Positions 1-55,410 of a stretch of 55,410 bases of DNA are shown here, piece after piece; positions within the stretch are counted from its first letter, which is position 1; every line of letters begins with the position of its first letter. Source of the DNA: Alphaproteobacteria bacterium. GTDB lineage: Bacteria; Pseudomonadota; Alphaproteobacteria; Rs-D84. Under the pieces are notes generated by a model, which saw only the letters and a list, made by a program, of their open reading frames with translations, was not told the DNA's origin and ran no database searches. The position numbers and the translations under genes were made by a program. The stretch spans positions 1 through 55,410 of the forward strand of contig JAIDWS010000019.1 in NCBI GenBank assembly GCA_029059055.1, given 5' to 3'.

Positions 1-406
1 GTGACGGATTGCCCCCCGCCACCATCAGCCCCACCCCCAGGGCCTGGACAATGGCGGTACGTTTTAATTCTGCGTTCATGCGGGCCGACATCTGGGCCAT
101 ATGCCCGCCCAACGTATGCCCCAATTCATGCGCAACGACCGCCTGTAACGCATCGGGCGTTTTAACCTGGGTCAATAATCCGGTGTAAATATAAACTTCT
201 TCGCCACCACTGACAAATGCGTTGAAATCGTCACTGTGGACCACATTTATCTTTAACCGGCCCGACGGGATACCCGCCGCCGTCGCCAACGGTTCCACCA
301 ATTCCGTCAAATGCCGTTCGATTTCCGTATCGTTAATGATGGCGGCGGCATGCGCCGTAACCGACGCCCACATCATCATCAAAGCGCACATTAATCGCCG
401 CATCAT
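1..406 (-). CDS. M48-family zinc metalloprotease (BepA/YfgC-like), 3' part runs off the window
   Basis: Manual translation, not in ORF track: MMRRLMCALMMMWASVTAHAAAIINDTEIE...DFNAFVSGGEEVYIYTGLL...VVAHELGH. It has a signal peptide and the HEXXH motif. The ATG overlaps the recG stop (ATGA). Confidence 0.8.
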   Translation of the reverse strand, partial: MMRRLMCALMMMWASVTAHAAAIINDTEIERHLTELVEPLATAAGIPSGRLKINVVHSDDFNAFVSGGEEVYIYTGLLTQVKTPDALQAVVAHELGHTLGGHMAQMSARMNAELKRTAIVQALGVGLMVAGGNPS

Positions 407-2466
407 GCCCCCACCGCCAATCGCCGGTCAAAGATAAACATTAAATCGTTGATAAACGGGGTTGGCGCATCCATTTCCATCGCGGCCCGCGATGCCAATT
501 TAAACAAATCACGGTGTTCACGATAATCAACAAAGTGATATTGAATCCAACCGCTTTGCCGTGTGCCCAACAATTCGCCCGTCCCGCGCATCATCAAATC
601 TTGTTCTGCGATGACAAACCCGTCGTCTGTTTCGCACAGAACATCCAAACGACGCATGCCATCTTCGCTTAAATGATTCCCATGCATCAGGATGCAATAC
701 GATTGCAATGCGCCGCGTCCGACACGCCCACGCAATTGATGCAGCGCCGCCAGACCAAAACGTTCCGCATTTTCAATCACAATTATCGTCGCACGCGGGA
801 CGTCAATACCAACTTCGATAACCGTGGTTGCGACCAGCAATGGCATATCGGAATTATCATCGGCGAATTCCGCCATGACGGCATCACGCTGTTTTTTATC
901 CATCTGGCCATGGACCAGACCGATACCCGGCCAGAATTTCCGTAAATCATCATATCGTGCCTGGGCGGCGGTCATATCCGATTCCGCCGTTTCCGCGACC
1001 AGGGGCGTGACCCAGAACACTTTGGCCCCGGCATCGATTTGCGCCGATACCCGTTCGACCAACGCCCCAATACGTGACAACGGCAATTTAGTCGTTTTTA
1101 TCGGCAAACGCCCCGCCGGTTTTTCATTGATAACCGACACATCCATATCGCCATAAATCGTCATTGACAACGTGCGCGGAATCGGTGTCGCAGACAAAGC
1201 CAGTAAATCGGGATTTGTTCCCTTGGCCCGCATGGCTTCGCGTTGCGACACGCCAAAGCGATGCTGTTCATCCACAATCACCAGGCCCAAATCTTTGTAT
1301 TGCACATCATCGGAAAACAACGCGTGTGTCCCAATGGCCAGGCGCGTGCGCCCCGACCGCAGGGATATCAGTTTTTCACGCCGCGCGGCCCCTTTGTCCC
1401 GGCCGGTCAAGACATCACAAACCAATCCCATTTTTTCGCACATCGGCGCCAGTTTCGCAAAATGCTGCTGGGCCAATGTGTCGGTCGGTGCCATCAATAC
1501 CGTTTGCGCACCGGTTTCGGCCATCAATACCGCCGCCGCCATGGCGACCATGGTTTTACCACTGCCCACATCCCCCTGGACCAGGCGCATCATCGGGACA
1601 TCACGCATCATGTCGGCACGAATATCGTCAATGGTCCGCTGCTGGGCGCCGGTCAAATCAAACGGCAAAATTTGATAAAAACGGTCCATCAAATCATATT
1701 TTTTCGCACGCGACGGGCGACGATGTCGCGCATCACGGCGTTCACGTCGCGTAATGGCAATAGCCGATTGATGCGCCAACAATTCGTAATACGCCAATTT
1801 CACCACGTGCGTCGCCCCAGGCGCCAAATCAGCGGGATCGGTTGGGAAATGCACCCGTTGCAACGCATCGAAAAATTCCCGCGTTTGATCATCGGTATCG
1901 TGCAAACCGACATTATCATGCAAAGCCCGAAAAACCTGGTCACGGACGGCGGCGAATGTTTTTTGGGTCAAACCTTCGCCGGCGGGGTAAATGGCCTGGA
2001 CCGCGGGGATTTTGTCGGCAGATTCCAATGTTTCGATAAATTCAGGATGATTCATCACCCAATTTCCACGTGGGCTGCGTTCCAATTTACCACTGACCAC
2101 GCGATATTCGCCAATGGGCAATTTTTTCAACCAATAATCCAGAAAATTCGCATTAAAGAACTGAATCACCACACGATTGCCCGCCGCATCCAGACAGATA
2201 ACCTGGCTGGGGGCGCGGCGCCCGCGAAATTTTCCACCAACCTTGTGCGATTGAATGTGCAGGCGTAATGTCACCACATCGCCGGGCGTCACATCGGCAA
2301 CGTTGTCAATGATATCACGCCGACGTACACCACTGGGCCGGTGCAATAAAAAATCCAGCACACGCCGCCCACCCAGAACATCTTCGAACCGGGCGGCGAC
2401 AACGGGGCCGACACCTTTGACGAATTGCAAATCGGTTTTCAGAAAATCCAGCAGTTCCTGTTTCAT
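403..2466 (-). CDS. recG: ATP-dependent DNA helicase RecG
   Basis: QGDVGSGKT Walker A, DEQHRFG, SATPIPRTL, QLRGRVGRG and TRG-type RGTGELLGTRQSG motifs. Likely start MKQELL at 2466. Confidence 0.97.
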   Translation of the reverse strand: MKQELLDFLKTDLQFVKGVGPVVAARFEDVLGGRRVLDFLLHRPSGVRRRDIIDNVADVTPGDVVTLRLHIQSHKVGGKFRGRRAPSQVICLDAAGNRVVIQFFNANFLDYWLKKLPIGEYRVVSGKLERSPRGNWVMNHPEFIETLESADKIPAVQAIYPAGEGLTQKTFAAVRDQVFRALHDNVGLHDTDDQTREFFDALQRVHFPTDPADLAPGATHVVKLAYYELLAHQSAIAITRRERRDARHRRPSRAKKYDLMDRFYQILPFDLTGAQQRTIDDIRADMMRDVPMMRLVQGDVGSGKTMVAMAAAVLMAETGAQTVLMAPTDTLAQQHFAKLAPMCEKMGLVCDVLTGRDKGAARREKLISLRSGRTRLAIGTHALFSDDVQYKDLGLVIVDEQHRFGVSQREAMRAKGTNPDLLALSATPIPRTLSMTIYGDMDVSVINEKPAGRLPIKTTKLPLSRIGALVERVSAQIDAGAKVFWVTPLVAETAESDMTAAQARYDDLRKFWPGIGLVHGQMDKKQRDAVMAEFADDNSDMPLLVATTVIEVGIDVPRATIIVIENAERFGLAALHQLRGRVGRGALQSYCILMHGNHLSEDGMRRLDVLCETDDGFVIAEQDLMMRGTGELLGTRQSGWIQYHFVDYREHRDLFKLASRAAMEMDAPTPFINDLMFIFDRRLAVGA

Positions 2467-2508
2467 ACAATACAAACGGTACCCAAATTTATCCCCGGAT
2501 TCAATAAT

Positions 2509-2538
2509 AAAAAACGGCCCCGCGAATGCGGGGACCGA
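2509..2538 (-). terminator. Intrinsic terminator of the DUF378 gene
   Basis: Minus strand CCCCGC-ATTC-GCGGGG followed by CCGTTTTTT. Confidence 0.75.
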
Positions 2539-2562
2539 TGGACTGTTTTGACAACCGATTAT

Positions 2563-2778
2563 TTATCGTGCATTACGCGCCGCCGGACGATCAATGAACG
2601 CCCAAATCAGCCAAATCAACGCAGCGATACCGATGATGCAGTATACAATGCGGCTGGCAACGGTCGCCGGGCCAAACAAAAACGCGACCAAATCAAAACC
2701 GAACAAACCAATCAGCCCCCAGTTCAAGGCACCGATAAATGTCAACGGTTTCAGGATATAGCGGGTTAATTCTCTCAT
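2563..2778 (-). CDS. DUF378 (YuzA-like) small membrane protein
   Basis: IGALNWGLIGLFGFDLVAFLFG signature, two hydrophobic helices, AGGAG RBS. Confidence 0.9.
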   Translation of the reverse strand: MRELTRYILKPLTFIGALNWGLIGLFGFDLVAFLFGPATVASRIVYCIIGIAALIWLIWAFIDRPAARNAR

Positions 2779-2825
2779 CTTTTATTCTCCTATTTAAGAT
2801 TAACTGTGTCAGTTACGACAGATGT

Positions 2826-2854
2826 ATTATATCTGTTTTTTTACCACGTTTCAA
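2826..2854 (-). promoter_or_regulatory. sigma70-type promoter for the DUF378 gene
   Basis: TTGAAA-N17-TATAAT on the minus strand. Confidence 0.65.
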
Positions 2855-2938
2855 TTTGAATACAGCACTTAGGAAAACGTTCTTAGCCGCGTATTTCCTG
2901 GGATTTTTTGCACATTACCGGAACAGACTGCCGCATAT

Positions 2939-3874
2939 TTATTTACGTTTCAGCGCCCAAACAAACGGGTCCATAATGTCATCATAGACATCATTACAAT
3001 CCGATTGCGCAAAACGTTGGGTCAATGTTTTTATCCATTCCGGATTCGCGCCGCGACCACTGTCACTGCGGGCGCATCGGGCGCGAAATTCGGCCTGGGA
3101 TTTCGTGATATAATGATTGCAACGAATGCGATGCCATGTGGGCGGATTGTTTGTCTGGTCAATATGCCCCAGACGGCGCCCGTTTTCATCCACGGTAAAA
3201 CCGGCGACTTCGTTGGCATGGGCACTGTGTTGGCGCACCGCCAGTCGCGGGTTAATAATGGATTTCACGCCCCATGATTTGGCACTGTGACGTTTGTAAT
3301 TTTCAATCACCAATCCGTCCGGTTTGGTCACATGTCCCGACGACCCATAAATGACCCATGTCATGATTAACTGGGCAAAGCCGTATGGCAAACTGTACAG
3401 AAATTCCGGCACAGTTTTATGATAAACCGGCACAATAAATTCATCCAAATCAATCAGTGCCATCCAGCGCGCATCTTGGGCGTGTCGATTAATCGCATCG
3501 ACATAGGCCGCATTTTGCATCTGTCGCCCCGGCCACCACGTGTATTCAACCAGGCCGCGCCGAATATACGGTGCCAAGATTTTTTTAGTATCATCATCGG
3601 ACCCATTGTCATACAGATAAAATTTATCGACCCCGACCAAGATATGAAAATCCAGCCATTCTTTTAAATACGGGCCTTCGTTCTTCATGATGGCGGCAAC
3701 GGCCAACGTATGTGCAAATCGTCGATTTTTATCGGTGCGGATAACATGTCGATATTGACGCAACCCCAGCTGGAAAATCCCACGCATCGCCCGGCGCCAT
3801 GCGGCGACCGGAATCCAAAACGTCGCCAGAATCGCCCGACGGCGCATCCCCCGTGTAATAATTGGCAATGCCAT
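2939..3874 (-). CDS. Glycosyltransferase, GT92/GT2-like (DUF23 / Glyco_tranf_2_4 type)
   Basis: AAIMKNEGPYLKEWLDFH...FYLYDNGSDD and WMALIDLDEFI (DxD-like) motifs. Confidence 0.8.
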   Translation of the reverse strand: MALPIITRGMRRRAILATFWIPVAAWRRAMRGIFQLGLRQYRHVIRTDKNRRFAHTLAVAAIMKNEGPYLKEWLDFHILVGVDKFYLYDNGSDDDTKKILAPYIRRGLVEYTWWPGRQMQNAAYVDAINRHAQDARWMALIDLDEFIVPVYHKTVPEFLYSLPYGFAQLIMTWVIYGSSGHVTKPDGLVIENYKRHSAKSWGVKSIINPRLAVRQHSAHANEVAGFTVDENGRRLGHIDQTNNPPTWHRIRCNHYITKSQAEFRARCARSDSGRGANPEWIKTLTQRFAQSDCNDVYDDIMDPFVWALKRK

Positions 3875-3895
3875 TTCATACCCCCGTATACAGAC

Positions 3896-4070
3896 AAAAA
3901 ACCACCGGAAAATTCCAGGTGGCAGGAGGTTCGAAACTATCTATTATGAAATAGCGCGGGTTATTTGATATTCACCCGCCCTCCCGCCGACAAGCAGGAG
4001 ACATTTATCGTCTGCGCAGACGCATAATAGAGAGGTTTCGACGCCCCAACACCGGAATACCCGGTGTCAA
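3896..4070 (-). ncRNA. Structured leader/switch RNA, copy 1 (class A), upstream of the glycosyltransferase
   Basis: Promoter TTGCAT-N17-TATCAT (4076-4104). 5' hairpin ACACCGG/CCGGTGT. Closing stem TCGAAAC/GTTTCGA plus TCTATTATG/CATAATAGA. Switch CTCCTGC / GGCGGGAGG / CCTCCTGCC. Terminator CCACC/GGTGG-T6. Confidence 0.75.
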
Positions 4071-4109
4071 GACTTATGATACAGCCCCAAAAGAAAAAAT
4101 GCAAGGGGG

Positions 4110-4805
4110 TCAGAATAAAATATATATCGCAAACGGTGCAATCACCGCGGTCAACAATCCGGATAACACAATGGCCAGACTGCTCATGGCACCTTCGACA
4201 GGGCCCATTTCCATGGCCTTGGTCGTGCCGGCGGCGTGTGACGCGTTGCCAATGGCCAAGCCTTTGGCGATGGGATTCCGCAACCCCAACCGGCGACAGA
4301 CAACATCGCTGACCGATGCGCCCAAAATCCCGGTTACAATCACCGATGACACGGTTAATGCCACCACCCCACCCAACTTTTCTGTGATGCCGATTGCAAT
4401 CGCGGTCGTCACCGATATCGATACCAACGATTTGGCCACCACATCCCCCAACCCGAACATGATGCAAATCAGTGCCACCGAAAACACCGAACACATAACA
4501 CCGATTAAAATCGACAACAATATCGCCGGCCCGTGCCGCTTTAACAACGGCAATTGGCGATACATCGGCACCGCAAAGCACACCGTCACCGGCACCAGAA
4601 AATATGTAATATATTGCGCCCCGTTATTATACGCGTCATACGGCACACCGCACAGAACCAAAACCGCCACCACGAACATGGTCGCCAAGAACAGTGGCGT
4701 CGTCAACGGACATGGCCATTTCTTGTTAATAATCACCGCCAATGCGAACATCGCCAGCGTTAATGCCACACCAAAATATGGGGATGCAGATAAAAATTCC
4801 ATCAT
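4110..4805 (-). CDS. lrgB: LrgB/CidB-family membrane protein
   Basis: PVTVCFAVPMY, SISVTTAIAIGI, GLAIGNASHAAGTTKA motifs; coupled to lrgA. Confidence 0.92.
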   Translation of the reverse strand: MMEFLSASPYFGVALTLAMFALAVIINKKWPCPLTTPLFLATMFVVAVLVLCGVPYDAYNNGAQYITYFLVPVTVCFAVPMYRQLPLLKRHGPAILLSILIGVMCSVFSVALICIMFGLGDVVAKSLVSISVTTAIAIGITEKLGGVVALTVSSVIVTGILGASVSDVVCRRLGLRNPIAKGLAIGNASHAAGTTKAMEMGPVEGAMSSLAIVLSGLLTAVIAPFAIYILF

Positions 4806-5191
4806 TTTGCCACCTTTGCCCGGCCCCGTTGTTTAACGTTACGTTCCGCCGCATCCGGTATCAATGCCTGGGCCGTGACACCGGTTGTCACCATCGTCAC
4901 CAGATACGCCACCACCAGCAAAATGACCAACATCGGCCAGATATCGGCGATATCACCCCAAATGCCGATAATCGCAACCGCCGGCGCAACAAAGAACAAC
5001 GACATAATACCATGCAACCAATCGGCCACATCCGCCACCCACGACAATTTAACGATACCCGTGACCAGCGCAATAAATAATAAAATCAATCCATAAATAC
5101 TGCCTGCAATCGGCAACGGGATAAAATATTCCATGACTTCGCCGATAAAGACGAACAGCATGATAACCCCAAACTGAAACAGATACTTCAT
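4802..5191 (-). CDS. lrgA: LrgA/CidA-family holin-like protein
   Basis: GEVMEYFIPLPIAGSIYGLILLF and MSLFFVAPAVAII motifs; adjacent to lrgB. Confidence 0.9.
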   Translation of the reverse strand: MKYLFQFGVIMLFVFIGEVMEYFIPLPIAGSIYGLILLFIALVTGIVKLSWVADVADWLHGIMSLFFVAPAVAIIGIWGDIADIWPMLVILLVVAYLVTMVTTGVTAQALIPDAAERNVKQRGRAKVAK

Positions 5192-5258
5192 TCGCCCCCC
5201 CTGTAACTGTCTTGTAATTTACACCATTTCCGGCCCCGGTGTCAAACCACAAAAAATC

Positions 5259-5281
5259 AAAAACCGCCATACGGCGGTTTG
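5259..5281 (-). terminator. Intrinsic terminator of the OMP gene
   Basis: AAACCGCC-GTAT-GGCGGTTTTT. Confidence 0.7.
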
Positions 5282-5283
5282 TT

Positions 5284-5922
5284 TCAGAACGTATAACGCA
5301 ATCCCACGTTAACCCCGAATAAATCCACGGAATTTTCAGACGTGGTCATAAAATACCGCATTCCGACATCGGCAGACATATGTCGCGAAATATTAAACCC
5401 AATCCCACCGTGCAGACCGTACGCAAACGCCGTTTCTACCGCGGACAGGGAAACATCACTGGTGTGGCCGCCCGCATAAGATGTCATGAACGCGTCGACA
5501 TCTTCGTCCAGACGCATCATCCCCAGCCCCAGACCGACAAACGGTTTAATCTTGTAATCGACCAAGAAATCGACATATCCATTGGCCAAAACAGACGTAA
5601 ATGTCTGGTTGTTTTCGACATATCCAAATGACATGGGGAACAAATCAATATCCTTGTCATCGCCCAGGAAAGACAAAGAACCTTCGACTTCTGCGCGCAG
5701 ATTGACGCTGGTCATCTTGTATTGAACCCCGGCCGCAACTGCAACCGCGATGCCCGACGGGTCGACCCCCGCATCATCCCACGAAGATGCCGCATATCCC
5801 CCGCGCAACGCAATATATGCAGACGGTTTGTGTGATGCAGTATTTTGCGATTGTTCGCCGTGGGCATTGACCGCACAACACGCCGCAACAGGCAAAACAA
5901 ATAACGCTTTTGATTTTTTCAT
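5284..5922 (-). CDS. Outer-membrane beta-barrel protein (OMP_b-brl / opacity-porin-like)
   Basis: Signal peptide, alternating strands (LRAEVEG, KPFVGLGLG), C-terminal GLRYTF Bam signal. Confidence 0.85.
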   Translation of the reverse strand: MKKSKALFVLPVAACCAVNAHGEQSQNTASHKPSAYIALRGGYAASSWDDAGVDPSGIAVAVAAGVQYKMTSVNLRAEVEGSLSFLGDDKDIDLFPMSFGYVENNQTFTSVLANGYVDFLVDYKIKPFVGLGLGMMRLDEDVDAFMTSYAGGHTSDVSLSAVETAFAYGLHGGIGFNISRHMSADVGMRYFMTTSENSVDLFGVNVGLRYTF

Positions 5923-5968
5923 TTTTCTTCCTTTTGTTTATATAGAAACATTTTCCTATGCCAGGCAT

Positions 5969-6202
5969 AAAAAAATACCGCCAAACAAGATGGCGGTCGG
6001 GAAGTTTAGAAATCATATTTGTTGAAATGACTCCGTTGCCTTTGGGATGACCCCTGTTGTATAACAAACGGCTCCCCGACCAGGGTCAGGGATATAACGG
6101 CGCAGTCATGCACCATCACATCAGATTCAGATATCGATGCAAAACTGCACCGCAACAAATAAGGGTTCTAACACCCCCGAAGCCAAATCCCTTTGGTTTC
6201 AC
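5969..6202 (-). ncRNA. Structured leader/switch RNA, copy 2 (class B), upstream of the OMP
   Basis: TTGAAA-N17-TAAACT. 5' hairpin GAAACCAAA-GGGA-TTTGGCTTC. Stems TTAGAA/TTCTAA and TATTTGTTG/CAACAAATA. Switch TCCCTGACC / GGTCGGGGAG / CTTCCCGACC. Terminator ACCGCCA/TGGCGGT-AT6. Confidence 0.75.
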
Positions 6203-6232
6203 GAAACAGTTTAAATTATCAGAATTTTGTTT

Positions 6233-6907
6233 TCAAGAATTAATTATCCGCATCATTGCGAAATTGGCCAGGTGTAATCCAAACGCCCCCGTCACCGTTA
6301 TCATCGACCCCATGGGCGCACCCGGCGTGGCGGTGGCGGCAACTTCGTCGGAAAACACAACCGGAAAATCCGGCAATCCGCCGTCCCGCGCCATACGGCG
6401 GATTTTGGCCGCCAATGGACACACCGATGTTTTGGATATCCGGGATACGCGAATGCGTGTAATATCGGTCTTGCGCGCGGCACCCATGCTGGAAATAAAC
6501 GCAATATTGTGCGCCACGCACCATTGGTACAGTGCCAATTTCGATGCAACAGAATCAATCGCATCAATCACAAAATCCGGTTGCACATCCGGATTGCTGG
6601 CCGCATCCCAAAACATATTCAGCGCATCCACACGAACATCGGGATTAATGTCGCGCACGCGCGCGGCGGCGACATCCACCTTGGGCTGATTCAGTGTGGA
6701 CATCAATGCGAATAATTGGCGGTTGATATTGCTTTCTTCGACACGGTCAAAATCCACCAAGATTAACCGCCCCACCCCGCTGCGTGCCAAGGCTTCGATG
6801 GCAAATGACCCAACCGCCCCGCATCCGACCACCATAACCGTGGCCCCACGCAGACGTTCAACCGCCGCATCGCCCAACAACAAACGAATTCGATGTAATC
6901 TATCCAT
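6233..6907 (-). CDS. tcdA: ThiF/E1-like enzyme, tRNA threonylcarbamoyladenosine dehydratase-like
   Basis: VVGCGAVGS, LILVDFDRVEESNINRQ, VIDAID, ISSMGAA, CPLA motifs. Confidence 0.8.
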   Translation of the reverse strand: MDRLHRIRLLLGDAAVERLRGATVMVVGCGAVGSFAIEALARSGVGRLILVDFDRVEESNINRQLFALMSTLNQPKVDVAAARVRDINPDVRVDALNMFWDAASNPDVQPDFVIDAIDSVASKLALYQWCVAHNIAFISSMGAARKTDITRIRVSRISKTSVCPLAAKIRRMARDGGLPDFPVVFSDEVAATATPGAPMGSMITVTGAFGLHLANFAMMRIINS

Positions 6908-7622
6908 TGACCAATGCCCCCATACTGTTTATGTAAATCACGCCCGTCATATCCGCGCCACGCAACTGCGAAATTTTGTCCACCACCGCCATAACCACAA
7001 TCGGATTGGCGCCGTCACTTTCGGCCAAGATACATTGCCCGGGCGCGGCACGCACGCACCCCTGAACGCGGCGATGCGCGTTATCCAACACCGCCGGACC
7101 AAACGAAAAATATACCGGATACCGCTGGGCCAACATGGACATGATTTCCACACTGCCCCCGAAACCGTGCATAATCATGCGCGGCGGTATATTATCCCCC
7201 AGCCGGATTAACACCCGAAGCAATCGGTCCCATGCCCCCACCCAATGAATATGAACCACCCGGCGCAAATCGGCCGCAATTTCCATCTGGCGGATAAAAA
7301 CAGATTCTTGGGCATCGATGTCGGGATAATTTTTATCCAGACCGATTTCCCCGACCATCAAATCCGGCCGCGCGACCAAGGCATCGGCCATGCGCATATC
7401 CCATCCGTCCCGTACCGCGCCCACATGCCAGGGATGAATCCCGATGGCACCACACACACCGGGCGTATTTGCCGACGCATTCATAATGGGCGCCCAATCC
7501 ATTTCTGTGACGGCGTTCCATACGCATTTGGCAACACCGGCCCGCTGGGCGGCGGCAACAACCGCGTCCATATCGGCCCCGGCATTCAAATGGCAATGCG
7601 CATCAACATAATATTTATTCAT
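6900..7622 (-). CDS. tatD: TatD-family hydrolase/DNase
   Basis: DAHCHL, GIHPWH, VGEIGLD, MHGF, LAESD motifs. Start trimmed to MNKYYV. Confidence 0.88.
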   Translation of the reverse strand: MNKYYVDAHCHLNAGADMDAVVAAAQRAGVAKCVWNAVTEMDWAPIMNASANTPGVCGAIGIHPWHVGAVRDGWDMRMADALVARPDLMVGEIGLDKNYPDIDAQESVFIRQMEIAADLRRVVHIHWVGAWDRLLRVLIRLGDNIPPRMIMHGFGGSVEIMSMLAQRYPVYFSFGPAVLDNAHRRVQGCVRAAPGQCILAESDGANPIVVMAVVDKISQLRGADMTGVIYINSMGALVNG

Positions 7623-7801
7623 ACCCCAACCATAGCCCGCCACCACCCGTTTTTTCAAGTAAATATTACGTCGTTTCCGCATATTGCGGCTGACTATTTT
7701 TTCCTAGGAATTCTTACTTCTACACCGGGGTGGCGGGCTGTGATAATATTCAATCTGTTTCTAGATTTTATTCCCAAATATGAGAACCACAGGAGGGAAA
7801 C

Positions 7802-8056
7802 ATGACTCATACCGGCATTTGGGCCGCCGTGGATAAAGTTGCAGAAATTATGGGATTGACACCGTCAGCGCTGGCCCGACGCTGTGGGATGGATGCGACC
7901 GCGTTTAATAAAAGCAAGCGTTGCACACAATACGGCCAGCCCCGTTGGCCATCCAGCCAAACCATTGCCAAGATTATTGAAACCGCCGGCGTATCCGAAG
8001 ACGAATTCTTTCGCATGGCGCGCATGTACGACCAGCCGGGCGTTTCATCCAAATAA
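7802..8056 (+). CDS. Helix-turn-helix transcriptional regulator (N-terminal domain of alphaproteobacterial phage-repressor-like S24 proteins)
   Basis: IWAAVDKVAE..GLTPSALARRCGMDATAFNKSKR...RWPSSQTIAKI; GGAGG RBS. Confidence 0.75.
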   Translation: MTHTGIWAAVDKVAEIMGLTPSALARRCGMDATAFNKSKRCTQYGQPRWPSSQTIAKIIETAGVSEDEFFRMARMYDQPGVSSK

Positions 8057-8100
8057 GTAAAATATGGGCGACATTTTATCGCCGCCCAAATATCGTTTGA

Positions 8101-8580
8101 TTACAAGATTGATCCATAATAACAATTTCCCCCACTGATGGTCCAATCGCCGGTATTGTCGGTGCCACTGGTCCCATCCATCAAGAAACAATCGAATATC
8201 GATGATCTACCCACGGCCGACGTACCGGGTTCCGGACATGGCGAACAAGACTGGCCCTTGCCGTAATATCCCGCGTTACATTGGTATTCGCACGCGCCGT
8301 CTGAACATCGTACGCTATAATTTTGACCACTGACACTGGTCCAGAACGCCGTCGGACATTCCGATGGGCACAGAACCGGATCGATGGGTGTAATGGTACC
8401 ACTGGTCGGACATCCCGCCGCAGCACAGGTTTCATTTGACGCCCGGCAACAGTTGACTTCACCGTCGCGAATTGGACACATAACGGTATAAGTTGCATTA
8501 CATGTGCGCGCATGCGCATTCGTGTACCCCAACACCCCCAGTATGCCCACACAACATAACCAAACAATGTTTTTATTCAT
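8101..8580 (-). CDS. Secreted Cys-rich hypothetical protein
   Basis: Signal peptide, many Cys, EGF/ephrin-like CNAGYYG...CSPCP segment. Confidence 0.75.
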   Translation of the reverse strand: MNKNIVWLCCVGILGVLGYTNAHARTCNATYTVMCPIRDGEVNCCRASNETCAAAGCPTSGTITPIDPVLCPSECPTAFWTSVSGQNYSVRCSDGACEYQCNAGYYGKGQSCSPCPEPGTSAVGRSSIFDCFLMDGTSGTDNTGDWTISGGNCYYGSIL

Positions 8581-8604
8581 GATTTACCCCCCTTGGTTTG
8601 GTGT

Positions 8605-8830
8605 AAAAAACCGCCACAGAATATGGCGGTCAGGGAGTTAGCAAATCACCTAAAAGATTGATTCCGCCAGCCTTTGGGAAACCCTGTTTTATAACTGGCA
8701 GCTCCCCGACCAACTGGCGGGGTATACAACAAAAGACGCTTACGCGCCCCATCGGCGGATTCAGTATTGCATGCAATACTGCTTTTAGGAGAGCTTGCTA
8801 CAGCCCTGAACCACATCCCTATGGTTCTAT
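8605..8830 (-). ncRNA. Structured leader/switch RNA, copy 3 (class B), upstream of the Cys-rich gene
   Basis: TTGACT-N18-CATAAT. 5' hairpin GAACCATA-GGGA-TGTGGTTC. Stems TAGCAA/TTGCTA and CCTAAAAG/CTTTTAGG. Switch CCCCGCC / GGTCGGGGAG / CTCCCTGACC. Terminator ACCGCCA/TGGCGGT-T5. Confidence 0.75.
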
Positions 8831-8981
8831 GGGTTAATTATGAATTATTCCAACGCACAAAGTCAAACAAATAATATGTTGTGGGGGCTTGATTACAAAA
8901 AAACGTGTGATATAATATGTCAACCAGGTAAAGCGTTATTTGCAATGTATGTCTGAAAACATGTGGGGAAAGAGGAGTCGC

Positions 8982-9257
8982 GTGAAGCACATATTATTGC
9001 CTGTATTTTGTGCGTTTTTGTGTTTGATGCCGTGGCGGCAATCGTTGGCCGATACCGCGGATTCGCGTCTGGCATCGGCAACATATGTCGATAACCGCAT
9101 CGCCGCCGCCGAAGAACGCGTCGTCAGCAAAGAAGAATTAAATACTTTTTCCGGCCAATTGCCCGAACAATTTGTCACAACATCCAGCCCCCAGGAAATT
9201 TCCGGCACCAAAACATATACCCAATCCCCGATTGTCCCGACACCGCCGTTGCCATAA
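8982..9257 (+). CDS. Small secreted hypothetical protein with tail-fibre-like motifs
   Basis: AGGAG RBS before GTG, signal peptide, ASATYVDNRI and QEISGTKTYTQSPIVPTP segments; coupled to the next gene. Confidence 0.6.
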   Translation: MKHILLPVFCAFLCLMPWRQSLADTADSRLASATYVDNRIAAAEERVVSKEELNTFSGQLPEQFVTTSSPQEISGTKTYTQSPIVPTPPLP

Positions 9258-10528
9258 TGATAAAACGTTTGTTGGCCATTTTTTGCCTGTTGTTCGTGTC
9301 AACCGCCCATGCGGCGGAAATGGTAAACGTCGAATATATCCATTCGGCCATCAAACACCACTGGGGCATCGCCGTACCGTACAACCCCGCATTAACCAAC
9401 CCGCGGGTGGCGGCCAATATGAAATATCTGTTGACGGCAATCGACCGCGCAAACGAATTGCAAAACAATAAAACCAGTTATGGGACAAATGCGACCTTTG
9501 CCACATTGGCGGCGGCCGATACGGTGGCGACAAACGACGCAATAAAACGCTTTATCACACAACCGTTTTTTATCACAACCACCCCCACCACGACCAGCTT
9601 TACATTCGAACTGTCGGCCCAGGGCAGCTTTACCGTCACATGGGGCGATGGGTCCAGCGAATCCATTGTGAAAAACGACACCGAAATGAAATCTTATTCC
9701 CACACGTACAGTCGCGCGGGCGAATATAAAATCGGCTTTTCCGGAACGGCCACCGCGTACAGTACCGCCGACCCGCGCACAGACCCGACCGCGGCCATAC
9801 GTTTTTGGAAAAACAACGACATCGCCGCAATCAGCGGGTCATTGGGCGCCATATTCAGCACAATCGGCAACGGCGCAACGGCGGCCCAGCAACCGATATT
9901 CCATAACACATTTCGTGAATGCAAAAATTTGACCAGCACCATTCCCGAACAATTATTTGTCGGCATACATGGCGCACCGGCCGAACGCATGTTTGCCGGC
10001 ACGTTCCAAAGCACACCGTTCACCGGTTCCATTCCCGCAGATTTATTTGCCGAAATCAAGGGCGCGCCAGCATGGGCCATGTTTAACAATACATTTCACA
10101 TGTCCGTATTAACCGGCACAATTCCGGGCAATCTGTTCCGGGGCATATCGGGCGCACCGGCGGAATACATGTACAGTGGCACATTTATGCACTGCAAAAA
10201 TTTAACCGGCGAAATACCGGCGGGACTGTTTGGTGACATCCATGGCGCCCCGGTGGAATATATGTATTACGGCGTTCTGGGCAACAATCCGGGCTTGACG
10301 GGTCAAATCCCGGAAAACTTGTTTGGCGATATATCGGGTCCGGCGGCCCCATGGATGTTTTATCAATCCTTTTTAAATGACAGCGGTCTGACGGGGCCAT
10401 CTGCCCGCATTAATGGACAATATTTGTACGAGATATGGCCATCCCCCCCCGAAAATGGCAGTACATCCTGTTACGGCAACGCCACGGGTCTGTCTGATTA
10501 CAGCACCATCCCCGCACAATGGAAATAA
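9257..10528 (+). CDS. Secreted protein with a PKD-like domain and ~25-26-aa LRR-like solenoid repeats
   Basis: Signal peptide; FTVTWGDGS...SHTYSRAGEYKI (PKD); about six repeats of TFxxxxxLTGxIPxxLFxxIxGAPAxxM. Confidence 0.8.
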   Translation: MIKRLLAIFCLLFVSTAHAAEMVNVEYIHSAIKHHWGIAVPYNPALTNPRVAANMKYLLTAIDRANELQNNKTSYGTNATFATLAAADTVATNDAIKRFITQPFFITTTPTTTSFTFELSAQGSFTVTWGDGSSESIVKNDTEMKSYSHTYSRAGEYKIGFSGTATAYSTADPRTDPTAAIRFWKNNDIAAISGSLGAIFSTIGNGATAAQQPIFHNTFRECKNLTSTIPEQLFVGIHGAPAERMFAGTFQSTPFTGSIPADLFAEIKGAPAWAMFNNTFHMSVLTGTIPGNLFRGISGAPAEYMYSGTFMHCKNLTGEIPAGLFGDIHGAPVEYMYYGVLGNNPGLTGQIPENLFGDISGPAAPWMFYQSFLNDSGLTGPSARINGQYLYEIWPSPPENGSTSCYGNATGLSDYSTIPAQWK

Positions 10529-10579
10529 ACCCACCGCCGCATGGCGGTGTTTTTTTTACGGCAACCACAAACATCATGA

Positions 10580-10863
10580 TCGAACCACATGGGGTGGTTC
10601 TCAACGACTTATCGTCGAACCCGGGGGACGGGTTCTTCGTCCGCGCCCCACAACAAAAAAACCGCCATGCGGCGGTTTATCTTGGTGGGGACACAGGGAC
10701 TCCCTCGGCACGGGGTGCCTGCGGGGCATTCCTGGCGTTTCGAACCACATGGGGTGGTTCTCAACGACTCATAGTCGAACCCGGGGTCCAGGGTTCTTCG
10801 TCCGCGCCCCACAACAAAAAAACCGCCATGCGGCGGTTTATCTTGGTGGGGACACAGGGACTC
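10580..10863 (-). repeat. tRNA-Lys-linked tandem repeat (two ~123-bp units, ~160-bp period)
   Basis: 10580-10702 is nearly identical to 10740-10863. Each unit carries the last 20 nt of tRNA-Lys and the CCGCC/GGCGG terminator. Confidence 0.9.
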
Positions 10864-10919
10864 GAACCCTGGACCCAATGATTAAAAGTCATTTGCTCTA
10901 CCAACTGAGCTATGTCCCC
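10844..10919 (-). tRNA. tRNA-Lys(TTT)
   Basis: GGGGACA/TGTCCCC acceptor, GACT-TTT-AATC anticodon arm, GGTTCGAG T-loop, encoded CCA. Confidence 0.96.
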
Positions 10920-11026
10920 AAAACGGAACCGGAAATCCAGAACACTGGGTTCTGTTTCCGTGGTTCGGGGCAAATTTTGACATATTAATTTATAAAAATC
11001 AAGAAAAAATGCACGCTGTTTCACAT

Positions 11027-11695
11027 TTATTTTTCGGGACCGATGGCGCCCTGTTGTAATAATTGCTGAAAATGCAGTGCCATTTCTGCGTCTGAATCCA
11101 GCCAATCCGTTATGCGCGTTATGATGCTGGCGATATATTTCGCGGTGATTTTGCGGTTTGAATAAAATTTGTGTTCGTTTATCAGATGGGATAAATCACG
11201 CGCCATGGCGGATAATTCTTGGACACGGTCGACCGATATGATATTGGCACGGCCGTATTTATATATCAAATCATCCAATTCATCCCGGTATTTGCGCAAA
11301 TCTGCAACATCCGTGGCCCCGATTTTCATATTTTTCGCAATGCGCGACACGGTCAATTCATCCATCCGGTTCAAAGATTCCAATGTCAATTTGCCGCGCA
11401 CCCCTGCGACATGCCGCATCAGTATCGTCAAATTCATCAGCAACAGGTTGACTTTGTCGGCCATATTCTGGGCCATTGTTTGACTTAAACGCTTTGAAAC
11501 ACGCGAATTTGAATAATCATACAGTAAAAACACCAACGGAATCGACAGCAATGATGCCGCAATATTATTGATTAAATCCGCCAAACTGGGGCTGCGTATA
11601 TTATCCTGGGTTACCACGAACAGCACAACGCCCCCCGCAATAGACAGCAGATAAGGGATGCTTTTCAATAAAAAATCGCGAATTTTGGGGTTCAT
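11027..11695 (-). CDS. Hypothetical membrane-anchored protein
   Basis: 222-aa ORF with two N-terminal hydrophobic helices, filling the gap between MFS and tRNA. Confidence 0.75.
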   Translation of the reverse strand: MNPKIRDFLLKSIPYLLSIAGGVVLFVVTQDNIRSPSLADLINNIAASLLSIPLVFLLYDYSNSRVSKRLSQTMAQNMADKVNLLLMNLTILMRHVAGVRGKLTLESLNRMDELTVSRIAKNMKIGATDVADLRKYRDELDDLIYKYGRANIISVDRVQELSAMARDLSHLINEHKFYSNRKITAKYIASIITRITDWLDSDAEMALHFQQLLQQGAIGPEK

Positions 11696-11744
11696 GCGTC
11701 ACAGTATATTCTAAAAAACGACGCATGAACACAGGATGCAATTC

Positions 11745-12980
11745 TTATACGATATCAGAACCGGTCGGATGTTTGGTTTTTAACACGCGAATATTCGGAT
11801 TTTGGCCGATGGCACATTTATTGCCGACGAACAGTATCGCCCACAATCCCGCACAAACCAACAATCCGCCCAACATCAAGACGCTGTATCGCCAACTGCC
11901 CAACGTTCCGCCAAACCCCATCAACAGGCATACCAATATATAAACGACATTATCGGCAATGCTGTACAGGGACAAAATAACGGAACGATATGTCGACGGT
12001 AAAAAGTCTTGGAATCGGGAATACAACAAGATGTTTATCCCACTGAATAATACATAGGCCGCCCCCAATGCCCATATCCCGGCAATGGAATAATGCAGCG
12101 AAAACAGGATAAATAAAGCACCACCCGCACACACAGACGCATACAATATCCAATCTTTGATTTTTGTAAATTTATACGCAAACGTCTGTCCCAATATCAT
12201 GCACCCCAGAATCAGGAATTGAACAATCCCCACAAACGCCACCGGCAGCCCCAATTCAACCCCAATCGGGCTTAAATAATCATCCAGATACGCACAGTTG
12301 GCGACAATCTGGCTGAGTAATAGCATCAGGAAAATACACGGTGTGGTCCGGCAAATCCGATATCCGGTTTTAAACAATGTGATAAAATGCACCTTGCGCG
12401 TTTTCTTAACCCGTCCGTTATTGCGACTGCGCAGGTCAATGCGCGCGATAAAGAACATGGATATGGCCAACGCCCCCAGCGACGCAATTGTAATCCATTC
12501 ATATCCCACAAACATCAACAACGATCCAAATGCCGATAATGCCGAACCGGCGGCCTGGATATTGTAACGCCGTCCCAAGACGCGGGCGTACATGTTGTGA
12601 TGATGACGGGCACGCAATTCGTCGTAAATCATTCCTTCGAACGCGACGTTAAAGAACGCATTCATTGTGCCCCACATAAACATCCCCAGGGCAAATCCCC
12701 AAAATGTCGGATACAGCAACCACAGCAAGAATCCACAGCCTTCTAGGAACTGGCCCAAAATAATAGCCTTTTTGGGACCAAATTTGTTTGTTATCCATGT
12801 AACCGGAATCTGGGTGCAAAATGTCCCCACAGATAACAGAATGAACAATATGGACAACTGCATATCAGATATACCGTTACGCTGCATAAACACCGCATAA
12901 ACCGGTGTCAACAACAGCAATTTATTAAAAAACGAATATCCGTAAATATTTATCAAGAAATTTCGCAAAGAACTTTTCAT
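11745..12980 (-). CDS. MFS transporter
   Basis: About 12 TM segments; MFS motif-A-like WITNKFGPKKAII; GMIYDEL. Confidence 0.85.
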   Translation of the reverse strand: MKSSLRNFLINIYGYSFFNKLLLLTPVYAVFMQRNGISDMQLSILFILLSVGTFCTQIPVTWITNKFGPKKAIILGQFLEGCGFLLWLLYPTFWGFALGMFMWGTMNAFFNVAFEGMIYDELRARHHHNMYARVLGRRYNIQAAGSALSAFGSLLMFVGYEWITIASLGALAISMFFIARIDLRSRNNGRVKKTRKVHFITLFKTGYRICRTTPCIFLMLLLSQIVANCAYLDDYLSPIGVELGLPVAFVGIVQFLILGCMILGQTFAYKFTKIKDWILYASVCAGGALFILFSLHYSIAGIWALGAAYVLFSGINILLYSRFQDFLPSTYRSVILSLYSIADNVVYILVCLLMGFGGTLGSWRYSVLMLGGLLVCAGLWAILFVGNKCAIGQNPNIRVLKTKHPTGSDIV

Positions 12981-13047
12981 CCCTGTACCTTGGGCTGTCA
13001 GAATTATATGCCAGGTATTATATCCGTTTTTTCCGTATGTGTAAACA

Positions 13048-13076
13048 TTGATTTTTCAATCAAAATACCCTATAAT
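13048..13076 (+). promoter_or_regulatory. sigma70-type promoter
   Basis: TTGATT-N17-TATAAT. Confidence 0.6.
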
Positions 13077-13099
13077 TATTGGGATGACAGGGTGCGTCA

Positions 13100-15328
13100 A
13101 TGAATGATTTTTTATTAAAATATTACAGACAGTTACACTTTAACAGCATGCCGGCGGAAATTCGCGCCCAATTCAACGCATATTTGGGTGCGGACGATTT
13201 TCGCGGCAATATGAAAAGCTGGAAATCCGACCTGATGCACCAGGATGCAAACGGCAAATGGGTGAACAATGATTTGCCGGATCCGGCGGCCAACGGGATG
13301 ACCGACGCCGAATGGGATAAATTGTTCAATGCCCTGCGCGATGCGTTCCAGGCCATGAACGCCCAGCGTTCCAAATTCAAAGAAGATAAAAAAGCCACCG
13401 AATTCTTGGACGCGTGGTTCGGCCCCGGAAAATTATTCACCAGTATCCAGCCCAGCCCAACCGCCCAGGCCCAAATTCCCGCGTTGACCAACCTGTTGCA
13501 AACGCACCAGCGAACATTGGCAATGAAATTGCAGCAGTGGGGATTGGTGGATTCTGATTTCACGTACCAAGATTTGCTGGATGGATTGACGGGCGGCAAA
13601 TATAAAAACAACCCCACATTCCAGGAAAAATTAACCCAGGTCGCACGTTACATCACGTATTACACCAACGGCACCAATGACACCGCGTTACAGGCCGAAA
13701 TCGGTCCCCAGAATTTTTCTGATATTGAAAACGGGTTCCAAGATAACACCGTCAGTGCGCCCCGCCGCGATTATCTGAAAACCAATTATGATTTTCTGTT
13801 GCGAACACTGTACACGAACAAGGCGGCGTATAACGTTTTCAAACAATACGATAACGGCAAGATATCCAAGCAGCTGGACAAGGCCATCGAAAAAACCGAT
13901 TACGCCAACAAAGAAAGCCCGGATTATGTCCCGCCCAAGCGTACAGATGAATTAACCCTGGGGGAACAGATATCCAATTGGTGGGGCGACACGTACGCAG
14001 ACGTTTTGGAAAAATTCGTCAAACTGCGCGGCGACCAGATGTTTATTAAACCCGAATCCCGGGCCATTGTCGGCGCCATTCACGGGCTTAAAATCAAACC
14101 GACCGACGGGTTAAAGGCCATTTTGGACAAAGCGGGCGATATTGAAAAAAAGCTGATGTACAAATCGCCAAAAGCGACCGAGGCTTTTAAGTACTTTGTC
14201 AAAACGATGAAGGATTTACAGGCCACCATGCCCAAGGCATTTGCCAAGGCATTGTCACATGGGCATCAGCGGCGCGCCCTGGTCGAAGAAATGGTGATTG
14301 CCGCCGTGCGCGATGGCAAGGTTGAACAGGCAAAAATCGCCATGGAAATTCTGGCGGTTATCCGATACGGCTGGACCACCAGCAAAATTATGGACGCATT
14401 GGGCAAAGAAAATCTGAGTATCTTTTCCGACCCGTCATTGTCATGGAATAAAACCGCAGGCATCAAATTCGTCACAACCGCATTTGATAAAAGCTTGAAA
14501 ACAGCTTTTATGGGTGTGGGGTATGCCGTGACCATCGCCGGCAATGCCATTCGCCAGCGTGGCCATAAATTCAACGGCCACAGCAACCGCATCAAAGGCG
14601 CCAAAGAAACATGGCAGCAACAGGTGGACGCCGACAAAAACGCGGCAATCCGTAGCCGCGATGACGCGCAAAACCAACGTCAAATCCAACAACAGCGTCA
14701 ATCTGCCATCAATCAACAATACGGCATCAACGACCAAACCATCGCCGCCCACGAACAACAGTTACAAACCGACCAACAAACATTGGCCGGGTATCAAAAC
14801 GATATCGATTCATTACAGGCCCAGATGGCGGACGCCCAAACCCAAAAAGAAGAACTGGAACAAAATACCATGCCACAATTCCAGGCATGGTTACAAGACC
14901 CGGCCAATGCCAATCATCCCCAGCGCGCCCAAGTCGAACAACAATACCGTCAAATACGCATCAAACGCGTGCGTCTGTGGCAACAAATGCGTACAGACCA
15001 GGCAAATTTGACCCAGAAACAAAATGCCCAGGCCAATTTGCAGACGTCCGTTGACGACCAAATTGACCATATCAGCCAATATCATGACGCGACAAACAAT
15101 GTGCTGTTTTTGGATGAACGTATCCAGCAACGCGACAATGAATTGGCCAATTGGGACGCCGACCACCAAAACAAATATGCCGAATTGATGGCACATTGGG
15201 ATTTTCTGGAAACAGGCCGTAAAACACACAGCTGGGCCATCAGCAAGGCGCGCGCCCAGAAAAAATTCAGTGCCACAATCGACCCGAAACTGCAACAATG
15301 GTACCAGAACTATCAATATGCCGCTTGA
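13100..15328 (+). CDS. Large hypothetical protein with a Gln-rich C-terminal coiled coil
   Basis: 742-aa ORF with host-like codon style; Q/A/D-rich heptad-like region from about residue 500 to 690. Confidence 0.85.
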   Translation: MNDFLLKYYRQLHFNSMPAEIRAQFNAYLGADDFRGNMKSWKSDLMHQDANGKWVNNDLPDPAANGMTDAEWDKLFNALRDAFQAMNAQRSKFKEDKKATEFLDAWFGPGKLFTSIQPSPTAQAQIPALTNLLQTHQRTLAMKLQQWGLVDSDFTYQDLLDGLTGGKYKNNPTFQEKLTQVARYITYYTNGTNDTALQAEIGPQNFSDIENGFQDNTVSAPRRDYLKTNYDFLLRTLYTNKAAYNVFKQYDNGKISKQLDKAIEKTDYANKESPDYVPPKRTDELTLGEQISNWWGDTYADVLEKFVKLRGDQMFIKPESRAIVGAIHGLKIKPTDGLKAILDKAGDIEKKLMYKSPKATEAFKYFVKTMKDLQATMPKAFAKALSHGHQRRALVEEMVIAAVRDGKVEQAKIAMEILAVIRYGWTTSKIMDALGKENLSIFSDPSLSWNKTAGIKFVTTAFDKSLKTAFMGVGYAVTIAGNAIRQRGHKFNGHSNRIKGAKETWQQQVDADKNAAIRSRDDAQNQRQIQQQRQSAINQQYGINDQTIAAHEQQLQTDQQTLAGYQNDIDSLQAQMADAQTQKEELEQNTMPQFQAWLQDPANANHPQRAQVEQQYRQIRIKRVRLWQQMRTDQANLTQKQNAQANLQTSVDDQIDHISQYHDATNNVLFLDERIQQRDNELANWDADHQNKYAELMAHWDFLETGRKTHSWAISKARAQKKFSATIDPKLQQWYQNYQYAA

Positions 15329-15353
15329 TTTTTTCGGCAAAATTTGGTATAAT
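15325..15353 (+). promoter_or_regulatory. sigma70-type promoter
   Basis: TTGATT-N17-TATAAT overlapping the upstream stop codon. Confidence 0.6.
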
Positions 15354-15369
15354 AATTGTACACACTTTG

Positions 15370-15394
15370 ACACCGCCATGCGCGGTGTTTTTTT
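15370..15394 (+). terminator. Intrinsic terminator between the promoter and the tail-fibre-like gene
   Basis: ACACCGC-CATGC-GCGGTGT followed by a T run. Confidence 0.7.
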
Positions 15395-15423
15395 ATTTCC
15401 ACCATTTAACCAAAGGATTATAC

Positions 15424-16002
15424 ATGGCACGAATTTTGCAAATTCGGCGCGGCACAACCGCACAAAACAATAACTTTACGGGATTGCCGGGCGAAGTTTC
15501 TTTTGACACCGATGCCAAAACATTACGCGTACACGACGGCGAAACGCTGGGCGGATTTCCCCTGGCCCGTGCCGACCAGACCACCAGCGCCCCGGGCGGT
15601 GCATCATTATTTGATATCACCACGGTGCCTGATGAATTCTGGCAAAACATCATATCCAAATTCACACCCAACCCATTTCAAATCCACACCAGCCGCACCG
15701 TCAGTGTCGTCAACATGGGTTATATGGAATACGTTTGGAACGAATCCCCCCAGCCCAAGTTTGCCTATGTCGCCCTGGTCTGTCAAACGCCAGAGGCCGA
15801 TTACAGCGTCGGCGACACCGTCATGGCGTTCGGCATTGGCGACCGCACAAACCCGTTGCCGAATGTGTTTTCAGATTCACTGGGACTGCATGTGCGGTTG
15901 GCGGTCGGATCCGAAAATTTCTGGGTCAGTCATAAAACCACCGGCGTCAAAACACCGATTACCAACGACCGCTGGGGCGTAAAATTTATCATTTGGTATT
16001 GA
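15424..16002 (+). CDS. Phage tail-fibre-like protein with an Mtd_N/hyaluronidase-type N-terminal domain
   Basis: ARILQIRRGTTAQNNNFTGLPGEVSFDTDAKTLRVHDGETLGGFPL; AAGGA RBS before ATG 15424. Confidence 0.75.
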   Translation: MARILQIRRGTTAQNNNFTGLPGEVSFDTDAKTLRVHDGETLGGFPLARADQTTSAPGGASLFDITTVPDEFWQNIISKFTPNPFQIHTSRTVSVVNMGYMEYVWNESPQPKFAYVALVCQTPEADYSVGDTVMAFGIGDRTNPLPNVFSDSLGLHVRLAVGSENFWVSHKTTGVKTPITNDRWGVKFIIWY

Positions 16003-16060
16003 TAATTCGGGAAACATTTGCTAGCCTGGACACGGAAAATTAATACCGAAGGGGAAGCAT

Positions 16061-17302
16061 ATGTACATACTGGCGCTGAATTGCGGTTCATCCACATTAA
16101 AATTTCAGGTTTTTGACACCCAGACTTACCAGCCTGTGTTCAAAGGGAACGCCGAAAAAATCGGCGAAACCGGGTCCAACATCACATACAAATCGGACAC
16201 CGCCCGGGGCAAAAAAGACATCAATTTGGAAAATCACGCGGCGGCATTGACGGCGGTGATTGAATTGCTGACGGAAAATGGAATTGCGCTGTCGGAAATC
16301 GGGGGCGTGGGTCACCGCGTTGTACACGGGGGCGATAAATTCGCGTGCAGCGTTGCCGCCACCGACGAAGTCATCAAAACCATTAATGAATTGACTGATT
16401 TGGCGCCATTGCATAATCCGGCGAATTTGGTCGGAATTGTCGCGGCCCGCGAAGTTCTGCCGAACGCGACCCAGGTGGCCGTATTCGACACCGCGTTTCA
16501 CCAGACATTGCCGGATTACAATTACCGGTATGCGGTGCCGGGCGCGTGGTATCGCGAATTGGGCGTGCGTAAATACGGGTTCCACGGGACATCGCACCTG
16601 TACGTATCCAAACGCGCGGCGGCATTGTTGGGCAAACCGGCGTCCCAGTGCAACATTATTTCCATGCACATGGGGTCGGGGGCATCGGCATGCGCGATTA
16701 AACACGGCAACAGCATTGACACATCGCTGGGGATGACGCCGTTGGCGGGATTGGTGATGGGGACACGCTGTGGCGATTTGGACCCGTCGATTCCGTTCTT
16801 TGTCAAAGAAAAACTGGGCCTGTCCGACAAACTGACGATGGAAGCGTTAAATAAACAATCCGGCATCCTGGGCATCACCGAATGCTATGCCGACCGCCGC
16901 GACGTTATGGAACATTTTGGCGATAATGACAAATGCCGTCTGGCCATGGAAATGGAAGCGGCCCGCGCCAAGAAATTCATTGGGTCATACATCGCCGCCA
17001 TCGAAGAACCGGTCGATGCCATCGTATTTACCGCGGGCGTTGGCGAAAATAATTATATCGTGCGTGAAAAGATTTGCGCGGGTCTGGCCCATATGGGCAT
17101 CAAACTGGACCCGGAAAAGAACCGGGCCGCCATGGCATTCATGGGCGCGGGCGAAATGGAAATCAGCGCACCCGACAGTGCGGTTAAAATCTTTATGATT
17201 CCAACCAACGAAGAATTGGTCTTGGTCGAAGATACCGTCGCCATCATGAACGGGACATACAACCCGGACCATTTGAAAATGGATTATTCGTTCGCGAAAT
17301 AA
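16061..17302 (+). CDS. ackA: Acetate kinase
   Basis: LNCGSSTLKFQ, GHRVVHGG, APLHNP, AVFDTAFHQT, YGFHGTSH, MGTRCGD, IPTNEEL. Confidence 0.98.
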   Translation: MYILALNCGSSTLKFQVFDTQTYQPVFKGNAEKIGETGSNITYKSDTARGKKDINLENHAAALTAVIELLTENGIALSEIGGVGHRVVHGGDKFACSVAATDEVIKTINELTDLAPLHNPANLVGIVAAREVLPNATQVAVFDTAFHQTLPDYNYRYAVPGAWYRELGVRKYGFHGTSHLYVSKRAAALLGKPASQCNIISMHMGSGASACAIKHGNSIDTSLGMTPLAGLVMGTRCGDLDPSIPFFVKEKLGLSDKLTMEALNKQSGILGITECYADRRDVMEHFGDNDKCRLAMEMEAARAKKFIGSYIAAIEEPVDAIVFTAGVGENNYIVREKICAGLAHMGIKLDPEKNRAAMAFMGAGEMEISAPDSAVKIFMIPTNEELVLVEDTVAIMNGTYNPDHLKMDYSFAK

Positions 17303-17329
17303 AAAATCCCCCGAACGGGGGATTTTTTT
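17303..17329. terminator. Bidirectional intrinsic terminator
   Basis: AAAATCCCCC-GAAC-GGGGGATTTTTTT between convergent genes. Confidence 0.85.
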
Positions 17330-17337
17330 GTTTTGCG

Positions 17338-17568
17338 TTAACGCTGTTTGTCAGAATGGCTTTGCATCTGGGTGGCCTGTTTGTGGGCCAACAAAGCCTT
17401 TAACTTTGCCTTGGCACGGGCAAAGATACCGGGCCGGTCAAAGCGTTCCTGTTCCCGGCGCGCCGCATGACGTAATTTGGCCGCCGTGTTTTCATCCAGC
17501 TGGCGCTGGATTTCTTCTTCGGATTTGCTCATATCCGGATATGTTACAATTTCATCATCGTATGTCAT
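17338..17568 (-). CDS. Small hypothetical protein
   Basis: 76 aa, AAGGAG RBS, downstream of virB11. Confidence 0.65.
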   Translation of the reverse strand: MTYDDEIVTYPDMSKSEEEIQRQLDENTAAKLRHAARREQERFDRPGIFARAKAKLKALLAHKQATQMQSHSDKQR

Positions 17569-17595
17569 GTACGTTCTCCTTATTCTTTATTAAAA

Positions 17596-18561
17596 TTAAA
17601 CAACTTCGGTAACAGCGCGCAGCGCCCCATCGCGCGACAATTGCACGACACGGATTTTCTGGCGCATTTCCGCGATTAATTCGCTGCGGTTATATGCCGG
17701 CTGGGTGTGCAAAATGCGGTCCGCAAATGCCGCGTATGCCGCATCGGCACTTTCCGCGTGAATGGTTGTATAAAAATGGTCGTGACCCGTCCCCAACATT
17801 TCCCACAACACCGACGCATTATCCGTTGAAATTTCCCCACCGATAATAACATCCGGCGTCATACGCACCACCAAATCCAGCAACCGCGCATAATTAAAAT
17901 CATTATTCTGTTCTGTGCGGGACAAAACAAAATGTACACGGTTTTCCTGGGGCACGCGAATTTCACGCGCATCTTCGACGGTGATAACGCGACTGTTTTG
18001 GTCAATCAGCGTCAACATGTGATTCAAAAACGTGGTTTTCCCGGTGGCGGTGGCCCCACTGATTAAAATGGGGCTGCCATCATTAATGGCGGTCATCAGC
18101 CGTTCATACGGGTCATCGGGGCGCACGCGTTCGCGTGGCTTGACACGTAACAATTCCGCGCCGCGCCGCAAATGATAGTTTTCAAAACTGGTATCAAACG
18201 CCCCGCCCCCACGAATATTCAGCGCAACGCCCCCAGTGACATCACGTTCATCATATTGAACGTTGGGACCGGCAATGGCACTGAACCGGTGATTCCCCGG
18301 CAACGTGGCGTATACCACCGGCACCCCGTGCGTCGGGTCAAACGGCCGTTCATAGATGTTGGCCACCGTGTGAATCAAATCCACCAAGTATTGCTTTGAC
18401 AGGTTTTCCGCCGTATACGACACCCACGGCACGCGCGCGCCATGCAGGCGCATCCACACCTGGCCGGCGTGATTGATGGCAATTTCTTCCACAAAAGACG
18501 GGGTATAAAATTCCGCCAGCGGTTTCAGCAAAGATTCCAAAACAACATTTGTCATTGACAT
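17596..18561 (-). CDS. virB11: VirB11/CpaF-family secretion ATPase
   Basis: Walker A GATATGKTT, Asp box ITVEDAREI, Walker B MTPDVIIGGEI, His box GH...TTIHA. Confidence 0.85.
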   Translation of the reverse strand: MSMTNVVLESLLKPLAEFYTPSFVEEIAINHAGQVWMRLHGARVPWVSYTAENLSKQYLVDLIHTVANIYERPFDPTHGVPVVYATLPGNHRFSAIAGPNVQYDERDVTGGVALNIRGGGAFDTSFENYHLRRGAELLRVKPRERVRPDDPYERLMTAINDGSPILISGATATGKTTFLNHMLTLIDQNSRVITVEDAREIRVPQENRVHFVLSRTEQNNDFNYARLLDLVVRMTPDVIIGGEISTDNASVLWEMLGTGHDHFYTTIHAESADAAYAAFADRILHTQPAYNRSELIAEMRQKIRVVQLSRDGALRAVTEVV

Positions 18562-18630
18562 GATTTTATCATAAATCGTGACTTGAATCAAAAAGCTTTA
18601 TTTGCTAAAATTAAAAAAAAGAGAGATAAA

Positions 18631-19200
18631 ATGAAGCTATCAACCATCTGTTGTGTTTTGGGTTCTGTGCTGGTTCTGGCGGGCTGTGCGGGCGGTGACG
18701 ACACCCCGTACAACACCGATGATTTTGCCCAGGGTGGCGCGGACGCGCCGCTGTATAACGAACGTACCGGCACATTTATGCAGGCGGGCAACCAATACGC
18801 CAACATTGATTCTTATAAGCCGAAAACCGCGGCCGAAAAAGAACAAAGTAACAAACGTTGGGACACCGCGCGCAAAGAAACCCGCTGGCAAGAATACAAG
18901 GGGGCGATGGTCCGCGTTGAAATATTGCTGGGCAATACCGATATGCGCGAAATGCGTTTGCGCCTGATTCAGAATGCCGATGGCCAAGATATTGACGGCG
19001 ATGCCCGCACCGTATTGTCCAAGGTTGCAGATTACGAAATGAAACGCGTCTGTGGCCGTAACGCCGACAGTATTGTGATGGTATATGACAACCCATCGTT
19101 TGACACAATGCGCCCCACCCCGTATTTCGATTACCGTATCGAAGCCGAAGGTGCCACCATGCGTGAATACGGATTCCGCTGTGTGTATCGGGATTATTGA
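18631..19200 (+). CDS. Hypothetical lipoprotein
   Basis: Lipobox LAGC after a hydrophobic leader. Confidence 0.75.
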   Translation: MKLSTICCVLGSVLVLAGCAGGDDTPYNTDDFAQGGADAPLYNERTGTFMQAGNQYANIDSYKPKTAAEKEQSNKRWDTARKETRWQEYKGAMVRVEILLGNTDMREMRLRLIQNADGQDIDGDARTVLSKVADYEMKRVCGRNADSIVMVYDNPSFDTMRPTPYFDYRIEAEGATMREYGFRCVYRDY

Positions 19201-19215
19201 TATCGGGGAAAAATT

Positions 19216-19515
19216 ATGGCAAATAACGAATACCAGACCGCAATTGAACGCATAAACCGCTGGGCCGATGACGCCGTACGCGATGATGACAAAATTTTGG
19301 CCCGTGAATTACAGCGTGCGCGTGAATATCTGGAAAAAAATTACAATAAACTGGCCGATGCGACCACTGTTCAAAACCGCGAAGTCATGTCACATTACAA
19401 CAAATTGGTTGAAATTGCGATGCGCCATTCCGACGAACGGTCCCAGAAAACCAGTCGCGACCACATGAATATTGTGAACGCGATGCTGGAACGCGGCGCC
19501 GCCCATAACAAATAA
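19216..19515 (+). CDS. Hypothetical helical protein
   Basis: 99-aa ORF with GGGGA RBS, in an operon-like arrangement. Confidence 0.7.
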
Positions 19516-19540
19516 CCCACAAAAACCAAAAGGAAGAAAA

Positions 19541-19870
19541 ATGAAAAAAATGATGTCTGCGCTGGGGGTATGCGGCGCATTATTTCTGGGCGCATGCGAC
19601 AGCAATGCCGGGGCGCAGAATGGCGACACGGTTGTCATTGATTTTGCCGGCTTCTTGGACGGGGTTCAATTTGACGGCGGCACCGCATCCGGTTTCCCGT
19701 TGAAATTGGGCAGCGGTCAATTCGTCCCCGGATTCGAAGAACAATTGTTGGGCGCGCAAAAGGGCGAAGAACGTGATGTCAACATCACATTCCCGACCGA
19801 ATATGTACCGGAATTGGCGGGCAAAGACGTCGTGTTCAAGGTCAAAGTTGTCGACATCGTCAAAGAATAA
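19541..19870 (+). CDS. Lipoprotein consisting of a trigger-factor-type FKBP PPIase domain
   Basis: Lipobox LGAC, then [20 protein letters not shown]...[16 protein letters not shown]...[20 protein letters not shown]. Confidence 0.85.
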
Positions 19871-19898
19871 AAATCCCCGCCACCCGGCGGGATTTTTT
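19871..19898. terminator. Bidirectional intrinsic terminator
   Basis: AAATCCCCGCC...GGCGGGATTTTTT. Confidence 0.75.
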
Positions 19899-19938
19899 GT
19901 TTTGAATGCCGATTTGCGTCGCAATGAAAACCGGGCTC

Positions 19939-20295
19939 TTATGGCATCCGATTGGCGGCCAAGGCATCCGTTATCAGGATAACGGCGTTAATATGCCGCG
20001 GGTCCATTTTATCCAGATTGCGCATAATACGCATACGTTTGGCGTCCTGGGTGTAATTGGCATCTGATTCCTGTAAAAATTGGCCCATTGGTATTTCCAA
20101 GTATTTACATATCTGATGCAGACGCGACACCGACATGCGATTACCGGCGCATTCATATTTTTGTATTTGTTGAAATGAACATCCAACGGCGCGTGCCAAG
20201 GCCTTTTGCGACAGTCCCTGGCGCGTGCGGTGCATGGTTAATAATCGACCCAAGCGTTTGTCATAATCGGTTACCAGTGTTGTTTTTCCGGCCAT
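19939..20295 (-). CDS. XRE-family HTH transcriptional regulator
   Basis: LGRLLTMHRTRQGLSQKALARAVGCSFQQIQKYECAGNRMSVSRL. Confidence 0.9.
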   Translation of the reverse strand: MAGKTTLVTDYDKRLGRLLTMHRTRQGLSQKALARAVGCSFQQIQKYECAGNRMSVSRLHQICKYLEIPMGQFLQESDANYTQDAKRMRIMRNLDKMDPRHINAVILITDALAANRMP

Positions 20296-20322
20296 TGCCA
20301 TCCCCCATCATATTATGGTTAT

Positions 20323-20496
20323 AAAAAACCGCCGCATAATATGGGCGGGTTGGAAATAGAAACCATGTTAAAGCGACACGTCTGCCTATTCAATATATTC
20401 AGCAGTTTCCAACCCATGAACGGATTGGCGTTTAACGCCTGCGCAGGCGGCTTTAAGCGAGGTTTCTAATCCCGCATAATAGGTTCCCTATTACAG
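20323..20496 (-). ncRNA. Structured leader/switch RNA, copy 4 (class A), upstream of the XRE regulator
   Basis: -10 TATAAT (20502-07). Stems TAGAAACC/GGTTTCTA and TTAAAGC/GCTTTAA. Switch CCAATCC / GGGTTGGAAA / TTTCCAACCC. Loop GAATATATTGAATA. Terminator CCGCC/GGCGG-T6. Confidence 0.75.
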
Positions 20497-20531
20497 GTTG
20501 TATTATAACCTATAATCAACAAGAACGCTAT

Positions 20532-20752
20532 AAAAAAATGGCCGCCCGTGCATTAAACTGGGTGGCCAAGGGGTGTTCAAAAATCATACTGAATAGATGA
20601 CTCCGTGGGCCTTACGACCAACGGCACCCCCGGCCAGGCACGGGGATATAACGGTGCGATGCACCGCTTATTCCTACTATTTACGATGCGTTATCGCACC
20701 GATTCAGTATGGGCTTTTGACAACCCCGAACCCACATCCCTGTGGATTCATG
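20532..20752 (-). ncRNA. Structured leader/switch RNA, copy 5 (class B)
   Basis: -10 TATGAT. 5' hairpin GAATCCACA-GGGA-TGTGGGTTC. Stems TCAAAA/TTTTGA and CATACTGAAT/ATTCAGTATG. Switch CCCCGTGCC / GGCCGGGGGTG / CACCCCTTGGCC. Terminator GGCCACCC/GGGCGGCC-AT7. Confidence 0.72.
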
Positions 20753-20819
20753 TCATATCATAACATGCGTCGCACGAAATAACAACCGAAATTATTTTCT
20801 GGATTGTTTCTATGGCAAT

Positions 20820-20987
20820 AAAAAAACCACCAAAAAATTCAGGTGGTTGGAGATTAAGTACCATTGAAAGATATGGCGTCGCTTATTCGATATATTCACG
20901 CCCCCCCAACCCATGGGGTGGAGTTTTTCATCCATTACAGATGTCTTTCAGGGGCTATCACACCCCGACGACGGAACACCCGTCGCC
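20820..20987 (-). ncRNA. Structured leader/switch RNA, copy 6 (class A)
   Basis: -10 TATAAT. 5' hairpin GGCGACGG/CCGTCGTC. Inner stem TGAAAGA/TCTTTCA; outer stem degenerate. Switch CTCCACCCC / GGGTTGGGG / CTCCAACC. Loop GAATATATCGAATAA. Terminator ACCACC/GGTGGT plus T run. Confidence 0.7.
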
Positions 20988-21045
20988 AAATTAATTATAC
21001 GATATGGCAGAATAAAAATCCATTATTTTGTTTGGGGAATTTTTT

Positions 21046-21150
21046 GGTTGGGCGATGGTAACCACCAAAGGTGTGGTTCCGTTTATTCTATTATATTGAC
21101 GGACACCCAACCAACCAGAATATTATATGACATTTGGCCCGTTAAATCAA
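21046..21150 (-). ncRNA. Minimal module of the same RNA family, with its own promoter
   Basis: TTGATT-N17-TATAAT (21122-21150), then GGTTGGGTG/CGCCCAACC enclosing TCCGT-CAATATAATAGAATAA-ACGGA. Confidence 0.55.
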
Positions 21151-21203
21151 CAGATGGGCCGAATGGCCCATCTGAAATCTACTGGATTGCTTCTACGGCA
21201 AAT

Positions 21204-21370
21204 AAAAACCACCAAAAAATTCAGGTGGTTGGAGAATGATAGCCATAGAAAGATATGGTGTCGTTTATTCGATATATTCACGACCCTCCAACCCAATGGG
21301 CGGAGTTTTTCATCCATCACGGATGTCTTTGTGGGGTTACCATACCCCGGCAGCAGAACACCTGCTGTCG
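21204..21370 (-). ncRNA. Structured leader/switch RNA, copy 7 (class A), near-duplicate of copy 6
   Basis: TGGCAT-N17-TATAAT. 5' hairpin CAGCAG/CTGCTG. Stem ATGGTAACC/GGCTATCAT. Switch CTCCGCCCA / GGGTTGGAG / CTCCAACC. Same loop and terminator as copy 6. Confidence 0.72.
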
Positions 21371-21453
21371 GGATGATTATATAACATGTAAAAATAAAAT
21401 GCCATTCTTTTTTTGGGGGAAATTCCCGGCACCGTAATGGTGCCGGGGCGCCG

Positions 21454-23226
21454 TCACACCAAATGCGCGTCACGCATCAGTTCTTCGATATACGTGTTTT
21501 CGATTTTCTTTAACCCGCGGCGTTCCAATAACGTCACAAACCACGGTAATTTCATCTGGCGCAGGGTCTTTTTATCCGTCAGATAATACAGACTGCGCAG
21601 CAATACGCGCACGTCAAAGCATGAACCGAATACTTCTGGTACGCCGCGGTCAATGTTCATCAGGGTATAAACCGCTTCCATCGCGGTGCGGACGGAATAT
21701 TCGGTCGTGAACACCGTATCGCGAACGGTTTCCGCGTAATTGCCGATGAATGCCAAATTCACCGACCCGTTTGGCACGACGGCCGGCCGGTCACCCAATG
21801 CGCGCGGCATGAAATACGTCGTGATGAACGGCATATGGCACGGCACGGTGTTGGCGGATGTTGTCGCGATTTCCATAATCTGGGATTCGGGAACGCCGAT
21901 GTGATACAACCATTCCGCGCACAGTTCGGCGCCGGTGCATTCGGTGATTTTCTTCTTTATATAATTACCCGGCCGGTCGGAAAACAGACCGTATACCCAA
22001 ACGATGGTTTGGTTCTTTTTCTGGGCACGGAAATGCGGCTGGCGCGAAATGCTGAACCCGTATAACCAATTGGAATCTTTTATTGTGACGGGGCCACTGC
22101 TGACGATGGAACCGCTGTGCGGGTCTTTTTTGCAAATCTTTTCAATATACGGCGTGACGCTGTCGTCGTTTAATGTGATGGTCGCGCTGATAACCCAATT
22201 GGCCGCCGGTATGTTTTCACAGAACTTTTCCGGATGGCCGAAATCGGGTGATTGCGCCGCCAATTTTTTCCACAATTTCCACGAACCGCCAATGTCCGTC
22301 GGTGTGGGCGCCGGTGTGCTGTTGGTGCCGTATGTACTGCTTTCGGTGATGGACCCGTTGGTCACAAATACCAAATCATTGCGGGTCAGCGATATGGTCT
22401 TTTTCTTGCCGGATGTCACCAATTCGATTTTTTTGGCGACTTTCTGGTCCGGGGTGACGTCAACCACGATGTTGGTTACCTGGGTATCATAATGGAATTG
22501 AACACCGCGCGATTCCAGATATTTCACCAACGGCAAAATCAAAGATTCATACTGATTATATTTGGTGAATTTCAATGATGACATATCGGCCAACGCACCC
22601 ACATGGTGGATAAAGCGCAATATATATCGGCGCATTTCCATGGCACTGGACCATGGTTCGAACGCGAACATCGTCGCCCAATACAGCCAGAAATTGGATT
22701 CAAAGAATTCATCTGTAAAAACCTGGTCGATGCGGACGTCTTGTAATTCTTCTTCGGTCATCAGGGCCAGTTTGATTAATTCCCGGATGGCGGTCGGGGT
22801 CAATGTCAATTTGCCGTCGGATTTCATACGTTTACCGCGTTTTTCGATGACGCGGGCGTGTGAAAAGCTGGGGTCGGATTTGTTCAGCCAATAAAATTCG
22901 TCCAAAACCGACGCGTCGGCCGTTTCCAGGGACGGAATCGACCGGAACAAATCCCACAGGGTTTCAAAGTGGGCCTCCATTTCACGGCCGCCGCGAATGA
23001 TAAATCCGCGCTGTGGGTTCCAGATGCCGTCCATACTGCCGCCGGGAACGGCCAATTCTTCAAAGATATGAATTTTTTTGCCGTCAACGCCCCCGTCGCG
23101 GATTAAAAACACCGCCGCCGCCAGTGATGCCAGACCACTGCCGACCAGGTATGCGGATTTTTTATCCGCATCTTTTGGGCGCATCGGCCGGGCAAAGGCT
23201 TCGTAATTTCCATTGCTGTAATACAT
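21454..23226 (-). CDS. ohyA: Oleate hydratase (myosin-cross-reactive antigen family)
   Basis: [14 protein letters not shown] start, [23 protein letters not shown] motif, [40 protein letters not shown]. Confidence 0.96.
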
Positions 23227-23313
23227 AGATTCTCTCCTTTGGTGGGTTATTCAAACGGACGATAACCCATTCGGAATAATGAATGTACAGGATTGATTTC
23301 CCGCCCTAAGTAT

Positions 23314-23342
23314 TTGACAGATGCCGGGACGGGGGATATAAT
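23314..23342 (+). promoter_or_regulatory. Consensus sigma70 promoter for the small lipoprotein and tRNA-Leu
   Basis: TTGACA-N17-TATAAT. Confidence 0.8.
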
Positions 23343-23349
23343 ACGCCAC

Positions 23350-23466
23350 ATGCAAAAGATGTTTCTGGGATTTTTGATCATTGTGACGCTGGGCGTTGCC
23401 GGGTGCGGCGTGAAATCAGATTTGGCGCGGCCGGACGGATATCCCCGCAATTATCCGGTGTATTAA
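23350..23466 (+). CDS. Small lipoprotein, LptM/YifL-like (38 aa)
   Basis: Manual translation MQKMFLGFLIIVTLGVAGCGVKSDLARPDGYPRNYPVY; lipobox plus CGxKxxL. Confidence 0.7.
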   Translation: MQKMFLGFLIIVTLGVAGCGVKSDLARPDGYPRNYPVY

Positions 23467-23475
23467 TCGGTGTGG

Positions 23476-23560
23476 GCGGGCATGGCGGAACTGGCAGACG
23501 CGCTGGATTTAGGTTCCAGTGGGGTAACCCATAGGAGTTCGATTCTCCTTGCCCGCACCA
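23476..23560 (+). tRNA. tRNA-Leu(TAG)
   Basis: GCGGGCA/TGCCCGC acceptor, CTGGA-TTTAGGT-TCCAG anticodon arm, long variable arm, CCA. Confidence 0.95.
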
Positions 23561-23628
23561 AAAAAAGACTTGATTTTGGCTGTGATATATCCTAGAATCC
23601 GCATCAGAATAATAAAAGGCAGAATAAA

Positions 23629-23808
23629 ATGGCATCTAAAAAAGGCAATAAAGAAGTGGTAAAGCTGGAAAATAAAGAAACCGGCTACTTCTATACCACC
23701 ACAAAAAATACGAAGTCTGAAAATACTCAGGGCAAAATGAAATTCCGTAAATATGACCCGAAATTGCGCAAGCATGTGGTCTTTACAGAAGCGAAAATGC
23801 CGCACTAA
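23629..23808 (+). CDS. rpmG: 50S ribosomal protein L33 (Cys-free form)
   Basis: Manual translation MASKKGNKEVVKLENKETGYFYTTTKN...KFRKYDPKLRKHVVFTEAK. Confidence 0.93.
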   Translation: MASKKGNKEVVKLENKETGYFYTTTKNTKSENTQGKMKFRKYDPKLRKHVVFTEAKMPH

Positions 23809-23902
23809 GACTGTACCATGATATTTCCCGCCCCCATGGGCGGGATTTTTTATACGCAAATTCCATGGTCATAAAAAAATCCCCCGAACGGGGGGATTGC
23901 CT

Positions 23903-24619
23903 TTACGCCAGAACCTGGTTCTGTAAATCGATTAATTTTTTGCATCCGTCCGCGGCCAGCCCCATTAATGTCACAATCTGGTCGGCGGCAAACGGGTGGG
24001 CTTCGCCGGTGGCTTGGACCTCTACAAACTTGCCGTTGCCCGATACGACAAAGTTCGAATCCATTTCCGCGTGGCAATCTTCTTCGAAATCCAGGTCCAG
24101 AATCAAATCACCCTGCCACAGGCCCGCACTGATGGCGGCCACATTATCCAAAATCGGGTTTTCACGAATGCGACCCTGGTCCATTAACCACCGTACCGCC
24201 AATGCCAACGCCACAAATCCGCCCGTGACGGATGCACATCGTGTGCCGCCGTCGGCCTGAATCACGTCGCAATCGATGGTGATGGTGTGACGGCCCAATT
24301 TGTCCATGTCAACAACACTGCGGAATGCGCGGCCAATCAAACGGGAAATTTCCGCACTGCGGTGGTCCCGCATTAATGTTTCGCGGTTTTTGCGTGTTCC
24401 AACCGCGCGCGGCAACATCGAATATTCCGCCGTGACCCATCCGCCGGTCTTGTTCTGGACGCGTTTCCAGACGGGCTGGTTATAATCAATGGATGCGGTA
24501 CACAGAACATGTGTGCCACCCATTTTGATTAAACATGACCCTTCGGCCCATTTGTTGACGTTGATTTCCATTGATACCGGGCGCATCTGGTCGGGTTTGC
24601 GCAAAGACGGACGTAACAT
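23903..24619 (-). CDS. rph: Ribonuclease PH
   Basis: MLRPSLRKPDQMRP, GSCLIKMGGTHVLCTAS, GWVTAEYSMLPRA, CDVIQADGGTRCAS, MDSNFV. Confidence 0.97.
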   Translation of the reverse strand: MLRPSLRKPDQMRPVSMEINVNKWAEGSCLIKMGGTHVLCTASIDYNQPVWKRVQNKTGGWVTAEYSMLPRAVGTRKNRETLMRDHRSAEISRLIGRAFRSVVDMDKLGRHTITIDCDVIQADGGTRCASVTGGFVALALAVRWLMDQGRIRENPILDNVAAISAGLWQGDLILDLDFEEDCHAEMDSNFVVSGNGKFVEVQATGEAHPFAADQIVTLMGLAADGCKKLIDLQNQVLA

Positions 24620-24791
24620 GTATTTTCTATCCCTTGGTTTTCTTAACTGTGCCCCCAGTATAAAAGAAAACCCGGGGATTACAATAAAAACTTTAATCGG
24701 AATACGAACCGTTTGGTGGGGGCATGGGGATTTTTGGGGGTTGCTTTTTATCTTATATATTGTTATGCTGTTCACGCTACAAAGGATTTTT

Positions 24792-25796
24792 ATGTCAGCC
24801 AAGACAAAACGCTTTATCAAGAAGCTGATTAGTTATTCGGGGATATTCTTTTTCATTTTGGCCGCCGGTATGCTGTACTGGCAGCTGCGCGATAAAAGTC
24901 TGCGTGATATCGCCCATGCCATTATGGCCATTCCGTTGACCAATTTGGCGTTGGCCTGTGTGGCGTGTCTGGCGGGGTATTTCGCATTGGCGTTGTATGA
25001 TTATCTGGCACTGAATTACGTCGGTGAAAATAAAAAGGTGTCCTGGTGGAAATGGATGCTGGCGGGGATGTTGGGATTCGCCATCAGCAATAATGCCGGA
25101 CACGCCGTTGTCAGCGGGGGCGCCATTCGATATCGCCTGTATACCCGGTGGCGCGTGCGCAGTGGGGATATCGTCAAAATGTTGACGTTGTCCGGATTTA
25201 CATACTTTTTGGGGGCGGCGGCGATTGTCGTTATCGGATATTTTCTGGTGCCGCATGATATTTTCAACCGGTCGTCCGGTATCAGTATGGGACTGAACTG
25301 GCTGTTTGGCATCTGTCTGGCCGCGATTGTGGCATATTTTGTCATGACGGTCTTTTTCCATAACAAAACCATCAAGATTGCCCAGGTGAAATTCCAGATC
25401 CCGACAACCAAAATGGCTGTCATGCAGATGGGGCTGGGCATCACCGACAGTGTGCTGGCCGGATTGGTGCTGTATTTCTGCCTGATACCGTTTGTCCAGA
25501 TTCCGTTCGGAACATTTATCGGTTTGTTCGTCATTGCCCAGACCACCGGCGTATTCAGCCAGGTTCCCGGCGGCATGGGGGTCTTTGAAACGGTGTTTTT
25601 GGCGGCATTCCCCGACACCGTGGACAAAGCCAATATTTTCGGCGCATTGTTGGCGTACAGAATTATTTATTATGTATTGCCGCTGATTGGGGTGGGTGGA
25701 TTATTCTTTATCTATGAACGGTGGTTGCGGGCGCGGATGCGTCGCTGGATTGACGAAGCCCGTCAAAAACTGCCCAAATTCACAACCAAGAAATAA
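24792..25796 (+). CDS. Lysylphosphatidylglycerol-synthase TM domain / YbhN-like membrane protein
   Basis: Multi-TM; SGGAIRYRLYTRW, SQVPGGMGVFE, ALLAYRIIYYVLPL; no C-terminal synthase domain. Confidence 0.8.
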   Translation: MSAKTKRFIKKLISYSGIFFFILAAGMLYWQLRDKSLRDIAHAIMAIPLTNLALACVACLAGYFALALYDYLALNYVGENKKVSWWKWMLAGMLGFAISNNAGHAVVSGGAIRYRLYTRWRVRSGDIVKMLTLSGFTYFLGAAAIVVIGYFLVPHDIFNRSSGISMGLNWLFGICLAAIVAYFVMTVFFHNKTIKIAQVKFQIPTTKMAVMQMGLGITDSVLAGLVLYFCLIPFVQIPFGTFIGLFVIAQTTGVFSQVPGGMGVFETVFLAAFPDTVDKANIFGALLAYRIIYYVLPLIGVGGLFFIYERWLRARMRRWIDEARQKLPKFTTKK

Positions 25797-26035
25797 TTCA
25801 CGGCCCCGGATAACGGGGTCGTTTAAAATTGCCTTGCCATGAATGGGGGTGGCATGCTATGCTGTATGGCGTAGTATTTTATAGGGTAAATTATACGTGT
25901 TTATATCACAATTGATTTTCATGGTTCGAACGGTGCTGTTGGGTATCTTGGCGCCTTTCCTTGGCATGGGCTGGACCGCCCCACGGGAACGGGTCGTGGC
26001 TGTAAAATACGCATATAAAACCAAAGGATTACTTG

Positions 26036-27835
26036 ATGTCAAAGAAGATTTATGTGGACGCAGTCCACCCGGAAGAAACGCGGGTGGTGGTGGTGGATAC
26101 CGCCACGAACCGGGTTTCTGATTTTGACGTTGAAACAACGACAAAACCACAGATAAAGGGGAACATTTATCTGGCCAAGGTTATTCGCGTCGAACCGTCG
26201 TTACAGGCGGCATTCGTGGATTATGGGTCGGGAAAAAACGGATTCTTGCCGTTTTCGGAAATTCATCCCGATTATTACCAGGTTACCCCGGAACAAAAGA
26301 AAAAATTACTGGAATTGGCGCATGCGAACATCGTTGATGACGACGATGACCCGAATGATGATGATGACGAAGTCGCCGAATACGACGACCACAGCGCCGG
26401 CGAAGACAACAAAGAATTTGTAAAACGCGCCCGCGAATTTAAGATTCAGGACGTTATCAAACCCAAACAGATTTTGCTGGTCCAGGGTGTCAAAGAAGAA
26501 CGTGGCCAAAAGGGCGCGTCCATGACAACATACCTGTCGCTGGCGGGGCGCTTTGCGGTGTTGATGCCCAATTCGCGCAAGCGTAACAGTTACGGCATTT
26601 CCAAGAAAATTTCGGACAAGGCCGAACGTGCCCGTCTGCGTGATATCTTGCACGGGTTGAAAATTCCGCGCGGGATGACGGTCGTTCTGCGTACGGCGGC
26701 GTTTGGTGCGTCGGCGGCCGATGTGGCCAACGATTATGATTATCTGGTGGGGTTGTGGAACGAAATCCGCAAGACCACGCTGGAATCGGTTGCGCCCGTC
26801 ACCATTCACACCGAAGATTCACTGTTGCGTCGTGTTGTGCGCGATTTTCTGTCGGACAAAGAAGATGTTCTGGTTATCCAGGGGGATGAAGCATATGAAG
26901 CGGCCCGTGGTTATTTCCAACAGATGTACGGCCGCGCGCCGCGTAAACAATTGGTGCAATATCGCGACGCCGCCGTCCCATTAATGGTCAAGGCCGGCGT
27001 TGAAAAACAACTGGAAGGCTTGCACGGCCCATATGTTCAGTTGCCGTCGGGCGGGTCTTTGGTTATCAACCAGACCGAAGCCATGGTCACCATCGACGTC
27101 AATTCGTCCCGCGCGATTAAGGAAAAAGATATCGAACAAACGGCCCTGAACACGAATTTAGAAGCGGCCGAAGAAATCGCCCTGCAACTGCGCCTGCGCG
27201 ATTTGGCGGGGATTGTTGCGATTGACTTCATCGACATGGAAGAAGACAAGAACAACCGCAAACTGGAACTGAAAATGCGCGAAGTCATGAAACGTGACCG
27301 CGCCCGTACCCAGGTTGCCAAGATTAACAATTTCGGCGTATTGATGTTGTCGCGCCAACGCCTGCGCAGCAGTTTCATGGAATCTTCGTATGTCCAGTGT
27401 CCGCATTGCTTGGGCGCGGGTGTTGTGCCGTCCATCCAGACCGCGGCGATTATTCTGTTCCGTCATTTGCAAGAAAAACTGTTGGCGAAATCGGCCCAGA
27501 AAATCATCATGACGGTTCCGACAGATGTTGCGATTTATCTGTTGAATCACAAGCGGGCGGAATTGGCCGAAATGGAATCCAAATTCGATACCGAAATCGT
27601 GATTGTCGGCGACGACAGCCTGATGAATATTGACCAGTATTCGATTCAGCGTGTTGCCCCCGAACAGAACAAAACCGAAGATTTGTTGACGGCATATGCC
27701 CCGTCGACGGACGCGAAAAAGAAAAATCAAAAGCATATGGATGCCAAAAAGACAACCATGAATGCCCCGCGTCGCCGGCGTCGCCGCCCCCAGGAAAAAA
27801 AGAAGAAAACCCTGTGGGAAAAAATCGTTGGTTAA
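26036..27835 (+). CDS. rne: Ribonuclease E/G
   Basis: KGNIYLAKVIRVEPSLQAAFVDYG, EERGQKGA, TIDVNS, RLRDLAGIVAIDFIDM, CPHCLG Zn link. Confidence 0.95.
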   Translation: MSKKIYVDAVHPEETRVVVVDTATNRVSDFDVETTTKPQIKGNIYLAKVIRVEPSLQAAFVDYGSGKNGFLPFSEIHPDYYQVTPEQKKKLLELAHANIVDDDDDPNDDDDEVAEYDDHSAGEDNKEFVKRAREFKIQDVIKPKQILLVQGVKEERGQKGASMTTYLSLAGRFAVLMPNSRKRNSYGISKKISDKAERARLRDILHGLKIPRGMTVVLRTAAFGASAADVANDYDYLVGLWNEIRKTTLESVAPVTIHTEDSLLRRVVRDFLSDKEDVLVIQGDEAYEAARGYFQQMYGRAPRKQLVQYRDAAVPLMVKAGVEKQLEGLHGPYVQLPSGGSLVINQTEAMVTIDVNSSRAIKEKDIEQTALNTNLEAAEEIALQLRLRDLAGIVAIDFIDMEEDKNNRKLELKMREVMKRDRARTQVAKINNFGVLMLSRQRLRSSFMESSYVQCPHCLGAGVVPSIQTAAIILFRHLQEKLLAKSAQKIIMTVPTDVAIYLLNHKRAELAEMESKFDTEIVIVGDDSLMNIDQYSIQRVAPEQNKTEDLLTAYAPSTDAKKKNQKHMDAKKTTMNAPRRRRRRPQEKKKKTLWEKIVG

Positions 27836-27837
27836 CC

Positions 27838-27867
27838 AAAAACACCCGCTGTGGCGGGTGTTTTTTT
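27838..27867. terminator. Bidirectional intrinsic terminator
   Basis: AAAAACACCCGC-TGTG-GCGGGTGTTTTTTT. Confidence 0.85.
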
Positions 27868-27895
27868 GTGGAAATCCATCCCAGATTGCGGGGCG

Positions 27896-28123
27896 TCACA
27901 GATTATTCTTGCCGCGCTTGATAATCAGCATTGCGAACGCCCCGTGGTAAAATCGGCGCATGTTGCCTTCGTCAAATAACATCTTGCCGCGTTCGCATTT
28001 GACATAGTCTGCGTATTTCATCTTTAACAACGCGGCCGCGTCGCGGCTGTTTATTTTCAGGTGTTCGCGGGCGCACCGCATAATATTGCCATAGTAATTG
28101 GCGTCGATTAACAGTCTTGGCAT
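27896..28123 (-). CDS. Small XRE-like HTH protein
   Basis: IMRCAREHLKINSRDAAALLKMKYADYVKCERG resembles the XRE helix pattern; AAGGAG RBS. Confidence 0.6.
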   Translation of the reverse strand: MPRLLIDANYYGNIMRCAREHLKINSRDAAALLKMKYADYVKCERGKMLFDEGNMRRFYHGAFAMLIIKRGKNNL

Positions 28124-28149
28124 AGTTTTCTTCTCCTTATGTTTCTTTT

Positions 28150-28322
28150 AAAAAAACACCGCCGCACGGAATTGTGGGCGGTTGGAGGTTAGAAACTATC
28201 GATACAATAGCACGGCTTATTCAATATATTCGCCGTCCTCCAACCAACGGGGGTTGGAGATGTTTTGTGTCATCGCTGACAGTATCAAAAGGTTTCTAAG
28301 CCTACACCGGTTTCCCAATGCG
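28150..28322 (-). ncRNA. Structured leader/switch RNA, copy 8 (class A), upstream of the small HTH gene
   Basis: TTGAAC-N17-TATACT. 5' hairpin with GAAA loop. Stems TTAGAAAC/GTTTCTAA and TTGATAC/GTATCGA. Switch CTCCAACC / GGTTGGAGG / CCTCCAACC. Loop GAATATATTGAATAA. Terminator ACCGCC/GGCGGT. Confidence 0.78.
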
Positions 28323-28506
28323 TATCCAGTATATCGCATCCCGCGCGAATGTTCAAGGAATTTAAATTTATTGGTGTGTTGCCCAATCATCCCCCGTCGC
28401 GACATCACGGCGTCACGGCGTTTATTTTCATTCATTCCTTGACATGGGGCGCGGCGGGTGGTAATTATCACGGGCTGTTTTTATTATGCGTTTTGGGGGA
28501 ATGAAT

Positions 28507-29868
28507 ATGATACGCAATCAAAGTCAAAAAATTGAATTATTGGGACACGCACCCGTACGACGGGCATTGTTGGCCATGGGATTGCCAACCATGATTGGAA
28601 TGGTGATTATGGCCCTGTATAATCTGGCGGATGCGTATTTTGTGGCCGGATTGGGAACCGGACCCATGGGCGCGATTTCGGTGTTATTCCCACTGTCCCA
28701 GATTGTGGTTGGGGTCGCATTGTTGTTTGGAACGGGGGCGGCATCATATATCGCACGTCTGTTGGGACGCGACGATACACGCCATGCCAACCAAGTGGCC
28801 AGTACCGCCCTGTATGGCGGCGTATTGGCCGGGGCAATTGTCATCGGATTGGTCATGATGTTTATGACAGATGTGTTGCGGATGTGCGGGGCAACGGACG
28901 GCATTATGCCGTATGCCATCACATACACCGCAATTTATTTGCCGTTTGCAATCTTTGGCATATTTAATGTCACCATGAACAACATCGCCACCAGCGAAGG
29001 TGCCACCCGCGTCAGCATGCTGGGGATGGTGGCGGGCGCAATCGCCAACATTATTCTGGACCCGATTTTGATTTATGGGGCCGATATGGGTATCGCCGGC
29101 GCCGCAATCGCGACCGCGGTCGGAATGATGATGTCGTCTGCGATTTATCTGCGATATATGTTCAGTCATAAAAGTATCTTTACATTTCGCCCGCGCGATT
29201 GCCGATTTAACCGTGAAAACATGGTCGAAATTTTAAAGATTGGTATTCCCACACTGGTCGCCAGTGTGTTAACCGCGACATCGGTCACATTGACCAACCG
29301 TGCGGCGGCCCCGTTCGGCGATGTGGCCATCGCGGCACTGGGGACGGTGTTGCGCATTTTGGCCATCGGCGCATTGATGGTATTCGGATTTATCAAGGGG
29401 TTCCAGCCCATCGCCGGGTTCAGTTATGGCGCCCGCAATTTTGACCGACTGCGCGATGTGACACGCACCGCCATTCGTTGGACGACGGCATTTTGTGCCG
29501 TAACGGGCGCGGTATTGATTGCGCTGCGCACGCCCATCATGGCCCAATTCGCCGCCGGCGACGCCCAAATGATGGCGATTGGAACCGCGGCATTGACAGC
29601 ACATGCGGCGGCGTTGGTCACATTTGGTTTTTACACCGTGTGTTCATGCCTGTTTCTGGCGTTGGGGCGCGCACGTGCGGGCTTGTTCCTGGGCATCTGC
29701 CGCCAGGGAATTTGTCTGATTCCGGCCATTATTATCATGCCGACCATATGGGGATTAAACGGCGTTTTGTACGCCCAACCGGTGGCCGATTTGATTGCGT
29801 GTGTCATCGCCGGGATTATGACATGGCGTCTGCAACGTGATTTGCGGGCCATGCGCGCGGGGAAATAA
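28507..29868 (+). CDS. MATE-family efflux transporter
   Basis: MGLPTMIGM..LYNLADAYFVAGLG, NIILDPILIY, MGIAGAAIAT, GFQPIAGFSYGA. Confidence 0.93.
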   Translation: MIRNQSQKIELLGHAPVRRALLAMGLPTMIGMVIMALYNLADAYFVAGLGTGPMGAISVLFPLSQIVVGVALLFGTGAASYIARLLGRDDTRHANQVASTALYGGVLAGAIVIGLVMMFMTDVLRMCGATDGIMPYAITYTAIYLPFAIFGIFNVTMNNIATSEGATRVSMLGMVAGAIANIILDPILIYGADMGIAGAAIATAVGMMMSSAIYLRYMFSHKSIFTFRPRDCRFNRENMVEILKIGIPTLVASVLTATSVTLTNRAAAPFGDVAIAALGTVLRILAIGALMVFGFIKGFQPIAGFSYGARNFDRLRDVTRTAIRWTTAFCAVTGAVLIALRTPIMAQFAAGDAQMMAIGTAALTAHAAALVTFGFYTVCSCLFLALGRARAGLFLGICRQGICLIPAIIIMPTIWGLNGVLYAQPVADLIACVIAGIMTWRLQRDLRAMRAGK

Positions 29869-29912
29869 AAAAAGACTATGCCCCGGCACACCACGTGTGG
29901 TATGGTGCGGGC

Positions 29913-30314
29913 ATGCAAAGATTTAAACGCGCTGTTTTCTGCTACTATCTGTTGCACTTTCCGTGCGGGATGCACGCGTGGTTAATCATGTTGACGGGGG
30001 CATTGCGGCGCGACGGATTATTGACCATCGGCGCCACCCAACGAAAACAGGTTGCCGTCTGGGTCGGGCGCATGTTCGCCAAACCGGCCGATTTCGAAAC
30101 AATATTGCACGTCTTGTTGGGGGACACGTTTTTCGAACGAAACAAAGCGGACGTTTTAAAACTGGAACGCGAAGTTGGACGCCGCGTCATCGATTTGTGG
30201 GATACCGACCCGATATTTGACCGATATCCCCATTTGCGCGGATTGGGCCGGAACAAAGAATTCGAAGAACGCATGGCCAAAATGAAACAGGCCGCACGCG
30301 AAAAACAAAAATAA
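29913..30314 (+). CDS. Hypothetical protein
   Basis: Only plausible ORF in the gap; start uncertain. Confidence 0.55.
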   Translation: MQRFKRAVFCYYLLHFPCGMHAWLIMLTGALRRDGLLTIGATQRKQVAVWVGRMFAKPADFETILHVLLGDTFFERNKADVLKLEREVGRRVIDLWDTDPIFDRYPHLRGLGRNKEFEERMAKMKQAAREKQK

Positions 30315-30388
30315 TCAATGGGTGTTCCGTACGGAAAAAATTCCCATAAATTTGTTGAAAAAACATCAAAAGTATGTATAATGAAAAA

Positions 30389-30569
30389 CGTGACAGACTA
30401 TGACCACTGTCACGGGGTGTAGAAACCCCGCCAGTAGCGTCCACAGGCGACGTAAATGCCTCCAACTATGGGTTGGAGGGCGGCTGTTATAAGACTCGTT
30501 CCAAGGCACCGCACTATCTACTGGTAGTTTCTACCCTCCAGCCCACCTTCCGGTCAAGGCGGGTATTTT
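30389..30569 (+). ncRNA. Structured switch-like RNA, copy 9 (intermediate class), no downstream gene
   Basis: TTGAAA-N16-TATAAT. 5' hairpin GTGACAG/CTGTCAC. Stems GTAGAAAC/GTTTCTAC and CCAGTAG/CTACTGG. Switch CCTCCAAC / GGGTTGGAGGG / CCCTCCAGCCC. Imperfect terminator. Confidence 0.72.
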
Positions 30570-30648
30570 CATGGGGCGTGTGCGATTTTCTCTCTCCGGA
30601 TAAAAACGTGCGCGCCCTGTTTTCTTTGTTCAAAAAACGGATTTTCTG

Positions 30649-32853
30649 TTACATAAAATTTTGCGGACCAACGTCCACTTTGACCCGGATATTGGCCGGA
30701 ATACGTACGGTGTTTAACCAACGCCGAACAATGGGCTGTAAATTCGCACGGGCCGGGCCGGATATTAAAAAACGCATCCGGTACCAATTGCGAATTTGAT
30801 AAACCTGGGCCGCGATGGGCCCCATGATTTTACCACCGGATAATGCCGGGGCAGATGCCGCCAAATCCGCACAAAATTGTTGCAGAACGGATTCTTTTTG
30901 TCCTTCGACAACCAACGCAATCAATTGACCGTACGGGGGCATCTGGGCCGCGCGACGGGCCGCCATGTCGGACGCCATAAATTCATCACGCGCACCCGCA
31001 CAAATCGCCGTCATAACCGGATGGTCCGGCTGATACGTTTGCATCAAAACACGCCCGGGAATATTGCCACGGCCCGCACGACCGGCCACCTGGAACAATT
31101 GCTGGAACGTGTGTTCGGCCGCACGAAAATCGGTGCCGTATAATCCCATGTCTGCATCCACAACCCCAACCAGTGTCAGATTCGGAAAATGGTGTCCCTT
31201 GGCCAGGATTTGGGTGCCGATGACAATGTCGATTTCGCCCGATTCCATTTTATGCACCAACCGTTCCAACGCCGCACGCGATAACATGGTATCACTGGAT
31301 ACCAATGCGGTGCGCGCCGCGGGAAAACGGGCGGCAATTTCTTCTTGGATTCGTTCCAGCCCCGCCCCGCGCATGGATACATCACGACCACAATCGGGAC
31401 ATGCCGTCGGCATTGGCGCCGTACGACCGCACATATGGCACAGTAATTTTCCCAACCGCTTGTGATACGTCATGCCGACACTGCAATCGGGACACTGGGC
31501 CGCCCAGCCACAATGACGACATTGGACAATCGGGGCAAATCCACGCCGGTTGATGAATAACATCGCCTGATGACCGGCCGACAAAGTTTCACCAATCGCA
31601 TCACACAGCGTGGGCGACAACATCCCCGGCCGCGTCTGGTCCCCGTCACCGGGTATCGGGTAATCGGTCGGGCGATTGGCACGCATGTCAATGGTTTCAA
31701 TGGTTGGCATGGTCGCCCCACCGAACCGCGACGTCAAACGCAATCGCCCATATTTACCCAGCGCAACATTTTCCAGCGTTTCGGCCGATGGCGTCGCACT
31801 GGCCAATACCACGGGGAATCCCGCAATCGCCGCCCGCAACACCGCCATGTCGCGCGCATGGTAATTGCCCATGTCTTCCTGTTTATATGACCCGTCGTGT
31901 TCTTCGTCGATAATCACCAAGCCCAAATCTTGCCACGGCAAAAACAGCGCACTGCGCGTGCCGACCACAATGCGAACATCCCCCGCCAACACCCCGCGCC
32001 AGATTTCACGCCGACGCGCCGCGGTTAAATTACTGTGCCATACGACGGGCGGCGCACCAAAGCGCGCGGCAAACCGGTCCATAAACTGGGCCGTTAATGC
32101 GATTTCCGGCATCATTAACAAAACACTGCGCCCCGCGGCATATGCCCGCCACAGGGCGTCAAAATAAACCTGGGTCTTGCCGGAACCGGTTACGCCGTCC
32201 AACAAATGAACGGAAAATCCACCCGCATCAATATGGCGGGCCAACGTATCGGCGGCGGCCTGTTGGTCGGCATTTAATGTGACCGATTTTGTATCCCGAT
32301 ATTGATGGACAAATGTCGCATCATTATGACGGGCGCGCACATCGGTCGGCACCAAATTCCCCCCCCGAACCAAGCCGCGCACCACCGACGCCCCGACGCG
32401 GGCAATATTTTGGATGTCGGCGGCCGACATGGCTTCGTTATCATTGGCGGCGAACGCATCGGCGACCATTTGCCGCTGGGCCGTCATGCGGGTGCCGTCC
32501 GCCATGTGCCACGTATACAATTGTTCTGTGCGCGGGGGTGAAAAAGCATCGCTGACATTCAATATTAACCGCAATACCGCACCCGGCGCCATCATGGTCC
32601 AATCCGCCATCTTATGAATCCACGTCAAATCAGCCGCCGTCATATGGCCATCCAGAATCGCAGACACAGATTTAATTTTCTGGGGGGGCAAATGGCTGTC
32701 ACCCGGCCCGATAATCACCCCGACATACGGGCGCATCATCACCGTAACACGAACCATGTCCCCCACCCCCGCCGACGCGGTCAAACGATAATCATACCCG
32801 GCGTTGACAACGTTGGGGATTAAGACTTTGACAATATCACCGGCATTAAACAT
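30649..32853 (-). CDS. priA: Primosomal protein N' helicase
   Basis: LLDGVTGSGKT, LMMPEIALT, IDEEHD, SATPS, two CxxC pairs, GTQILAKGHHF, QVAGRAGR. Confidence 0.97.
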   Translation of the reverse strand: MFNAGDIVKVLIPNVVNAGYDYRLTASAGVGDMVRVTVMMRPYVGVIIGPGDSHLPPQKIKSVSAILDGHMTAADLTWIHKMADWTMMAPGAVLRLILNVSDAFSPPRTEQLYTWHMADGTRMTAQRQMVADAFAANDNEAMSAADIQNIARVGASVVRGLVRGGNLVPTDVRARHNDATFVHQYRDTKSVTLNADQQAAADTLARHIDAGGFSVHLLDGVTGSGKTQVYFDALWRAYAAGRSVLLMMPEIALTAQFMDRFAARFGAPPVVWHSNLTAARRREIWRGVLAGDVRIVVGTRSALFLPWQDLGLVIIDEEHDGSYKQEDMGNYHARDMAVLRAAIAGFPVVLASATPSAETLENVALGKYGRLRLTSRFGGATMPTIETIDMRANRPTDYPIPGDGDQTRPGMLSPTLCDAIGETLSAGHQAMLFINRRGFAPIVQCRHCGWAAQCPDCSVGMTYHKRLGKLLCHMCGRTAPMPTACPDCGRDVSMRGAGLERIQEEIAARFPAARTALVSSDTMLSRAALERLVHKMESGEIDIVIGTQILAKGHHFPNLTLVGVVDADMGLYGTDFRAAEHTFQQLFQVAGRAGRGNIPGRVLMQTYQPDHPVMTAICAGARDEFMASDMAARRAAQMPPYGQLIALVVEGQKESVLQQFCADLAASAPALSGGKIMGPIAAQVYQIRNWYRMRFLISGPARANLQPIVRRWLNTVRIPANIRVKVDVGPQNFM

Positions 32854-32935
32854 GATTGACAAAGTACTTGTTTTTTATCTTTTTTTCAATACCATTTATG
32901 ACCGTACAGAAAAAAAGACAGCAAAGCAGACCGCC

Positions 32936-33649
32936 ATGATGAAATTCTTTTTTACGTTGGGTGATTTATTGACATATCTGGTGCCGTTTCCGCGCTGGCG
33001 TGAAAATCTGCGGGTGGTGCAATTGTATGATTTCCGCCGCAAATACCGGGCGCTGCGCCATGCGTTTCCCAATTTGTCGTTCCGGCACGTCAAAATGGTC
33101 AAGGGCGGATGGAACATCGGATTTATCGTTGACCGCAAATACGTCTTTAAAATTCGCAAATCGTTTGACGGCGGCCCGCGCGTGGACAAAATCATCCGGG
33201 AAAAACGTATCACAGACGCGTTTGCATCCGTATCCCCATGGCGCATCCCCAAAATTGACATTATTGAATCTGATGGGCTGACATTTTACAAGTATGATTT
33301 TATTCCCGGCAAAAACCTGAACCGGTATTCACGGCGCACAATTACGCGTCGCCGCGACCAATGGGGGCGTCAAATTGCAGAATTTATCCACGCCATCCAT
33401 CACAGTGACCCGGCCCAAATCGCGGATTTAAAGACCGGCAATGGCGACGGATGGAACCACAACGACATTTGCAATAACATGATTGTCGACCCCAAAACAA
33501 TGGATATTGTGGGTCTGATTGATTGGGAATATTCCGGCTGGGGGCCATTACAAACCGAATTTGACAACACGGTGGCGTTTTCCCACGCCATGCGTCAATC
33601 CGGCATTCAACGCGTCATTATCAACGAATATAAAAAGTTGACAAAATAA
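32936..33649 (+). CDS. Aminoglycoside phosphotransferase / choline-kinase-like protein
   Basis: YVFKI, EKRIT, HNDICNN, VGLIDWEYSG. Confidence 0.7.
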   Translation: MMKFFFTLGDLLTYLVPFPRWRENLRVVQLYDFRRKYRALRHAFPNLSFRHVKMVKGGWNIGFIVDRKYVFKIRKSFDGGPRVDKIIREKRITDAFASVSPWRIPKIDIIESDGLTFYKYDFIPGKNLNRYSRRTITRRRDQWGRQIAEFIHAIHHSDPAQIADLKTGNGDGWNHNDICNNMIVDPKTMDIVGLIDWEYSGWGPLQTEFDNTVAFSHAMRQSGIQRVIINEYKKLTK

Positions 33650-33699
33650 TTTAATCGTATATTATACTGTTCGGTATTAATTCACAAAAGGACCGTTTT

Positions 33700-34266
33700 A
33701 TGGCACAGCAATCGATTTCCCACAAACCATCTGCCGCCGTTAATATGTTTAACAAGACATATACCGGATATATCATGACCAAGGTTTTGGATAAATACGG
33801 TCCGTCATACGTAACACCGCAAAACGGGGGCAAGCAATGGCGTACAACCATTTCCTGGTCCCAGGAAATTGAAGATTTTCTGATTTTCGAAAGCAAGATG
33901 TTCATTCGTCTGCTGGATTCACAGGATGCGCGGTCGACAGATTTGTCTTTCTTGTACGCGTTAACACGATTGATGGCGGATTATCTGGCCAAATTCTGTA
34001 TGATGGCCCCGGGGATTATGACCCGTAAACAGGCGTTCCGCAATCTGCATACGGCCCTGTATGACCAATTCGGATATATTCAGCGCTTGGCCGCGACCCA
34101 GGCGGCGGCCCGCGAAGTGCGCGCCGAACGCAATCGCCGTTACACATCGCCGCGCCCCCAATCGCGCACATCGAACGCATCCACGGTCAGTGCGGCCGCG
34201 CAAAAATACTGCGCCATGCGTAATATCGTGGCGGGCGCGGCACCCAAAAATAAAAAAACCAAATAA
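33700..34266 (+). CDS. Hypothetical protein
   Basis: 188-aa ORF with AAGGA RBS, convergent with miaA. Confidence 0.7.
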   Translation: MAQQSISHKPSAAVNMFNKTYTGYIMTKVLDKYGPSYVTPQNGGKQWRTTISWSQEIEDFLIFESKMFIRLLDSQDARSTDLSFLYALTRLMADYLAKFCMMAPGIMTRKQAFRNLHTALYDQFGYIQRLAATQAAAREVRAERNRRYTSPRPQSRTSNASTVSAAAQKYCAMRNIVAGAAPKNKKTK

Positions 34267-34273
34267 CGAAAAA

Positions 34274-35164
34274 TTACAAACGTTGTACCAACGCGTCGAC
34301 ATCCCCATCGGTCGGCGCGTTTGTTATTTCAATATCTGCATCAAACTGGGTGCGGAACCATGTCCGCTGACGCTTGGCATATTGATTGGTGCGAACAATC
34401 CAATTTTCATTGCACGCATCCGCATCAATTTCCCCGCGCAAATACCGACACAATTGCGCGGCGCCGATGGCGCGATTTTCATCCCACCCGGATGCGATGA
34501 CGGCGCGGGCTTCGTCCAGTGCGCCCCCCGCCATCATTTGCGGAATACGGGCGGCAATGCGCGGCAACAAAACATCACGCGGCGGATTAACCAAGATACG
34601 CGTCGGGCATGGCACAATGGCCCCACGACGCGGCAATTTCTGCCAATGGGACAGCGGCTGGCCGGTTTCCAATAATACTTCCAATGCGCGGGCCATCCGC
34701 TGGGGATCGGCGGGACAATCGGGCCCCAACATGGCGCGCGCGGCATCTGGATTTTCGGCCACCATATCACGGGCGCGCCGACGCGCATCGTCCGACACAT
34801 CCGGCATCGGCGATAAACCGTTGATAATCGCATTGATATAAAATCCCGTGCCGCCGACAAAGATGGGCATCCGCCCCGCCCCAATCGCCGCATCATATTC
34901 GCGCCGCGCCAGATTCAGGTAATCGGCCACACTGATTTGTTCGGTTAACGGCAATATGGAAAATAATTTATACGGCACACCGTCAATGTCGGGTGTGATG
35001 GGGCGGCCGGCAAATGGACTGGCCGAAATGTTTTCAATCCCGCGGTATATTTGAACACTGTCGCAATTGATAATGACGCCACCCGTGCGCATGGCCAAAC
35101 GATGCGCCAAATCAGATTTTCCCGATGCCGTCGGGCCGGCAATAATGACAGATGTTGCATTCAT
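34274..35164 (-). CDS. miaA: tRNA dimethylallyltransferase
   Basis: IAGPTASGKS, INCDSVQIY, VGGTGFY, RALEV, TNQYAKRQRTWFR. Confidence 0.97.
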   Translation of the reverse strand: MNATSVIIAGPTASGKSDLAHRLAMRTGGVIINCDSVQIYRGIENISASPFAGRPITPDIDGVPYKLFSILPLTEQISVADYLNLARREYDAAIGAGRMPIFVGGTGFYINAIINGLSPMPDVSDDARRRARDMVAENPDAARAMLGPDCPADPQRMARALEVLLETGQPLSHWQKLPRRGAIVPCPTRILVNPPRDVLLPRIAARIPQMMAGGALDEARAVIASGWDENRAIGAAQLCRYLRGEIDADACNENWIVRTNQYAKRQRTWFRTQFDADIEITNAPTDGDVDALVQRL

Positions 35165-35278
35165 ACATCAATTATACGGTGTGATTTTGAAATTTGCAAC
35201 CGACATCATTTTCAGATTGTATTCATGAAAAAATGGTGCCATGATAGGTACGTTTGAAGAAAACAAAAAGGAAGAAAA

Positions 35279-36280
35279 ATGTCAAAAGTAAAAGTTGCTA
35301 TTAACGGGTTCGGCCGCATTGGTCGCTTGGTATTGCGTGCCGCCCTGGAATCTGGTCGCGACGATATCGAATTTGTTGCGGTTAACGATTTGGCCCCGGC
35401 GCAGCAGAACGCATATCTGTTGGAATATGATTCCGTACACGGGAAATTGCCGATGGACGTGAAACTGGACGGGGATTACATCATTGTCGGCAACCAGAAA
35501 ATCAAATGTATTGCCGAAAAAGACCCGACCAAATTGCCGTGGGGCGAATTGGGCATTGATGTTGTTATGGAATGCACCGGTATCTTTACCGCCGCAGACA
35601 AGGCACGCGTTCACCTGGACGCGGGCGCAAAACGCGTTTTGGTATCCGCCCCGTCGGCGGGCGCGGACGCGACAATCGTGTACGGCGTTAACCAAGACAC
35701 ATTGAAATCGACCGATTTGATTGTATCCAACGCATCTTGCACCACGAACTGCCTGGCGCCGGTGGCCCAGGTTCTGGACGAAAAATACGGGATTATTTCG
35801 GGCTGGATGACAACGGTTCACGCATACACCGGCGACCAACAGTTGTTGGATAAAAACCACAAAGATTTCCGTCGTGCACGCGCCGCGGCATTGTCCATGA
35901 TTCCGACCAGCACCGGCGCGGCCAAGGCAATCGGTTTGGTTTTGCCGAAATTGGCGGGCAAATTGGACGGTATGGCCATCCGCGTTCCGACCCCGGACGT
36001 ATCGGTTGTCGAATTGGTCGTCAATCTGGAAAAAGATGCCACCGTCGAAGACATCAACGCCGCAATGCATGCCGCATCGTCGAAAACATTTGGTTACAAC
36101 GACAAACCGTTGGTATCCATTGACTTTACCGGCGACGCGCACAGTTCCATCTTTGACGCATCCCAGACCAAGGTCTTGGGCGACCGTCTGGTTCATGTGA
36201 CCGCATGGTATGACAATGAATGGGGCTTTTCGAACCGTATGGGCGACACCGCGGTTGCGATGGGAAAATTGATTAAATAA
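35279..36280 (+). CDS. gap: Glyceraldehyde-3-phosphate dehydrogenase (type I)
   Basis: INGFGRIGR, SNASCTTNCLAP, WYDNEWGFS. Confidence 0.99.
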   Translation: MSKVKVAINGFGRIGRLVLRAALESGRDDIEFVAVNDLAPAQQNAYLLEYDSVHGKLPMDVKLDGDYIIVGNQKIKCIAEKDPTKLPWGELGIDVVMECTGIFTAADKARVHLDAGAKRVLVSAPSAGADATIVYGVNQDTLKSTDLIVSNASCTTNCLAPVAQVLDEKYGIISGWMTTVHAYTGDQQLLDKNHKDFRRARAAALSMIPTSTGAAKAIGLVLPKLAGKLDGMAIRVPTPDVSVVELVVNLEKDATVEDINAAMHAASSKTFGYNDKPLVSIDFTGDAHSSIFDASQTKVLGDRLVHVTAWYDNEWGFSNRMGDTAVAMGKLIK

Positions 36281-36296
36281 TCATCCCACAATTCAT

Positions 36297-36323
36297 AAAT
36301 CCCGCCCCACGGCGGGATTTTTT
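36297..36323. terminator. Bidirectional intrinsic terminator
   Basis: AAATCCCGCC-CCAC-GGCGGGATTTTTT. Confidence 0.8.
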
Positions 36324-36348
36324 ATGTCGGCGTTACAATGACAGAATT

Positions 36349-36648
36349 TCAGTCCAACGGACAAATTTCTTCGAAAATAAAAATGCCGGACATATCGTTA
36401 TAATCAACGGCGGCCGGGGCAAACATAATGCATGTCCCATCGGGCGTTTCCAACAAACAGCTGGTGGTATGCCCGACACTGGAATATCCGGTGGGACACG
36501 CCCCATCGGTAATAATCATATTGGATTCAATAACGGCAGCGTAACCCGACGGACATTCGGTTGCCGGCCCGTCAGCGGGCGCCGTCGCCGGGCACAACGC
36601 AATGGCGATTACACACATTGTCCGCATAATATTCATGATACCCGCCAT
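36349..36648 (-). CDS. Small secreted Cys-containing hypothetical protein
   Basis: Signal peptide, CPSGY/CPTGY repeats; start overlaps the upstream stop. Confidence 0.7.
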   Translation of the reverse strand: MAGIMNIMRTMCVIAIALCPATAPADGPATECPSGYAAVIESNMIITDGACPTGYSSVGHTTSCLLETPDGTCIMFAPAAVDYNDMSGIFIFEEICPLD

Positions 36649-37073
36649 TAATCCGTCATCCCGGAAAACAACGCCATTCGAAACGCCGCATTCCCGGCGG
36701 CATTCCCCGCACAGTTACGGGCGCAATAATGCGCACACCGCCCGGGAAATTCAAAATCCAAATAAAACACCCATCGTGACACGGCGGGACTTAACATTCT
36801 GCACCAACAGTATTTGTTGTCCGCTTCGTCCAAACCGGTGGTCACCACATTTGACGCCGCACCGGTGGTGCCGCCATTCTGGTTGCTGCAAAATCCGATA
36901 CCAGAAATTGAAACACCGCCGCAATTGGCCGTCCAATCGGATTGCCCCGCATCCACAAAGGCATCGGCCGTACATGTTGTACCGGATGTTAATTTAACGC
37001 ATTTTGTAACGGCATATACCGATGACGTCATCATGGCCGCCACCGCGGCCAGCCCCAACCAAATTAATTTCAT
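36648..37073 (-). CDS. Small secreted Cys-rich hypothetical protein
   Basis: Signal peptide, several Cys (KYCWCRM, CAHYCARNCA). Confidence 0.75.
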   Translation of the reverse strand: MKLIWLGLAAVAAMMTSSVYAVTKCVKLTSGTTCTADAFVDAGQSDWTANCGGVSISGIGFCSNQNGGTTGAASNVVTTGLDEADNKYCWCRMLSPAVSRWVFYLDFEFPGRCAHYCARNCAGNAAGNAAFRMALFSGMTD

Positions 37074-37144
37074 TTTTTATCCTGGTCCATGTGTCTGAAT
37101 ACGGGAAAAACATACCGGGCAACAAATCCGAAAATGCCGGTCAT
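37070..37144 (-). CDS. 24-aa upstream ORF coupled to the Cys-rich genes
   Basis: AAGGA-N6-ATG; MTGIFGFVARYVFPVFRHMDQDKK*; the stop overlaps the next ATG (ATGA). Confidence 0.35.
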   Translation of the reverse strand: MTGIFGFVARYVFPVFRHMDQDKK

Positions 37145-37221
37145 AATCGGTCCTTTGGATTAGGCAATCTTTCCATTTGACGGCGTCCCGTCCCCCGTGG
37201 TATAGTGACATTATACGGAAT

Positions 37222-37270
37222 AAAAAATACCGCCAAAATAATCGACCGTTTATTTTAGCGGTATTTTTTT
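37222..37270. terminator. Long bidirectional hairpin/terminator
   Basis: AAAAAATACCGC-C-AAAATAA...TTATTTT-A-GCGGTATTTTTT. Confidence 0.7.
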
Positions 37271-37354
37271 ATGTCCCCATTCCCCGATTTCCGGGCTGCG
37301 CATACATTTTGATTCAGCAGATTTTTTTGTTCAGGATTTATTTATGAATCGGCG

Positions 37355-37764
37355 TGGGCGGATGACCGGATTGTATATTCCTCCGAACGACCACGCAACC
37401 GGATGACCGGATTGCTGCGCCACCTGGGCTCATGCGCTGCGCGCACCGGTGTCCGCCCGTCCACCTTTCGCCGGCGGTTCGAACCGGCGTTGCACCTGTT
37501 CTTCATCCGGGATTATCACTGATTATAAAAAAACGCGCCATGGGGCGCGTTTTTTTATAATGGGGCGGATGACCGGATTGTAATTCCCATACGTCGCCAA
37601 TGCGACGGATGGGCCCCTTTCCACTTGTATGGCTCAAACGGCGCAAAGCTTGTTTTCACCAACGGCGTGGGCGAACCGGGCGGTTCTCATCTCGGGCACC
37701 ACAACCCATAAATAAAAAAACCCGCTGACGCGGGCCTTTTATTTATGGGGCGGATGACCGGATT
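37355..37764 (-). repeat. tRNA-His-linked repeats (three extra copies of the tRNA 3' end with intervening terminators)
   Basis: TGGGGCGGATGACCGGATT at 37561-79 equals the tRNA 3' end at 37746-64; partial copies at 37355-72 and 37400-13. Confidence 0.85.
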
Positions 37765-37823
37765 CGAACCGGCGACAACCGGTACCACAAACCGGTGCTC
37801 TAACCAACTGAGCTACATCCGCC
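37746..37823 (-). tRNA. tRNA-His(GTG) with G-1 and C73
   Basis: G-GCGGATG/CATCCGC-C-CCA, CCGGT-TTGTGGT-ACCGG anticodon arm. Confidence 0.95.
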
Positions 37824-37855
37824 ATACTTCACGGAACTTTCGTCCCACTGAATTC

Positions 37856-37931
37856 TGGTGGAGCTGATCGGACTCGAACCGACGACCCCTTGCATGCCAT
37901 GCAAGTGCTCTACCAACTGAGCTACAACCCC
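37856..37931 (-). tRNA. tRNA-Ala(GGC)
   Basis: GGGGTTG/CAGCTCC acceptor with G3:U70, TTGCA-TGGCA-TGCAA anticodon region, CCA. Confidence 0.95.
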
Positions 37932-38012
37932 ATGCGGATGCTTATTCTATATTTCTTCTTGCCAAATGTCAAATCAATTTGCTAATCTTTTTACATGTTA
38001 TAGGAGATTTTT

Positions 38013-38573
38013 ATGGATTATGCTGCTTTAAAGGCCGAAGTTGAACAAAAAACACTTCAAACAATCGATGTTTTAAAGAATGAATTTGCCGGTTTACGCA
38101 CCGGACGCGCGTCGGTACACCTGTTGGATGGCGTGCGCGCGACCGTATATGGCGCGGAAATGCCCCTGAACCAGGTGGCCACCGTATCCGCCCCCGATAA
38201 CCAGACTTTGTCGGTGACCGTTTGGGACATCACCAATGCGCCGGCGGTTGAAAAGGCCATTCGTGATTCCGGCCTGGGGCTGAATCCGATGACGGCGGGT
38301 GGTGTTATCCGTTTGAATTTGCCGCCGTTGACCGAAGAACGCCGCAAAGAATTGGTCAAAGTTTCCGGCAAATACGCCGAAGAAGCCAAGATTTCCATGC
38401 GCAACATCCGCCAGGATGCCATGGGCAAGATTAAGCGCGCCGTCACCGACAAAGAAATTTCCGAAGATGACCAGCGCAGATACGAAGATGATTTGCAGAA
38501 AGTATTCGACATGCGCGCCAGCGAAGTTGACGCATTGGCCAAGCAGAAAGAAGCAGATATCATGTCTGTCTGA
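38013..38573 (+). CDS. frr: Ribosome recycling factor
   Basis: LRTGRAS, PLNQVATVS, LGLNP, PPLTEERRKELVK, MRNIRQDA. Confidence 0.98.
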   Translation: MDYAALKAEVEQKTLQTIDVLKNEFAGLRTGRASVHLLDGVRATVYGAEMPLNQVATVSAPDNQTLSVTVWDITNAPAVEKAIRDSGLGLNPMTAGGVIRLNLPPLTEERRKELVKVSGKYAEEAKISMRNIRQDAMGKIKRAVTDKEISEDDQRRYEDDLQKVFDMRASEVDALAKQKEADIMSV

Positions 38574-38603
38574 GAATCATCATTCGAATCGTAGGCAACA
38601 CAT

Positions 38604-39368
38604 ATGTTCAAAATCTTTACAAAAAAGAAAGCTATTTCGGCGCCCGTGTCGGGCGCCCGCATTCCGCAACATATCGCGTTTATCTGTGACGGAAACCGCA
38701 GATGGGCCGAAAACCGCGGATTACCGCCGCTGATGGGGCACCAGGCCGGCATTTCAAATTTTGAAAACCTGGTCGATTGGTTCATGGCACGCGGCGTGTC
38801 CACCATTACGTTCTTTATCTTTTCCACGGAAAACTGGACCCGGTCCGACGAAGAAGTCAATTTTTTAATGGACCTGTTCTATACCGAATTGAAAAAGAAT
38901 CTGAAACATGCGGTGGAAAAAAATCTGCGCTATCGCGTGGTTGGGTCACGGGCGCGTTTGCCGCGGCGGCTGGCCGCACTGTGCGATAAGTTGGAAGATG
39001 CGTCCGCCGAAAACACCGGCGGGACGGTGGTCTTTGCCCTGAATTACGGCGGCCAGGATGAAATTGTCGACGCCGTCAACACCGCCATTGCCGCGGGCGA
39101 ACCGGTGGACCGCGCCACATTCGAATCGATGATGGATACGGGCGACCTGTTGCCGGTGGATTTGATGGTGCGGACCAGTAACGAATGCCGGATTTCAAAT
39201 TTCTTGTTATGGAAATTGGCATATGCGGAACTGTTGTTCTTGCCACAGCATTGGCCGGATTTGGTCAAAAGTGAAAAATTATGGCAACATGTGCTGGACG
39301 AATTTGCCGGACGTGACCGTCGCTTTGGTGGCGGGAAAAAGGCCAACTATGCGGGGACCAAGAAATGA
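38604..39368 (+). CDS. uppS: Undecaprenyl diphosphate synthase
   Basis: HIAFICDGNRRWA, FSTENWTRSDEEV, LNYGGQDEI, RTSNECRISNFLLWK. Confidence 0.97.
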   Translation: MFKIFTKKKAISAPVSGARIPQHIAFICDGNRRWAENRGLPPLMGHQAGISNFENLVDWFMARGVSTITFFIFSTENWTRSDEEVNFLMDLFYTELKKNLKHAVEKNLRYRVVGSRARLPRRLAALCDKLEDASAENTGGTVVFALNYGGQDEIVDAVNTAIAAGEPVDRATFESMMDTGDLLPVDLMVRTSNECRISNFLLWKLAYAELLFLPQHWPDLVKSEKLWQHVLDEFAGRDRRFGGGKKANYAGTKK

Positions 39369-40024
39369 AAACAAAATTATCCAACAGCAATTTGCGCATT
39401 ATCGCGGGCGTCGTTATGGCATTGATTGCCGGGGGCGCGGCGGGACTGCAATACTTTGGTTTGCCGGGTGTACGGTGGCTGGGGTGTGCGGTGGCGATAT
39501 TGATGATTGCCGAATTTATTATCGTCATGCGGCGCAACCGTGCGGCATTGCGTGAAAACCGCAACGGTTTGATTTGCGGGGCATTTCTGGCCTGGTTATT
39601 TGTGATGTTGGTGGCGGTCAGTTATGTTGGTAACCGGCCGTGGATTATGTTACTGTTGCTGATGATTATCTGCGGGGCGGATATCGGCGCATGGCTGTTC
39701 GGGCGCATTCTGGGCGGGGACAAGATGTGGGAACGTCTGTCATCGGGAAAAACATGGTCCGGGCAAATCGCCGGCGTTGCGTGCGGGACATTTATGGCGG
39801 TAATGTACGGATTGTTGGGTACAGATACATTTATGCCGCAATTAATGTGGATTGGTATCAGTATTGCGTTATTATCGCAATATGGTGATTTGACGGCCAG
39901 CTGGGTCAAACGCCGCATCGGGATAAAGGATTTTGGCAACATCATCCCCGGGCACGGCGGTATCTTGGACCGGTTTGACGGTTGGATTTACGCGTTGCCA
40001 TTGGTTTGGCTGATTATGATGTAA
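39365..40024 (+). CDS. cdsA: Phosphatidate cytidylyltransferase
   Basis: DIGAWLFGR, SSGKTWSG, GDLTASWVKRRIGIKDFGNIIPGHGGILDRFD. Confidence 0.95.
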   Translation: MKTKLSNSNLRIIAGVVMALIAGGAAGLQYFGLPGVRWLGCAVAILMIAEFIIVMRRNRAALRENRNGLICGAFLAWLFVMLVAVSYVGNRPWIMLLLLMIICGADIGAWLFGRILGGDKMWERLSSGKTWSGQIAGVACGTFMAVMYGLLGTDTFMPQLMWIGISIALLSQYGDLTASWVKRRIGIKDFGNIIPGHGGILDRFDGWIYALPLVWLIMM

Positions 40025-40065
40025 TGGGGCGTCGCGCCCCCATGGAAAGGTAAGGGAAACGGAAA

Positions 40066-41124
40066 ATGCAAACAATATTGACCATTGTCGCGCTGTTAAT
40101 CGTTTTGGGCGTTGTGGTTTTCGTACATGAATTGGGCCACTTTTTGGCGGCGCGATGGGCCGGCGTGCGCGTGAACACGTTTTCCATCGGATTTGGACCG
40201 GCACTGGTGAAATGGCATGACCGGCGCGGCACCATGTGGAAAATTGCCGCATTGCCGTTGGGGGGATACGTTTCTATTTACGGCCAAGAAGACATGTTCG
40301 ACCGCAAGAAATACGCCGCCCTGCCCGCGGATAAGAAACGCGGCCATTATTTGTCTGTACCGGCATGGAAACAATTTATTATCATCGCGGCCGGTGTAAC
40401 GATGAACTTTATCTTGGCATGGGGGATTTATTCGGCCCTGTTTATGTTTCAGCCGAAAAACGTCCAATTGCCCGTCATCGGCCAAGTCATCCAAGAATCC
40501 GTCGCGTTCAAGGCCGGCGTCAAACCGGGCGACACCATTGTCCGCATTGACGAAGAAAAAATTACAAACTGGGGCGAATTGATTATCGCCAAAGAATTGG
40601 CATCCAACCGCGATGCGAATGTGTTGCTGGTCCGTGGTGACAAATTGGTCCAGGTGAAATTAAGCCCCGCCGAACGTTGGGGATTGATTGCCGACGGCAG
40701 CAAGACCGAATTCCGGAAAAAGGGATTCTTTGGCGCCATTTATTCCGGTGCACGTGAAACATATCATCAATCAAAAACACTGTTGGTGGTGTTAAAGCAA
40801 ATTGTGACAGGCGAACGTTCATCCAAACAATTGGGGTCGTTTATCACCATCGCCGAAGTTTCCGGCCAGGCCATGGCCATGGGATTCTTTGCATTATTGT
40901 CGATTATCGCGTTGTTGTCGGTCAATCTGGGGGTCATTAACCTGTTGCCGTTACCGGTTCTGGACGGGGGATATCTGTTGATATTGATTATCGAAGGAAT
41001 CACACGGCGCAAACTGGGCGGACGTGGTATGGAAATTGCGATTATATGTGGTTGGGTTTTAATCGCGTGTCTGTTTGCGTTGACAATGTGGAACGATTTG
41101 GCCCGTGTGTTCGGCCTGCGCTAA
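40066..41124 (+). CDS. rseP: RIP metalloprotease RseP
   Basis: HELGH, FSIGFGP, AGVTMN, PDZ domain, NLLPLPVLDGG. Confidence 0.96.
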   Translation: MQTILTIVALLIVLGVVVFVHELGHFLAARWAGVRVNTFSIGFGPALVKWHDRRGTMWKIAALPLGGYVSIYGQEDMFDRKKYAALPADKKRGHYLSVPAWKQFIIIAAGVTMNFILAWGIYSALFMFQPKNVQLPVIGQVIQESVAFKAGVKPGDTIVRIDEEKITNWGELIIAKELASNRDANVLLVRGDKLVQVKLSPAERWGLIADGSKTEFRKKGFFGAIYSGARETYHQSKTLLVVLKQIVTGERSSKQLGSFITIAEVSGQAMAMGFFALLSIIALLSVNLGVINLLPLPVLDGGYLLILIIEGITRRKLGGRGMEIAIICGWVLIACLFALTMWNDLARVFGLR

Positions 41125-41139
41125 ATCATCAAACGGGGA

Positions 41140-43443
41140 ATGTATCTGATGACAAATCACACAAAATTATTTTATCGTGGTGCCGCCATATCGATGGTGG
41201 CGTTGGTGGTGGCCCAAATGCCCCAGGTGACCCATGGCGCAACGGTTTCACGAATTGACGTCGCCGGCAACAGCCGTATGGATGCGGAATCCATTCGCAT
41301 TCTGTCGGATGTCCGGGTGGGGGCCAACCTGAATTCTGAAAACGTGAACCAAATCGCCAAGAAATTACAGGAAAGCGGATATTTTTCCAAAATTGACGTA
41401 CGCATGTCGGGCGATGTGTTAAAGATTAATGTCACCGAAGCCCCCATCGTCGCCCGTGTCACCGTCGAAGGTAATGATGACATTTCCACCGACGATTTGA
41501 AAAAAGAAATCCAGTTAAAAGAACGTTCTTCGTATGACGAATCCGTCATTGGGGCCGACGTTCAGCGTATGTTGACCATTTACCAGCGCAAGGGTTTTTT
41601 CGGCACAAAAATCGAACCGAAAAAGATAAAGCTGTCGGATAACCGCGTCAATGTGGTGTATGAAATCAAAGAAGGTCATCCCACATACATTCGTGACATC
41701 AATTTTTCCGGGAATAAAAAATTCAGCAGTCGCACACTGCGCGGGGAATTATTATCGCGCGAACATGCCTGGTGGCGGTTTATGACCCAATTCGACGTAT
41801 TTGACGAAGACCGCATCCTGTATGATCAGCAAATGTTACGCCAGTTTTATCTGCGCAATGGGTATGCGGATTTCCAGGTAAAAAATGCCGCCGGCGAATT
41901 TACCCCCGACCGTGAATATTATTCCGTCACATTCACCGTCGACGAAGGCCCCAAATACAAATTCGGCAAATTAAGTGTGGACAATCCATTTCCGGATGTT
42001 CCCGACGACGTGTTGAAACGCGCCCTGAAAATGTCGGAAAAAGATACGTATAATGTCGACCTGGTCGAAGAAACGATGATTGCCCTGCGCGGGGCGGTGG
42101 CCGATTACGGTTACGCGTTCATCAGTGTTGAACCGGTTCCGGTAAAACATGATGACAGCCATACCATCGACATGGAATTCAAACTGCAAAAAACCAACCG
42201 CATTTATTTGAACAGTATTAATATCCTGGGGAATGTGCGCACGTTTGATACGGTGATTGAACAATTGTTACCAATGCGGGCGGGCGATCCGTTTTCCCTG
42301 CAAACAATCGAAGAAGGCCGCCAACGCCTGATGCGGACGCGTTATTTCAAAGATGTTCAGATGGTGCCGACCCGTATTGCGGATGCCAATATGATGAACC
42401 TGGATGTCAAGGTCGAAGAACAACCGACCGGGGAATTATCCGGGGGATTTGGATGGTCCAACATCAACGGGTTCATGGTTGACGCAGGGATTACGGAAAA
42501 CAACTTTATGGGCCGCGGCCAGATTGTACAATTGCGCGGTTCCATCGCAGAATATCAGAAACAGGCATTGTTCAGCTTTACCGAACCGTATTTGTTCGGG
42601 CGGGCGCTGTCGGGTGGATTTGATGTATCGTATACAATGTATGATTATTCATCCCTGGGCAGTTTTGGATATGACCGCGATTCTTTTGCGATATCGGGCC
42701 GCATGGGCTGGAAATTGACCGACCATTGGTCCCAGACATTGCGTTTGTCGGCATCGTTCGACCAAAATTATGACATTCAATCATCCGGATGGCAGGCCGC
42801 AAACCTGTACACATTGGGTACGAATTTCAGATATCACAATCTGGATACCAATTTTGAACAAAACACCCACACCGGGGTGGTTGGCAATGTCGGCATTGCG
42901 TACACCGGATTTGGCGGCACCGAAACGTTCATGCGATACAGCGCGGATGTTATCGGGATGGTTAAATTCTGGGATGACCGGTGGCAATTGCGTTCATCGC
43001 TGGATTTCGGATTGCTGCAATCGATTGGCGGGGATTATATTTCGCGCGTGTATCGTTATTTCTTGGGCGGGGAATCATTGCGCGGGTTTGACGTGGCGGG
43101 TGTCGGGTCACGAAACTGGGCATATACCAACTATTCCCTGGGGGGATTATGGAAAATCAACGGGTCGACCCAGTTGAACTTTCCCATCTTTATCCCCGAT
43201 GAATACCAGGTCAAAGGGTTCGTGTTCGCCGATTACGGTATTTTGGGCAAACCACCAAAAGAAGAAGATTATTTCGCCGGGCGCCCCAACCACATCGACC
43301 AAGATTTACGTACATCCGTCGGTGTCGGGATTTATTGGAACACGCCAATGGGGCCGATGAACTTTTCGTGGGGTTGGCCGTTGAAAATGAACAAGTATGA
43401 CCGCGAACAGCGATTCTTGTTATCATTTGAAACCCAATTCTGA
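41140..43443 (+). CDS. bamA: Outer-membrane protein assembly factor BamA
   Basis: POTRA repeats, LRGF motif, YWNTPMGPMNFSWG, C-terminal aromatic residue. Confidence 0.96.
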   Translation: MYLMTNHTKLFYRGAAISMVALVVAQMPQVTHGATVSRIDVAGNSRMDAESIRILSDVRVGANLNSENVNQIAKKLQESGYFSKIDVRMSGDVLKINVTEAPIVARVTVEGNDDISTDDLKKEIQLKERSSYDESVIGADVQRMLTIYQRKGFFGTKIEPKKIKLSDNRVNVVYEIKEGHPTYIRDINFSGNKKFSSRTLRGELLSREHAWWRFMTQFDVFDEDRILYDQQMLRQFYLRNGYADFQVKNAAGEFTPDREYYSVTFTVDEGPKYKFGKLSVDNPFPDVPDDVLKRALKMSEKDTYNVDLVEETMIALRGAVADYGYAFISVEPVPVKHDDSHTIDMEFKLQKTNRIYLNSINILGNVRTFDTVIEQLLPMRAGDPFSLQTIEEGRQRLMRTRYFKDVQMVPTRIADANMMNLDVKVEEQPTGELSGGFGWSNINGFMVDAGITENNFMGRGQIVQLRGSIAEYQKQALFSFTEPYLFGRALSGGFDVSYTMYDYSSLGSFGYDRDSFAISGRMGWKLTDHWSQTLRLSASFDQNYDIQSSGWQAANLYTLGTNFRYHNLDTNFEQNTHTGVVGNVGIAYTGFGGTETFMRYSADVIGMVKFWDDRWQLRSSLDFGLLQSIGGDYISRVYRYFLGGESLRGFDVAGVGSRNWAYTNYSLGGLWKINGSTQLNFPIFIPDEYQVKGFVFADYGILGKPPKEEDYFAGRPNHIDQDLRTSVGVGIYWNTPMGPMNFSWGWPLKMNKYDREQRFLLSFETQF

Positions 43444-43455
43444 TACAACAAAAAC

Positions 43456-43483
43456 AACAGCGCGGGGATATCCCCGCGCTGTT
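43456..43483. terminator. Perfect hairpin between convergent genes
   Basis: AACAGCGCGGGG-ATAT-CCCCGCGCTGTT. Confidence 0.7.
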
Positions 43484-43494
43484 ATTATTACCGA

Positions 43495-44436
43495 TTATTG
43501 TCTGACACGCCGGTTGCGAATCTTGGTCAAAATCTGTTGCGAACAATCGCGATATTCATCCAGTGCATTTTCAAATGAATGATTGGCACCGGGAATTTCC
43601 TTTAATTCTTTGTTCGGAATCTGCAACCCGTCATATAATTCCACATTCTGGGTGTATTCCGCCATATCATCGGCCGTCCCCAAAACAAACGCCAATCGCA
43701 TATCCCCCAAAAAGTGCGACATCGTACGGGCCAAACCACCCACCGGCATGGCCGTGGATTGCCATTGGGCCGGCAACGGCACCGCCAGATTATATAAACT
43801 GGTCGGCACCCGGTATTGAACATTTTCAATATTACGCTGTTGCATACTGGTGCGCCCCATCAATGTACGCCATGTTTTGCCCGACGGGTCACGGCGCATA
43901 TATCTTTCCTGGGTTTGGAAAACGCGCGACGGCGGTAAAAAGTACGGGTTGTTCAAAATGACTTCGTCAAAGAAGCAACGCATTTCCGGCAACATAACCA
44001 CCAAATCCGACAACGCGCGGCACGAAATGGAATGCACCCAGGCGACTTTATACGATTGATTCAAATCGGTTAAAGCCCGGGCCTGTCCCAATCCCCGCAA
44101 CAGGGCCAATTTCTGGCGCGCCAAATTCATATCCAAAATCTTGCGCGGGGCGCCGCTGGTCGCGGACAAAGCCACCCCTTCGATGGCGACAACATCGAAC
44201 CCATGGCCCAGTGCCAGTTTCATCGGTTCTTTCATACATGGTTCAACGGGGCTGCCGCCGTAACCGTGAATAAAATAAACGGTGCCAACCGACGGGATGT
44301 CAATGGGCGTGCGCGACCAATAAATGTTTGTCAGCGGACGACCGCGACGGTCCAAAATCTGATGAAAGTTATCAAAATATTTTATCGATATATTGGCGAC
44401 ATTTTGTCGGTCACTGTCTGTCATATCTTTTTTCAT
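43495..44436 (-). CDS. Alpha/beta-hydrolase-fold protein
   Basis: YFIHGYGGS, WVHSISC elbow-like segment, GTADD, GANHSF. Confidence 0.7.
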   Translation of the reverse strand: MKKDMTDSDRQNVANISIKYFDNFHQILDRRGRPLTNIYWSRTPIDIPSVGTVYFIHGYGGSPVEPCMKEPMKLALGHGFDVVAIEGVALSATSGAPRKILDMNLARQKLALLRGLGQARALTDLNQSYKVAWVHSISCRALSDLVVMLPEMRCFFDEVILNNPYFLPPSRVFQTQERYMRRDPSGKTWRTLMGRTSMQQRNIENVQYRVPTSLYNLAVPLPAQWQSTAMPVGGLARTMSHFLGDMRLAFVLGTADDMAEYTQNVELYDGLQIPNKELKEIPGANHSFENALDEYRDCSQQILTKIRNRRVRQ

Positions 44437-44600
44437 CCTAAAAAAAAGTTGTAGTGTTTAATAGTAACCCTTTATTCCAAATTGTCAACAGGTTTGTATA
44501 GACATCTTGTTTTAAAGCTTGACGCAGTCCCGGGATTTTTACTATTATCCAAATAAGCATCCAAATGGGGCCGCGCGCCCCGCAAGAAAGGGGGAATGGC

Positions 44601-44747
44601 ATGAAAAAAATTATCTTGGGCGTGTTTGTGGCCGTGGCATTGGCCGGTTGCGGCCAGGTATATGACCGCGAACCGGTGGGTGTCGGTTATGACACAAATG
44701 AATTAAAGCTCAGCCCGTGCGCCTGTATCATGGTGTACCAGGCCTGA
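44601..44747 (+). CDS. Small lipoprotein, VirB7-like (48 aa)
   Basis: MKKIILGVFVAVALAGC lipobox, LKLSPCAC; directly upstream of virB8-like genes. Confidence 0.55.
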   Translation: MKKIILGVFVAVALAGCGQVYDREPVGVGYDTNELKLSPCACIMVYQA

Positions 44748-44798
44748 TGACGGTGATAAAATCCACCCATATTTATATCCATCCACAGGGGGGACAGA

Positions 44799-45491
44799 TT
44801 GGATTACCCAGGCAATTTTGAAACGCCCGCATTTCCGGCCGGCCCGCGCATTGCTTTGTCGCGGGTGATGGCTGTTTGGACGTTAATTGCCTTTTTCATC
44901 ATTATCTGTCTGTGCGGCCTGTTGTTGTGGTCGGCCGCGTCACGCCGATTGGACCCGTTTATGATTTCAATTAACGGCGCAACCGGCACGTGGACCATTG
45001 TGGGCCGCAACGGGCCGGCATTGGAATATTCGGCCGTCCGCACAATCCAGGAATCCGTCGTCGGCAAATATGTCACCAATTGGTTTCGCATATCGGGCAT
45101 CGACACCGAAGATAACGCCGCATGGCGCAAATGTAACCGCGAAGAATGCGCATCGGGCGACGCGTTGCTGTTCGGGACACGACTGTGCGCGATTTATTGC
45201 GGGGCCGGCGACGATGTGTTCAGTCAATTTACATACAACGTGCTGGACGATTATATGGAACGCAGTGGTCGCGGCGAAACCTGGGCGGTGGACCCGGCGA
45301 CATTGTCCATAACACCCGCGGGCGACATTACAGACGCGGGCGGCACATTTCGCGTTCGGGCCACCGTTTTGTCATCGGCCGGCGCCCCCATGCAGATTCA
45401 GGCTTTTGTAAAGGTTGCCCGCAACACCAAATATTACCCGTCAACAATGGGGTTCTATATCGCGGCATTTAACGCGTATCGGATGAACTGA
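44799..45491 (+). CDS. VirB8/TraE-like bitopic protein
   Basis: One N-terminal TM, PFMISINGATG, ESVVGKYVTNWF helix; TTG start after GGGGGA. Confidence 0.55.
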   Translation: MDYPGNFETPAFPAGPRIALSRVMAVWTLIAFFIIICLCGLLLWSAASRRLDPFMISINGATGTWTIVGRNGPALEYSAVRTIQESVVGKYVTNWFRISGIDTEDNAAWRKCNREECASGDALLFGTRLCAIYCGAGDDVFSQFTYNVLDDYMERSGRGETWAVDPATLSITPAGDITDAGGTFRVRATVLSSAGAPMQIQAFVKVARNTKYYPSTMGFYIAAFNAYRMN

Positions 45492-46144
45492 TGAAGAAGA
45501 TTATTATGTTTTTCGCCGGTTTGGCCCTGTTACTGGTTACGGGGGCGGGATTGTATTTTGCGGGCGCGTTGTTTGACGCGGGGGACGAATTAACGATACA
45601 GCCATATATTTTTCAACCGAACAATCTGTCGGCGGCGCGAATTGGCACACCACTGTCCATTGACCAATTGTCCGATGACACCATATTGGAAACATTGATT
45701 AAAAAATTTGTGACGGAATATTTCTATATCACCCCCGATGCCGAAGATATCGCCCAACGTACACGCCGGGGCAGCATTCTGTCCATGTTATCAACACCGG
45801 ACGTATTCAACGAATGGAAAGACGGCCAGGCCCAGGTAATTGAACGCCTGGCGGATGCCCGTGTGTTGCGGACGGTAACGGTTGCAGATGAAATTTTAAA
45901 ACCCACCGGCAGCGATTATTGGACCGTGGTATACGAATTAAAAACATGGGACACGCCAAATGATATGACGGCGCGGCCCACCACAACGCGCGGCATCATT
46001 TATTTACAGGTGCGCTTTGAAAAACAACTGCGTGACACGATGCAGGGCAAACCCTTTGACGTGCGCGAATACCTGGACCGGGGGGGCGACCCGGCGGCCA
46101 TCTTTAAATTCCGTGTGGAACGGGTGGCCCAGAATTTAAATTAA
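45491..46144 (+). CDS. Second VirB8-like bitopic protein
   Basis: N-terminal TM, LIKKFVTEYF, LSTPDVFNEW, YWTVVYE; coupled to the previous gene. Confidence 0.5.
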   Translation: MKKIIMFFAGLALLLVTGAGLYFAGALFDAGDELTIQPYIFQPNNLSAARIGTPLSIDQLSDDTILETLIKKFVTEYFYITPDAEDIAQRTRRGSILSMLSTPDVFNEWKDGQAQVIERLADARVLRTVTVADEILKPTGSDYWTVVYELKTWDTPNDMTARPTTTRGIIYLQVRFEKQLRDTMQGKPFDVREYLDRGGDPAAIFKFRVERVAQNLN

Positions 46145-46147
46145 GGC

Positions 46148-46930
46148 ATGGATAAAATGTTACAGAAACTGGGACTGTTTTTGGCAATTTTATGTGTAAC
46201 AGCCACGGCATACGGGGCGGATGATTTTTCATTTGAAAACTTTGCCATCGTCGACAGCGGGGATGCCGACATCAATGCCGGTCCGGTTACACTGAATGCG
46301 GATGCCGGCACCGTTAATGTCGCCGGTTTTGATATCGCAGGCATCATGTTGGGCATGCCGTTCGAAGATGTGCAAACCCTGTTCTTTAAGACCAAGGGAT
46401 TATACGCCCCGCGCCAGAAAAACAGCATTATCTATACCATTGCCAAGGATTGGAAATACAACCTGGATTACGAATGCCGTCAACAGGGAATCTATGCACC
46501 GGCCGAATTGGAAAAATGTATTAACAGTCTGGCGCGAAATCGGGGATTGCTGTATGCATCGGAATTGCATTTGGTGCGGGAAACCACCGGCGAAGAAATC
46601 GTTGTTTATTTTACCAGCAATGCCACCGACAACGTTGTATGGCGCGTTGTGTACACCAATGACGTGAACGAAGTCGAAGGTGATGCGGAAAAATTCGCCA
46701 ACCAACGCGAAAAAAAGATTCTGGCGTTTTGGCAAAATGTTCTGGATAAATACGCGGCACCAAATTCCGGCACCGACAAATGGATTACCACCAGCAACGC
46801 ATATGACCCGATGATGACGGCGTATTACGGGTCGCTGGATTTGGTGGACATGGGGCGTTTTTCCACCGACACCGCGAAAAATGTGCAACAGGCCCGCGAA
46901 AATTTCCATGCAAAACCGTATGCGTTCTGA
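46148..46930 (+). CDS. Secreted hypothetical protein
   Basis: Signal peptide; same operon. Confidence 0.75.
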   Translation: MDKMLQKLGLFLAILCVTATAYGADDFSFENFAIVDSGDADINAGPVTLNADAGTVNVAGFDIAGIMLGMPFEDVQTLFFKTKGLYAPRQKNSIIYTIAKDWKYNLDYECRQQGIYAPAELEKCINSLARNRGLLYASELHLVRETTGEEIVVYFTSNATDNVVWRVVYTNDVNEVEGDAEKFANQREKKILAFWQNVLDKYAAPNSGTDKWITTSNAYDPMMTAYYGSLDLVDMGRFSTDTAKNVQQARENFHAKPYAF

Positions 46931-47276
46931 TTATCCAACATCTTATCAAACGGGATTGCGGGCGGAATTCTGGGCGCGAATGTATTTACGGCTGCACGGG
47001 TTTCGAATTATACATACACGATATGTAACGGGGCGTCATACGGGCCGCGCCGAAATTGATATTATTGCCCGGCGTAAAAATCTGATTGTTTTTTGCGAGG
47101 TTAAACACCGCCCCACCCCGACCGATGCATGGGATGCCATAACCGCGCGTCAAAATGCCCGTCTGCGTGCGGCGGCGGAAACATATCTGATGCGGACCGG
47201 TTGGCGGGGCGACGCCCGATTTGATGTTATCATCGTGACACCCCGCGGAATTCAGTGGGTGAAAAATTCCCTATAA
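46920..47276 (+). CDS. yraN: YraN (UPF0102) family nuclease-fold protein
   Basis: GLRAEFWA, EIDIIARRKNLIVFCEVKHR, ARFDVIIV. Confidence 0.9.
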   Translation: MRSDYPTSYQTGLRAEFWARMYLRLHGFRIIHTRYVTGRHTGRAEIDIIARRKNLIVFCEVKHRPTPTDAWDAITARQNARLRAAAETYLMRTGWRGDARFDVIIVTPRGIQWVKNSL

Positions 47277-47281
47277 AAAAC

Positions 47282-47310
47282 TTGAAAACATATCGCAATG
47301 GGGATATAAT
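47282..47310 (+). promoter_or_regulatory. sigma70-type promoter
   Basis: TTGAAA-N17-TATAAT. Confidence 0.7.
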
Positions 47311-47343
47311 CCCAACGTGCTTTTTTAACGAAAGGAGAAGTAA

Positions 47344-47484
47344 ATGAAAAAAGTAATGTTGGCTCTGTTTGCTGTCATGACTTTGGCGGCCTGCACAGGT
47401 TCTTATAAATCCGGCAACTGTGAATATGATTTCTTGCTGCACAAGGATATTTCCATCTCCAAGATTATTGGCAGCTGCAACTAA
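47344..47484 (+). CDS. Small lipoprotein (46 aa)
   Basis: Manual translation MKKVMLALFAVMTLAACTGSYKSGNCEYDFLLHKDISISKIIGSCN; AAGGAG RBS, own promoter and terminator (47489-47518). Confidence 0.8.
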   Translation: MKKVMLALFAVMTLAACTGSYKSGNCEYDFLLHKDISISKIIGSCN

Positions 47485-47609
47485 ATCCAAAAAAATCCCG
47501 GTGTTACCGGGATTTTTTAATACCATCCCGTGATGCGCCACAAAATCTATATTTTCTAAAAAAACCACTTGCATTTATTCCGACAAAGGGTTAATATACG
47601 TAACGCTCT

Positions 47610-47687
47610 GGGGTTGTAGCTCAGTTTGGTTAGAGCGTCTGCCTGTCACGCAGAAGGTCGCGGGTTCGAGCCCCGTCAATCCCGCCA
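47610..47687 (+). tRNA. tRNA-Asp(GTC)
   Basis: GGGGTTG/CAATCCC, CTGC-CTGTCAC-GCAG, CCA; promoter TTGCAT-N17-TAATAT and a downstream terminator. Confidence 0.95.
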
Positions 47688-47828
47688 GAGATTTTTACCG
47701 CCATCCGGCGGTATTTTTTTAATATATCCCCCGGATGGGAATACACACAAAACCACCATGACATAAATTCGATTTATTCCCGCAAAAAGTATGTTATACT
47801 GATTCCATATGACCAAAGGAGAAAATAC

Positions 47829-48245
47829 ATGAATTTAAAATACTTTGCCCTGGCCGGGGCCATGGCGGCATTGGCGGCATGCGATAATTCCACCCCGCAA
47901 CAAAACCCGGATGCCCTGAAAGGGAACAATTACATCGCCCAGCAAGACGGGGTTAACATCGCATTGGCGTTTGACCCGAACGACATGACGGTTCACGGCC
48001 AGATTGTCAACCTGTATAACGGGCCGTACATCGCGGATGGCGAAAAAATCAAATTCGGCAATCTGGCGACGACCATGATGATGGGTCCCCAAAATGCGAT
48101 GGAAGTCGAACAGGCGTTTTTACAATTTATGAACACCGCCGACACATATGAAATCAGCGACAGCAAATTGACCATCAAAAACGCCGACGACCAAGAAATC
48201 GTTTTTGACCAAGTTGCAGAAATTCCGACCCCGGTCAACGAATAA
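47829..48245 (+). CDS. META-domain (HslJ-like) lipoprotein
   Basis: Lipobox LAAC; GQIVNLYNGPY...IKFGNLATTMMMGP...EQAFLQFM. Confidence 0.85.
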   Translation: MNLKYFALAGAMAALAACDNSTPQQNPDALKGNNYIAQQDGVNIALAFDPNDMTVHGQIVNLYNGPYIADGEKIKFGNLATTMMMGPQNAMEVEQAFLQFMNTADTYEISDSKLTIKNADDQEIVFDQVAEIPTPVNE

Positions 48246-48257
48246 TCGCATATTCAC

Positions 48258-48286
48258 TTGACAACGGTTGTGGATGGGGTTATAAT
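48258..48286 (+). promoter_or_regulatory. Consensus sigma70 promoter of tRNA-Glu
   Basis: TTGACA-N17-TATAAT. Confidence 0.8.
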
Positions 48287-48328
48287 CTGCCAGCAATTTG
48301 AAAAAAATCAAATTGAAACGGCAGTTTT

Positions 48329-48404
48329 GGCCCCATCGTCTAGAGGCCTAGGACACCGCCCTTTCAAGGCGAGAACACCGGTTCGAATCCGGTTGGGGCT
48401 GCCA
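48329..48404 (+). tRNA. tRNA-Glu(TTC), probable integration site
   Basis: GGCCCCA/TGGGGCT, CGCC-CTTTCAA-GGCG, GGTTCGAATCC, CCA. Confidence 0.96.
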
Positions 48405-49923
48405 AAAATGATTTACCGTCCATTTGGACGGTATTTTTATTGAAAATCCGCGGCATCCGGGCCGTTCGAAATCCATTTTCAGCAGTCCAGCGTGGTTTTT
48501 CCGTAAAAAGCATCCGAACGAGCCGCTTTTTCTGTGGCACACTTCCATTTTTCCACAGAATTCCAGGGTTTTTGAAAAATGTTCGCCCGCGTTCTATGGC
48601 CGTTCGAAACTTTTCACTGGCCGACAATGGAGGCATAGCCTCCAGTCGTGATTCCAGTTCCCCTTTCTGGGCTGTCATGGCTAATAATTGCCCCTGATAT
48701 AAATCCACCAGCGCACCGTCCCCTTTTGTGGCAGCATCTGCGACCAGACCACCTATGGACGAGATTCTGGTTTCCAATGTGGCAATGTCTGCACGCATCT
48801 TTTGCCGAATGGCATCGTTATCGCGTTCCTTGGTCTTGCAGACACGGTTCAGGACTTCGACAAATAAATCCAGTACCGCATCGTCTGCCTGGGCGGCGTG
48901 CAGGCGTTCCAGAAATGCGTCTTCTACCAAGGCGCGCTGCACAGACCGCTTGTTGTATTCGCAGGCTTTATTATGGCAGCGGTAATATGGATGCAGCTTA
49001 CCCTTATACCCCTTGGCATAATAGCCGGTCAGAGGCCAACCGCAGTGTTCGCAATATATAACACCAGTCAGCGGAAAGTCCACAGCGTTGTTGGTGTGGC
49101 GCGGGGTGCGACCGTTGCGCTGTATTCGTGCCTGTACAACCTGAAACAGTTCAACAGGGATTAGTTTTTCCATTTTCCATTCTTGGCGTGGGATTCCCCA
49201 TTTTTCGTATGCGAATATACCGGTGTATACTTCATTTTTTAACATCTCGCCCACCTTGGTGTCGGTTAGTTTAACGCCGTCAAACGCACCAGAATCGCGC
49301 AAAAATAGTGCGACTTCGTGCTTTGTATTAAACTCGCCTGCTGCGTACTTTGCAAAAGCCTCGCATATAACACTGGCGCGCGGTTCGTCACGTACAATAA
49401 TCACTTGGTTATGTGAATCCCTTTCTCGTTTTAACCCTAATGGCGGCAAAAACTGATAGTAGCCCATTTCCAGCAAAACCCTCATTCGGACTCTTGTTTT
49501 TACTTTATTAGAATCGCGGTGATATTGCGCATTTGCAGCCTCTATATTATCCATAAAGCGCCCTTCGGGGGTGTCTTCGGTTTTTCTATTTACCAGATGC
49601 AGCTCGCCACCAAAAGATTCTATATCTTTGCGGATTCTGCTAAACAAACCTACGTCACGCGCTAATCGAGATATGTCTTGAATAACAACGGCTATTTTTT
49701 CCTGTTTCGCTTTCGTTTTATTGCGTGCAAGACATTCCAGCATCTGCATAATGCCAGGCCGGTTATCAACAGCCCCAGATATACCCTCATCTTGAAATTC
49801 GGCTATTATTTCCAACCCCTGGTATTTTGTATAGTTTTGGCACTCCTGTTTCTGGGACTCGATTGTGTTATCGCGAGCCTGTCTGTCCGATGATACGCGA
49901 TAATAGCAGATTGCATTTTTCAT
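48364..49923 (-). CDS. Large serine recombinase (resolvase + recombinase + Zn-ribbon/coiled-coil domains)
   Basis: YYRVSSDRQ catalytic Ser, QDISRLARD, YCEHCG...YYRCHNKAC; C-terminus read antisense through the tRNA. Confidence 0.93.
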   Translation of the reverse strand: MKNAICYYRVSSDRQARDNTIESQKQECQNYTKYQGLEIIAEFQDEGISGAVDNRPGIMQMLECLARNKTKAKQEKIAVVIQDISRLARDVGLFSRIRKDIESFGGELHLVNRKTEDTPEGRFMDNIEAANAQYHRDSNKVKTRVRMRVLLEMGYYQFLPPLGLKRERDSHNQVIIVRDEPRASVICEAFAKYAAGEFNTKHEVALFLRDSGAFDGVKLTDTKVGEMLKNEVYTGIFAYEKWGIPRQEWKMEKLIPVELFQVVQARIQRNGRTPRHTNNAVDFPLTGVIYCEHCGWPLTGYYAKGYKGKLHPYYRCHNKACEYNKRSVQRALVEDAFLERLHAAQADDAVLDLFVEVLNRVCKTKERDNDAIRQKMRADIATLETRISSIGGLVADAATKGDGALVDLYQGQLLAMTAQKGELESRLEAMPPLSASEKFRTAIERGRTFFKNPGILWKNGSVPQKKRLVRMLFTEKPRWTAENGFRTARMPRIFNKNTVQMDGKSFLAAPTGFEPVFSP

Positions 49924-49978
49924 AATTTGCTCCTTTATTTTGCACCCCTTGAGGTTTAGGTGCCCAAGGTGTGTTTTG

Positions 49979-50101
49979 TTATTTGTTTAGTAGCGTCCAT
50001 GCGAACTCTTCCATAAGAGCCAGCATTTCTGCCAGTTGTTCATTCGTAAAGGTTGTATCCTTTACATATTTCCTTGCCTGGGCAACTGATAAGACCGCCA
50101 T
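49979..50101 (-). CDS. 40-aa small protein directly upstream of the recombinase
   Basis: Manual translation MAVLSVAQARKYVKDTTFTNEQLAEMLALMEEFAWTLLNK; AAGGTG RBS. Confidence 0.6.
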   Translation of the reverse strand: MAVLSVAQARKYVKDTTFTNEQLAEMLALMEEFAWTLLNK

Positions 50102-50227
50102 AGCAACACCTTTTGGGCTGCGTTTTGGCTCTGGCTTATCCAGTCACTAAAACAAGATTTGTTAAATGCGCTATGGGCTGCGCTGGTGTGTCCAGTCGCA
50201 ACCCGCAGCGGGTTAAATATTTGTGCA

Positions 50228-50995
50228 CTATTCATTCAGTGCCTCCATTGTTGTCACCGTGTCGGACACCACGCGACCGCCAGCGTATTTGATGACGCGT
50301 TCGCCGTACTGTGGGTCTGTGCCTCCATTTGAAACGGTTTTTATTCGCCCGTGCTCGCGGTCTATGCTGAAACGTTTGGTGTTAGAATCCAACAGTCGCG
50401 CAAGAATTTGTGCGGGTAGTTCGGAAAAATCAGCCTCATACGACAGCGCGATTTTGTGTATGAAATCGCATTCTTGCAACGCACGGCCCATATTCAGGAC
50501 AATATGCGAATAAGTTGGGATTTCTGGTGCTGTACATATTAGCCCTATATCTGCGGCTCGACACAGTGTTATTCTGTTTTCGCCGTCTATCACCAAATAT
50601 GGCGCATTATGCATCTGGTGACCGCTGTGATACTCCTGTCGGCATAACAGCACAGCAAACCCCAGCACAGACAGCTCTTCATACATAGGCAGGTTTAACC
50701 CATCCAGTATTTGACGCAAAGCCGCCATAGACAGCCCGCGTTTTTTCAGCACAGTCAAGACCGTTGCCATGGCAACATCCAGCGCCGACCATGGTTGCCC
50801 CGGCTGTACATTTAACAGGCCAGCATTGGCCCAGTGTTGCAGTTTGCGCATGCACTGGTCGTCCATGCCACAATCCAGCTCTTGGTTCGGTGCGTTTAGT
50901 TCGCGCATAGTGTCGGCCATAATGCTGGCGGCAAAGGCGTCAAACTGTGCGTGTGTTTCCGCGCCAATGCGGTCAATATTTATGTAGTTCCCCAT
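50228..50995 (-). CDS. Hypothetical DNA-binding protein with a MerR-like HTH
   Basis: RKLQHWANAGLL...WSALDVAMATVLTVLKKRGLSMAALRQIL; AAGGAG RBS. Confidence 0.6.
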   Translation of the reverse strand: MGNYINIDRIGAETHAQFDAFAASIMADTMRELNAPNQELDCGMDDQCMRKLQHWANAGLLNVQPGQPWSALDVAMATVLTVLKKRGLSMAALRQILDGLNLPMYEELSVLGFAVLLCRQEYHSGHQMHNAPYLVIDGENRITLCRAADIGLICTAPEIPTYSHIVLNMGRALQECDFIHKIALSYEADFSELPAQILARLLDSNTKRFSIDREHGRIKTVSNGGTDPQYGERVIKYAGGRVVSDTVTTMEALNE

Positions 50996-51742
50996 TTTTA
51001 CTCCTTTTTGTTGTTTGGGGTTGGCAACATTTGCCCGCCCGACACCATTGTCGGTCAGGATTGTTGCTCGACTATGAATCGTGAGTCAAGTCGTCATTGA
51101 CATCGGTCATGACAACAACTCGCGAAAAACAGTCAAAAAAAGCCCCACGTAGGGGCTTGTCATAATTTGTCAGGGAAATTTAGTCAGGAAAAATGAATCG
51201 TGAAAATTGCACAAAAAAACACCGCAATCGCGGCAGTCATAAATCTGAATCGCAAAACCCGAATCATAAACTTAAAACAAACAAGATAGAATACGCCTTA
51301 TAAGCGATATAAATTTGTTTAAGCGATATGAACGTATTATAACATAATTAAAATAAAAATGTGAAAAATTTTCTACACCGCAGGAAACCAACAAAAAATT
51401 GCAAAAAACAATAAAAGAAACGATTCGATATCGTATATCATTTATGGTCTTTTATAAACCCCTTGCGACGGACTTTTGTCCGTGATAAAATATTATGTGA
51501 ATCCAATGGGAATTGGGTTCGGGGCCGTCGAAAAGCCTTTACTTTCCGGTGCGAAACAAATGTCATCGTTAGTCCGATGTCGTTCCTGTTGTTTTGCATC
51601 GTTATTTATTCCCTGACCTTTATTGGTCGGGGCGCTATTGGCTATACAACACGGGCATGCCCGAAAGGCCAACAGGGTCATTGAAAGTATGATTTTTCGA
51701 ACTCCCCGACCGTCAATTCTTGTTGACGGTTTAATTTTTTAT

Positions 51743-52081
51743 ATGGAACCTGAAATGATAAAAATAACGCGAGAGTCAGCTTGGTGCGGAAAGTTTATAG
51801 GGGCAAACGTCACATTAAATCGGACCCAAACACAAAAAATACGTAATGGCGAAAGTAAAGACTTTGAAACGTCACCAAAACAGCAAAACGCTTTACTGCA
51901 GATTTCGTGTGCCGGAGTTCTTGGCACTTATAATTTAACCCAAGTACAGAATATTGAAGAAATCGCATTCAAAATAACAGCCAGTGATGTTATTTGCAAC
52001 GCGCTTTACAAAGATGGGGGAACCGAATACCTGCATAACCAAACGCCACCACCAATGACATTTGTTGGGTGGCAATTTTAA
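51743..52081 (+). CDS. Hypothetical protein
   Basis: IKITRESAWCGKFIGANVTLN...IRNGESKDF beta-rich domain; start uncertain. Confidence 0.55.
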   Translation: MEPEMIKITRESAWCGKFIGANVTLNRTQTQKIRNGESKDFETSPKQQNALLQISCAGVLGTYNLTQVQNIEEIAFKITASDVICNALYKDGGTEYLHNQTPPPMTFVGWQF

Positions 52082-52106
52082 CAATAAATAAACAAAAGGA
52101 GAAAAA

Positions 52107-52703
52107 ATGAAAAAATCAGTTTTAATGTTGGCAACAGTTGCCGCGCTTAGTGCATGCGGTGGTGGCATGGGCGACAAAGTTGTATCGCGCAGCGATGACC
52201 GCGGTTCGCGTCCGTCATGGGCAAAAGAAGAAAAGCCATTGACCCGCAAGGGCTCCGACCTGTATTTCCTGGGTCAGGCGCGTATTCCTGCTGAAAAAGC
52301 CAATATTTCCATGGGGTACAGAATTGCGGAAAATAACGCCAAAAATTCAATCGCCGGGGCAATAAACCAAAACCTGACCTATATGTTCCAGAATGCCGAA
52401 GAAGGCACCACATATGATGCGACACAGGTTCAGTTTGTTAGCACTGAATCCGCCAAGGCAGTAATGTCCAAGGCAGTTCCCAGTGACCATTATTGGGAAA
52501 AGGTTGTCAGCACAGTCAGTGCCGATGGCGACAAAGAAATGTTTTATTCGGTGTTTGCCCGTGTAAAGATTAGCGAGGCCGACCTGAAAAAAGCGATTGA
52601 CCGCACATTAAATGGGCACAAGGGTATATCCGAAGACCTGAAAAAGAAAGCCGCCCAGCAGTGGGATTTAATGGTTGCCCAGCAGTATGAAATAACCGAA
52701 TAA
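52107..52703 (+). CDS. LPP20-like lipoprotein
   Basis: Lipobox LSAC; RPSWA, YFLGQA, AENNAKNSIA...YWEK pattern. Confidence 0.7.
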   Translation: MKKSVLMLATVAALSACGGGMGDKVVSRSDDRGSRPSWAKEEKPLTRKGSDLYFLGQARIPAEKANISMGYRIAENNAKNSIAGAINQNLTYMFQNAEEGTTYDATQVQFVSTESAKAVMSKAVPSDHYWEKVVSTVSADGDKEMFYSVFARVKISEADLKKAIDRTLNGHKGISEDLKKKAAQQWDLMVAQQYEITE

Positions 52704-52715
52704 AGGGCGCGTATT

Positions 52716-54440
52716 ATGAAATGTTTTGCCGTGTTTTGTCTGGGCGTTTTGACGTCATATGGGGCAATTGCCGCCGGATGTGATTGGGCAACCGAAACAC
52801 CACCTGATGATGCAAAATATAAATATTTTGTGGCCCGCGTATATTCAGATACCAGTGCTGCAGATGCCCAGGCCAAGGCAGAACGCGATATCGATGCCCA
52901 GTTGGGACGCCTGTTTGGTGTCAAACTGAACATGCAGTCTGAATTTTATTCCGACACAACCAGTGCAGACGGAACAACACGTTCTTATGAACGCACAATT
53001 GGCGCAATAACACTGAAAGGCTTGGAACGCCAGAAAAGTGACACGCAAAAAACATCGGGCGCATGGGTCGGCTGTGTGCAGTACAGGTATCCAAAGGCGG
53101 AAATAACCCGCGAAAAAGAACGACTGGCTAAACTGGGGGATGCAGAAAAAGAACAACCCCTAACGTTCACTGAAGTACAGGGAGACACGCAGTGCAAGGG
53201 TGCTCCGGTTGAAATTGTGACGACCCCTGGTGGGGCTTATGTCACGCTGGACAATGGAAAATACCAAGGAACAAGTCCCATAAAATTCGGCAATGTGTGC
53301 AATGGTAAGCATTCGCTGGAAATAACCAAGGAAAATTATACCCCAGTGACGCAGCAGGTTATTGTTCCGACGTCTGGACGCATAAGCAAGACATTAAAAC
53401 GCGATTCAAAGCGCATAACGGTGCGCACCAGCCTGAAAAATTCGCAAATTGAAATAAATGGCGTCAACAAGGGCAAAGAACCGGTTGTGTTTAATGCACC
53501 GCTGGGACTGGAACAGACCATAACCGCAACGAACAGCGAAGCGGTAAAAATAACCCGCACTCGCACATTTTCTAAGGATTCTGACAGTGAATATATAATA
53601 GGTATGGAAAAATTGCCGGGACGTTTGGATTTTTCTGCATTCAAGGTTCGCAATCCAGATGTGCGCATAACCGTTGATGGCAAGGAAATAAAAGGCAATA
53701 CAACGGGGGAATTATCACCAGACAAGTCCCATCGGTTGAATTTTTCAAAAAAGGGTTTTTATGAAATAAATAAAAGCCTCAGTATTAGTGGTGGCGAAAC
53801 AACCTATTATCCCAGCAGCGAACTGCATTTTTCAAAGGAACCCAGTGAAACAATAGGGATATTTGGCGGAATTGGTGCAAGTACTGGCATCAATAACACC
53901 GGATTCAATTTAGACCTAGGTTTAGATTATAAAACAAAATACTTTTATGGTTCATTGGCAGGACAGTTGAATTATATATTTTTGCCAAAATCTACCGTTT
54001 CAACCGATTTTTATAAAGCACATTATTCTGTTGATATAGATTTATCATATGCTGAATTTTTATATTCGCAGTTGGGCGTAAACATTTCGCAACGATGGAC
54101 TCTATTTGGGATTGGCAGTCTCGGTCAATTGCGTTTAACCATGTCGGACTCTATGTATGTAAATGGATTTAATGTGTTAGAAAACACAAAAACAATGGTT
54201 CGTTTTGGCGGCGGAATCCAATATTCAATCAGTAAAAAGGATTCTGCATATGGGCTCAGAATATTCTATTTAACAGGACAAACTAACCTATCTATAGATG
54301 ATATCAAATTTAATGTTGACGACAGTCATCTTAAGAATAAAACATTTGAGAAAGACTATCCCAAACAAATAAACAGTTTTAATATCACATTCTTTTTTCG
54401 TAGTTTTTTTGCGCCGGGAGGCAAACATGCCGACAATTGA
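52716..54440 (+). CDS. Secreted multidomain protein: LPP20-like N-terminus, PEGA repeats, beta-barrel-like C-terminus
   Basis: Signal peptide; CDWATETP...AQAKAERDIDAQL; IVTTPGGAYVTLDNGKYQGTSP...GKHSLEITKENY (PEGA); aromatic-rich beta strands at the C-terminus. Confidence 0.7.
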   Translation: MKCFAVFCLGVLTSYGAIAAGCDWATETPPDDAKYKYFVARVYSDTSAADAQAKAERDIDAQLGRLFGVKLNMQSEFYSDTTSADGTTRSYERTIGAITLKGLERQKSDTQKTSGAWVGCVQYRYPKAEITREKERLAKLGDAEKEQPLTFTEVQGDTQCKGAPVEIVTTPGGAYVTLDNGKYQGTSPIKFGNVCNGKHSLEITKENYTPVTQQVIVPTSGRISKTLKRDSKRITVRTSLKNSQIEINGVNKGKEPVVFNAPLGLEQTITATNSEAVKITRTRTFSKDSDSEYIIGMEKLPGRLDFSAFKVRNPDVRITVDGKEIKGNTTGELSPDKSHRLNFSKKGFYEINKSLSISGGETTYYPSSELHFSKEPSETIGIFGGIGASTGINNTGFNLDLGLDYKTKYFYGSLAGQLNYIFLPKSTVSTDFYKAHYSVDIDLSYAEFLYSQLGVNISQRWTLFGIGSLGQLRLTMSDSMYVNGFNVLENTKTMVRFGGGIQYSISKKDSAYGLRIFYLTGQTNLSIDDIKFNVDDSHLKNKTFEKDYPKQINSFNITFFFRSFFAPGGKHADN

Positions 54441-54921
54441 CCTGTTGAAAGCCCTGTTATTTGAATCTGTGGCAAAATTATATGCCAACGATTATTACTT
54501 GATTGCGCGTGGCGGTATGGAAACTGCGTGCCAAACACGGGTCATGTATTATATGCAGGATATGCTGTATAATGACCCAAGGTTCGTTAGATGGCAACAT
54601 TACAACGTGGACTGCGAATATAACAAAAACGTGCATGGCGTAAAAGAGTTGCCGTGCGCAGAAAGGTATGTCCAGCCAGACCTGCTATTGCATATCCGTA
54701 ATACAAACGACCATAATTTATTAGTGGCAGAGTTCAAGTTGGAGAGCAACGATGCTACTTATGATATGGAAAAACTAAAATGTTTAACGAACAGTCAGCA
54801 TGAGTATCGTTATCTGTTAGGTGTCGCCGTGAAACTCTCAAAACGTGGGGCAACCTATACATTTGTTCACAAAGGCAAAGTAAAAGAAACCATAGAACAT
54901 AATAATACATGGAGGGATTAG
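54427..54921 (+). CDS. PD-(D/E)XK-like nuclease-fold hypothetical protein
   Basis: E(TAC)...VDCEYNK...YVQPDLLLHIRNTNDHNLLVAEFK. Confidence 0.6.
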   Translation: MPTIDLLKALLFESVAKLYANDYYLIARGGMETACQTRVMYYMQDMLYNDPRFVRWQHYNVDCEYNKNVHGVKELPCAERYVQPDLLLHIRNTNDHNLLVAEFKLESNDATYDMEKLKCLTNSQHEYRYLLGVAVKLSKRGATYTFVHKGKVKETIEHNNTWRD

Positions 54922-54923
54922 TA

Positions 54924-55130
54924 ATGAAAACACCACAAAACACTGAACAAAAATCATTGGCGGATGCGCTGACTCGAACAAACTGGTTATTGACTGCGAT
55001 TGCTGTGTTATTGGCAATGGGGCTGATTATGGATGTTTTGATATATTCCAGCGTTATAACCCTACCAAATAACATACACTATGGCTTTAATGCAATTTAT
55101 GAACGTATGGGCCGGATGCGCGTATATTAA
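54924..55130 (+). CDS. Small single-pass membrane protein
   Basis: GGAGG RBS; hydrophobic WLLTAIAVLLAMGLIMDVLIY. Confidence 0.6.
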   Translation: MKTPQNTEQKSLADALTRTNWLLTAIAVLLAMGLIMDVLIYSSVITLPNNIHYGFNAIYERMGRMRVY

Positions 55131-55410
55131 ACATGCGACAAATGGCCGACGTCGTGCGTTAGTGTTTTTTATGGGTGCTGATGCTATAAAATGCGCTTTC
55201 GTGCGACGTCGGGCATGACAAGCGACGTGTCGGGCTGTTTATTGTCAACCAACTTACACACCCATCCATATAGCCCATACCCCCACACACCTTATTTATG
55301 AGTACGATAACAGGTTAAAACACCTGCTTATATCCCTATCACCCCCACCCACCCCCCAAGGTGTCGCATTGAAATGAGGGTCTGGGGGGTTTAACCATCT
55401 CCGCGCCCCC

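Follow-up and report, generated by a model that had tools for sequence, protein, structure and literature searches.

What are the nine intergenic repeats scattered over positions 3,896 to 30,569 of a 55,410-nucleotide stretch of alphaproteobacterial DNA (analyzed as a whole and hereafter called the window)? An earlier note on this DNA read them as promoter-driven RNA switches, in which anti-antiterminator (b1), antiterminator (b) and terminator-linked (b2) segments covary together with an a:a' stem, and assigned them to an undescribed, lineage-expanded class of cis-regulatory RNA. All nine repeats prove to be genuine copies of a folded RNA leader: their coordinates and strands are confirmed, they align, and they share one minimum-free-energy (MFE) architecture; the copy-specific strings quoted for a/a', its inner extension and b1/b/b2 can be read directly in the sequence.

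Copies of the leader and the genes behind them

Nine proved to be an undercount, the window also holding a tenth full copy (E10) beyond the reported range and a core-only partial copy (Ep), both missed before (Table 1). Lineage expansion is borne out by the genome scan, since a covariance model (CM) trained on six copies recovers 74 from the 998-kb genome and nhmmer counts 81; the leader RNA is thus present about 80 times in a gut bacterial genome of about 1 Mb and makes up about 1.5% of it. Every genome of the host's genus carries some copies and the family is conserved across the whole order, the copies within the genome being only about 50% identical to each other. Some copies lie at contig ends.

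Table 1 Copies of the leader in the window, and the parts of copy E1
Feature	Position	Strand	Description	Evidence
E1	3891-4068	-	short-type; before GT92/GT2 glycosyltransferase gene (2939-3874 -)	CM 154.5 bits, fold; Pfam for gene
E2	5967-6201	-	long-type; before OMP beta-barrel/Opacity-family gene (5284-5922 -)	nhmmer, CM, fold; Pfam
E3	8600-8830	-	long-type; before 159-aa secreted protein with 17 Cys (8101-8580 -)	nhmmer, fold
E4	20318-20495	-	short-type; before XRE-family HTH gene XRE120 (19939-20301 -)	CM, fold; Pfam
E5	20532-20752	-	long-type, tandem array; no ORF directly behind	nhmmer, fold
E6	20816-20987	-	short-type, tandem; no ORF behind	CM, fold
Ep	21009-21175	-	core-only partial copy: b, P4, P5/a', b2	nhmmer, CM
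E7	21198-21369	-	short-type, tandem; first of array, downstream of MCRA gene	CM, fold
E8	28148-28322	-	short-type; before 75-aa XRE-like HTH gene HTH75 (27901-28123 -)	CM, fold
E9	30389-30573	+	orphan copy, converges on priA (30649-32862 -)	CM, fold
E10	51499-51739	+	long-type; before 112-aa ORF (51743-52081 +)	nhmmer
E1 promoter	4076-4104	-	-35 TTGCAT (4099-4104), 17-nt spacer, -10 TATCAT (4076-4081)	same layout in 78 copies
E1 P0	4049-4067	-	5' hairpin at predicted transcript start	all 7 pairs covary
E1 Pa	4032-4047	-	hairpin: GGGG, loop with a-outer (CGTCGAAA), then CCTC	
E1 a-inner	4023-4031	-	TCTATTATG; copy-specific "barcode", partner a'-inner at 3940-3948	
E1 P2	4009-4022	-	hairpin	all 5 pairs covary
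E1 P3	3980-4000	-	b1 CTCCTGC (3994-4000), loop, b GGCGGGAGG (3980-3988)	
E1 P4	3956-3979	-	hairpin with conserved A/U-rich loop (GAAUAU..AAUAA)	
E1 P5 and a'-outer	3931-3954	-	stem (CTAT/ATAG) around a'-inner, then a'-outer (GTTTCGA)	
E1 b2 and terminator	3896-3929	-	b2 CCTCCTGCC (3921-3929), terminator stem-loop (3902-3922), U-tract (3896-3901)	

The claim that the elements are promoter-driven agrees with the -35/-10 pair found about 7 nt before the 5' hairpin of every copy. An ORF start follows about 65 of the 74 copies, at a median distance of 21 nt (range 0-36), leaving no room for a promoter of its own, so that a role as cis-acting attenuator is the best reading of this arrangement. Some downstream ORFs encode small XRE/HTH regulators, and units like E8 with HTH75 number 19 in the genome; the other products include secreted Cys-rich proteins, a glycosyltransferase and an OMP. 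Genes of these other kinds and further ones stand behind two thirds of the copies, and no common metabolic theme unites the downstream genes. No gene follows four to seven of the copies; in the window, E5, E6, E7 and E9 have none directly behind them, so that not all copies are cis-regulatory.

The tandem cluster is not syntenic in relatives, suggesting that these units turn over quickly. Within it, Ep has its own TATAAT and is without the 5' domain and the U-tract. The a' strand of Ep fits the 5' strands of E7, and a-outer of E6 fits a' of E7 better than its own a'; for both E6 and E7, a neighbouring copy supplies a better a:a' match than the copy itself.

A pseudoknotted fold with a three-way pairing site

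Covariation was tested on 68 sequences and 43 pairs with 500 shuffles and slid controls. Of all cells, 90.3% are paired, double changes occur in 38 of the 43 pairs and none of the 500 shuffles matches these values; the slid controls reach only 40-49% pairing. For b:b2 and two further stems lying outside the alignment model, 94.9% of cells are paired, with changes on both sides in 11 of 17 pairs and again 0 of 500 shuffles. These two stems, namely Pa (G-run:C-run around a-outer; column 29:44 is GC in 42 and AU in 13) and P5 (CUAU:AUAG around a'-inner; column 215:237 is UA in 43, AU in 15 and CG in 4), had been overlooked, as had P2, a small hairpin that separates strand a from b1. With Pa and P5 present, the a:a' helix becomes two pseudoknots, Pa with P1-outer and P5 with P1-inner, at a junction of P2, P3 (b1:b) and P4. 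The cognate partner is the best match for a-inner and the a' loop in 48 of 73 copies, and in 67 of 77 when outer and inner strands are combined.

The segments b1, b and b2 sort into covarying classes, and their three-way complementarity is upheld by the cognate b:b2 run, which averages 9.4 bp (at least 7 bp in 72 of 75 copies) versus 6.4 bp against non-cognate copies of other classes. As had been pointed out, b2 ends within the terminator stem, its last three nucleotides (ACC) being the first three of the stem; column 253, when changed, still pairs with both b (column 127) and the terminator 3' arm (column 283). Most copies have b/b2 in common, and b, b1 and b2 are far more conserved than the other helices, so that most of the support for b:b2 comes from the minority of variant classes. 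A switch logic holds in that b pairs with either b1 or b2 and b2 shares three nucleotides with the terminator stem. In the folding model, forcing b:b2 at the decision point gives a fold with a median of 7.5 kcal/mol less stability than the terminator-permissive fold, and at full length the gap is 13 kcal/mol; nearly all copies have the terminator-permissive fold as their MFE structure, and "terminate" is probably the default state.

Probable attenuation in cis and the alternatives

Judged from its sequence, the leader is most likely a switch point at which transcription either ends or continues into the following gene. An element combines a sigma70-type promoter, P0, the pseudoknotted a:a' fold and a U-tract terminator that starts within b2. 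We consider it probable, with some reserve, that every such element heads a transcription unit of its own as the 5' leader and attenuates transcription in cis in the manner of Brt and sRNA-Xcc1. During RNA synthesis, b1 would capture b and the 5' domain would dock on a', leaving b2 free and allowing the terminator to form; this OFF default would yield a stable RNA with a predicted length of 170-230 nt and a silent downstream gene. If docking of the 5' domain (a, b1) were prevented or reversed, the 3' half would adopt an Xcc1-like fold with b:b2 paired, which would remove the base of the terminator stem beside the U-tract, so that RNA polymerase would read into the gene 10-36 nt downstream (ON). 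The factor shifting this balance could be a metabolite, a protein or an RNA acting on the conserved P4 loop and junction. Copies without a gene probably give the short RNA alone, or feed read-through to the next unit of an array.

It is unlikely, though worth weighing, that the elements are primarily genes for trans-acting sRNAs like c4, IsrK or sRNA-Xcc1. In that case, either the terminated RNA or a 3' core obtained by processing would pair through exposed a'/b with other transcripts, perhaps nascent leaders belonging to the same b class or locus, and flip their fold; the location ahead of genes would be secondary or one half of a dual function. The in-register, sub-threshold sRNA-Xcc1 match of the 3' half points this way, as do genuine Xcc1 loci, where the homologous a' segments pair with an a1 lying upstream and also with an a2 located downstream over the Shine-Dalgarno sequence, and IsrK, which works in trans on its own read-through transcript (PMC4825925). 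Trans action has also been proposed for Brt1 (PMC5387305, PMC8070961), and the orphan and tandem copies (E5, E6, E7, E9, and core-only Ep with its own -10), the complementarity across E6 and E7 and the b/b2 shared by most copies fit it as well. However, the a/a' barcodes are private, the cognate partner being best in most copies, so that cross-talk between loci should be rare; the stable fold has a', b and b1 engaged in cis pairing; about 88% of copies directly precede an ORF; and neither an a2-like target downstream of the copies nor an Hfq or CsrA homologue was found.

Rather unlikely, too, is a constitutive structured leader, consisting of a stable 5' cap-like structure and a leaky terminator without regulated switching, which would set a low fixed expression or insulate laterally acquired gene cassettes, with the b2 complementarity serving as a folding aid or persisting as a remnant of an Xcc1-type closing stem. 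The strongly favoured OFF fold noted above means that the element could be such a leaky terminator; in the Rfam Xcc1 consensus b:b2 is indeed a constitutive closing stem, no ligand pocket or partner was found for the elements, and the non-syntenic, fast-turning tandem cluster would agree with it. Yet b2 is kept in three-way covariation with b and b1, always with the 3-nt terminator overlap, a pattern difficult to account for unless the pairings compete functionally; some 30 unpaired nucleotides show conservation over the 68 sequences and out to Xcc1; and read-through of Brt1 shifted with growth conditions and heme, as summarized in a review (PMC8070961).

That the family is a mobile or selfish repeat (MITE-like, or a mobile promoter-terminator cassette) with incidental RNA structure is very improbable, because its very high copy number, the copies at contig ends, the unconserved cluster position and the mosaic of halves seen in E6, E7 and Ep are set against helices all kept by compensatory changes at about 50% identity, which requires selection on the RNA fold, against fixed orientation, tight spacing to downstream ORFs and order-wide conservation, and against the lack of terminal inverted repeats, target-site duplications or a transposase.

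Relation to known regulatory RNAs

The attenuator reading is worth comparing with established systems, in which terminator and antiterminator likewise compete. In terminating riboswitches, T-boxes, PyrR-dependent attenuators and the trp leader, an anti-antiterminator plays the part of b1, and T-boxes are also promoter-proximal and multicopy within a genome. In contrast to these, the present family has no conserved leader ORF, known ligand or common metabolic theme, and the elements match no Rfam riboswitch or T-box.

The c4 antisense RNA of phages P1/P7 (RF01695, a1b1 leader) and IsrK of Gifsy-1 (RF01394) follow the same logic: a structured RNA in an operon leader has short segments complementary to upstream and downstream sites in the same transcript, and where heterologous copies diverge, all sites have changed in concert. 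The c4 scheme (a1b1/a'b'/a2b2) was reportedly set out by Citron and Schuster in 1990. Whereas the c4 and IsrK outputs are translational and in trans, the family would use a three-way site (b1/b/b2) to control transcription termination in cis, and it is without prophage context. No significant CM match links the family to c4 or IsrK, the 5' half of one copy giving a weak isrK match (29.5 bits versus 50). IsrK exists both as a short terminated RNA and as a read-through RNA, with two alternative folds (PMC4825925).

None of the Rfam families scores above its gathering threshold on the elements. However, sRNA-Xcc1 (RF02221), known from integron cassettes, prophages and plasmids of Xanthomonas, Xylella and many other Proteobacteria, matches the 3' half in register with scores of 27-40 bits, below the cut-off of 53; the copies in the window score 19-24 bits, and those elsewhere in the genome at most 39.9. 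The shared order is b, P4 (GAAUAYA...GAAUAAG, its loop motif common to the family and the Xcc1 consensus), P5, linker, b2 and CaCC. Upstream, genuine Xcc1 loci carry a G-run/C-run hairpin with an a-outer loop complementary in sequence to the linker, and then an a-inner segment complementary to the P5 loop, that is, the same 5' domain as in the family. Tandem arrays occur there too, e.g., five copies in Xylella (PMC12189769). In Xcc1 loci, a terminator-like hairpin belonging to the 5' domain and about 50 nt stand between that domain and the core, whereas in the family the two are fused; and the second a (a2) of Xcc1 covers the Shine-Dalgarno sequence of the next gene, which results in c4-like translational control, whereas the family has no a2, its predicted output being the intrinsic terminator overlapping b2.

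A further close counterpart is found in the Bartonella RNAs Brt1-9, which precede trp (XRE-HTH) genes (Tu et al. 2016, PMC5387305; review PMC8070961). Brt RNAs are abundant and about 200 nt long with the XRE genes about 15 nt downstream poorly transcribed (PMC5387305); the Brt1 3' stem-loop has been shown to attenuate transcription, its deletion giving high trp1 transcription, and Brt1 read-through varied with growth conditions and heme (PMC8070961); like the family, they are multicopy (2-34 per Bartonella genome) and have their own promoter. A plasmid Brt copy carrying the published probe (29/29) shows the P0/P1/P2/P3/P4 layout of the family, including b1, b and b2, in the order P0, Pa with a-outer, a-inner, P2, b1:b hairpin, P4, P5, a'-outer and b2; its P4 has a nested hairpin as in the long-type copies, a'-inner lies in the P5 loop, and the a/a' changes across five plasmids are compensatory. 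The XRE120 protein behind E4 is 37% identical to the XRE protein behind a Bartonella plasmid Brt. There is no detectable sequence similarity between the RNAs, the Brt probe sequence being absent from this genome and the family CM not scoring Brt, and homology to Brt would therefore rest on the architecture and the linked XRE gene. Plasmid Brt copies have a GC hairpin without a U-tract, apart from b2, whereas in the family b2 overlaps a canonical U-tract terminator, so that the Brt mechanism may differ in detail. The available parts of the Brt papers describe a predicted secondary structure and the 3' stem-loop, with no pseudoknotted fold or b1/b/b2 competition. Brt is reported only before XRE genes, whereas two thirds of the family stand before other genes; copy density is about 80 per Mb in the present genome versus 1-13 per Mb in Bartonella.

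What stands of the original interpretation is thus one promoter-driven, structured, lineage-expanded family with mutually exclusive b1:b and b:b2 pairing; the label of an undescribed class gives way before the 5' domain shared with genuine Xcc1 loci and the architecture shared with Brt, for which attenuation of transcription has been demonstrated (PMC5387305, PMC8070961). On the sequence and architectural likenesses set out here, the family is a strongly lineage-expanded, rewired relative of the Bartonella Brt RNAs and sRNA-Xcc1 rather than a wholly new class.

Copies of the leader RNA and the genes behind them

The nine intergenic elements (E1–E9) that an earlier note had described as a family of RNA switches are all present in the window on the strands assigned to them, each of the complementary strings quoted for them could be located in the sequence, and the layout said to be common to them despite low identity is borne out by a mean column identity of ~51% in an alignment of the nine and by one RNAfold architecture throughout. 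In each of the nine, this architecture consists of a first hairpin (P0), a long helix (P1) formed by the a and a' strands and enclosing P2, P3 (the hairpin b1:b) and P4 (with an A/U-rich loop), a GC-rich hairpin, and a U-tract. The promoter claim likewise stands, a −35/−10 pair ending ~7 nt before P0 in every copy. The genome scan suggested at that time, carried out on the window's own genome (998 kb, 96% complete), returned 81 matches with an HMM of the nine copies and 74 with the covariance model of the leader-RNA family (R1), including a tenth full copy (E10) and a core-only partial copy (Ep) in the window. The leader RNA also occurs in each of the 36 further genomes of the genus, at 1 to >40 copies each, and in 9 of the 12 genera sampled in the order; a close relative is the gut MAG 'uncultured Alphaproteobacteria bacterium MGBC118324'.

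Positions of leader-RNA copies and neighboring genes in the window
Feature	Positions	Strand	Basis
Secreted cysteine-rich protein gene	8101-8580	−	
E3	8600-8830	−	
Cross-complementarity inside the tandem array (E6/Ep/E7)	20816-21369	−	a:a' pairing energies
Ep, partial copy	21009-21175	−	HMM and R1
MCRA-family gene	21454-23226	−	
HTH75 gene	27901-28123	−	
E10, tenth full copy	51499-51739	+	HMM and R1

An ORF starts after the element in ~65 of the 74 near-full-length copies, at a median distance of 21 nt (range 0–36 nt), which is too short to accommodate a promoter, so that transcription of the downstream genes must pass the terminator of the element. These ORFs encode HTH75, an XRE-like protein of 75 aa (19 copies), an XRE regulator of ~120 aa (5 copies), secreted proteins with at least nine cysteines (27 copies), and other products (14 copies); in the window, a glycosyltransferase gene is found behind E1 and an OMP gene behind E2, and no gene lies directly behind E5, E6, E7, and E9. 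The commonest cargo, represented in the window and at ~27 loci genome-wide, is genes for secreted proteins that contain 9–23 cysteines and have no Pfam or PHROG match. The HTH75 gene of the window and those at 18 other loci of the genome each stand behind a leader of their own, and 17 copies were counted in a related gut MAG. The promoter region of the HTH75 unit (TTGAACATTCGCGTATGATGCGATATACT) is more conserved than the ORF, suggesting a shared operator; searches on the function of HTH75 gave weak HTH matches only and no PDB relative.

Three of the copies in the tandem array, E6, Ep, and E7, show crossed complementarity: the 5' strands of E7 pair at −18.4 kcal/mol with the a' strand of Ep versus −8.2 kcal/mol with their own, and those of E6 at −19.8 kcal/mol with the a' strand of E7 versus −10.9 kcal/mol with their own. 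This pattern could reflect either a recombination mosaic or a relay from neighbor to neighbor. Ep comprises b, P4, P5/a', and b2 with a consensus TATAAT directly upstream, and is devoid of the 5' domain and of a U-tract terminator, thus resembling a stand-alone RNA gene of the sRNA-Xcc1 type (Rfam RF02221). Directly upstream of the array lies a gene of the MCRA family (oleate hydratase-like). Of 40 further genomes sampled in the genus, only 11 have an orthologue of this gene, none of the 11 with an RNA array or copy nearby.

Covarying fold and the shared b1/b/b2 segments

In an alignment of 68 copies of the short type, drawn from this genome and related ones, 90.3% of the cells are paired in the modeled fold, and 38 of its 43 pairs show changes on both sides, a result equaled in 0 of 500 shuffles; slid controls were 40–49% paired. 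The helices Pa (a G-run paired with a C-run around a-outer), P5 (CUAU paired with AUAG around a'-inner), and b:b2 are 94.9% paired, with 11 of 17 pairs changed on both sides (0 of 500 shuffles), and b:b2 and P5 are paired in 92–98% of the cells with covariation. Since these three helices are absent from the model, the alignment was not fitted to them. A pairing of the G-run with b2 at the base of P1, as drawn by RNAfold, does not covary (A29 pairs with U44, not with C250) and was rejected in favor of the Pa hairpin. In the resulting model, two H-type pseudoknot topologies arise, one from Pa and P1-outer and the other from P5 and P1-inner, and these explain the conserved 'internal loop' seen in the a:a' helix. 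The a and a' strands are copy-specific, the cognate partner being the best of 77 for 67 copies.

Segment b, which reads GGUUGGRGG in most copies, is complementary to both the upstream b1 and the downstream b2. Its variant classes (GGCRGGAGG, GGUCAGGAGG, GGUCGGGGA, GGCUGGGGG, and others) shift all three segments jointly, confirming the three-way change described in the earlier note, and the b:b2 run has a mean length of 9.4 bp for cognate versus 6.4 bp for non-cognate segments. The overlap of b2 with the terminator, previously put at 2–4 nt, was found as well: the three nucleotides that end b2 also begin the terminator stem, and where the single variable one changes, its pairing to both partners is preserved. 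Formation of b:b2 would thus unpair the base of the terminator beside the U-tract. With all but the 3' arm of the terminator made, the fold containing P1 and b1:b is calculated to be favored over the b:b2 fold by a median of 7.5 kcal/mol, and termination is therefore likely to be the default state on these folding energies. In E3, as in some other long-type copies, an internal hairpin and a U-run (GGCGCGUAAGCGUC UUUUGUUGU) lie between P2 and b1, with a similar arrangement in L037; they look like the first terminator in 5' domains of the Xcc1/IsrK type, and a short RNA composed of the 5' domain could be released there.

Predicted role of the elements

The best explanation for the elements is that they attenuate transcription in cis and belong to a superfamily that would include the Bartonella regulatory transcripts (Brt) and sRNA-Xcc1. 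The default outcome would be termination; when the 5' domain fails to dock, b would pair with b2 and read-through would follow. What the analysis shows directly is the fold with its alternative pairing, the promoters, the overlap with the terminator, and the position before genes; termination, switching, and the default state are inferred. Less well supported is a primarily trans-acting RNA, and so is a constitutive leaky terminator. A mobile repeat, also less well supported, was set aside, as the copies diverge in a compensatory fashion and element termini are absent. Neither a leader peptide nor an SD-like role of b ahead of a start codon was retained, as a conserved ORF is lacking: no alignment column starts a closed ATG ORF of at least 6 codons in more than 11 of the 68 copies. 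The conserved unpaired nucleotides in the P4 loop and J2/3 are compatible with, and not diagnostic of, small-molecule binding. Homologues of Hfq and CsrA were not found in the genome by tblastn with the E. coli proteins.

If the attenuator model holds, one RNA device gates transcription of ~6–7% of the genes in this uncultured gut alphaproteobacterium with its 1-Mb genome, including those for most of its secreted cysteine-rich proteins and for about two dozen tiny XRE regulators, and no attenuator family would be known to be deployed more densely. We also entertain, as a distinctly improbable extension, a programmable and self-addressed RNA switch placed before ~65 genes, including much of the secretome and the small regulators of this minimal gut bacterium: the private a/a' barcode may insulate each copy from the other 80, and the shared b1/b/b2 module may turn docking of the 5' domain into a decision between termination and read-through. 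In the boldest form of this extension, the RNA of a locus, or that of a neighboring core-only unit such as Ep, may titrate the 5' domain of new transcripts from the same locus; this would constitute a locus-specific positive feedback and allow RNA-based, bistable (phase-variation-like) expression of single surface or secreted proteins with the DNA unchanged.

Comparison with known RNA families

Searched against Rfam 15 at gathering thresholds, as the earlier note had proposed, the window yields six tRNAs only, and neither a riboswitch nor a T-box family is among the matches listed even at E-values up to 10. The c4 RNA of phage P1 operates by an a1/a'/a2 scheme; the c4 family (RF01695) does not reach its gathering score here (c4-2, 16.8 bits, E = 3.7), nor does isrK (RF01394; 29.5 bits against a gathering score of 50, in one copy only), whose match on the 5' half of that copy, made up of generic hairpins and an internal U-run, was retained as a lead only. 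The score of RF02221 likewise stays below its gathering value of 53 bits throughout the window (19.3–23.7 bits for the window copies). At permissive thresholds, 6 copies out of 20 are matched by this model over their 3' half with 27–39.9 bits, the best being elsewhere in the genome, and all matches are in register over b, P4, P5, linker, b2, and CaCC. The leader RNA thus shares with sRNA-Xcc1 a closing stem (b:b2) around P4 with its A/U-rich internal loop and P5, a single-stranded linker, and a 3' CaCC.

The flanks of 30 genuine Xcc1 loci from other Proteobacteria (L091–L120) were read. At 60–100 nt upstream, these loci contain a hairpin of a G-run and a C-run; its loop (a1) can pair with the Xcc1 linker, and its sequence in several loci (GAGGCGUCGAAACCUC) is nearly identical to the Pa hairpin of E1. 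Next come a segment able to pair with the P5 loop and a terminator-like hairpin with a b1-like loop. The Rfam Xcc1 model spans the 3' core alone, leaving this 5' domain unannotated, and no Rfam family covers it at threshold. Downstream, a second copy of both a segments (a2) covers the Shine–Dalgarno sequence of the next gene, often antirepressor-like. The loci thus follow the a1/a'/a2 scheme of c4, a c4-like translational control. In the leader-RNA family, by contrast, the 5' domain is fused to the core, and the output is b2 together with the U-tract terminator; a c4-type downstream target was considered and rejected, the P5 loop and a'-outer pairing with their own downstream region no better than with non-cognate ones. 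In the reverse search, R1 gave terminator-like or marginal matches only on the genuine Xcc1 loci.

The Brt RNAs of Bartonella, present at 2–34 copies per genome, are highly expressed, 194–203 nt long, and each closely followed by an XRE gene that is itself transcribed poorly (PMC5387305). Deletion of the 3' stem-loop of Brt1 led to high transcription of trp1, and read-through of Brt1 rose with falling heme (PMC8070961); the evidence for an abundant short RNA with attenuation by its 3' stem-loop concerns Brt1 only (PMC5387305, PMC8070961). On the B. grahamii plasmid pBGR3, the pan-Brt probe matches at 29 of 29 positions in an intergenic region before an XRE gene. The predicted fold of the segment 26468–26690 (z = −5.4) comprises P0, the outer and inner parts of P1, P2, a b1:b hairpin, and P4, and its b2 (CUCCCGG) can pair with b. 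Across five plasmid copies from Bartonella, a-outer and a'-outer change in a compensatory way, as do a-inner and a'-inner, and the XRE protein behind the pBGR3 copy is 37% identical (E = 4e-15) to XRE120, the XRE-like protein encoded behind E4. Both families have a common secondary-structure architecture. The Brt layout, a multicopy RNA of ~200 nt with its own promoter that ends ~15 nt before a gene for an XRE-family HTH protein, is also that of E4 (XRE120) and E8 (HTH75). This layout with an XRE gene applies to 24 of the 74 copies in the genome, ~41 preceding other genes instead. The pan-Brt probe, taken from the conserved 3' end of Brt1–9, was not found in the genome even with 8 substitutions allowed, and the plasmid Brt copy gave no score with R1 and no match with the Rfam Xcc1 model.

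A kinship of the leader RNA with Brt and sRNA-Xcc1 is accordingly suggested by architecture, by sub-threshold covariance-model matches in one direction, and by the shared XRE gene. The proposal of an undescribed class was thus not upheld, and the family is a very strongly expanded and rewired variant of the Brt/Xcc1 kind; the structural model with two pseudoknots and the b1/b/b2 segments was not found in the Brt and Xcc1 literature consulted, and accounts of the Brt mechanism so far go no further than 'a 3' stem-loop'. This model would apply to the Bartonella Brt RNAs, controlling the regulator of the BadA adhesin, and would link them to sRNA-Xcc1, which is widespread yet little understood, as well as to the antisense modules of c4 and IsrK. 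A joint full-length covariance model would permit annotation of the superfamily as a whole. Should the self-addressed switch prove true, Brt, sRNA-Xcc1, IsrK, and c4 would form one superfamily of three-site switches.

Follow-up and report, generated by a model that had tools for sequence, protein, structure and literature searches.

A conserved array of putative switch RNAs upstream of an XRE-family regulator gene in an alphaproteobacterium

An intergenic gap of about 1.15 kb (20302-21453) in an alphaproteobacterial contig (JAIDWS010000019.1) was found to contain five head-to-tail RNA units on the minus strand, u1, u1.5, u2, u3 and u4 (Table 1). The stretch analysed, referred to below as the window, comprised 55,410 nucleotides, and the gap lies within it between an oleate-hydratase-like (MCRA) gene and a gene for an XRE-family regulator. 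Units u1, u2 and u4 are full class-A members of an RNA family, u3 belongs to class B, and u1.5 consists of a core only, without a terminator. The best explanation, to which we give roughly an even chance of being right, is a conserved switch-RNA array in which independently initiated conditional-termination modules are wired in series.

A first-pass annotation had described the gap as free of any credible CDS, which was borne out for 20302-21453, and as filled by four same-strand copies in the class order A-B-A-A. All four copies are real (u1, u2 and u4 by the class-A model, R1; u3 by nhmmer), and the order along the plus strand is correct for them, but the total is five, u1.5 having been missed. 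Each copy had also been credited with its own -10 box and terminator. A TATAAT-like -10 and a GC-rich hairpin with a U-run do occur in all four, but u4 has no recognisable -35. The reported spacing of 28 nt between the end of the array and the XRE start is exact when measured from the last U-run to the second ATG (20295), and orthologues support that codon as the probable true start; the orthologue in the sister species G088, with 84% amino-acid identity, starts at MAGK. The neighbouring genes are MCRA, XRE and FKBP, with no phage genes among them.

Table 1. Features of the array and its flanks, listed along the minus strand. Coordinates are those of the window. R1 is the class-A model used to score units; start sites and termination of the units are sequence predictions only.
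Feature	Position	Strand	Details
Oleate-hydratase-like (MCRA) gene	21454-23226	-	Other flank of the array
u1 promoter	21376..21405	-	ATGGCA - 18 nt - TATAAT; consensus scan, 10/12 matches
u1, full class-A unit, ORF-less	21204..21374	-	R1 138 bits
Second hairpin, 3' of u1	21151..21174	-	CAGATGGGCCATTCGGCCCATCTG then TTGATTT; terminator-like (terminator scan)
u1.5 promoter-like site	21122..21150	-	TTGATT - 17 nt - TATAAT; scan 10/12; 27/29 identical in G088
u1.5, core-only unit	core 21045..21121	-	R1 match 21015-21193, 47.5 bits, E 1e-11; nhmmer E 3e-4
u2 promoter	20994..21023	-	ATGGAT - 18 nt - TATAAT; read from sequence, in register with u1 promoter
u2, full class-A unit, ORF-less here	20822..20992	-	R1 139 bits
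u2 3' flank, promoter-like	20791..20818	-	TTGCCA...AATAAT; duplicate of u1 3' flank (TTGCCG...TAGATT); scan and flank alignment
u3 promoter	20757..20785	-	TTGTTA - 17 nt - TGtTATGAT; scan 9/12 plus TG
u3, class-B unit, ORF-less, short-H1 subtype	~20530..20750	-	nhmmer E 1e-84 self, 3e-33 nearest paralogue
u4 -10 box	20502..20507	-	TATAAT; read from sequence; absent from promoter-scan output
u4, class-A unit, 5' leader of XRE gene	20324..20500	-	R1 95 bits
XRE-family HTH regulator gene, from first ATG	19939-20301	-	Flanks the array
XRE gene, from second ATG	19939..20295	-	118 aa; SD GGGGGA; Pfam HTH_31 and HTH_3

The family to which the units belong is present across the order, with about 54 class-A and 21 class-B copies (about 75 in total) in this 998-kb genome, where it accounts for several per cent of all intergenic sequence. 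Its units are about 170-230 nt long, nearly all 75 copies have the orientation of the following gene and stand at a fixed distance from it, and about 64 of the 75 precede a Shine-Dalgarno site and an ORF at 17-60 nt. Elsewhere in the genome, the family leads genes for small HTH proteins and for secreted cysteine-rich proteins, and also four XRE paralogues; the last are 118-125 aa long and lie behind either class-A or class-B units.

The fold of the family is well supported by comparison between copies. Helix cells were paired in 95.1% of cases, against 83% after shuffling, and double-change cells numbered 152 against 47; none of 500 shuffles reached the observed values. Covariation supports P1, H1 and H2, as well as five of the six pairs of PK1, and the mean length of PK2 was 7.5 bp in class A and 9.4 bp in class B (4.2 and 5.3 bp, respectively, in shuffled sequences). 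P1 (GGUUGGAGG/CCUCCAACC) has AACC in common with the terminator stem, which reuses its residues A186-C188 (columns 186-188), so that, judged by sequence, the conserved helix and the terminator should exclude one another. An upstream segment, seg1 (CUCCAACC), can alternatively pair with the partner of P1; pairing reaches 94-100% for seg1:seg2 and 97.7% for seg2:seg3 (P1), with covariation across all three segments. Copies differ hardly at all in P1 and the seg sequences but vary freely in the other helices. The predicted full unit combines a promoter with a compact fold containing two pseudoknots and with an intrinsic terminator whose 5' arm overlaps P1, and its anatomy is that of a four-segment terminator/antiterminator switch, with seg1 as the putative decoy for P1's partner. 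The earlier name "switch RNAs" was a fair description, given the AACC shared between P1 and the terminator stem and an alternative pairing that is kept, with covariation, in at least 94% of copies.

The complete layout of an attenuator leader (promoter, structure, terminator and a same-strand ORF with no intervening promoter) is seen in u4, as it is in about 64 of the 75 family copies, but not in u1, u1.5, u2 or u3, which are followed by no ORF in the array. No leader-peptide ORF with a Shine-Dalgarno site was found inside the array units. Leader peptides were rejected because the ORFs of 30-108 aa that run over the units have no Shine-Dalgarno site and start either within the promoters or before them, and similar ORFs repeated in the arrays of genomes G125 and G074 simply reflect conservation of the RNA. 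No partner was identified for the conserved H1 loop (GAAUA...AAUAA), among whose copies the palindromes AAUAUAUU, GAUAUAUC and AAAUAUUU are frequent. A role for this loop as a kissing loop or operator was also rejected, since other copies carry an ordinary inserted hairpin there, and an intramolecular element is more likely.

A helix-by-helix check of u1 recovered P0, P1a, P2, seg1, P1, H1, H2, both pseudoknots (PK1, AUGGUA/UAUCAU; PK2, AAAGA/UCUUU) and the terminator (AACCACC...GGUGGUU plus a U-run; -9.2 kcal/mol). The second, terminator-like hairpin sits 30 nt downstream of u1, is aligned by R1 as a P1a-like hairpin of u1.5, and is identical in G088 at 24 of 24 positions. With this hairpin following its own terminator, u1 looks insulated from the XRE gene. 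In u1.5, P1 (GGUUGGGUG/CGCCCAACC) encloses H1 (loop CAAUAUAAUAGAAUAA) and H2, giving an intact core, but the terminator hairpin, PK1 and PK2 are all absent. Across about 255 nt, promoter and 3' flank included, u1 and u2 share 81-85% identity, and three pairs of P0 differ between them in a compensatory manner; u2 has a PK2 of 7 bp but has lost PK1 complementarity in the present genome. The class-B unit u3 has a conserved 5' domain (UGAAUCCACAGGGAUGUGGGUUCGGGG), a long-range pseudoknot of 10 bp (CAUACUGAAU/AUUCAGUAUG), a P1 formed by GGCCGGGGG/CCCCUUGGCC and a terminator formed by GGCCACCC...GGGCGGCC with U7, and its promoter aligns with those of 20 other class-B copies. In u4, PK2 is 7 bp, P1 is GGGUUGGAAA/AUUUCCAACCC and the terminator is CCGCC...GGCGG plus U6; its -10 is perfect, and the region where a -35 would be expected overlaps the U-run of u3. 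Promoter-like sites therefore precede each of u1, u1.5, u2 and u3, and u1, u2 and u3 have both promoter and terminator sequences. As u4 lacks a -35 and u1.5 a terminator, u3 with u4, and u1.5 with u2, may each be transcribed as one RNA. Differences between units of the array amount to 15-45%, and a tree of units resolved it as a mosaic of at least three lineages, in which u4 clusters with the leaders of paralogous XRE genes on contigs C34 and C15.

Comparison with G088 revealed that much of the array is old. Locus G088:C3 matches the block carrying u1, u1.5 and u2 (21470-20808) at 90.1% identity over 669 nt. For the XRE and FKBP stretch the figure is 84.3%, and at four-fold degenerate sites in the adjoining genes it is only 64% (58 of 91). 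By unit, identity to G088:C3 is 90% for u1, 94% for u1.5 and 86% for u2, and copies resembling u3 occur in G088 at 83-88% identity. The promoter sites of u1, u1.5 and u2 are all kept, those of u1 (21375-21410) and u2 (20993-21044) without change at 36 of 36 and 52 of 52 positions. Changes in PK1 and P0 of u1 are compensatory, PK1 reading AUGGUA/UAUCAU here, UGACUA/UAGUCA in G088:C3 and UUAAGUA/UACUUAA in the paralogous G088:C1, where the copy of u1.5 also shows a compensatory change from G:C to A:U in P1. The unit order A-core-A is kept at both G088 loci, and in G088 the orthologue of u2 is the unit next to the XRE gene and serves as its leader. Because the sister species has kept three units almost unchanged, the ORF-less copies look like working parts rather than debris, and an earlier suggestion that they might be decaying relics is contradicted; judged by this pattern of substitution, they are old units under purifying selection and not transient raw material. 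The high identity could in principle reflect recent transfer of the block, but RNA bodies that diverge by 10-14% beside perfectly conserved promoters argue for selection.

At the same time, arrays evidently change. The comparison of copy number at this locus, which had been proposed as a check, gave three units in G088:C3 and five here. Conserved terminator segments flank the extra 475 nt found here, which have the 3' flank of u2 at their upstream edge, and suggest that units recombined with one another. From such boundaries, arrays appear to gain and lose units through recombination at the conserved P1/terminator segments. The idea of a "nursery" of copies thus holds in so far as arrays change by local duplication and inter-unit recombination, but it does not fit the age of the ORF-less units or the purifying selection upon them.

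Many species of the genus were found to have arrays of 2-7 units ahead of XRE genes or of other small genes of regulator-like type. Those before XRE homologues include G022 (7 nhmmer hits), G013 (6 and 2), G003 (2), G032 (2) and G088 (3, 3 and a B-B array), and core-only units resembling u1.5 recur in arrays of G013, G032 and G088. In the genome studied here, extra upstream units are present at three of the four XRE paralogues, compared with 2 of the 60 other genes that the family leads (Fisher p = 0.0009). The internal spacers of the G013 and G022 arrays are near-identical repeats. Neither an array nor an XRE gene was found downstream of MCRA in the 11 genus members with that gene. When GTDB species genomes were scanned with an XRE profile, one of the 80 best loci, which came mostly from other Alphaproteobacteria, had a class-A leader, so the leader is tied to a narrow XRE subfamily. 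The label "regulator" for the proteins of 62-98 aa encoded behind arrays elsewhere denotes an HTH-like pattern recognised by eye, as these showed no BLASTP similarity to the 75-aa HTH protein here and no Pfam HTH match.

If the units are independently initiated conditional-termination modules in series, each promoter would, in the OFF state, give a short RNA that ends at the terminator, with the XRE gene silent. A shared signal favouring P1 would then permit read-through from several promoters to sum at the XRE gene, with a steeper and larger response than a single leader could give. A further action in trans is possible for the short RNAs of the OFF state, on the lines proposed for the Brt RNAs of Bartonella. 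Most likely, u3 (class B) and u4 (class A, with a poor promoter) constitute a two-switch leader. The stacked attenuators of the first-pass annotation, acting as a multi-input gate, are possible, and would fit the u3-u4 pair best because u4 has no -35, but would fit u1 poorly because of its own promoter, own terminator and second hairpin terminator. Several features were counted against the series model: u1 looks insulated, all units but u4 have promoters of their own, which a purely serial gate would not need, and u2 has lost its PK1 complementarity.

It is possible, if doubtful, that the ORF-less units are instead stand-alone genes for sibling sRNAs, efficiently terminated and acting in trans, and that their adjacency to the XRE gene reflects co-regulation and not read-through. 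Such RNAs might titrate a protein or ligand that flips the approximately 75 leaders, or might pair with nascent leaders via seg1/seg2/seg3. Having a promoter and terminator for each unit would suit this arrangement, as would the double terminator at u1, the perfect conservation of the u1 and u2 promoters, the recurrence of terminator-less core-only units in arrays, and the near-invariance of P1 and the seg sequences, which suggests a shared partner; for Brt1, too, roles in trans as well as in cis have been put forward (PMC5387305). Against this, about 64 of the 75 copies clearly serve as 5' leaders of genes, neither a target in trans nor a binding factor was identified, and the poor promoter of u4 and missing terminator of u1.5 imply that some units, at least, are co-transcribed with a neighbour.

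That the array is a by-product of frequent recombination and duplication among dispersed leaders, its extra units functionless and tolerated, seems improbable. Local duplication of u1 and u2, the near-identical spacer repeats of G013 and G022, the differing unit number in the sister species, the mosaic of at least three lineages and the broken PK1 of u2 would all follow from such a process, but it does not account for a block 90% identical where four-fold sites are 64% identical, for fully conserved u1 and u2 promoters with compensatory changes in PK1, P0 and P1, for the A-core-A order at two G088 loci, or for the enrichment of arrays at regulator genes. Least credible, to the point of being very nearly dismissed, is that non-autonomous mobile repeats (MITE- or REP-like) have filled a permissive gap, or that the array is an assembly artefact. 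The copies are many for a 1-Mb genome, and several contigs end inside or beside units. Nevertheless, neither terminal inverted repeats nor target duplications were seen, a MITE or transposon being rejected for want of a transposase and of such repeats, and the shared orientation and fixed distance of nearly all copies relative to a gene are unlike a mobile repeat. Orthologous positions in another species, which has two orthologous or paralogous arrays, speak against both ideas. Over 6 kb the sequence is matched at 100% identity by an independent ENA contig, and reads cannot be mis-stacked where units differ by 15-45%, so an artefact, which had been raised as a possibility, is unlikely.

A more far-reaching proposal, which we regard as rather unlikely, is that arrays are selected RNA hubs, in which bulk-produced short RNAs from the ORF-less units regulate, in trans, the set of about 75 leaders as a whole, and the XRE protein closes a feedback loop. 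Such RNAs could titrate a common switch factor or base-pair by way of the near-invariant seg1/seg2/seg3. If this were true, the regulon would have an RNA-level threshold and amplifier device built from stacked copies of the very switch under control, and the core-only module, resembling sRNA-Xcc1, would be an ancestral trans-acting part. The array indicates that ORF-less "spare" switches can persist under selection, and it raises testable designs: serial amplification, two-class switch logic and trans-acting decoys. To our knowledge, up to seven promoter-bearing RNA switches before one regulator have not been described for any riboswitch or attenuator family. The position of the family before genes for secreted cysteine-rich proteins and many small regulators suggests that it controls these in uncultured gut Alphaproteobacteria.

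The relationship of the units to known systems was explored in several ways. An Rfam scan of the whole window at gathering thresholds gave no matches, and the family is absent from Rfam; permissive thresholds gave only sub-threshold matches to sRNA-Xcc1, c4-2 and the SgrS terminator, which were rejected. For sRNA-Xcc1 (RF02221), u2 scored 23.7 bits (E 0.2) and u3 19.3 bits, below the gathering score of 53, and u1 and u4 were absent from scans at E<=5 and E<=10; c4-2 (RF02944) matched u3 alone, at 16.8 bits (gathering score 41), and the prophage immunity-region context of that clan is also lacking here. The cmscan alignments nevertheless place P1, H1 and H2 on the three helices of sRNA-Xcc1, and the units share with the sRNA-Xcc1/c4 clan a 9-bp G-rich outer helix around two hairpins, followed by an ACC-rich tail, u1.5 being of about the size of sRNA-Xcc1 itself. 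In Xanthomonas, sRNA-Xcc1 is found in integron cassettes upstream of symE (bioRxiv 10.1101/2025.06.18.660453). The array described here, unlike these, has no integron or phage context, and a full unit has more to it: a 5' domain, two pseudoknots, a decoy segment and a terminator that overlaps P1. The family provides a context for the study of this poorly understood fold.

In the four-segment attenuators of trp and his, terminator and antiterminator helices are mutually exclusive, and in tandem riboswitches (glycine, SAM/AdoCbl) a series of two or more complete sensors ahead of a gene can give a sharper response or act as a logic gate. The present units resemble these in their mutually exclusive helices and serial arrangement, but most have their own promoter, up to 5-7 are stacked, some lack terminators, and neither a leader peptide nor a ligand is known for them. 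The Listeria LhrC1-4 genes are paralogous sRNA genes that lie head-to-tail in one intergenic region, each with its own promoter and terminator, but their RNAs are short, trans-acting and not leaders, whereas the last unit here is a leader and the family leads about 64 other genes.

By analogy of layout, the closest known counterpart is the Brt RNA/Trp (XRE) module of Bartonella. Brt RNAs are alphaproteobacterial, number 0-34 per genome, and are highly structured RNAs of about 200 nt with a terminator-like 3' end, situated immediately upstream of a gene for an XRE regulator (Trp) of 108-152 aa; Brt1 has been proposed as both a riboswitch-like gate in cis and an sRNA in trans (Tu et al. 2016, PMC5387305). 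The same layout, a multi-copy structured RNA before a small XRE gene, was found here, and the XRE protein is 37% identical (E 4e-15) to one of the same length (118 aa) from Bartonella plasmid pBGR3, with the motif SFQQIQKYE in common. R1, which models class A only, scored 10 bits upstream of the pBGR3 gene, a region whose identity as Brt is unverified, and gave no indication of RNA homology. Each Brt unit has a trp gene of its own, and no stacking of ORF-less units ahead of a single gene has been described for them (PMC5387305). The family studied here differs further in preceding dozens of secreted-protein genes. The Brt/Trp principle of RNA-gated XRE regulators may extend to the whole order.

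The gap at 20302-21453, flanked by two minus-strand genes for an XRE-family HTH protein and an MCRA/oleate-hydratase-like protein, contains no credible ORF, and when read on the minus strand it is filled by repeated RNA units. The first-pass annotation had described four switch RNAs, of classes A-B-A-A (two subclasses of one leader-RNA family). All four units and their class calls were right, but the array count was not, as there are five members of three architectures, named u1, u1.5, u2, u3 and u4 from the MCRA side to the XRE side. The fifth, u1.5, has an intact P1-H1-H2 core and a promoter-like site, but is without a terminator or pseudoknots. Unit u3 has a 10-bp pseudoknot, and its P1 helix departs from the class consensus through a compensatory change. 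Promoter-like sites occur at u1, u1.5, u2 and u3, while u4 has a perfect -10 box and no -35. The terminators of u1 and u2 (-9.2 kcal/mol) are among the weaker ones of the family, and that of u1 is followed by a second terminator-like hairpin.

Features of the array locus and other elements of the window (R1, class-A covariance model; G088, sister species; G088:C3, its orthologous array contig)
Feature	Position	Strand	Score or annotation	Identity to G088:C3
XRE-family HTH protein gene	19939-20301	-	Pfam HTH_31/HTH_3	
u4	20324-20500	-	R1 95 bits	
u3	about 20530-20750	-	class B	
u2	20822-20992	-	R1 139 bits	86% (RNA body)
u2 promoter region	20993-21044	-		52/52
u1.5	21015-21193	-	R1 47.5 bits, E 1e-11	
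u1.5 core	21045-21121	-	P1-H1-H2	94%
u1	21204-21374	-	R1 138 bits	90% (RNA body)
Flank 3' of u1				29/29
Extra hairpin after u1				24/24
u1 promoter region	21375-21410	-		36/36
MCRA/oleate-hydratase-like protein gene	21454-23226	-		
Single leader	3896-4070	-		
Single leader	5983-6205	-		
Single leader	8621-8862	-		
Single leader	51481-51711	+		
HTH_31-like gene	27896-28123	-	75 aa	
Leader of HTH_31-like gene	28151-28316	-	class A	
Direct repeats	10630-10702, 10791-10863		73 nt, 100% identical	
tRNA gene	10847-10919			

Relatives gathered by nhmmer from the same genome (998 kb, 38 contigs, of which the window is C11) comprised about 54 class-A and 21 class-B copies. The family is primarily a 5' leader, since about 64 of the 75 copies end 17-60 nt upstream of an ORF that has the same orientation and a Shine-Dalgarno site. 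These ORFs encode a 75-aa HTH-like protein (about 20 paralogues), cysteine-rich proteins with a signal peptide (about 30) and XRE regulators of 118-125 aa (four paralogues). Within the window, a class-A leader lies immediately 5' of a 75-aa HTH_31-like gene, a module with some 20 paralogous copies across the 1-Mb genome, on other contigs too, and often placed directly 5' of a second leader and a secreted-protein gene. Four more single leaders (one class A, three class B) stand before genes whose products are 311 aa, 212 aa (lipoprotein-like) and 159 aa (secreted) long, and before an ORF of 112 aa. Several contigs of this genome end at or beside leader units. The window also carries 73-nt direct repeats and a 47-nt pair (96% identical); terminator-like hairpins occur within them, and one overlaps a tRNA gene at its end.

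Rfam holds no family for this RNA; its core resembles sRNA-Xcc1, but below threshold (23.7 and 19.3 bits versus a gathering score of 53). An alignment of 34 class-A copies from this genome gave a fold with hairpins P0 (at the 5' end), P1a and P2, a closing helix P1 (GGUUGGAGG/CCUCCAACC) enclosing hairpins H1 and H2, and an intrinsic terminator. In pseudoknot PK1, the P1a loop pairs with the linker 5' of the P1 3' strand, with covariation at five of six pairs. In PK2, the linker 3' of P1a pairs with the H2 loop, by sequences that are unlike in nearly all copies; its mean length is 7.5 bp (4.2 when shuffled), and that of its class-B equivalent 9.4 bp (5.3 shuffled). Across the 34 copies, 95.1% of helix cells were paired (83% shuffled), with 152 two-sided changes (47 shuffled), and none of 500 shuffles attained the observed pairing and covariation values. 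The helices compete: AACC of the P1 3' strand is reused in the terminator stem, an upstream segment (CUCCAACC) is an alternative partner for the P1 5' strand, and these three switch segments co-vary. By this comparative evidence, the anatomy is that of a four-segment terminator/antiterminator switch. The conserved H1 loop is UGAAUAUAUUGAAUAA, and its frame GAAUA...AAUAA is kept across units (e.g. u4, 20398-20412). In many cases an AU-rich palindrome (AAUAUAUU, GAUAUAUC, AAAUAUUU) forms the middle of the loop; in some copies from other species an inserted hairpin takes its place.

That the ORF-less copies are decaying relics is contradicted by the orthologous locus of G088, where u1, u1.5 and u2 precede the same XRE and FKBP genes. 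Over 669 nt, positions 21470-20808 match it at 90.1% identity, compared with 84.3% for the XRE and FKBP stretch and only 58 of 91 (64%) at the four-fold degenerate sites of these genes. Changes within the RNA bodies preserve structure. The two strands of PK1 in u1 read AUGGUA/UAUCAU in this genome, against UGACUA/UAGUCA for G088:C3 and UUAAGUA/UACUUAA for a paralogous G088 array; in P1 of u1.5 a G:C pair has changed to A:U; and P0 of u1 and u2 differs by three fully compensatory pairs. The sole sign of decay is the loss of PK1 pairing of u2 in this genome. Sequence comparison thus places the ORF-less units under selection. The suggestion that the array is an assembly artefact is likewise unlikely, because 6 kb that include the whole array match an ENA metagenome contig at 100% identity, and orthologous arrays exist. 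The u1 and u2 promoter regions, which both contain AATGG(C/A)ATTTT(T)ATT, may hold a protein operator, as their 100% identity between species exceeds what -35 and -10 boxes need (synonymous sites, only 64%). The upstream gene differs in G088, and about positions 1401-1470 (reverse complement) of its array contig (L196), 5' of the array, match window 21470-21411, which holds the final codons of the MCRA gene and its terminator, at 85%; this may be the remnant of a lost MCRA gene.

Compared with G088:C3, the array here has about 475 extra nt (20808-20334), corresponding to u3 and the u4 body. The array is a mosaic produced by local duplication and unequal recombination between units, because both ends of this difference fall in conserved P1-3'/terminator segments, the XRE 5' UTR past the u4 terminator has its orthologue in the G088 segment past the u2 terminator, and G088 has an orphan pair elsewhere (a u3-like unit and a u4-like core). 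A tree of the units also points this way: u1 and u2 are sisters, u4 clusters with leaders of paralogous XRE genes, and u3 is closest to a class-B unit that leads another XRE paralogue.

Extra upstream units were found at three of the four XRE paralogues of this genome, with five units at this locus and two on contig C34. Contigs C7 and C15 are probably adjacent because their ends overlap (the final ~80 nt of C7 recur unchanged at positions ~35-110 of the C15 reverse complement, both being 3' contig ends), which would place at least two units before the third paralogue, a second class-A unit lying 5' of the leader. Among the roughly 60 remaining led genes, only two have such units (Fisher p = 0.0009). 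By R1, 40 of the 41 genomes sampled in the genus carry the family, at 1-59 copies per genome, and across the order it occurs in 103 of 121 genomes and 14 of 20 genera. Same-strand arrays 5' of XRE homologues recur in G022 (seven nhmmer hits), G013 (six and two), G003 (two), G032 (two) and G088 (two A-core-A arrays and one B-B array), and terminator-less core-only units also occur within arrays of other species. Arrays of 2-5 units precede genes for 62-98-aa proteins in G032, G066, G125, G068 and G074; these proteins are HTH-like by eye, and none matches a Pfam family. A small number of arrays stand before other genes (outer-membrane-protein-like, phospholipase-D-like nuclease), and one genome with 45 copies has no arrays.

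We give about an even chance to a serial model, in which stacked units, each a promoter with a conditional terminator, would feed the XRE gene. With switches off, short RNAs would be made from each promoter and the XRE gene would be silent; with switches on, read-through from several promoters would sum at the gene. Output would then scale with r^k summed over the stacked units, where r is the read-through probability per unit, so that the stack would respond more steeply and with larger amplitude than a single leader. The u3-u4 pair (class B then A, with a weak u4 promoter) is the likeliest to form a true two-switch leader, and u1.5-u2 is probably a single transcript. The main rival, which we regard as possible though less likely, is that u1-u3 are abundant trans-acting short RNAs, serving as decoys or pairing via shared segments.

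The closest described system is the Brt/Trp module of Bartonella, in which multi-copy structured RNAs of ~200 nt with a terminator lie directly 5' of XRE regulators of 108-152 aa (PMC5387305). The XRE protein of the array locus shares 37% identity with that of Bartonella plasmid pBGR3, but R1 finds no match in the RNA region 5' of the pBGR3 XRE gene and so gives no evidence that the RNAs are homologous. On this plasmid (Bartonella grahamii pBGR3, L200), positions 25880-25967 (minus strand) match sRNA-Xcc1 at 49.5 bits (E 1e-7), just under its gathering score of 53 bits, about 40 nt 5' of a hypothetical gene and so also in a leader-like position. For the Brt RNAs, action both in cis and in trans has been proposed (PMC5387305).
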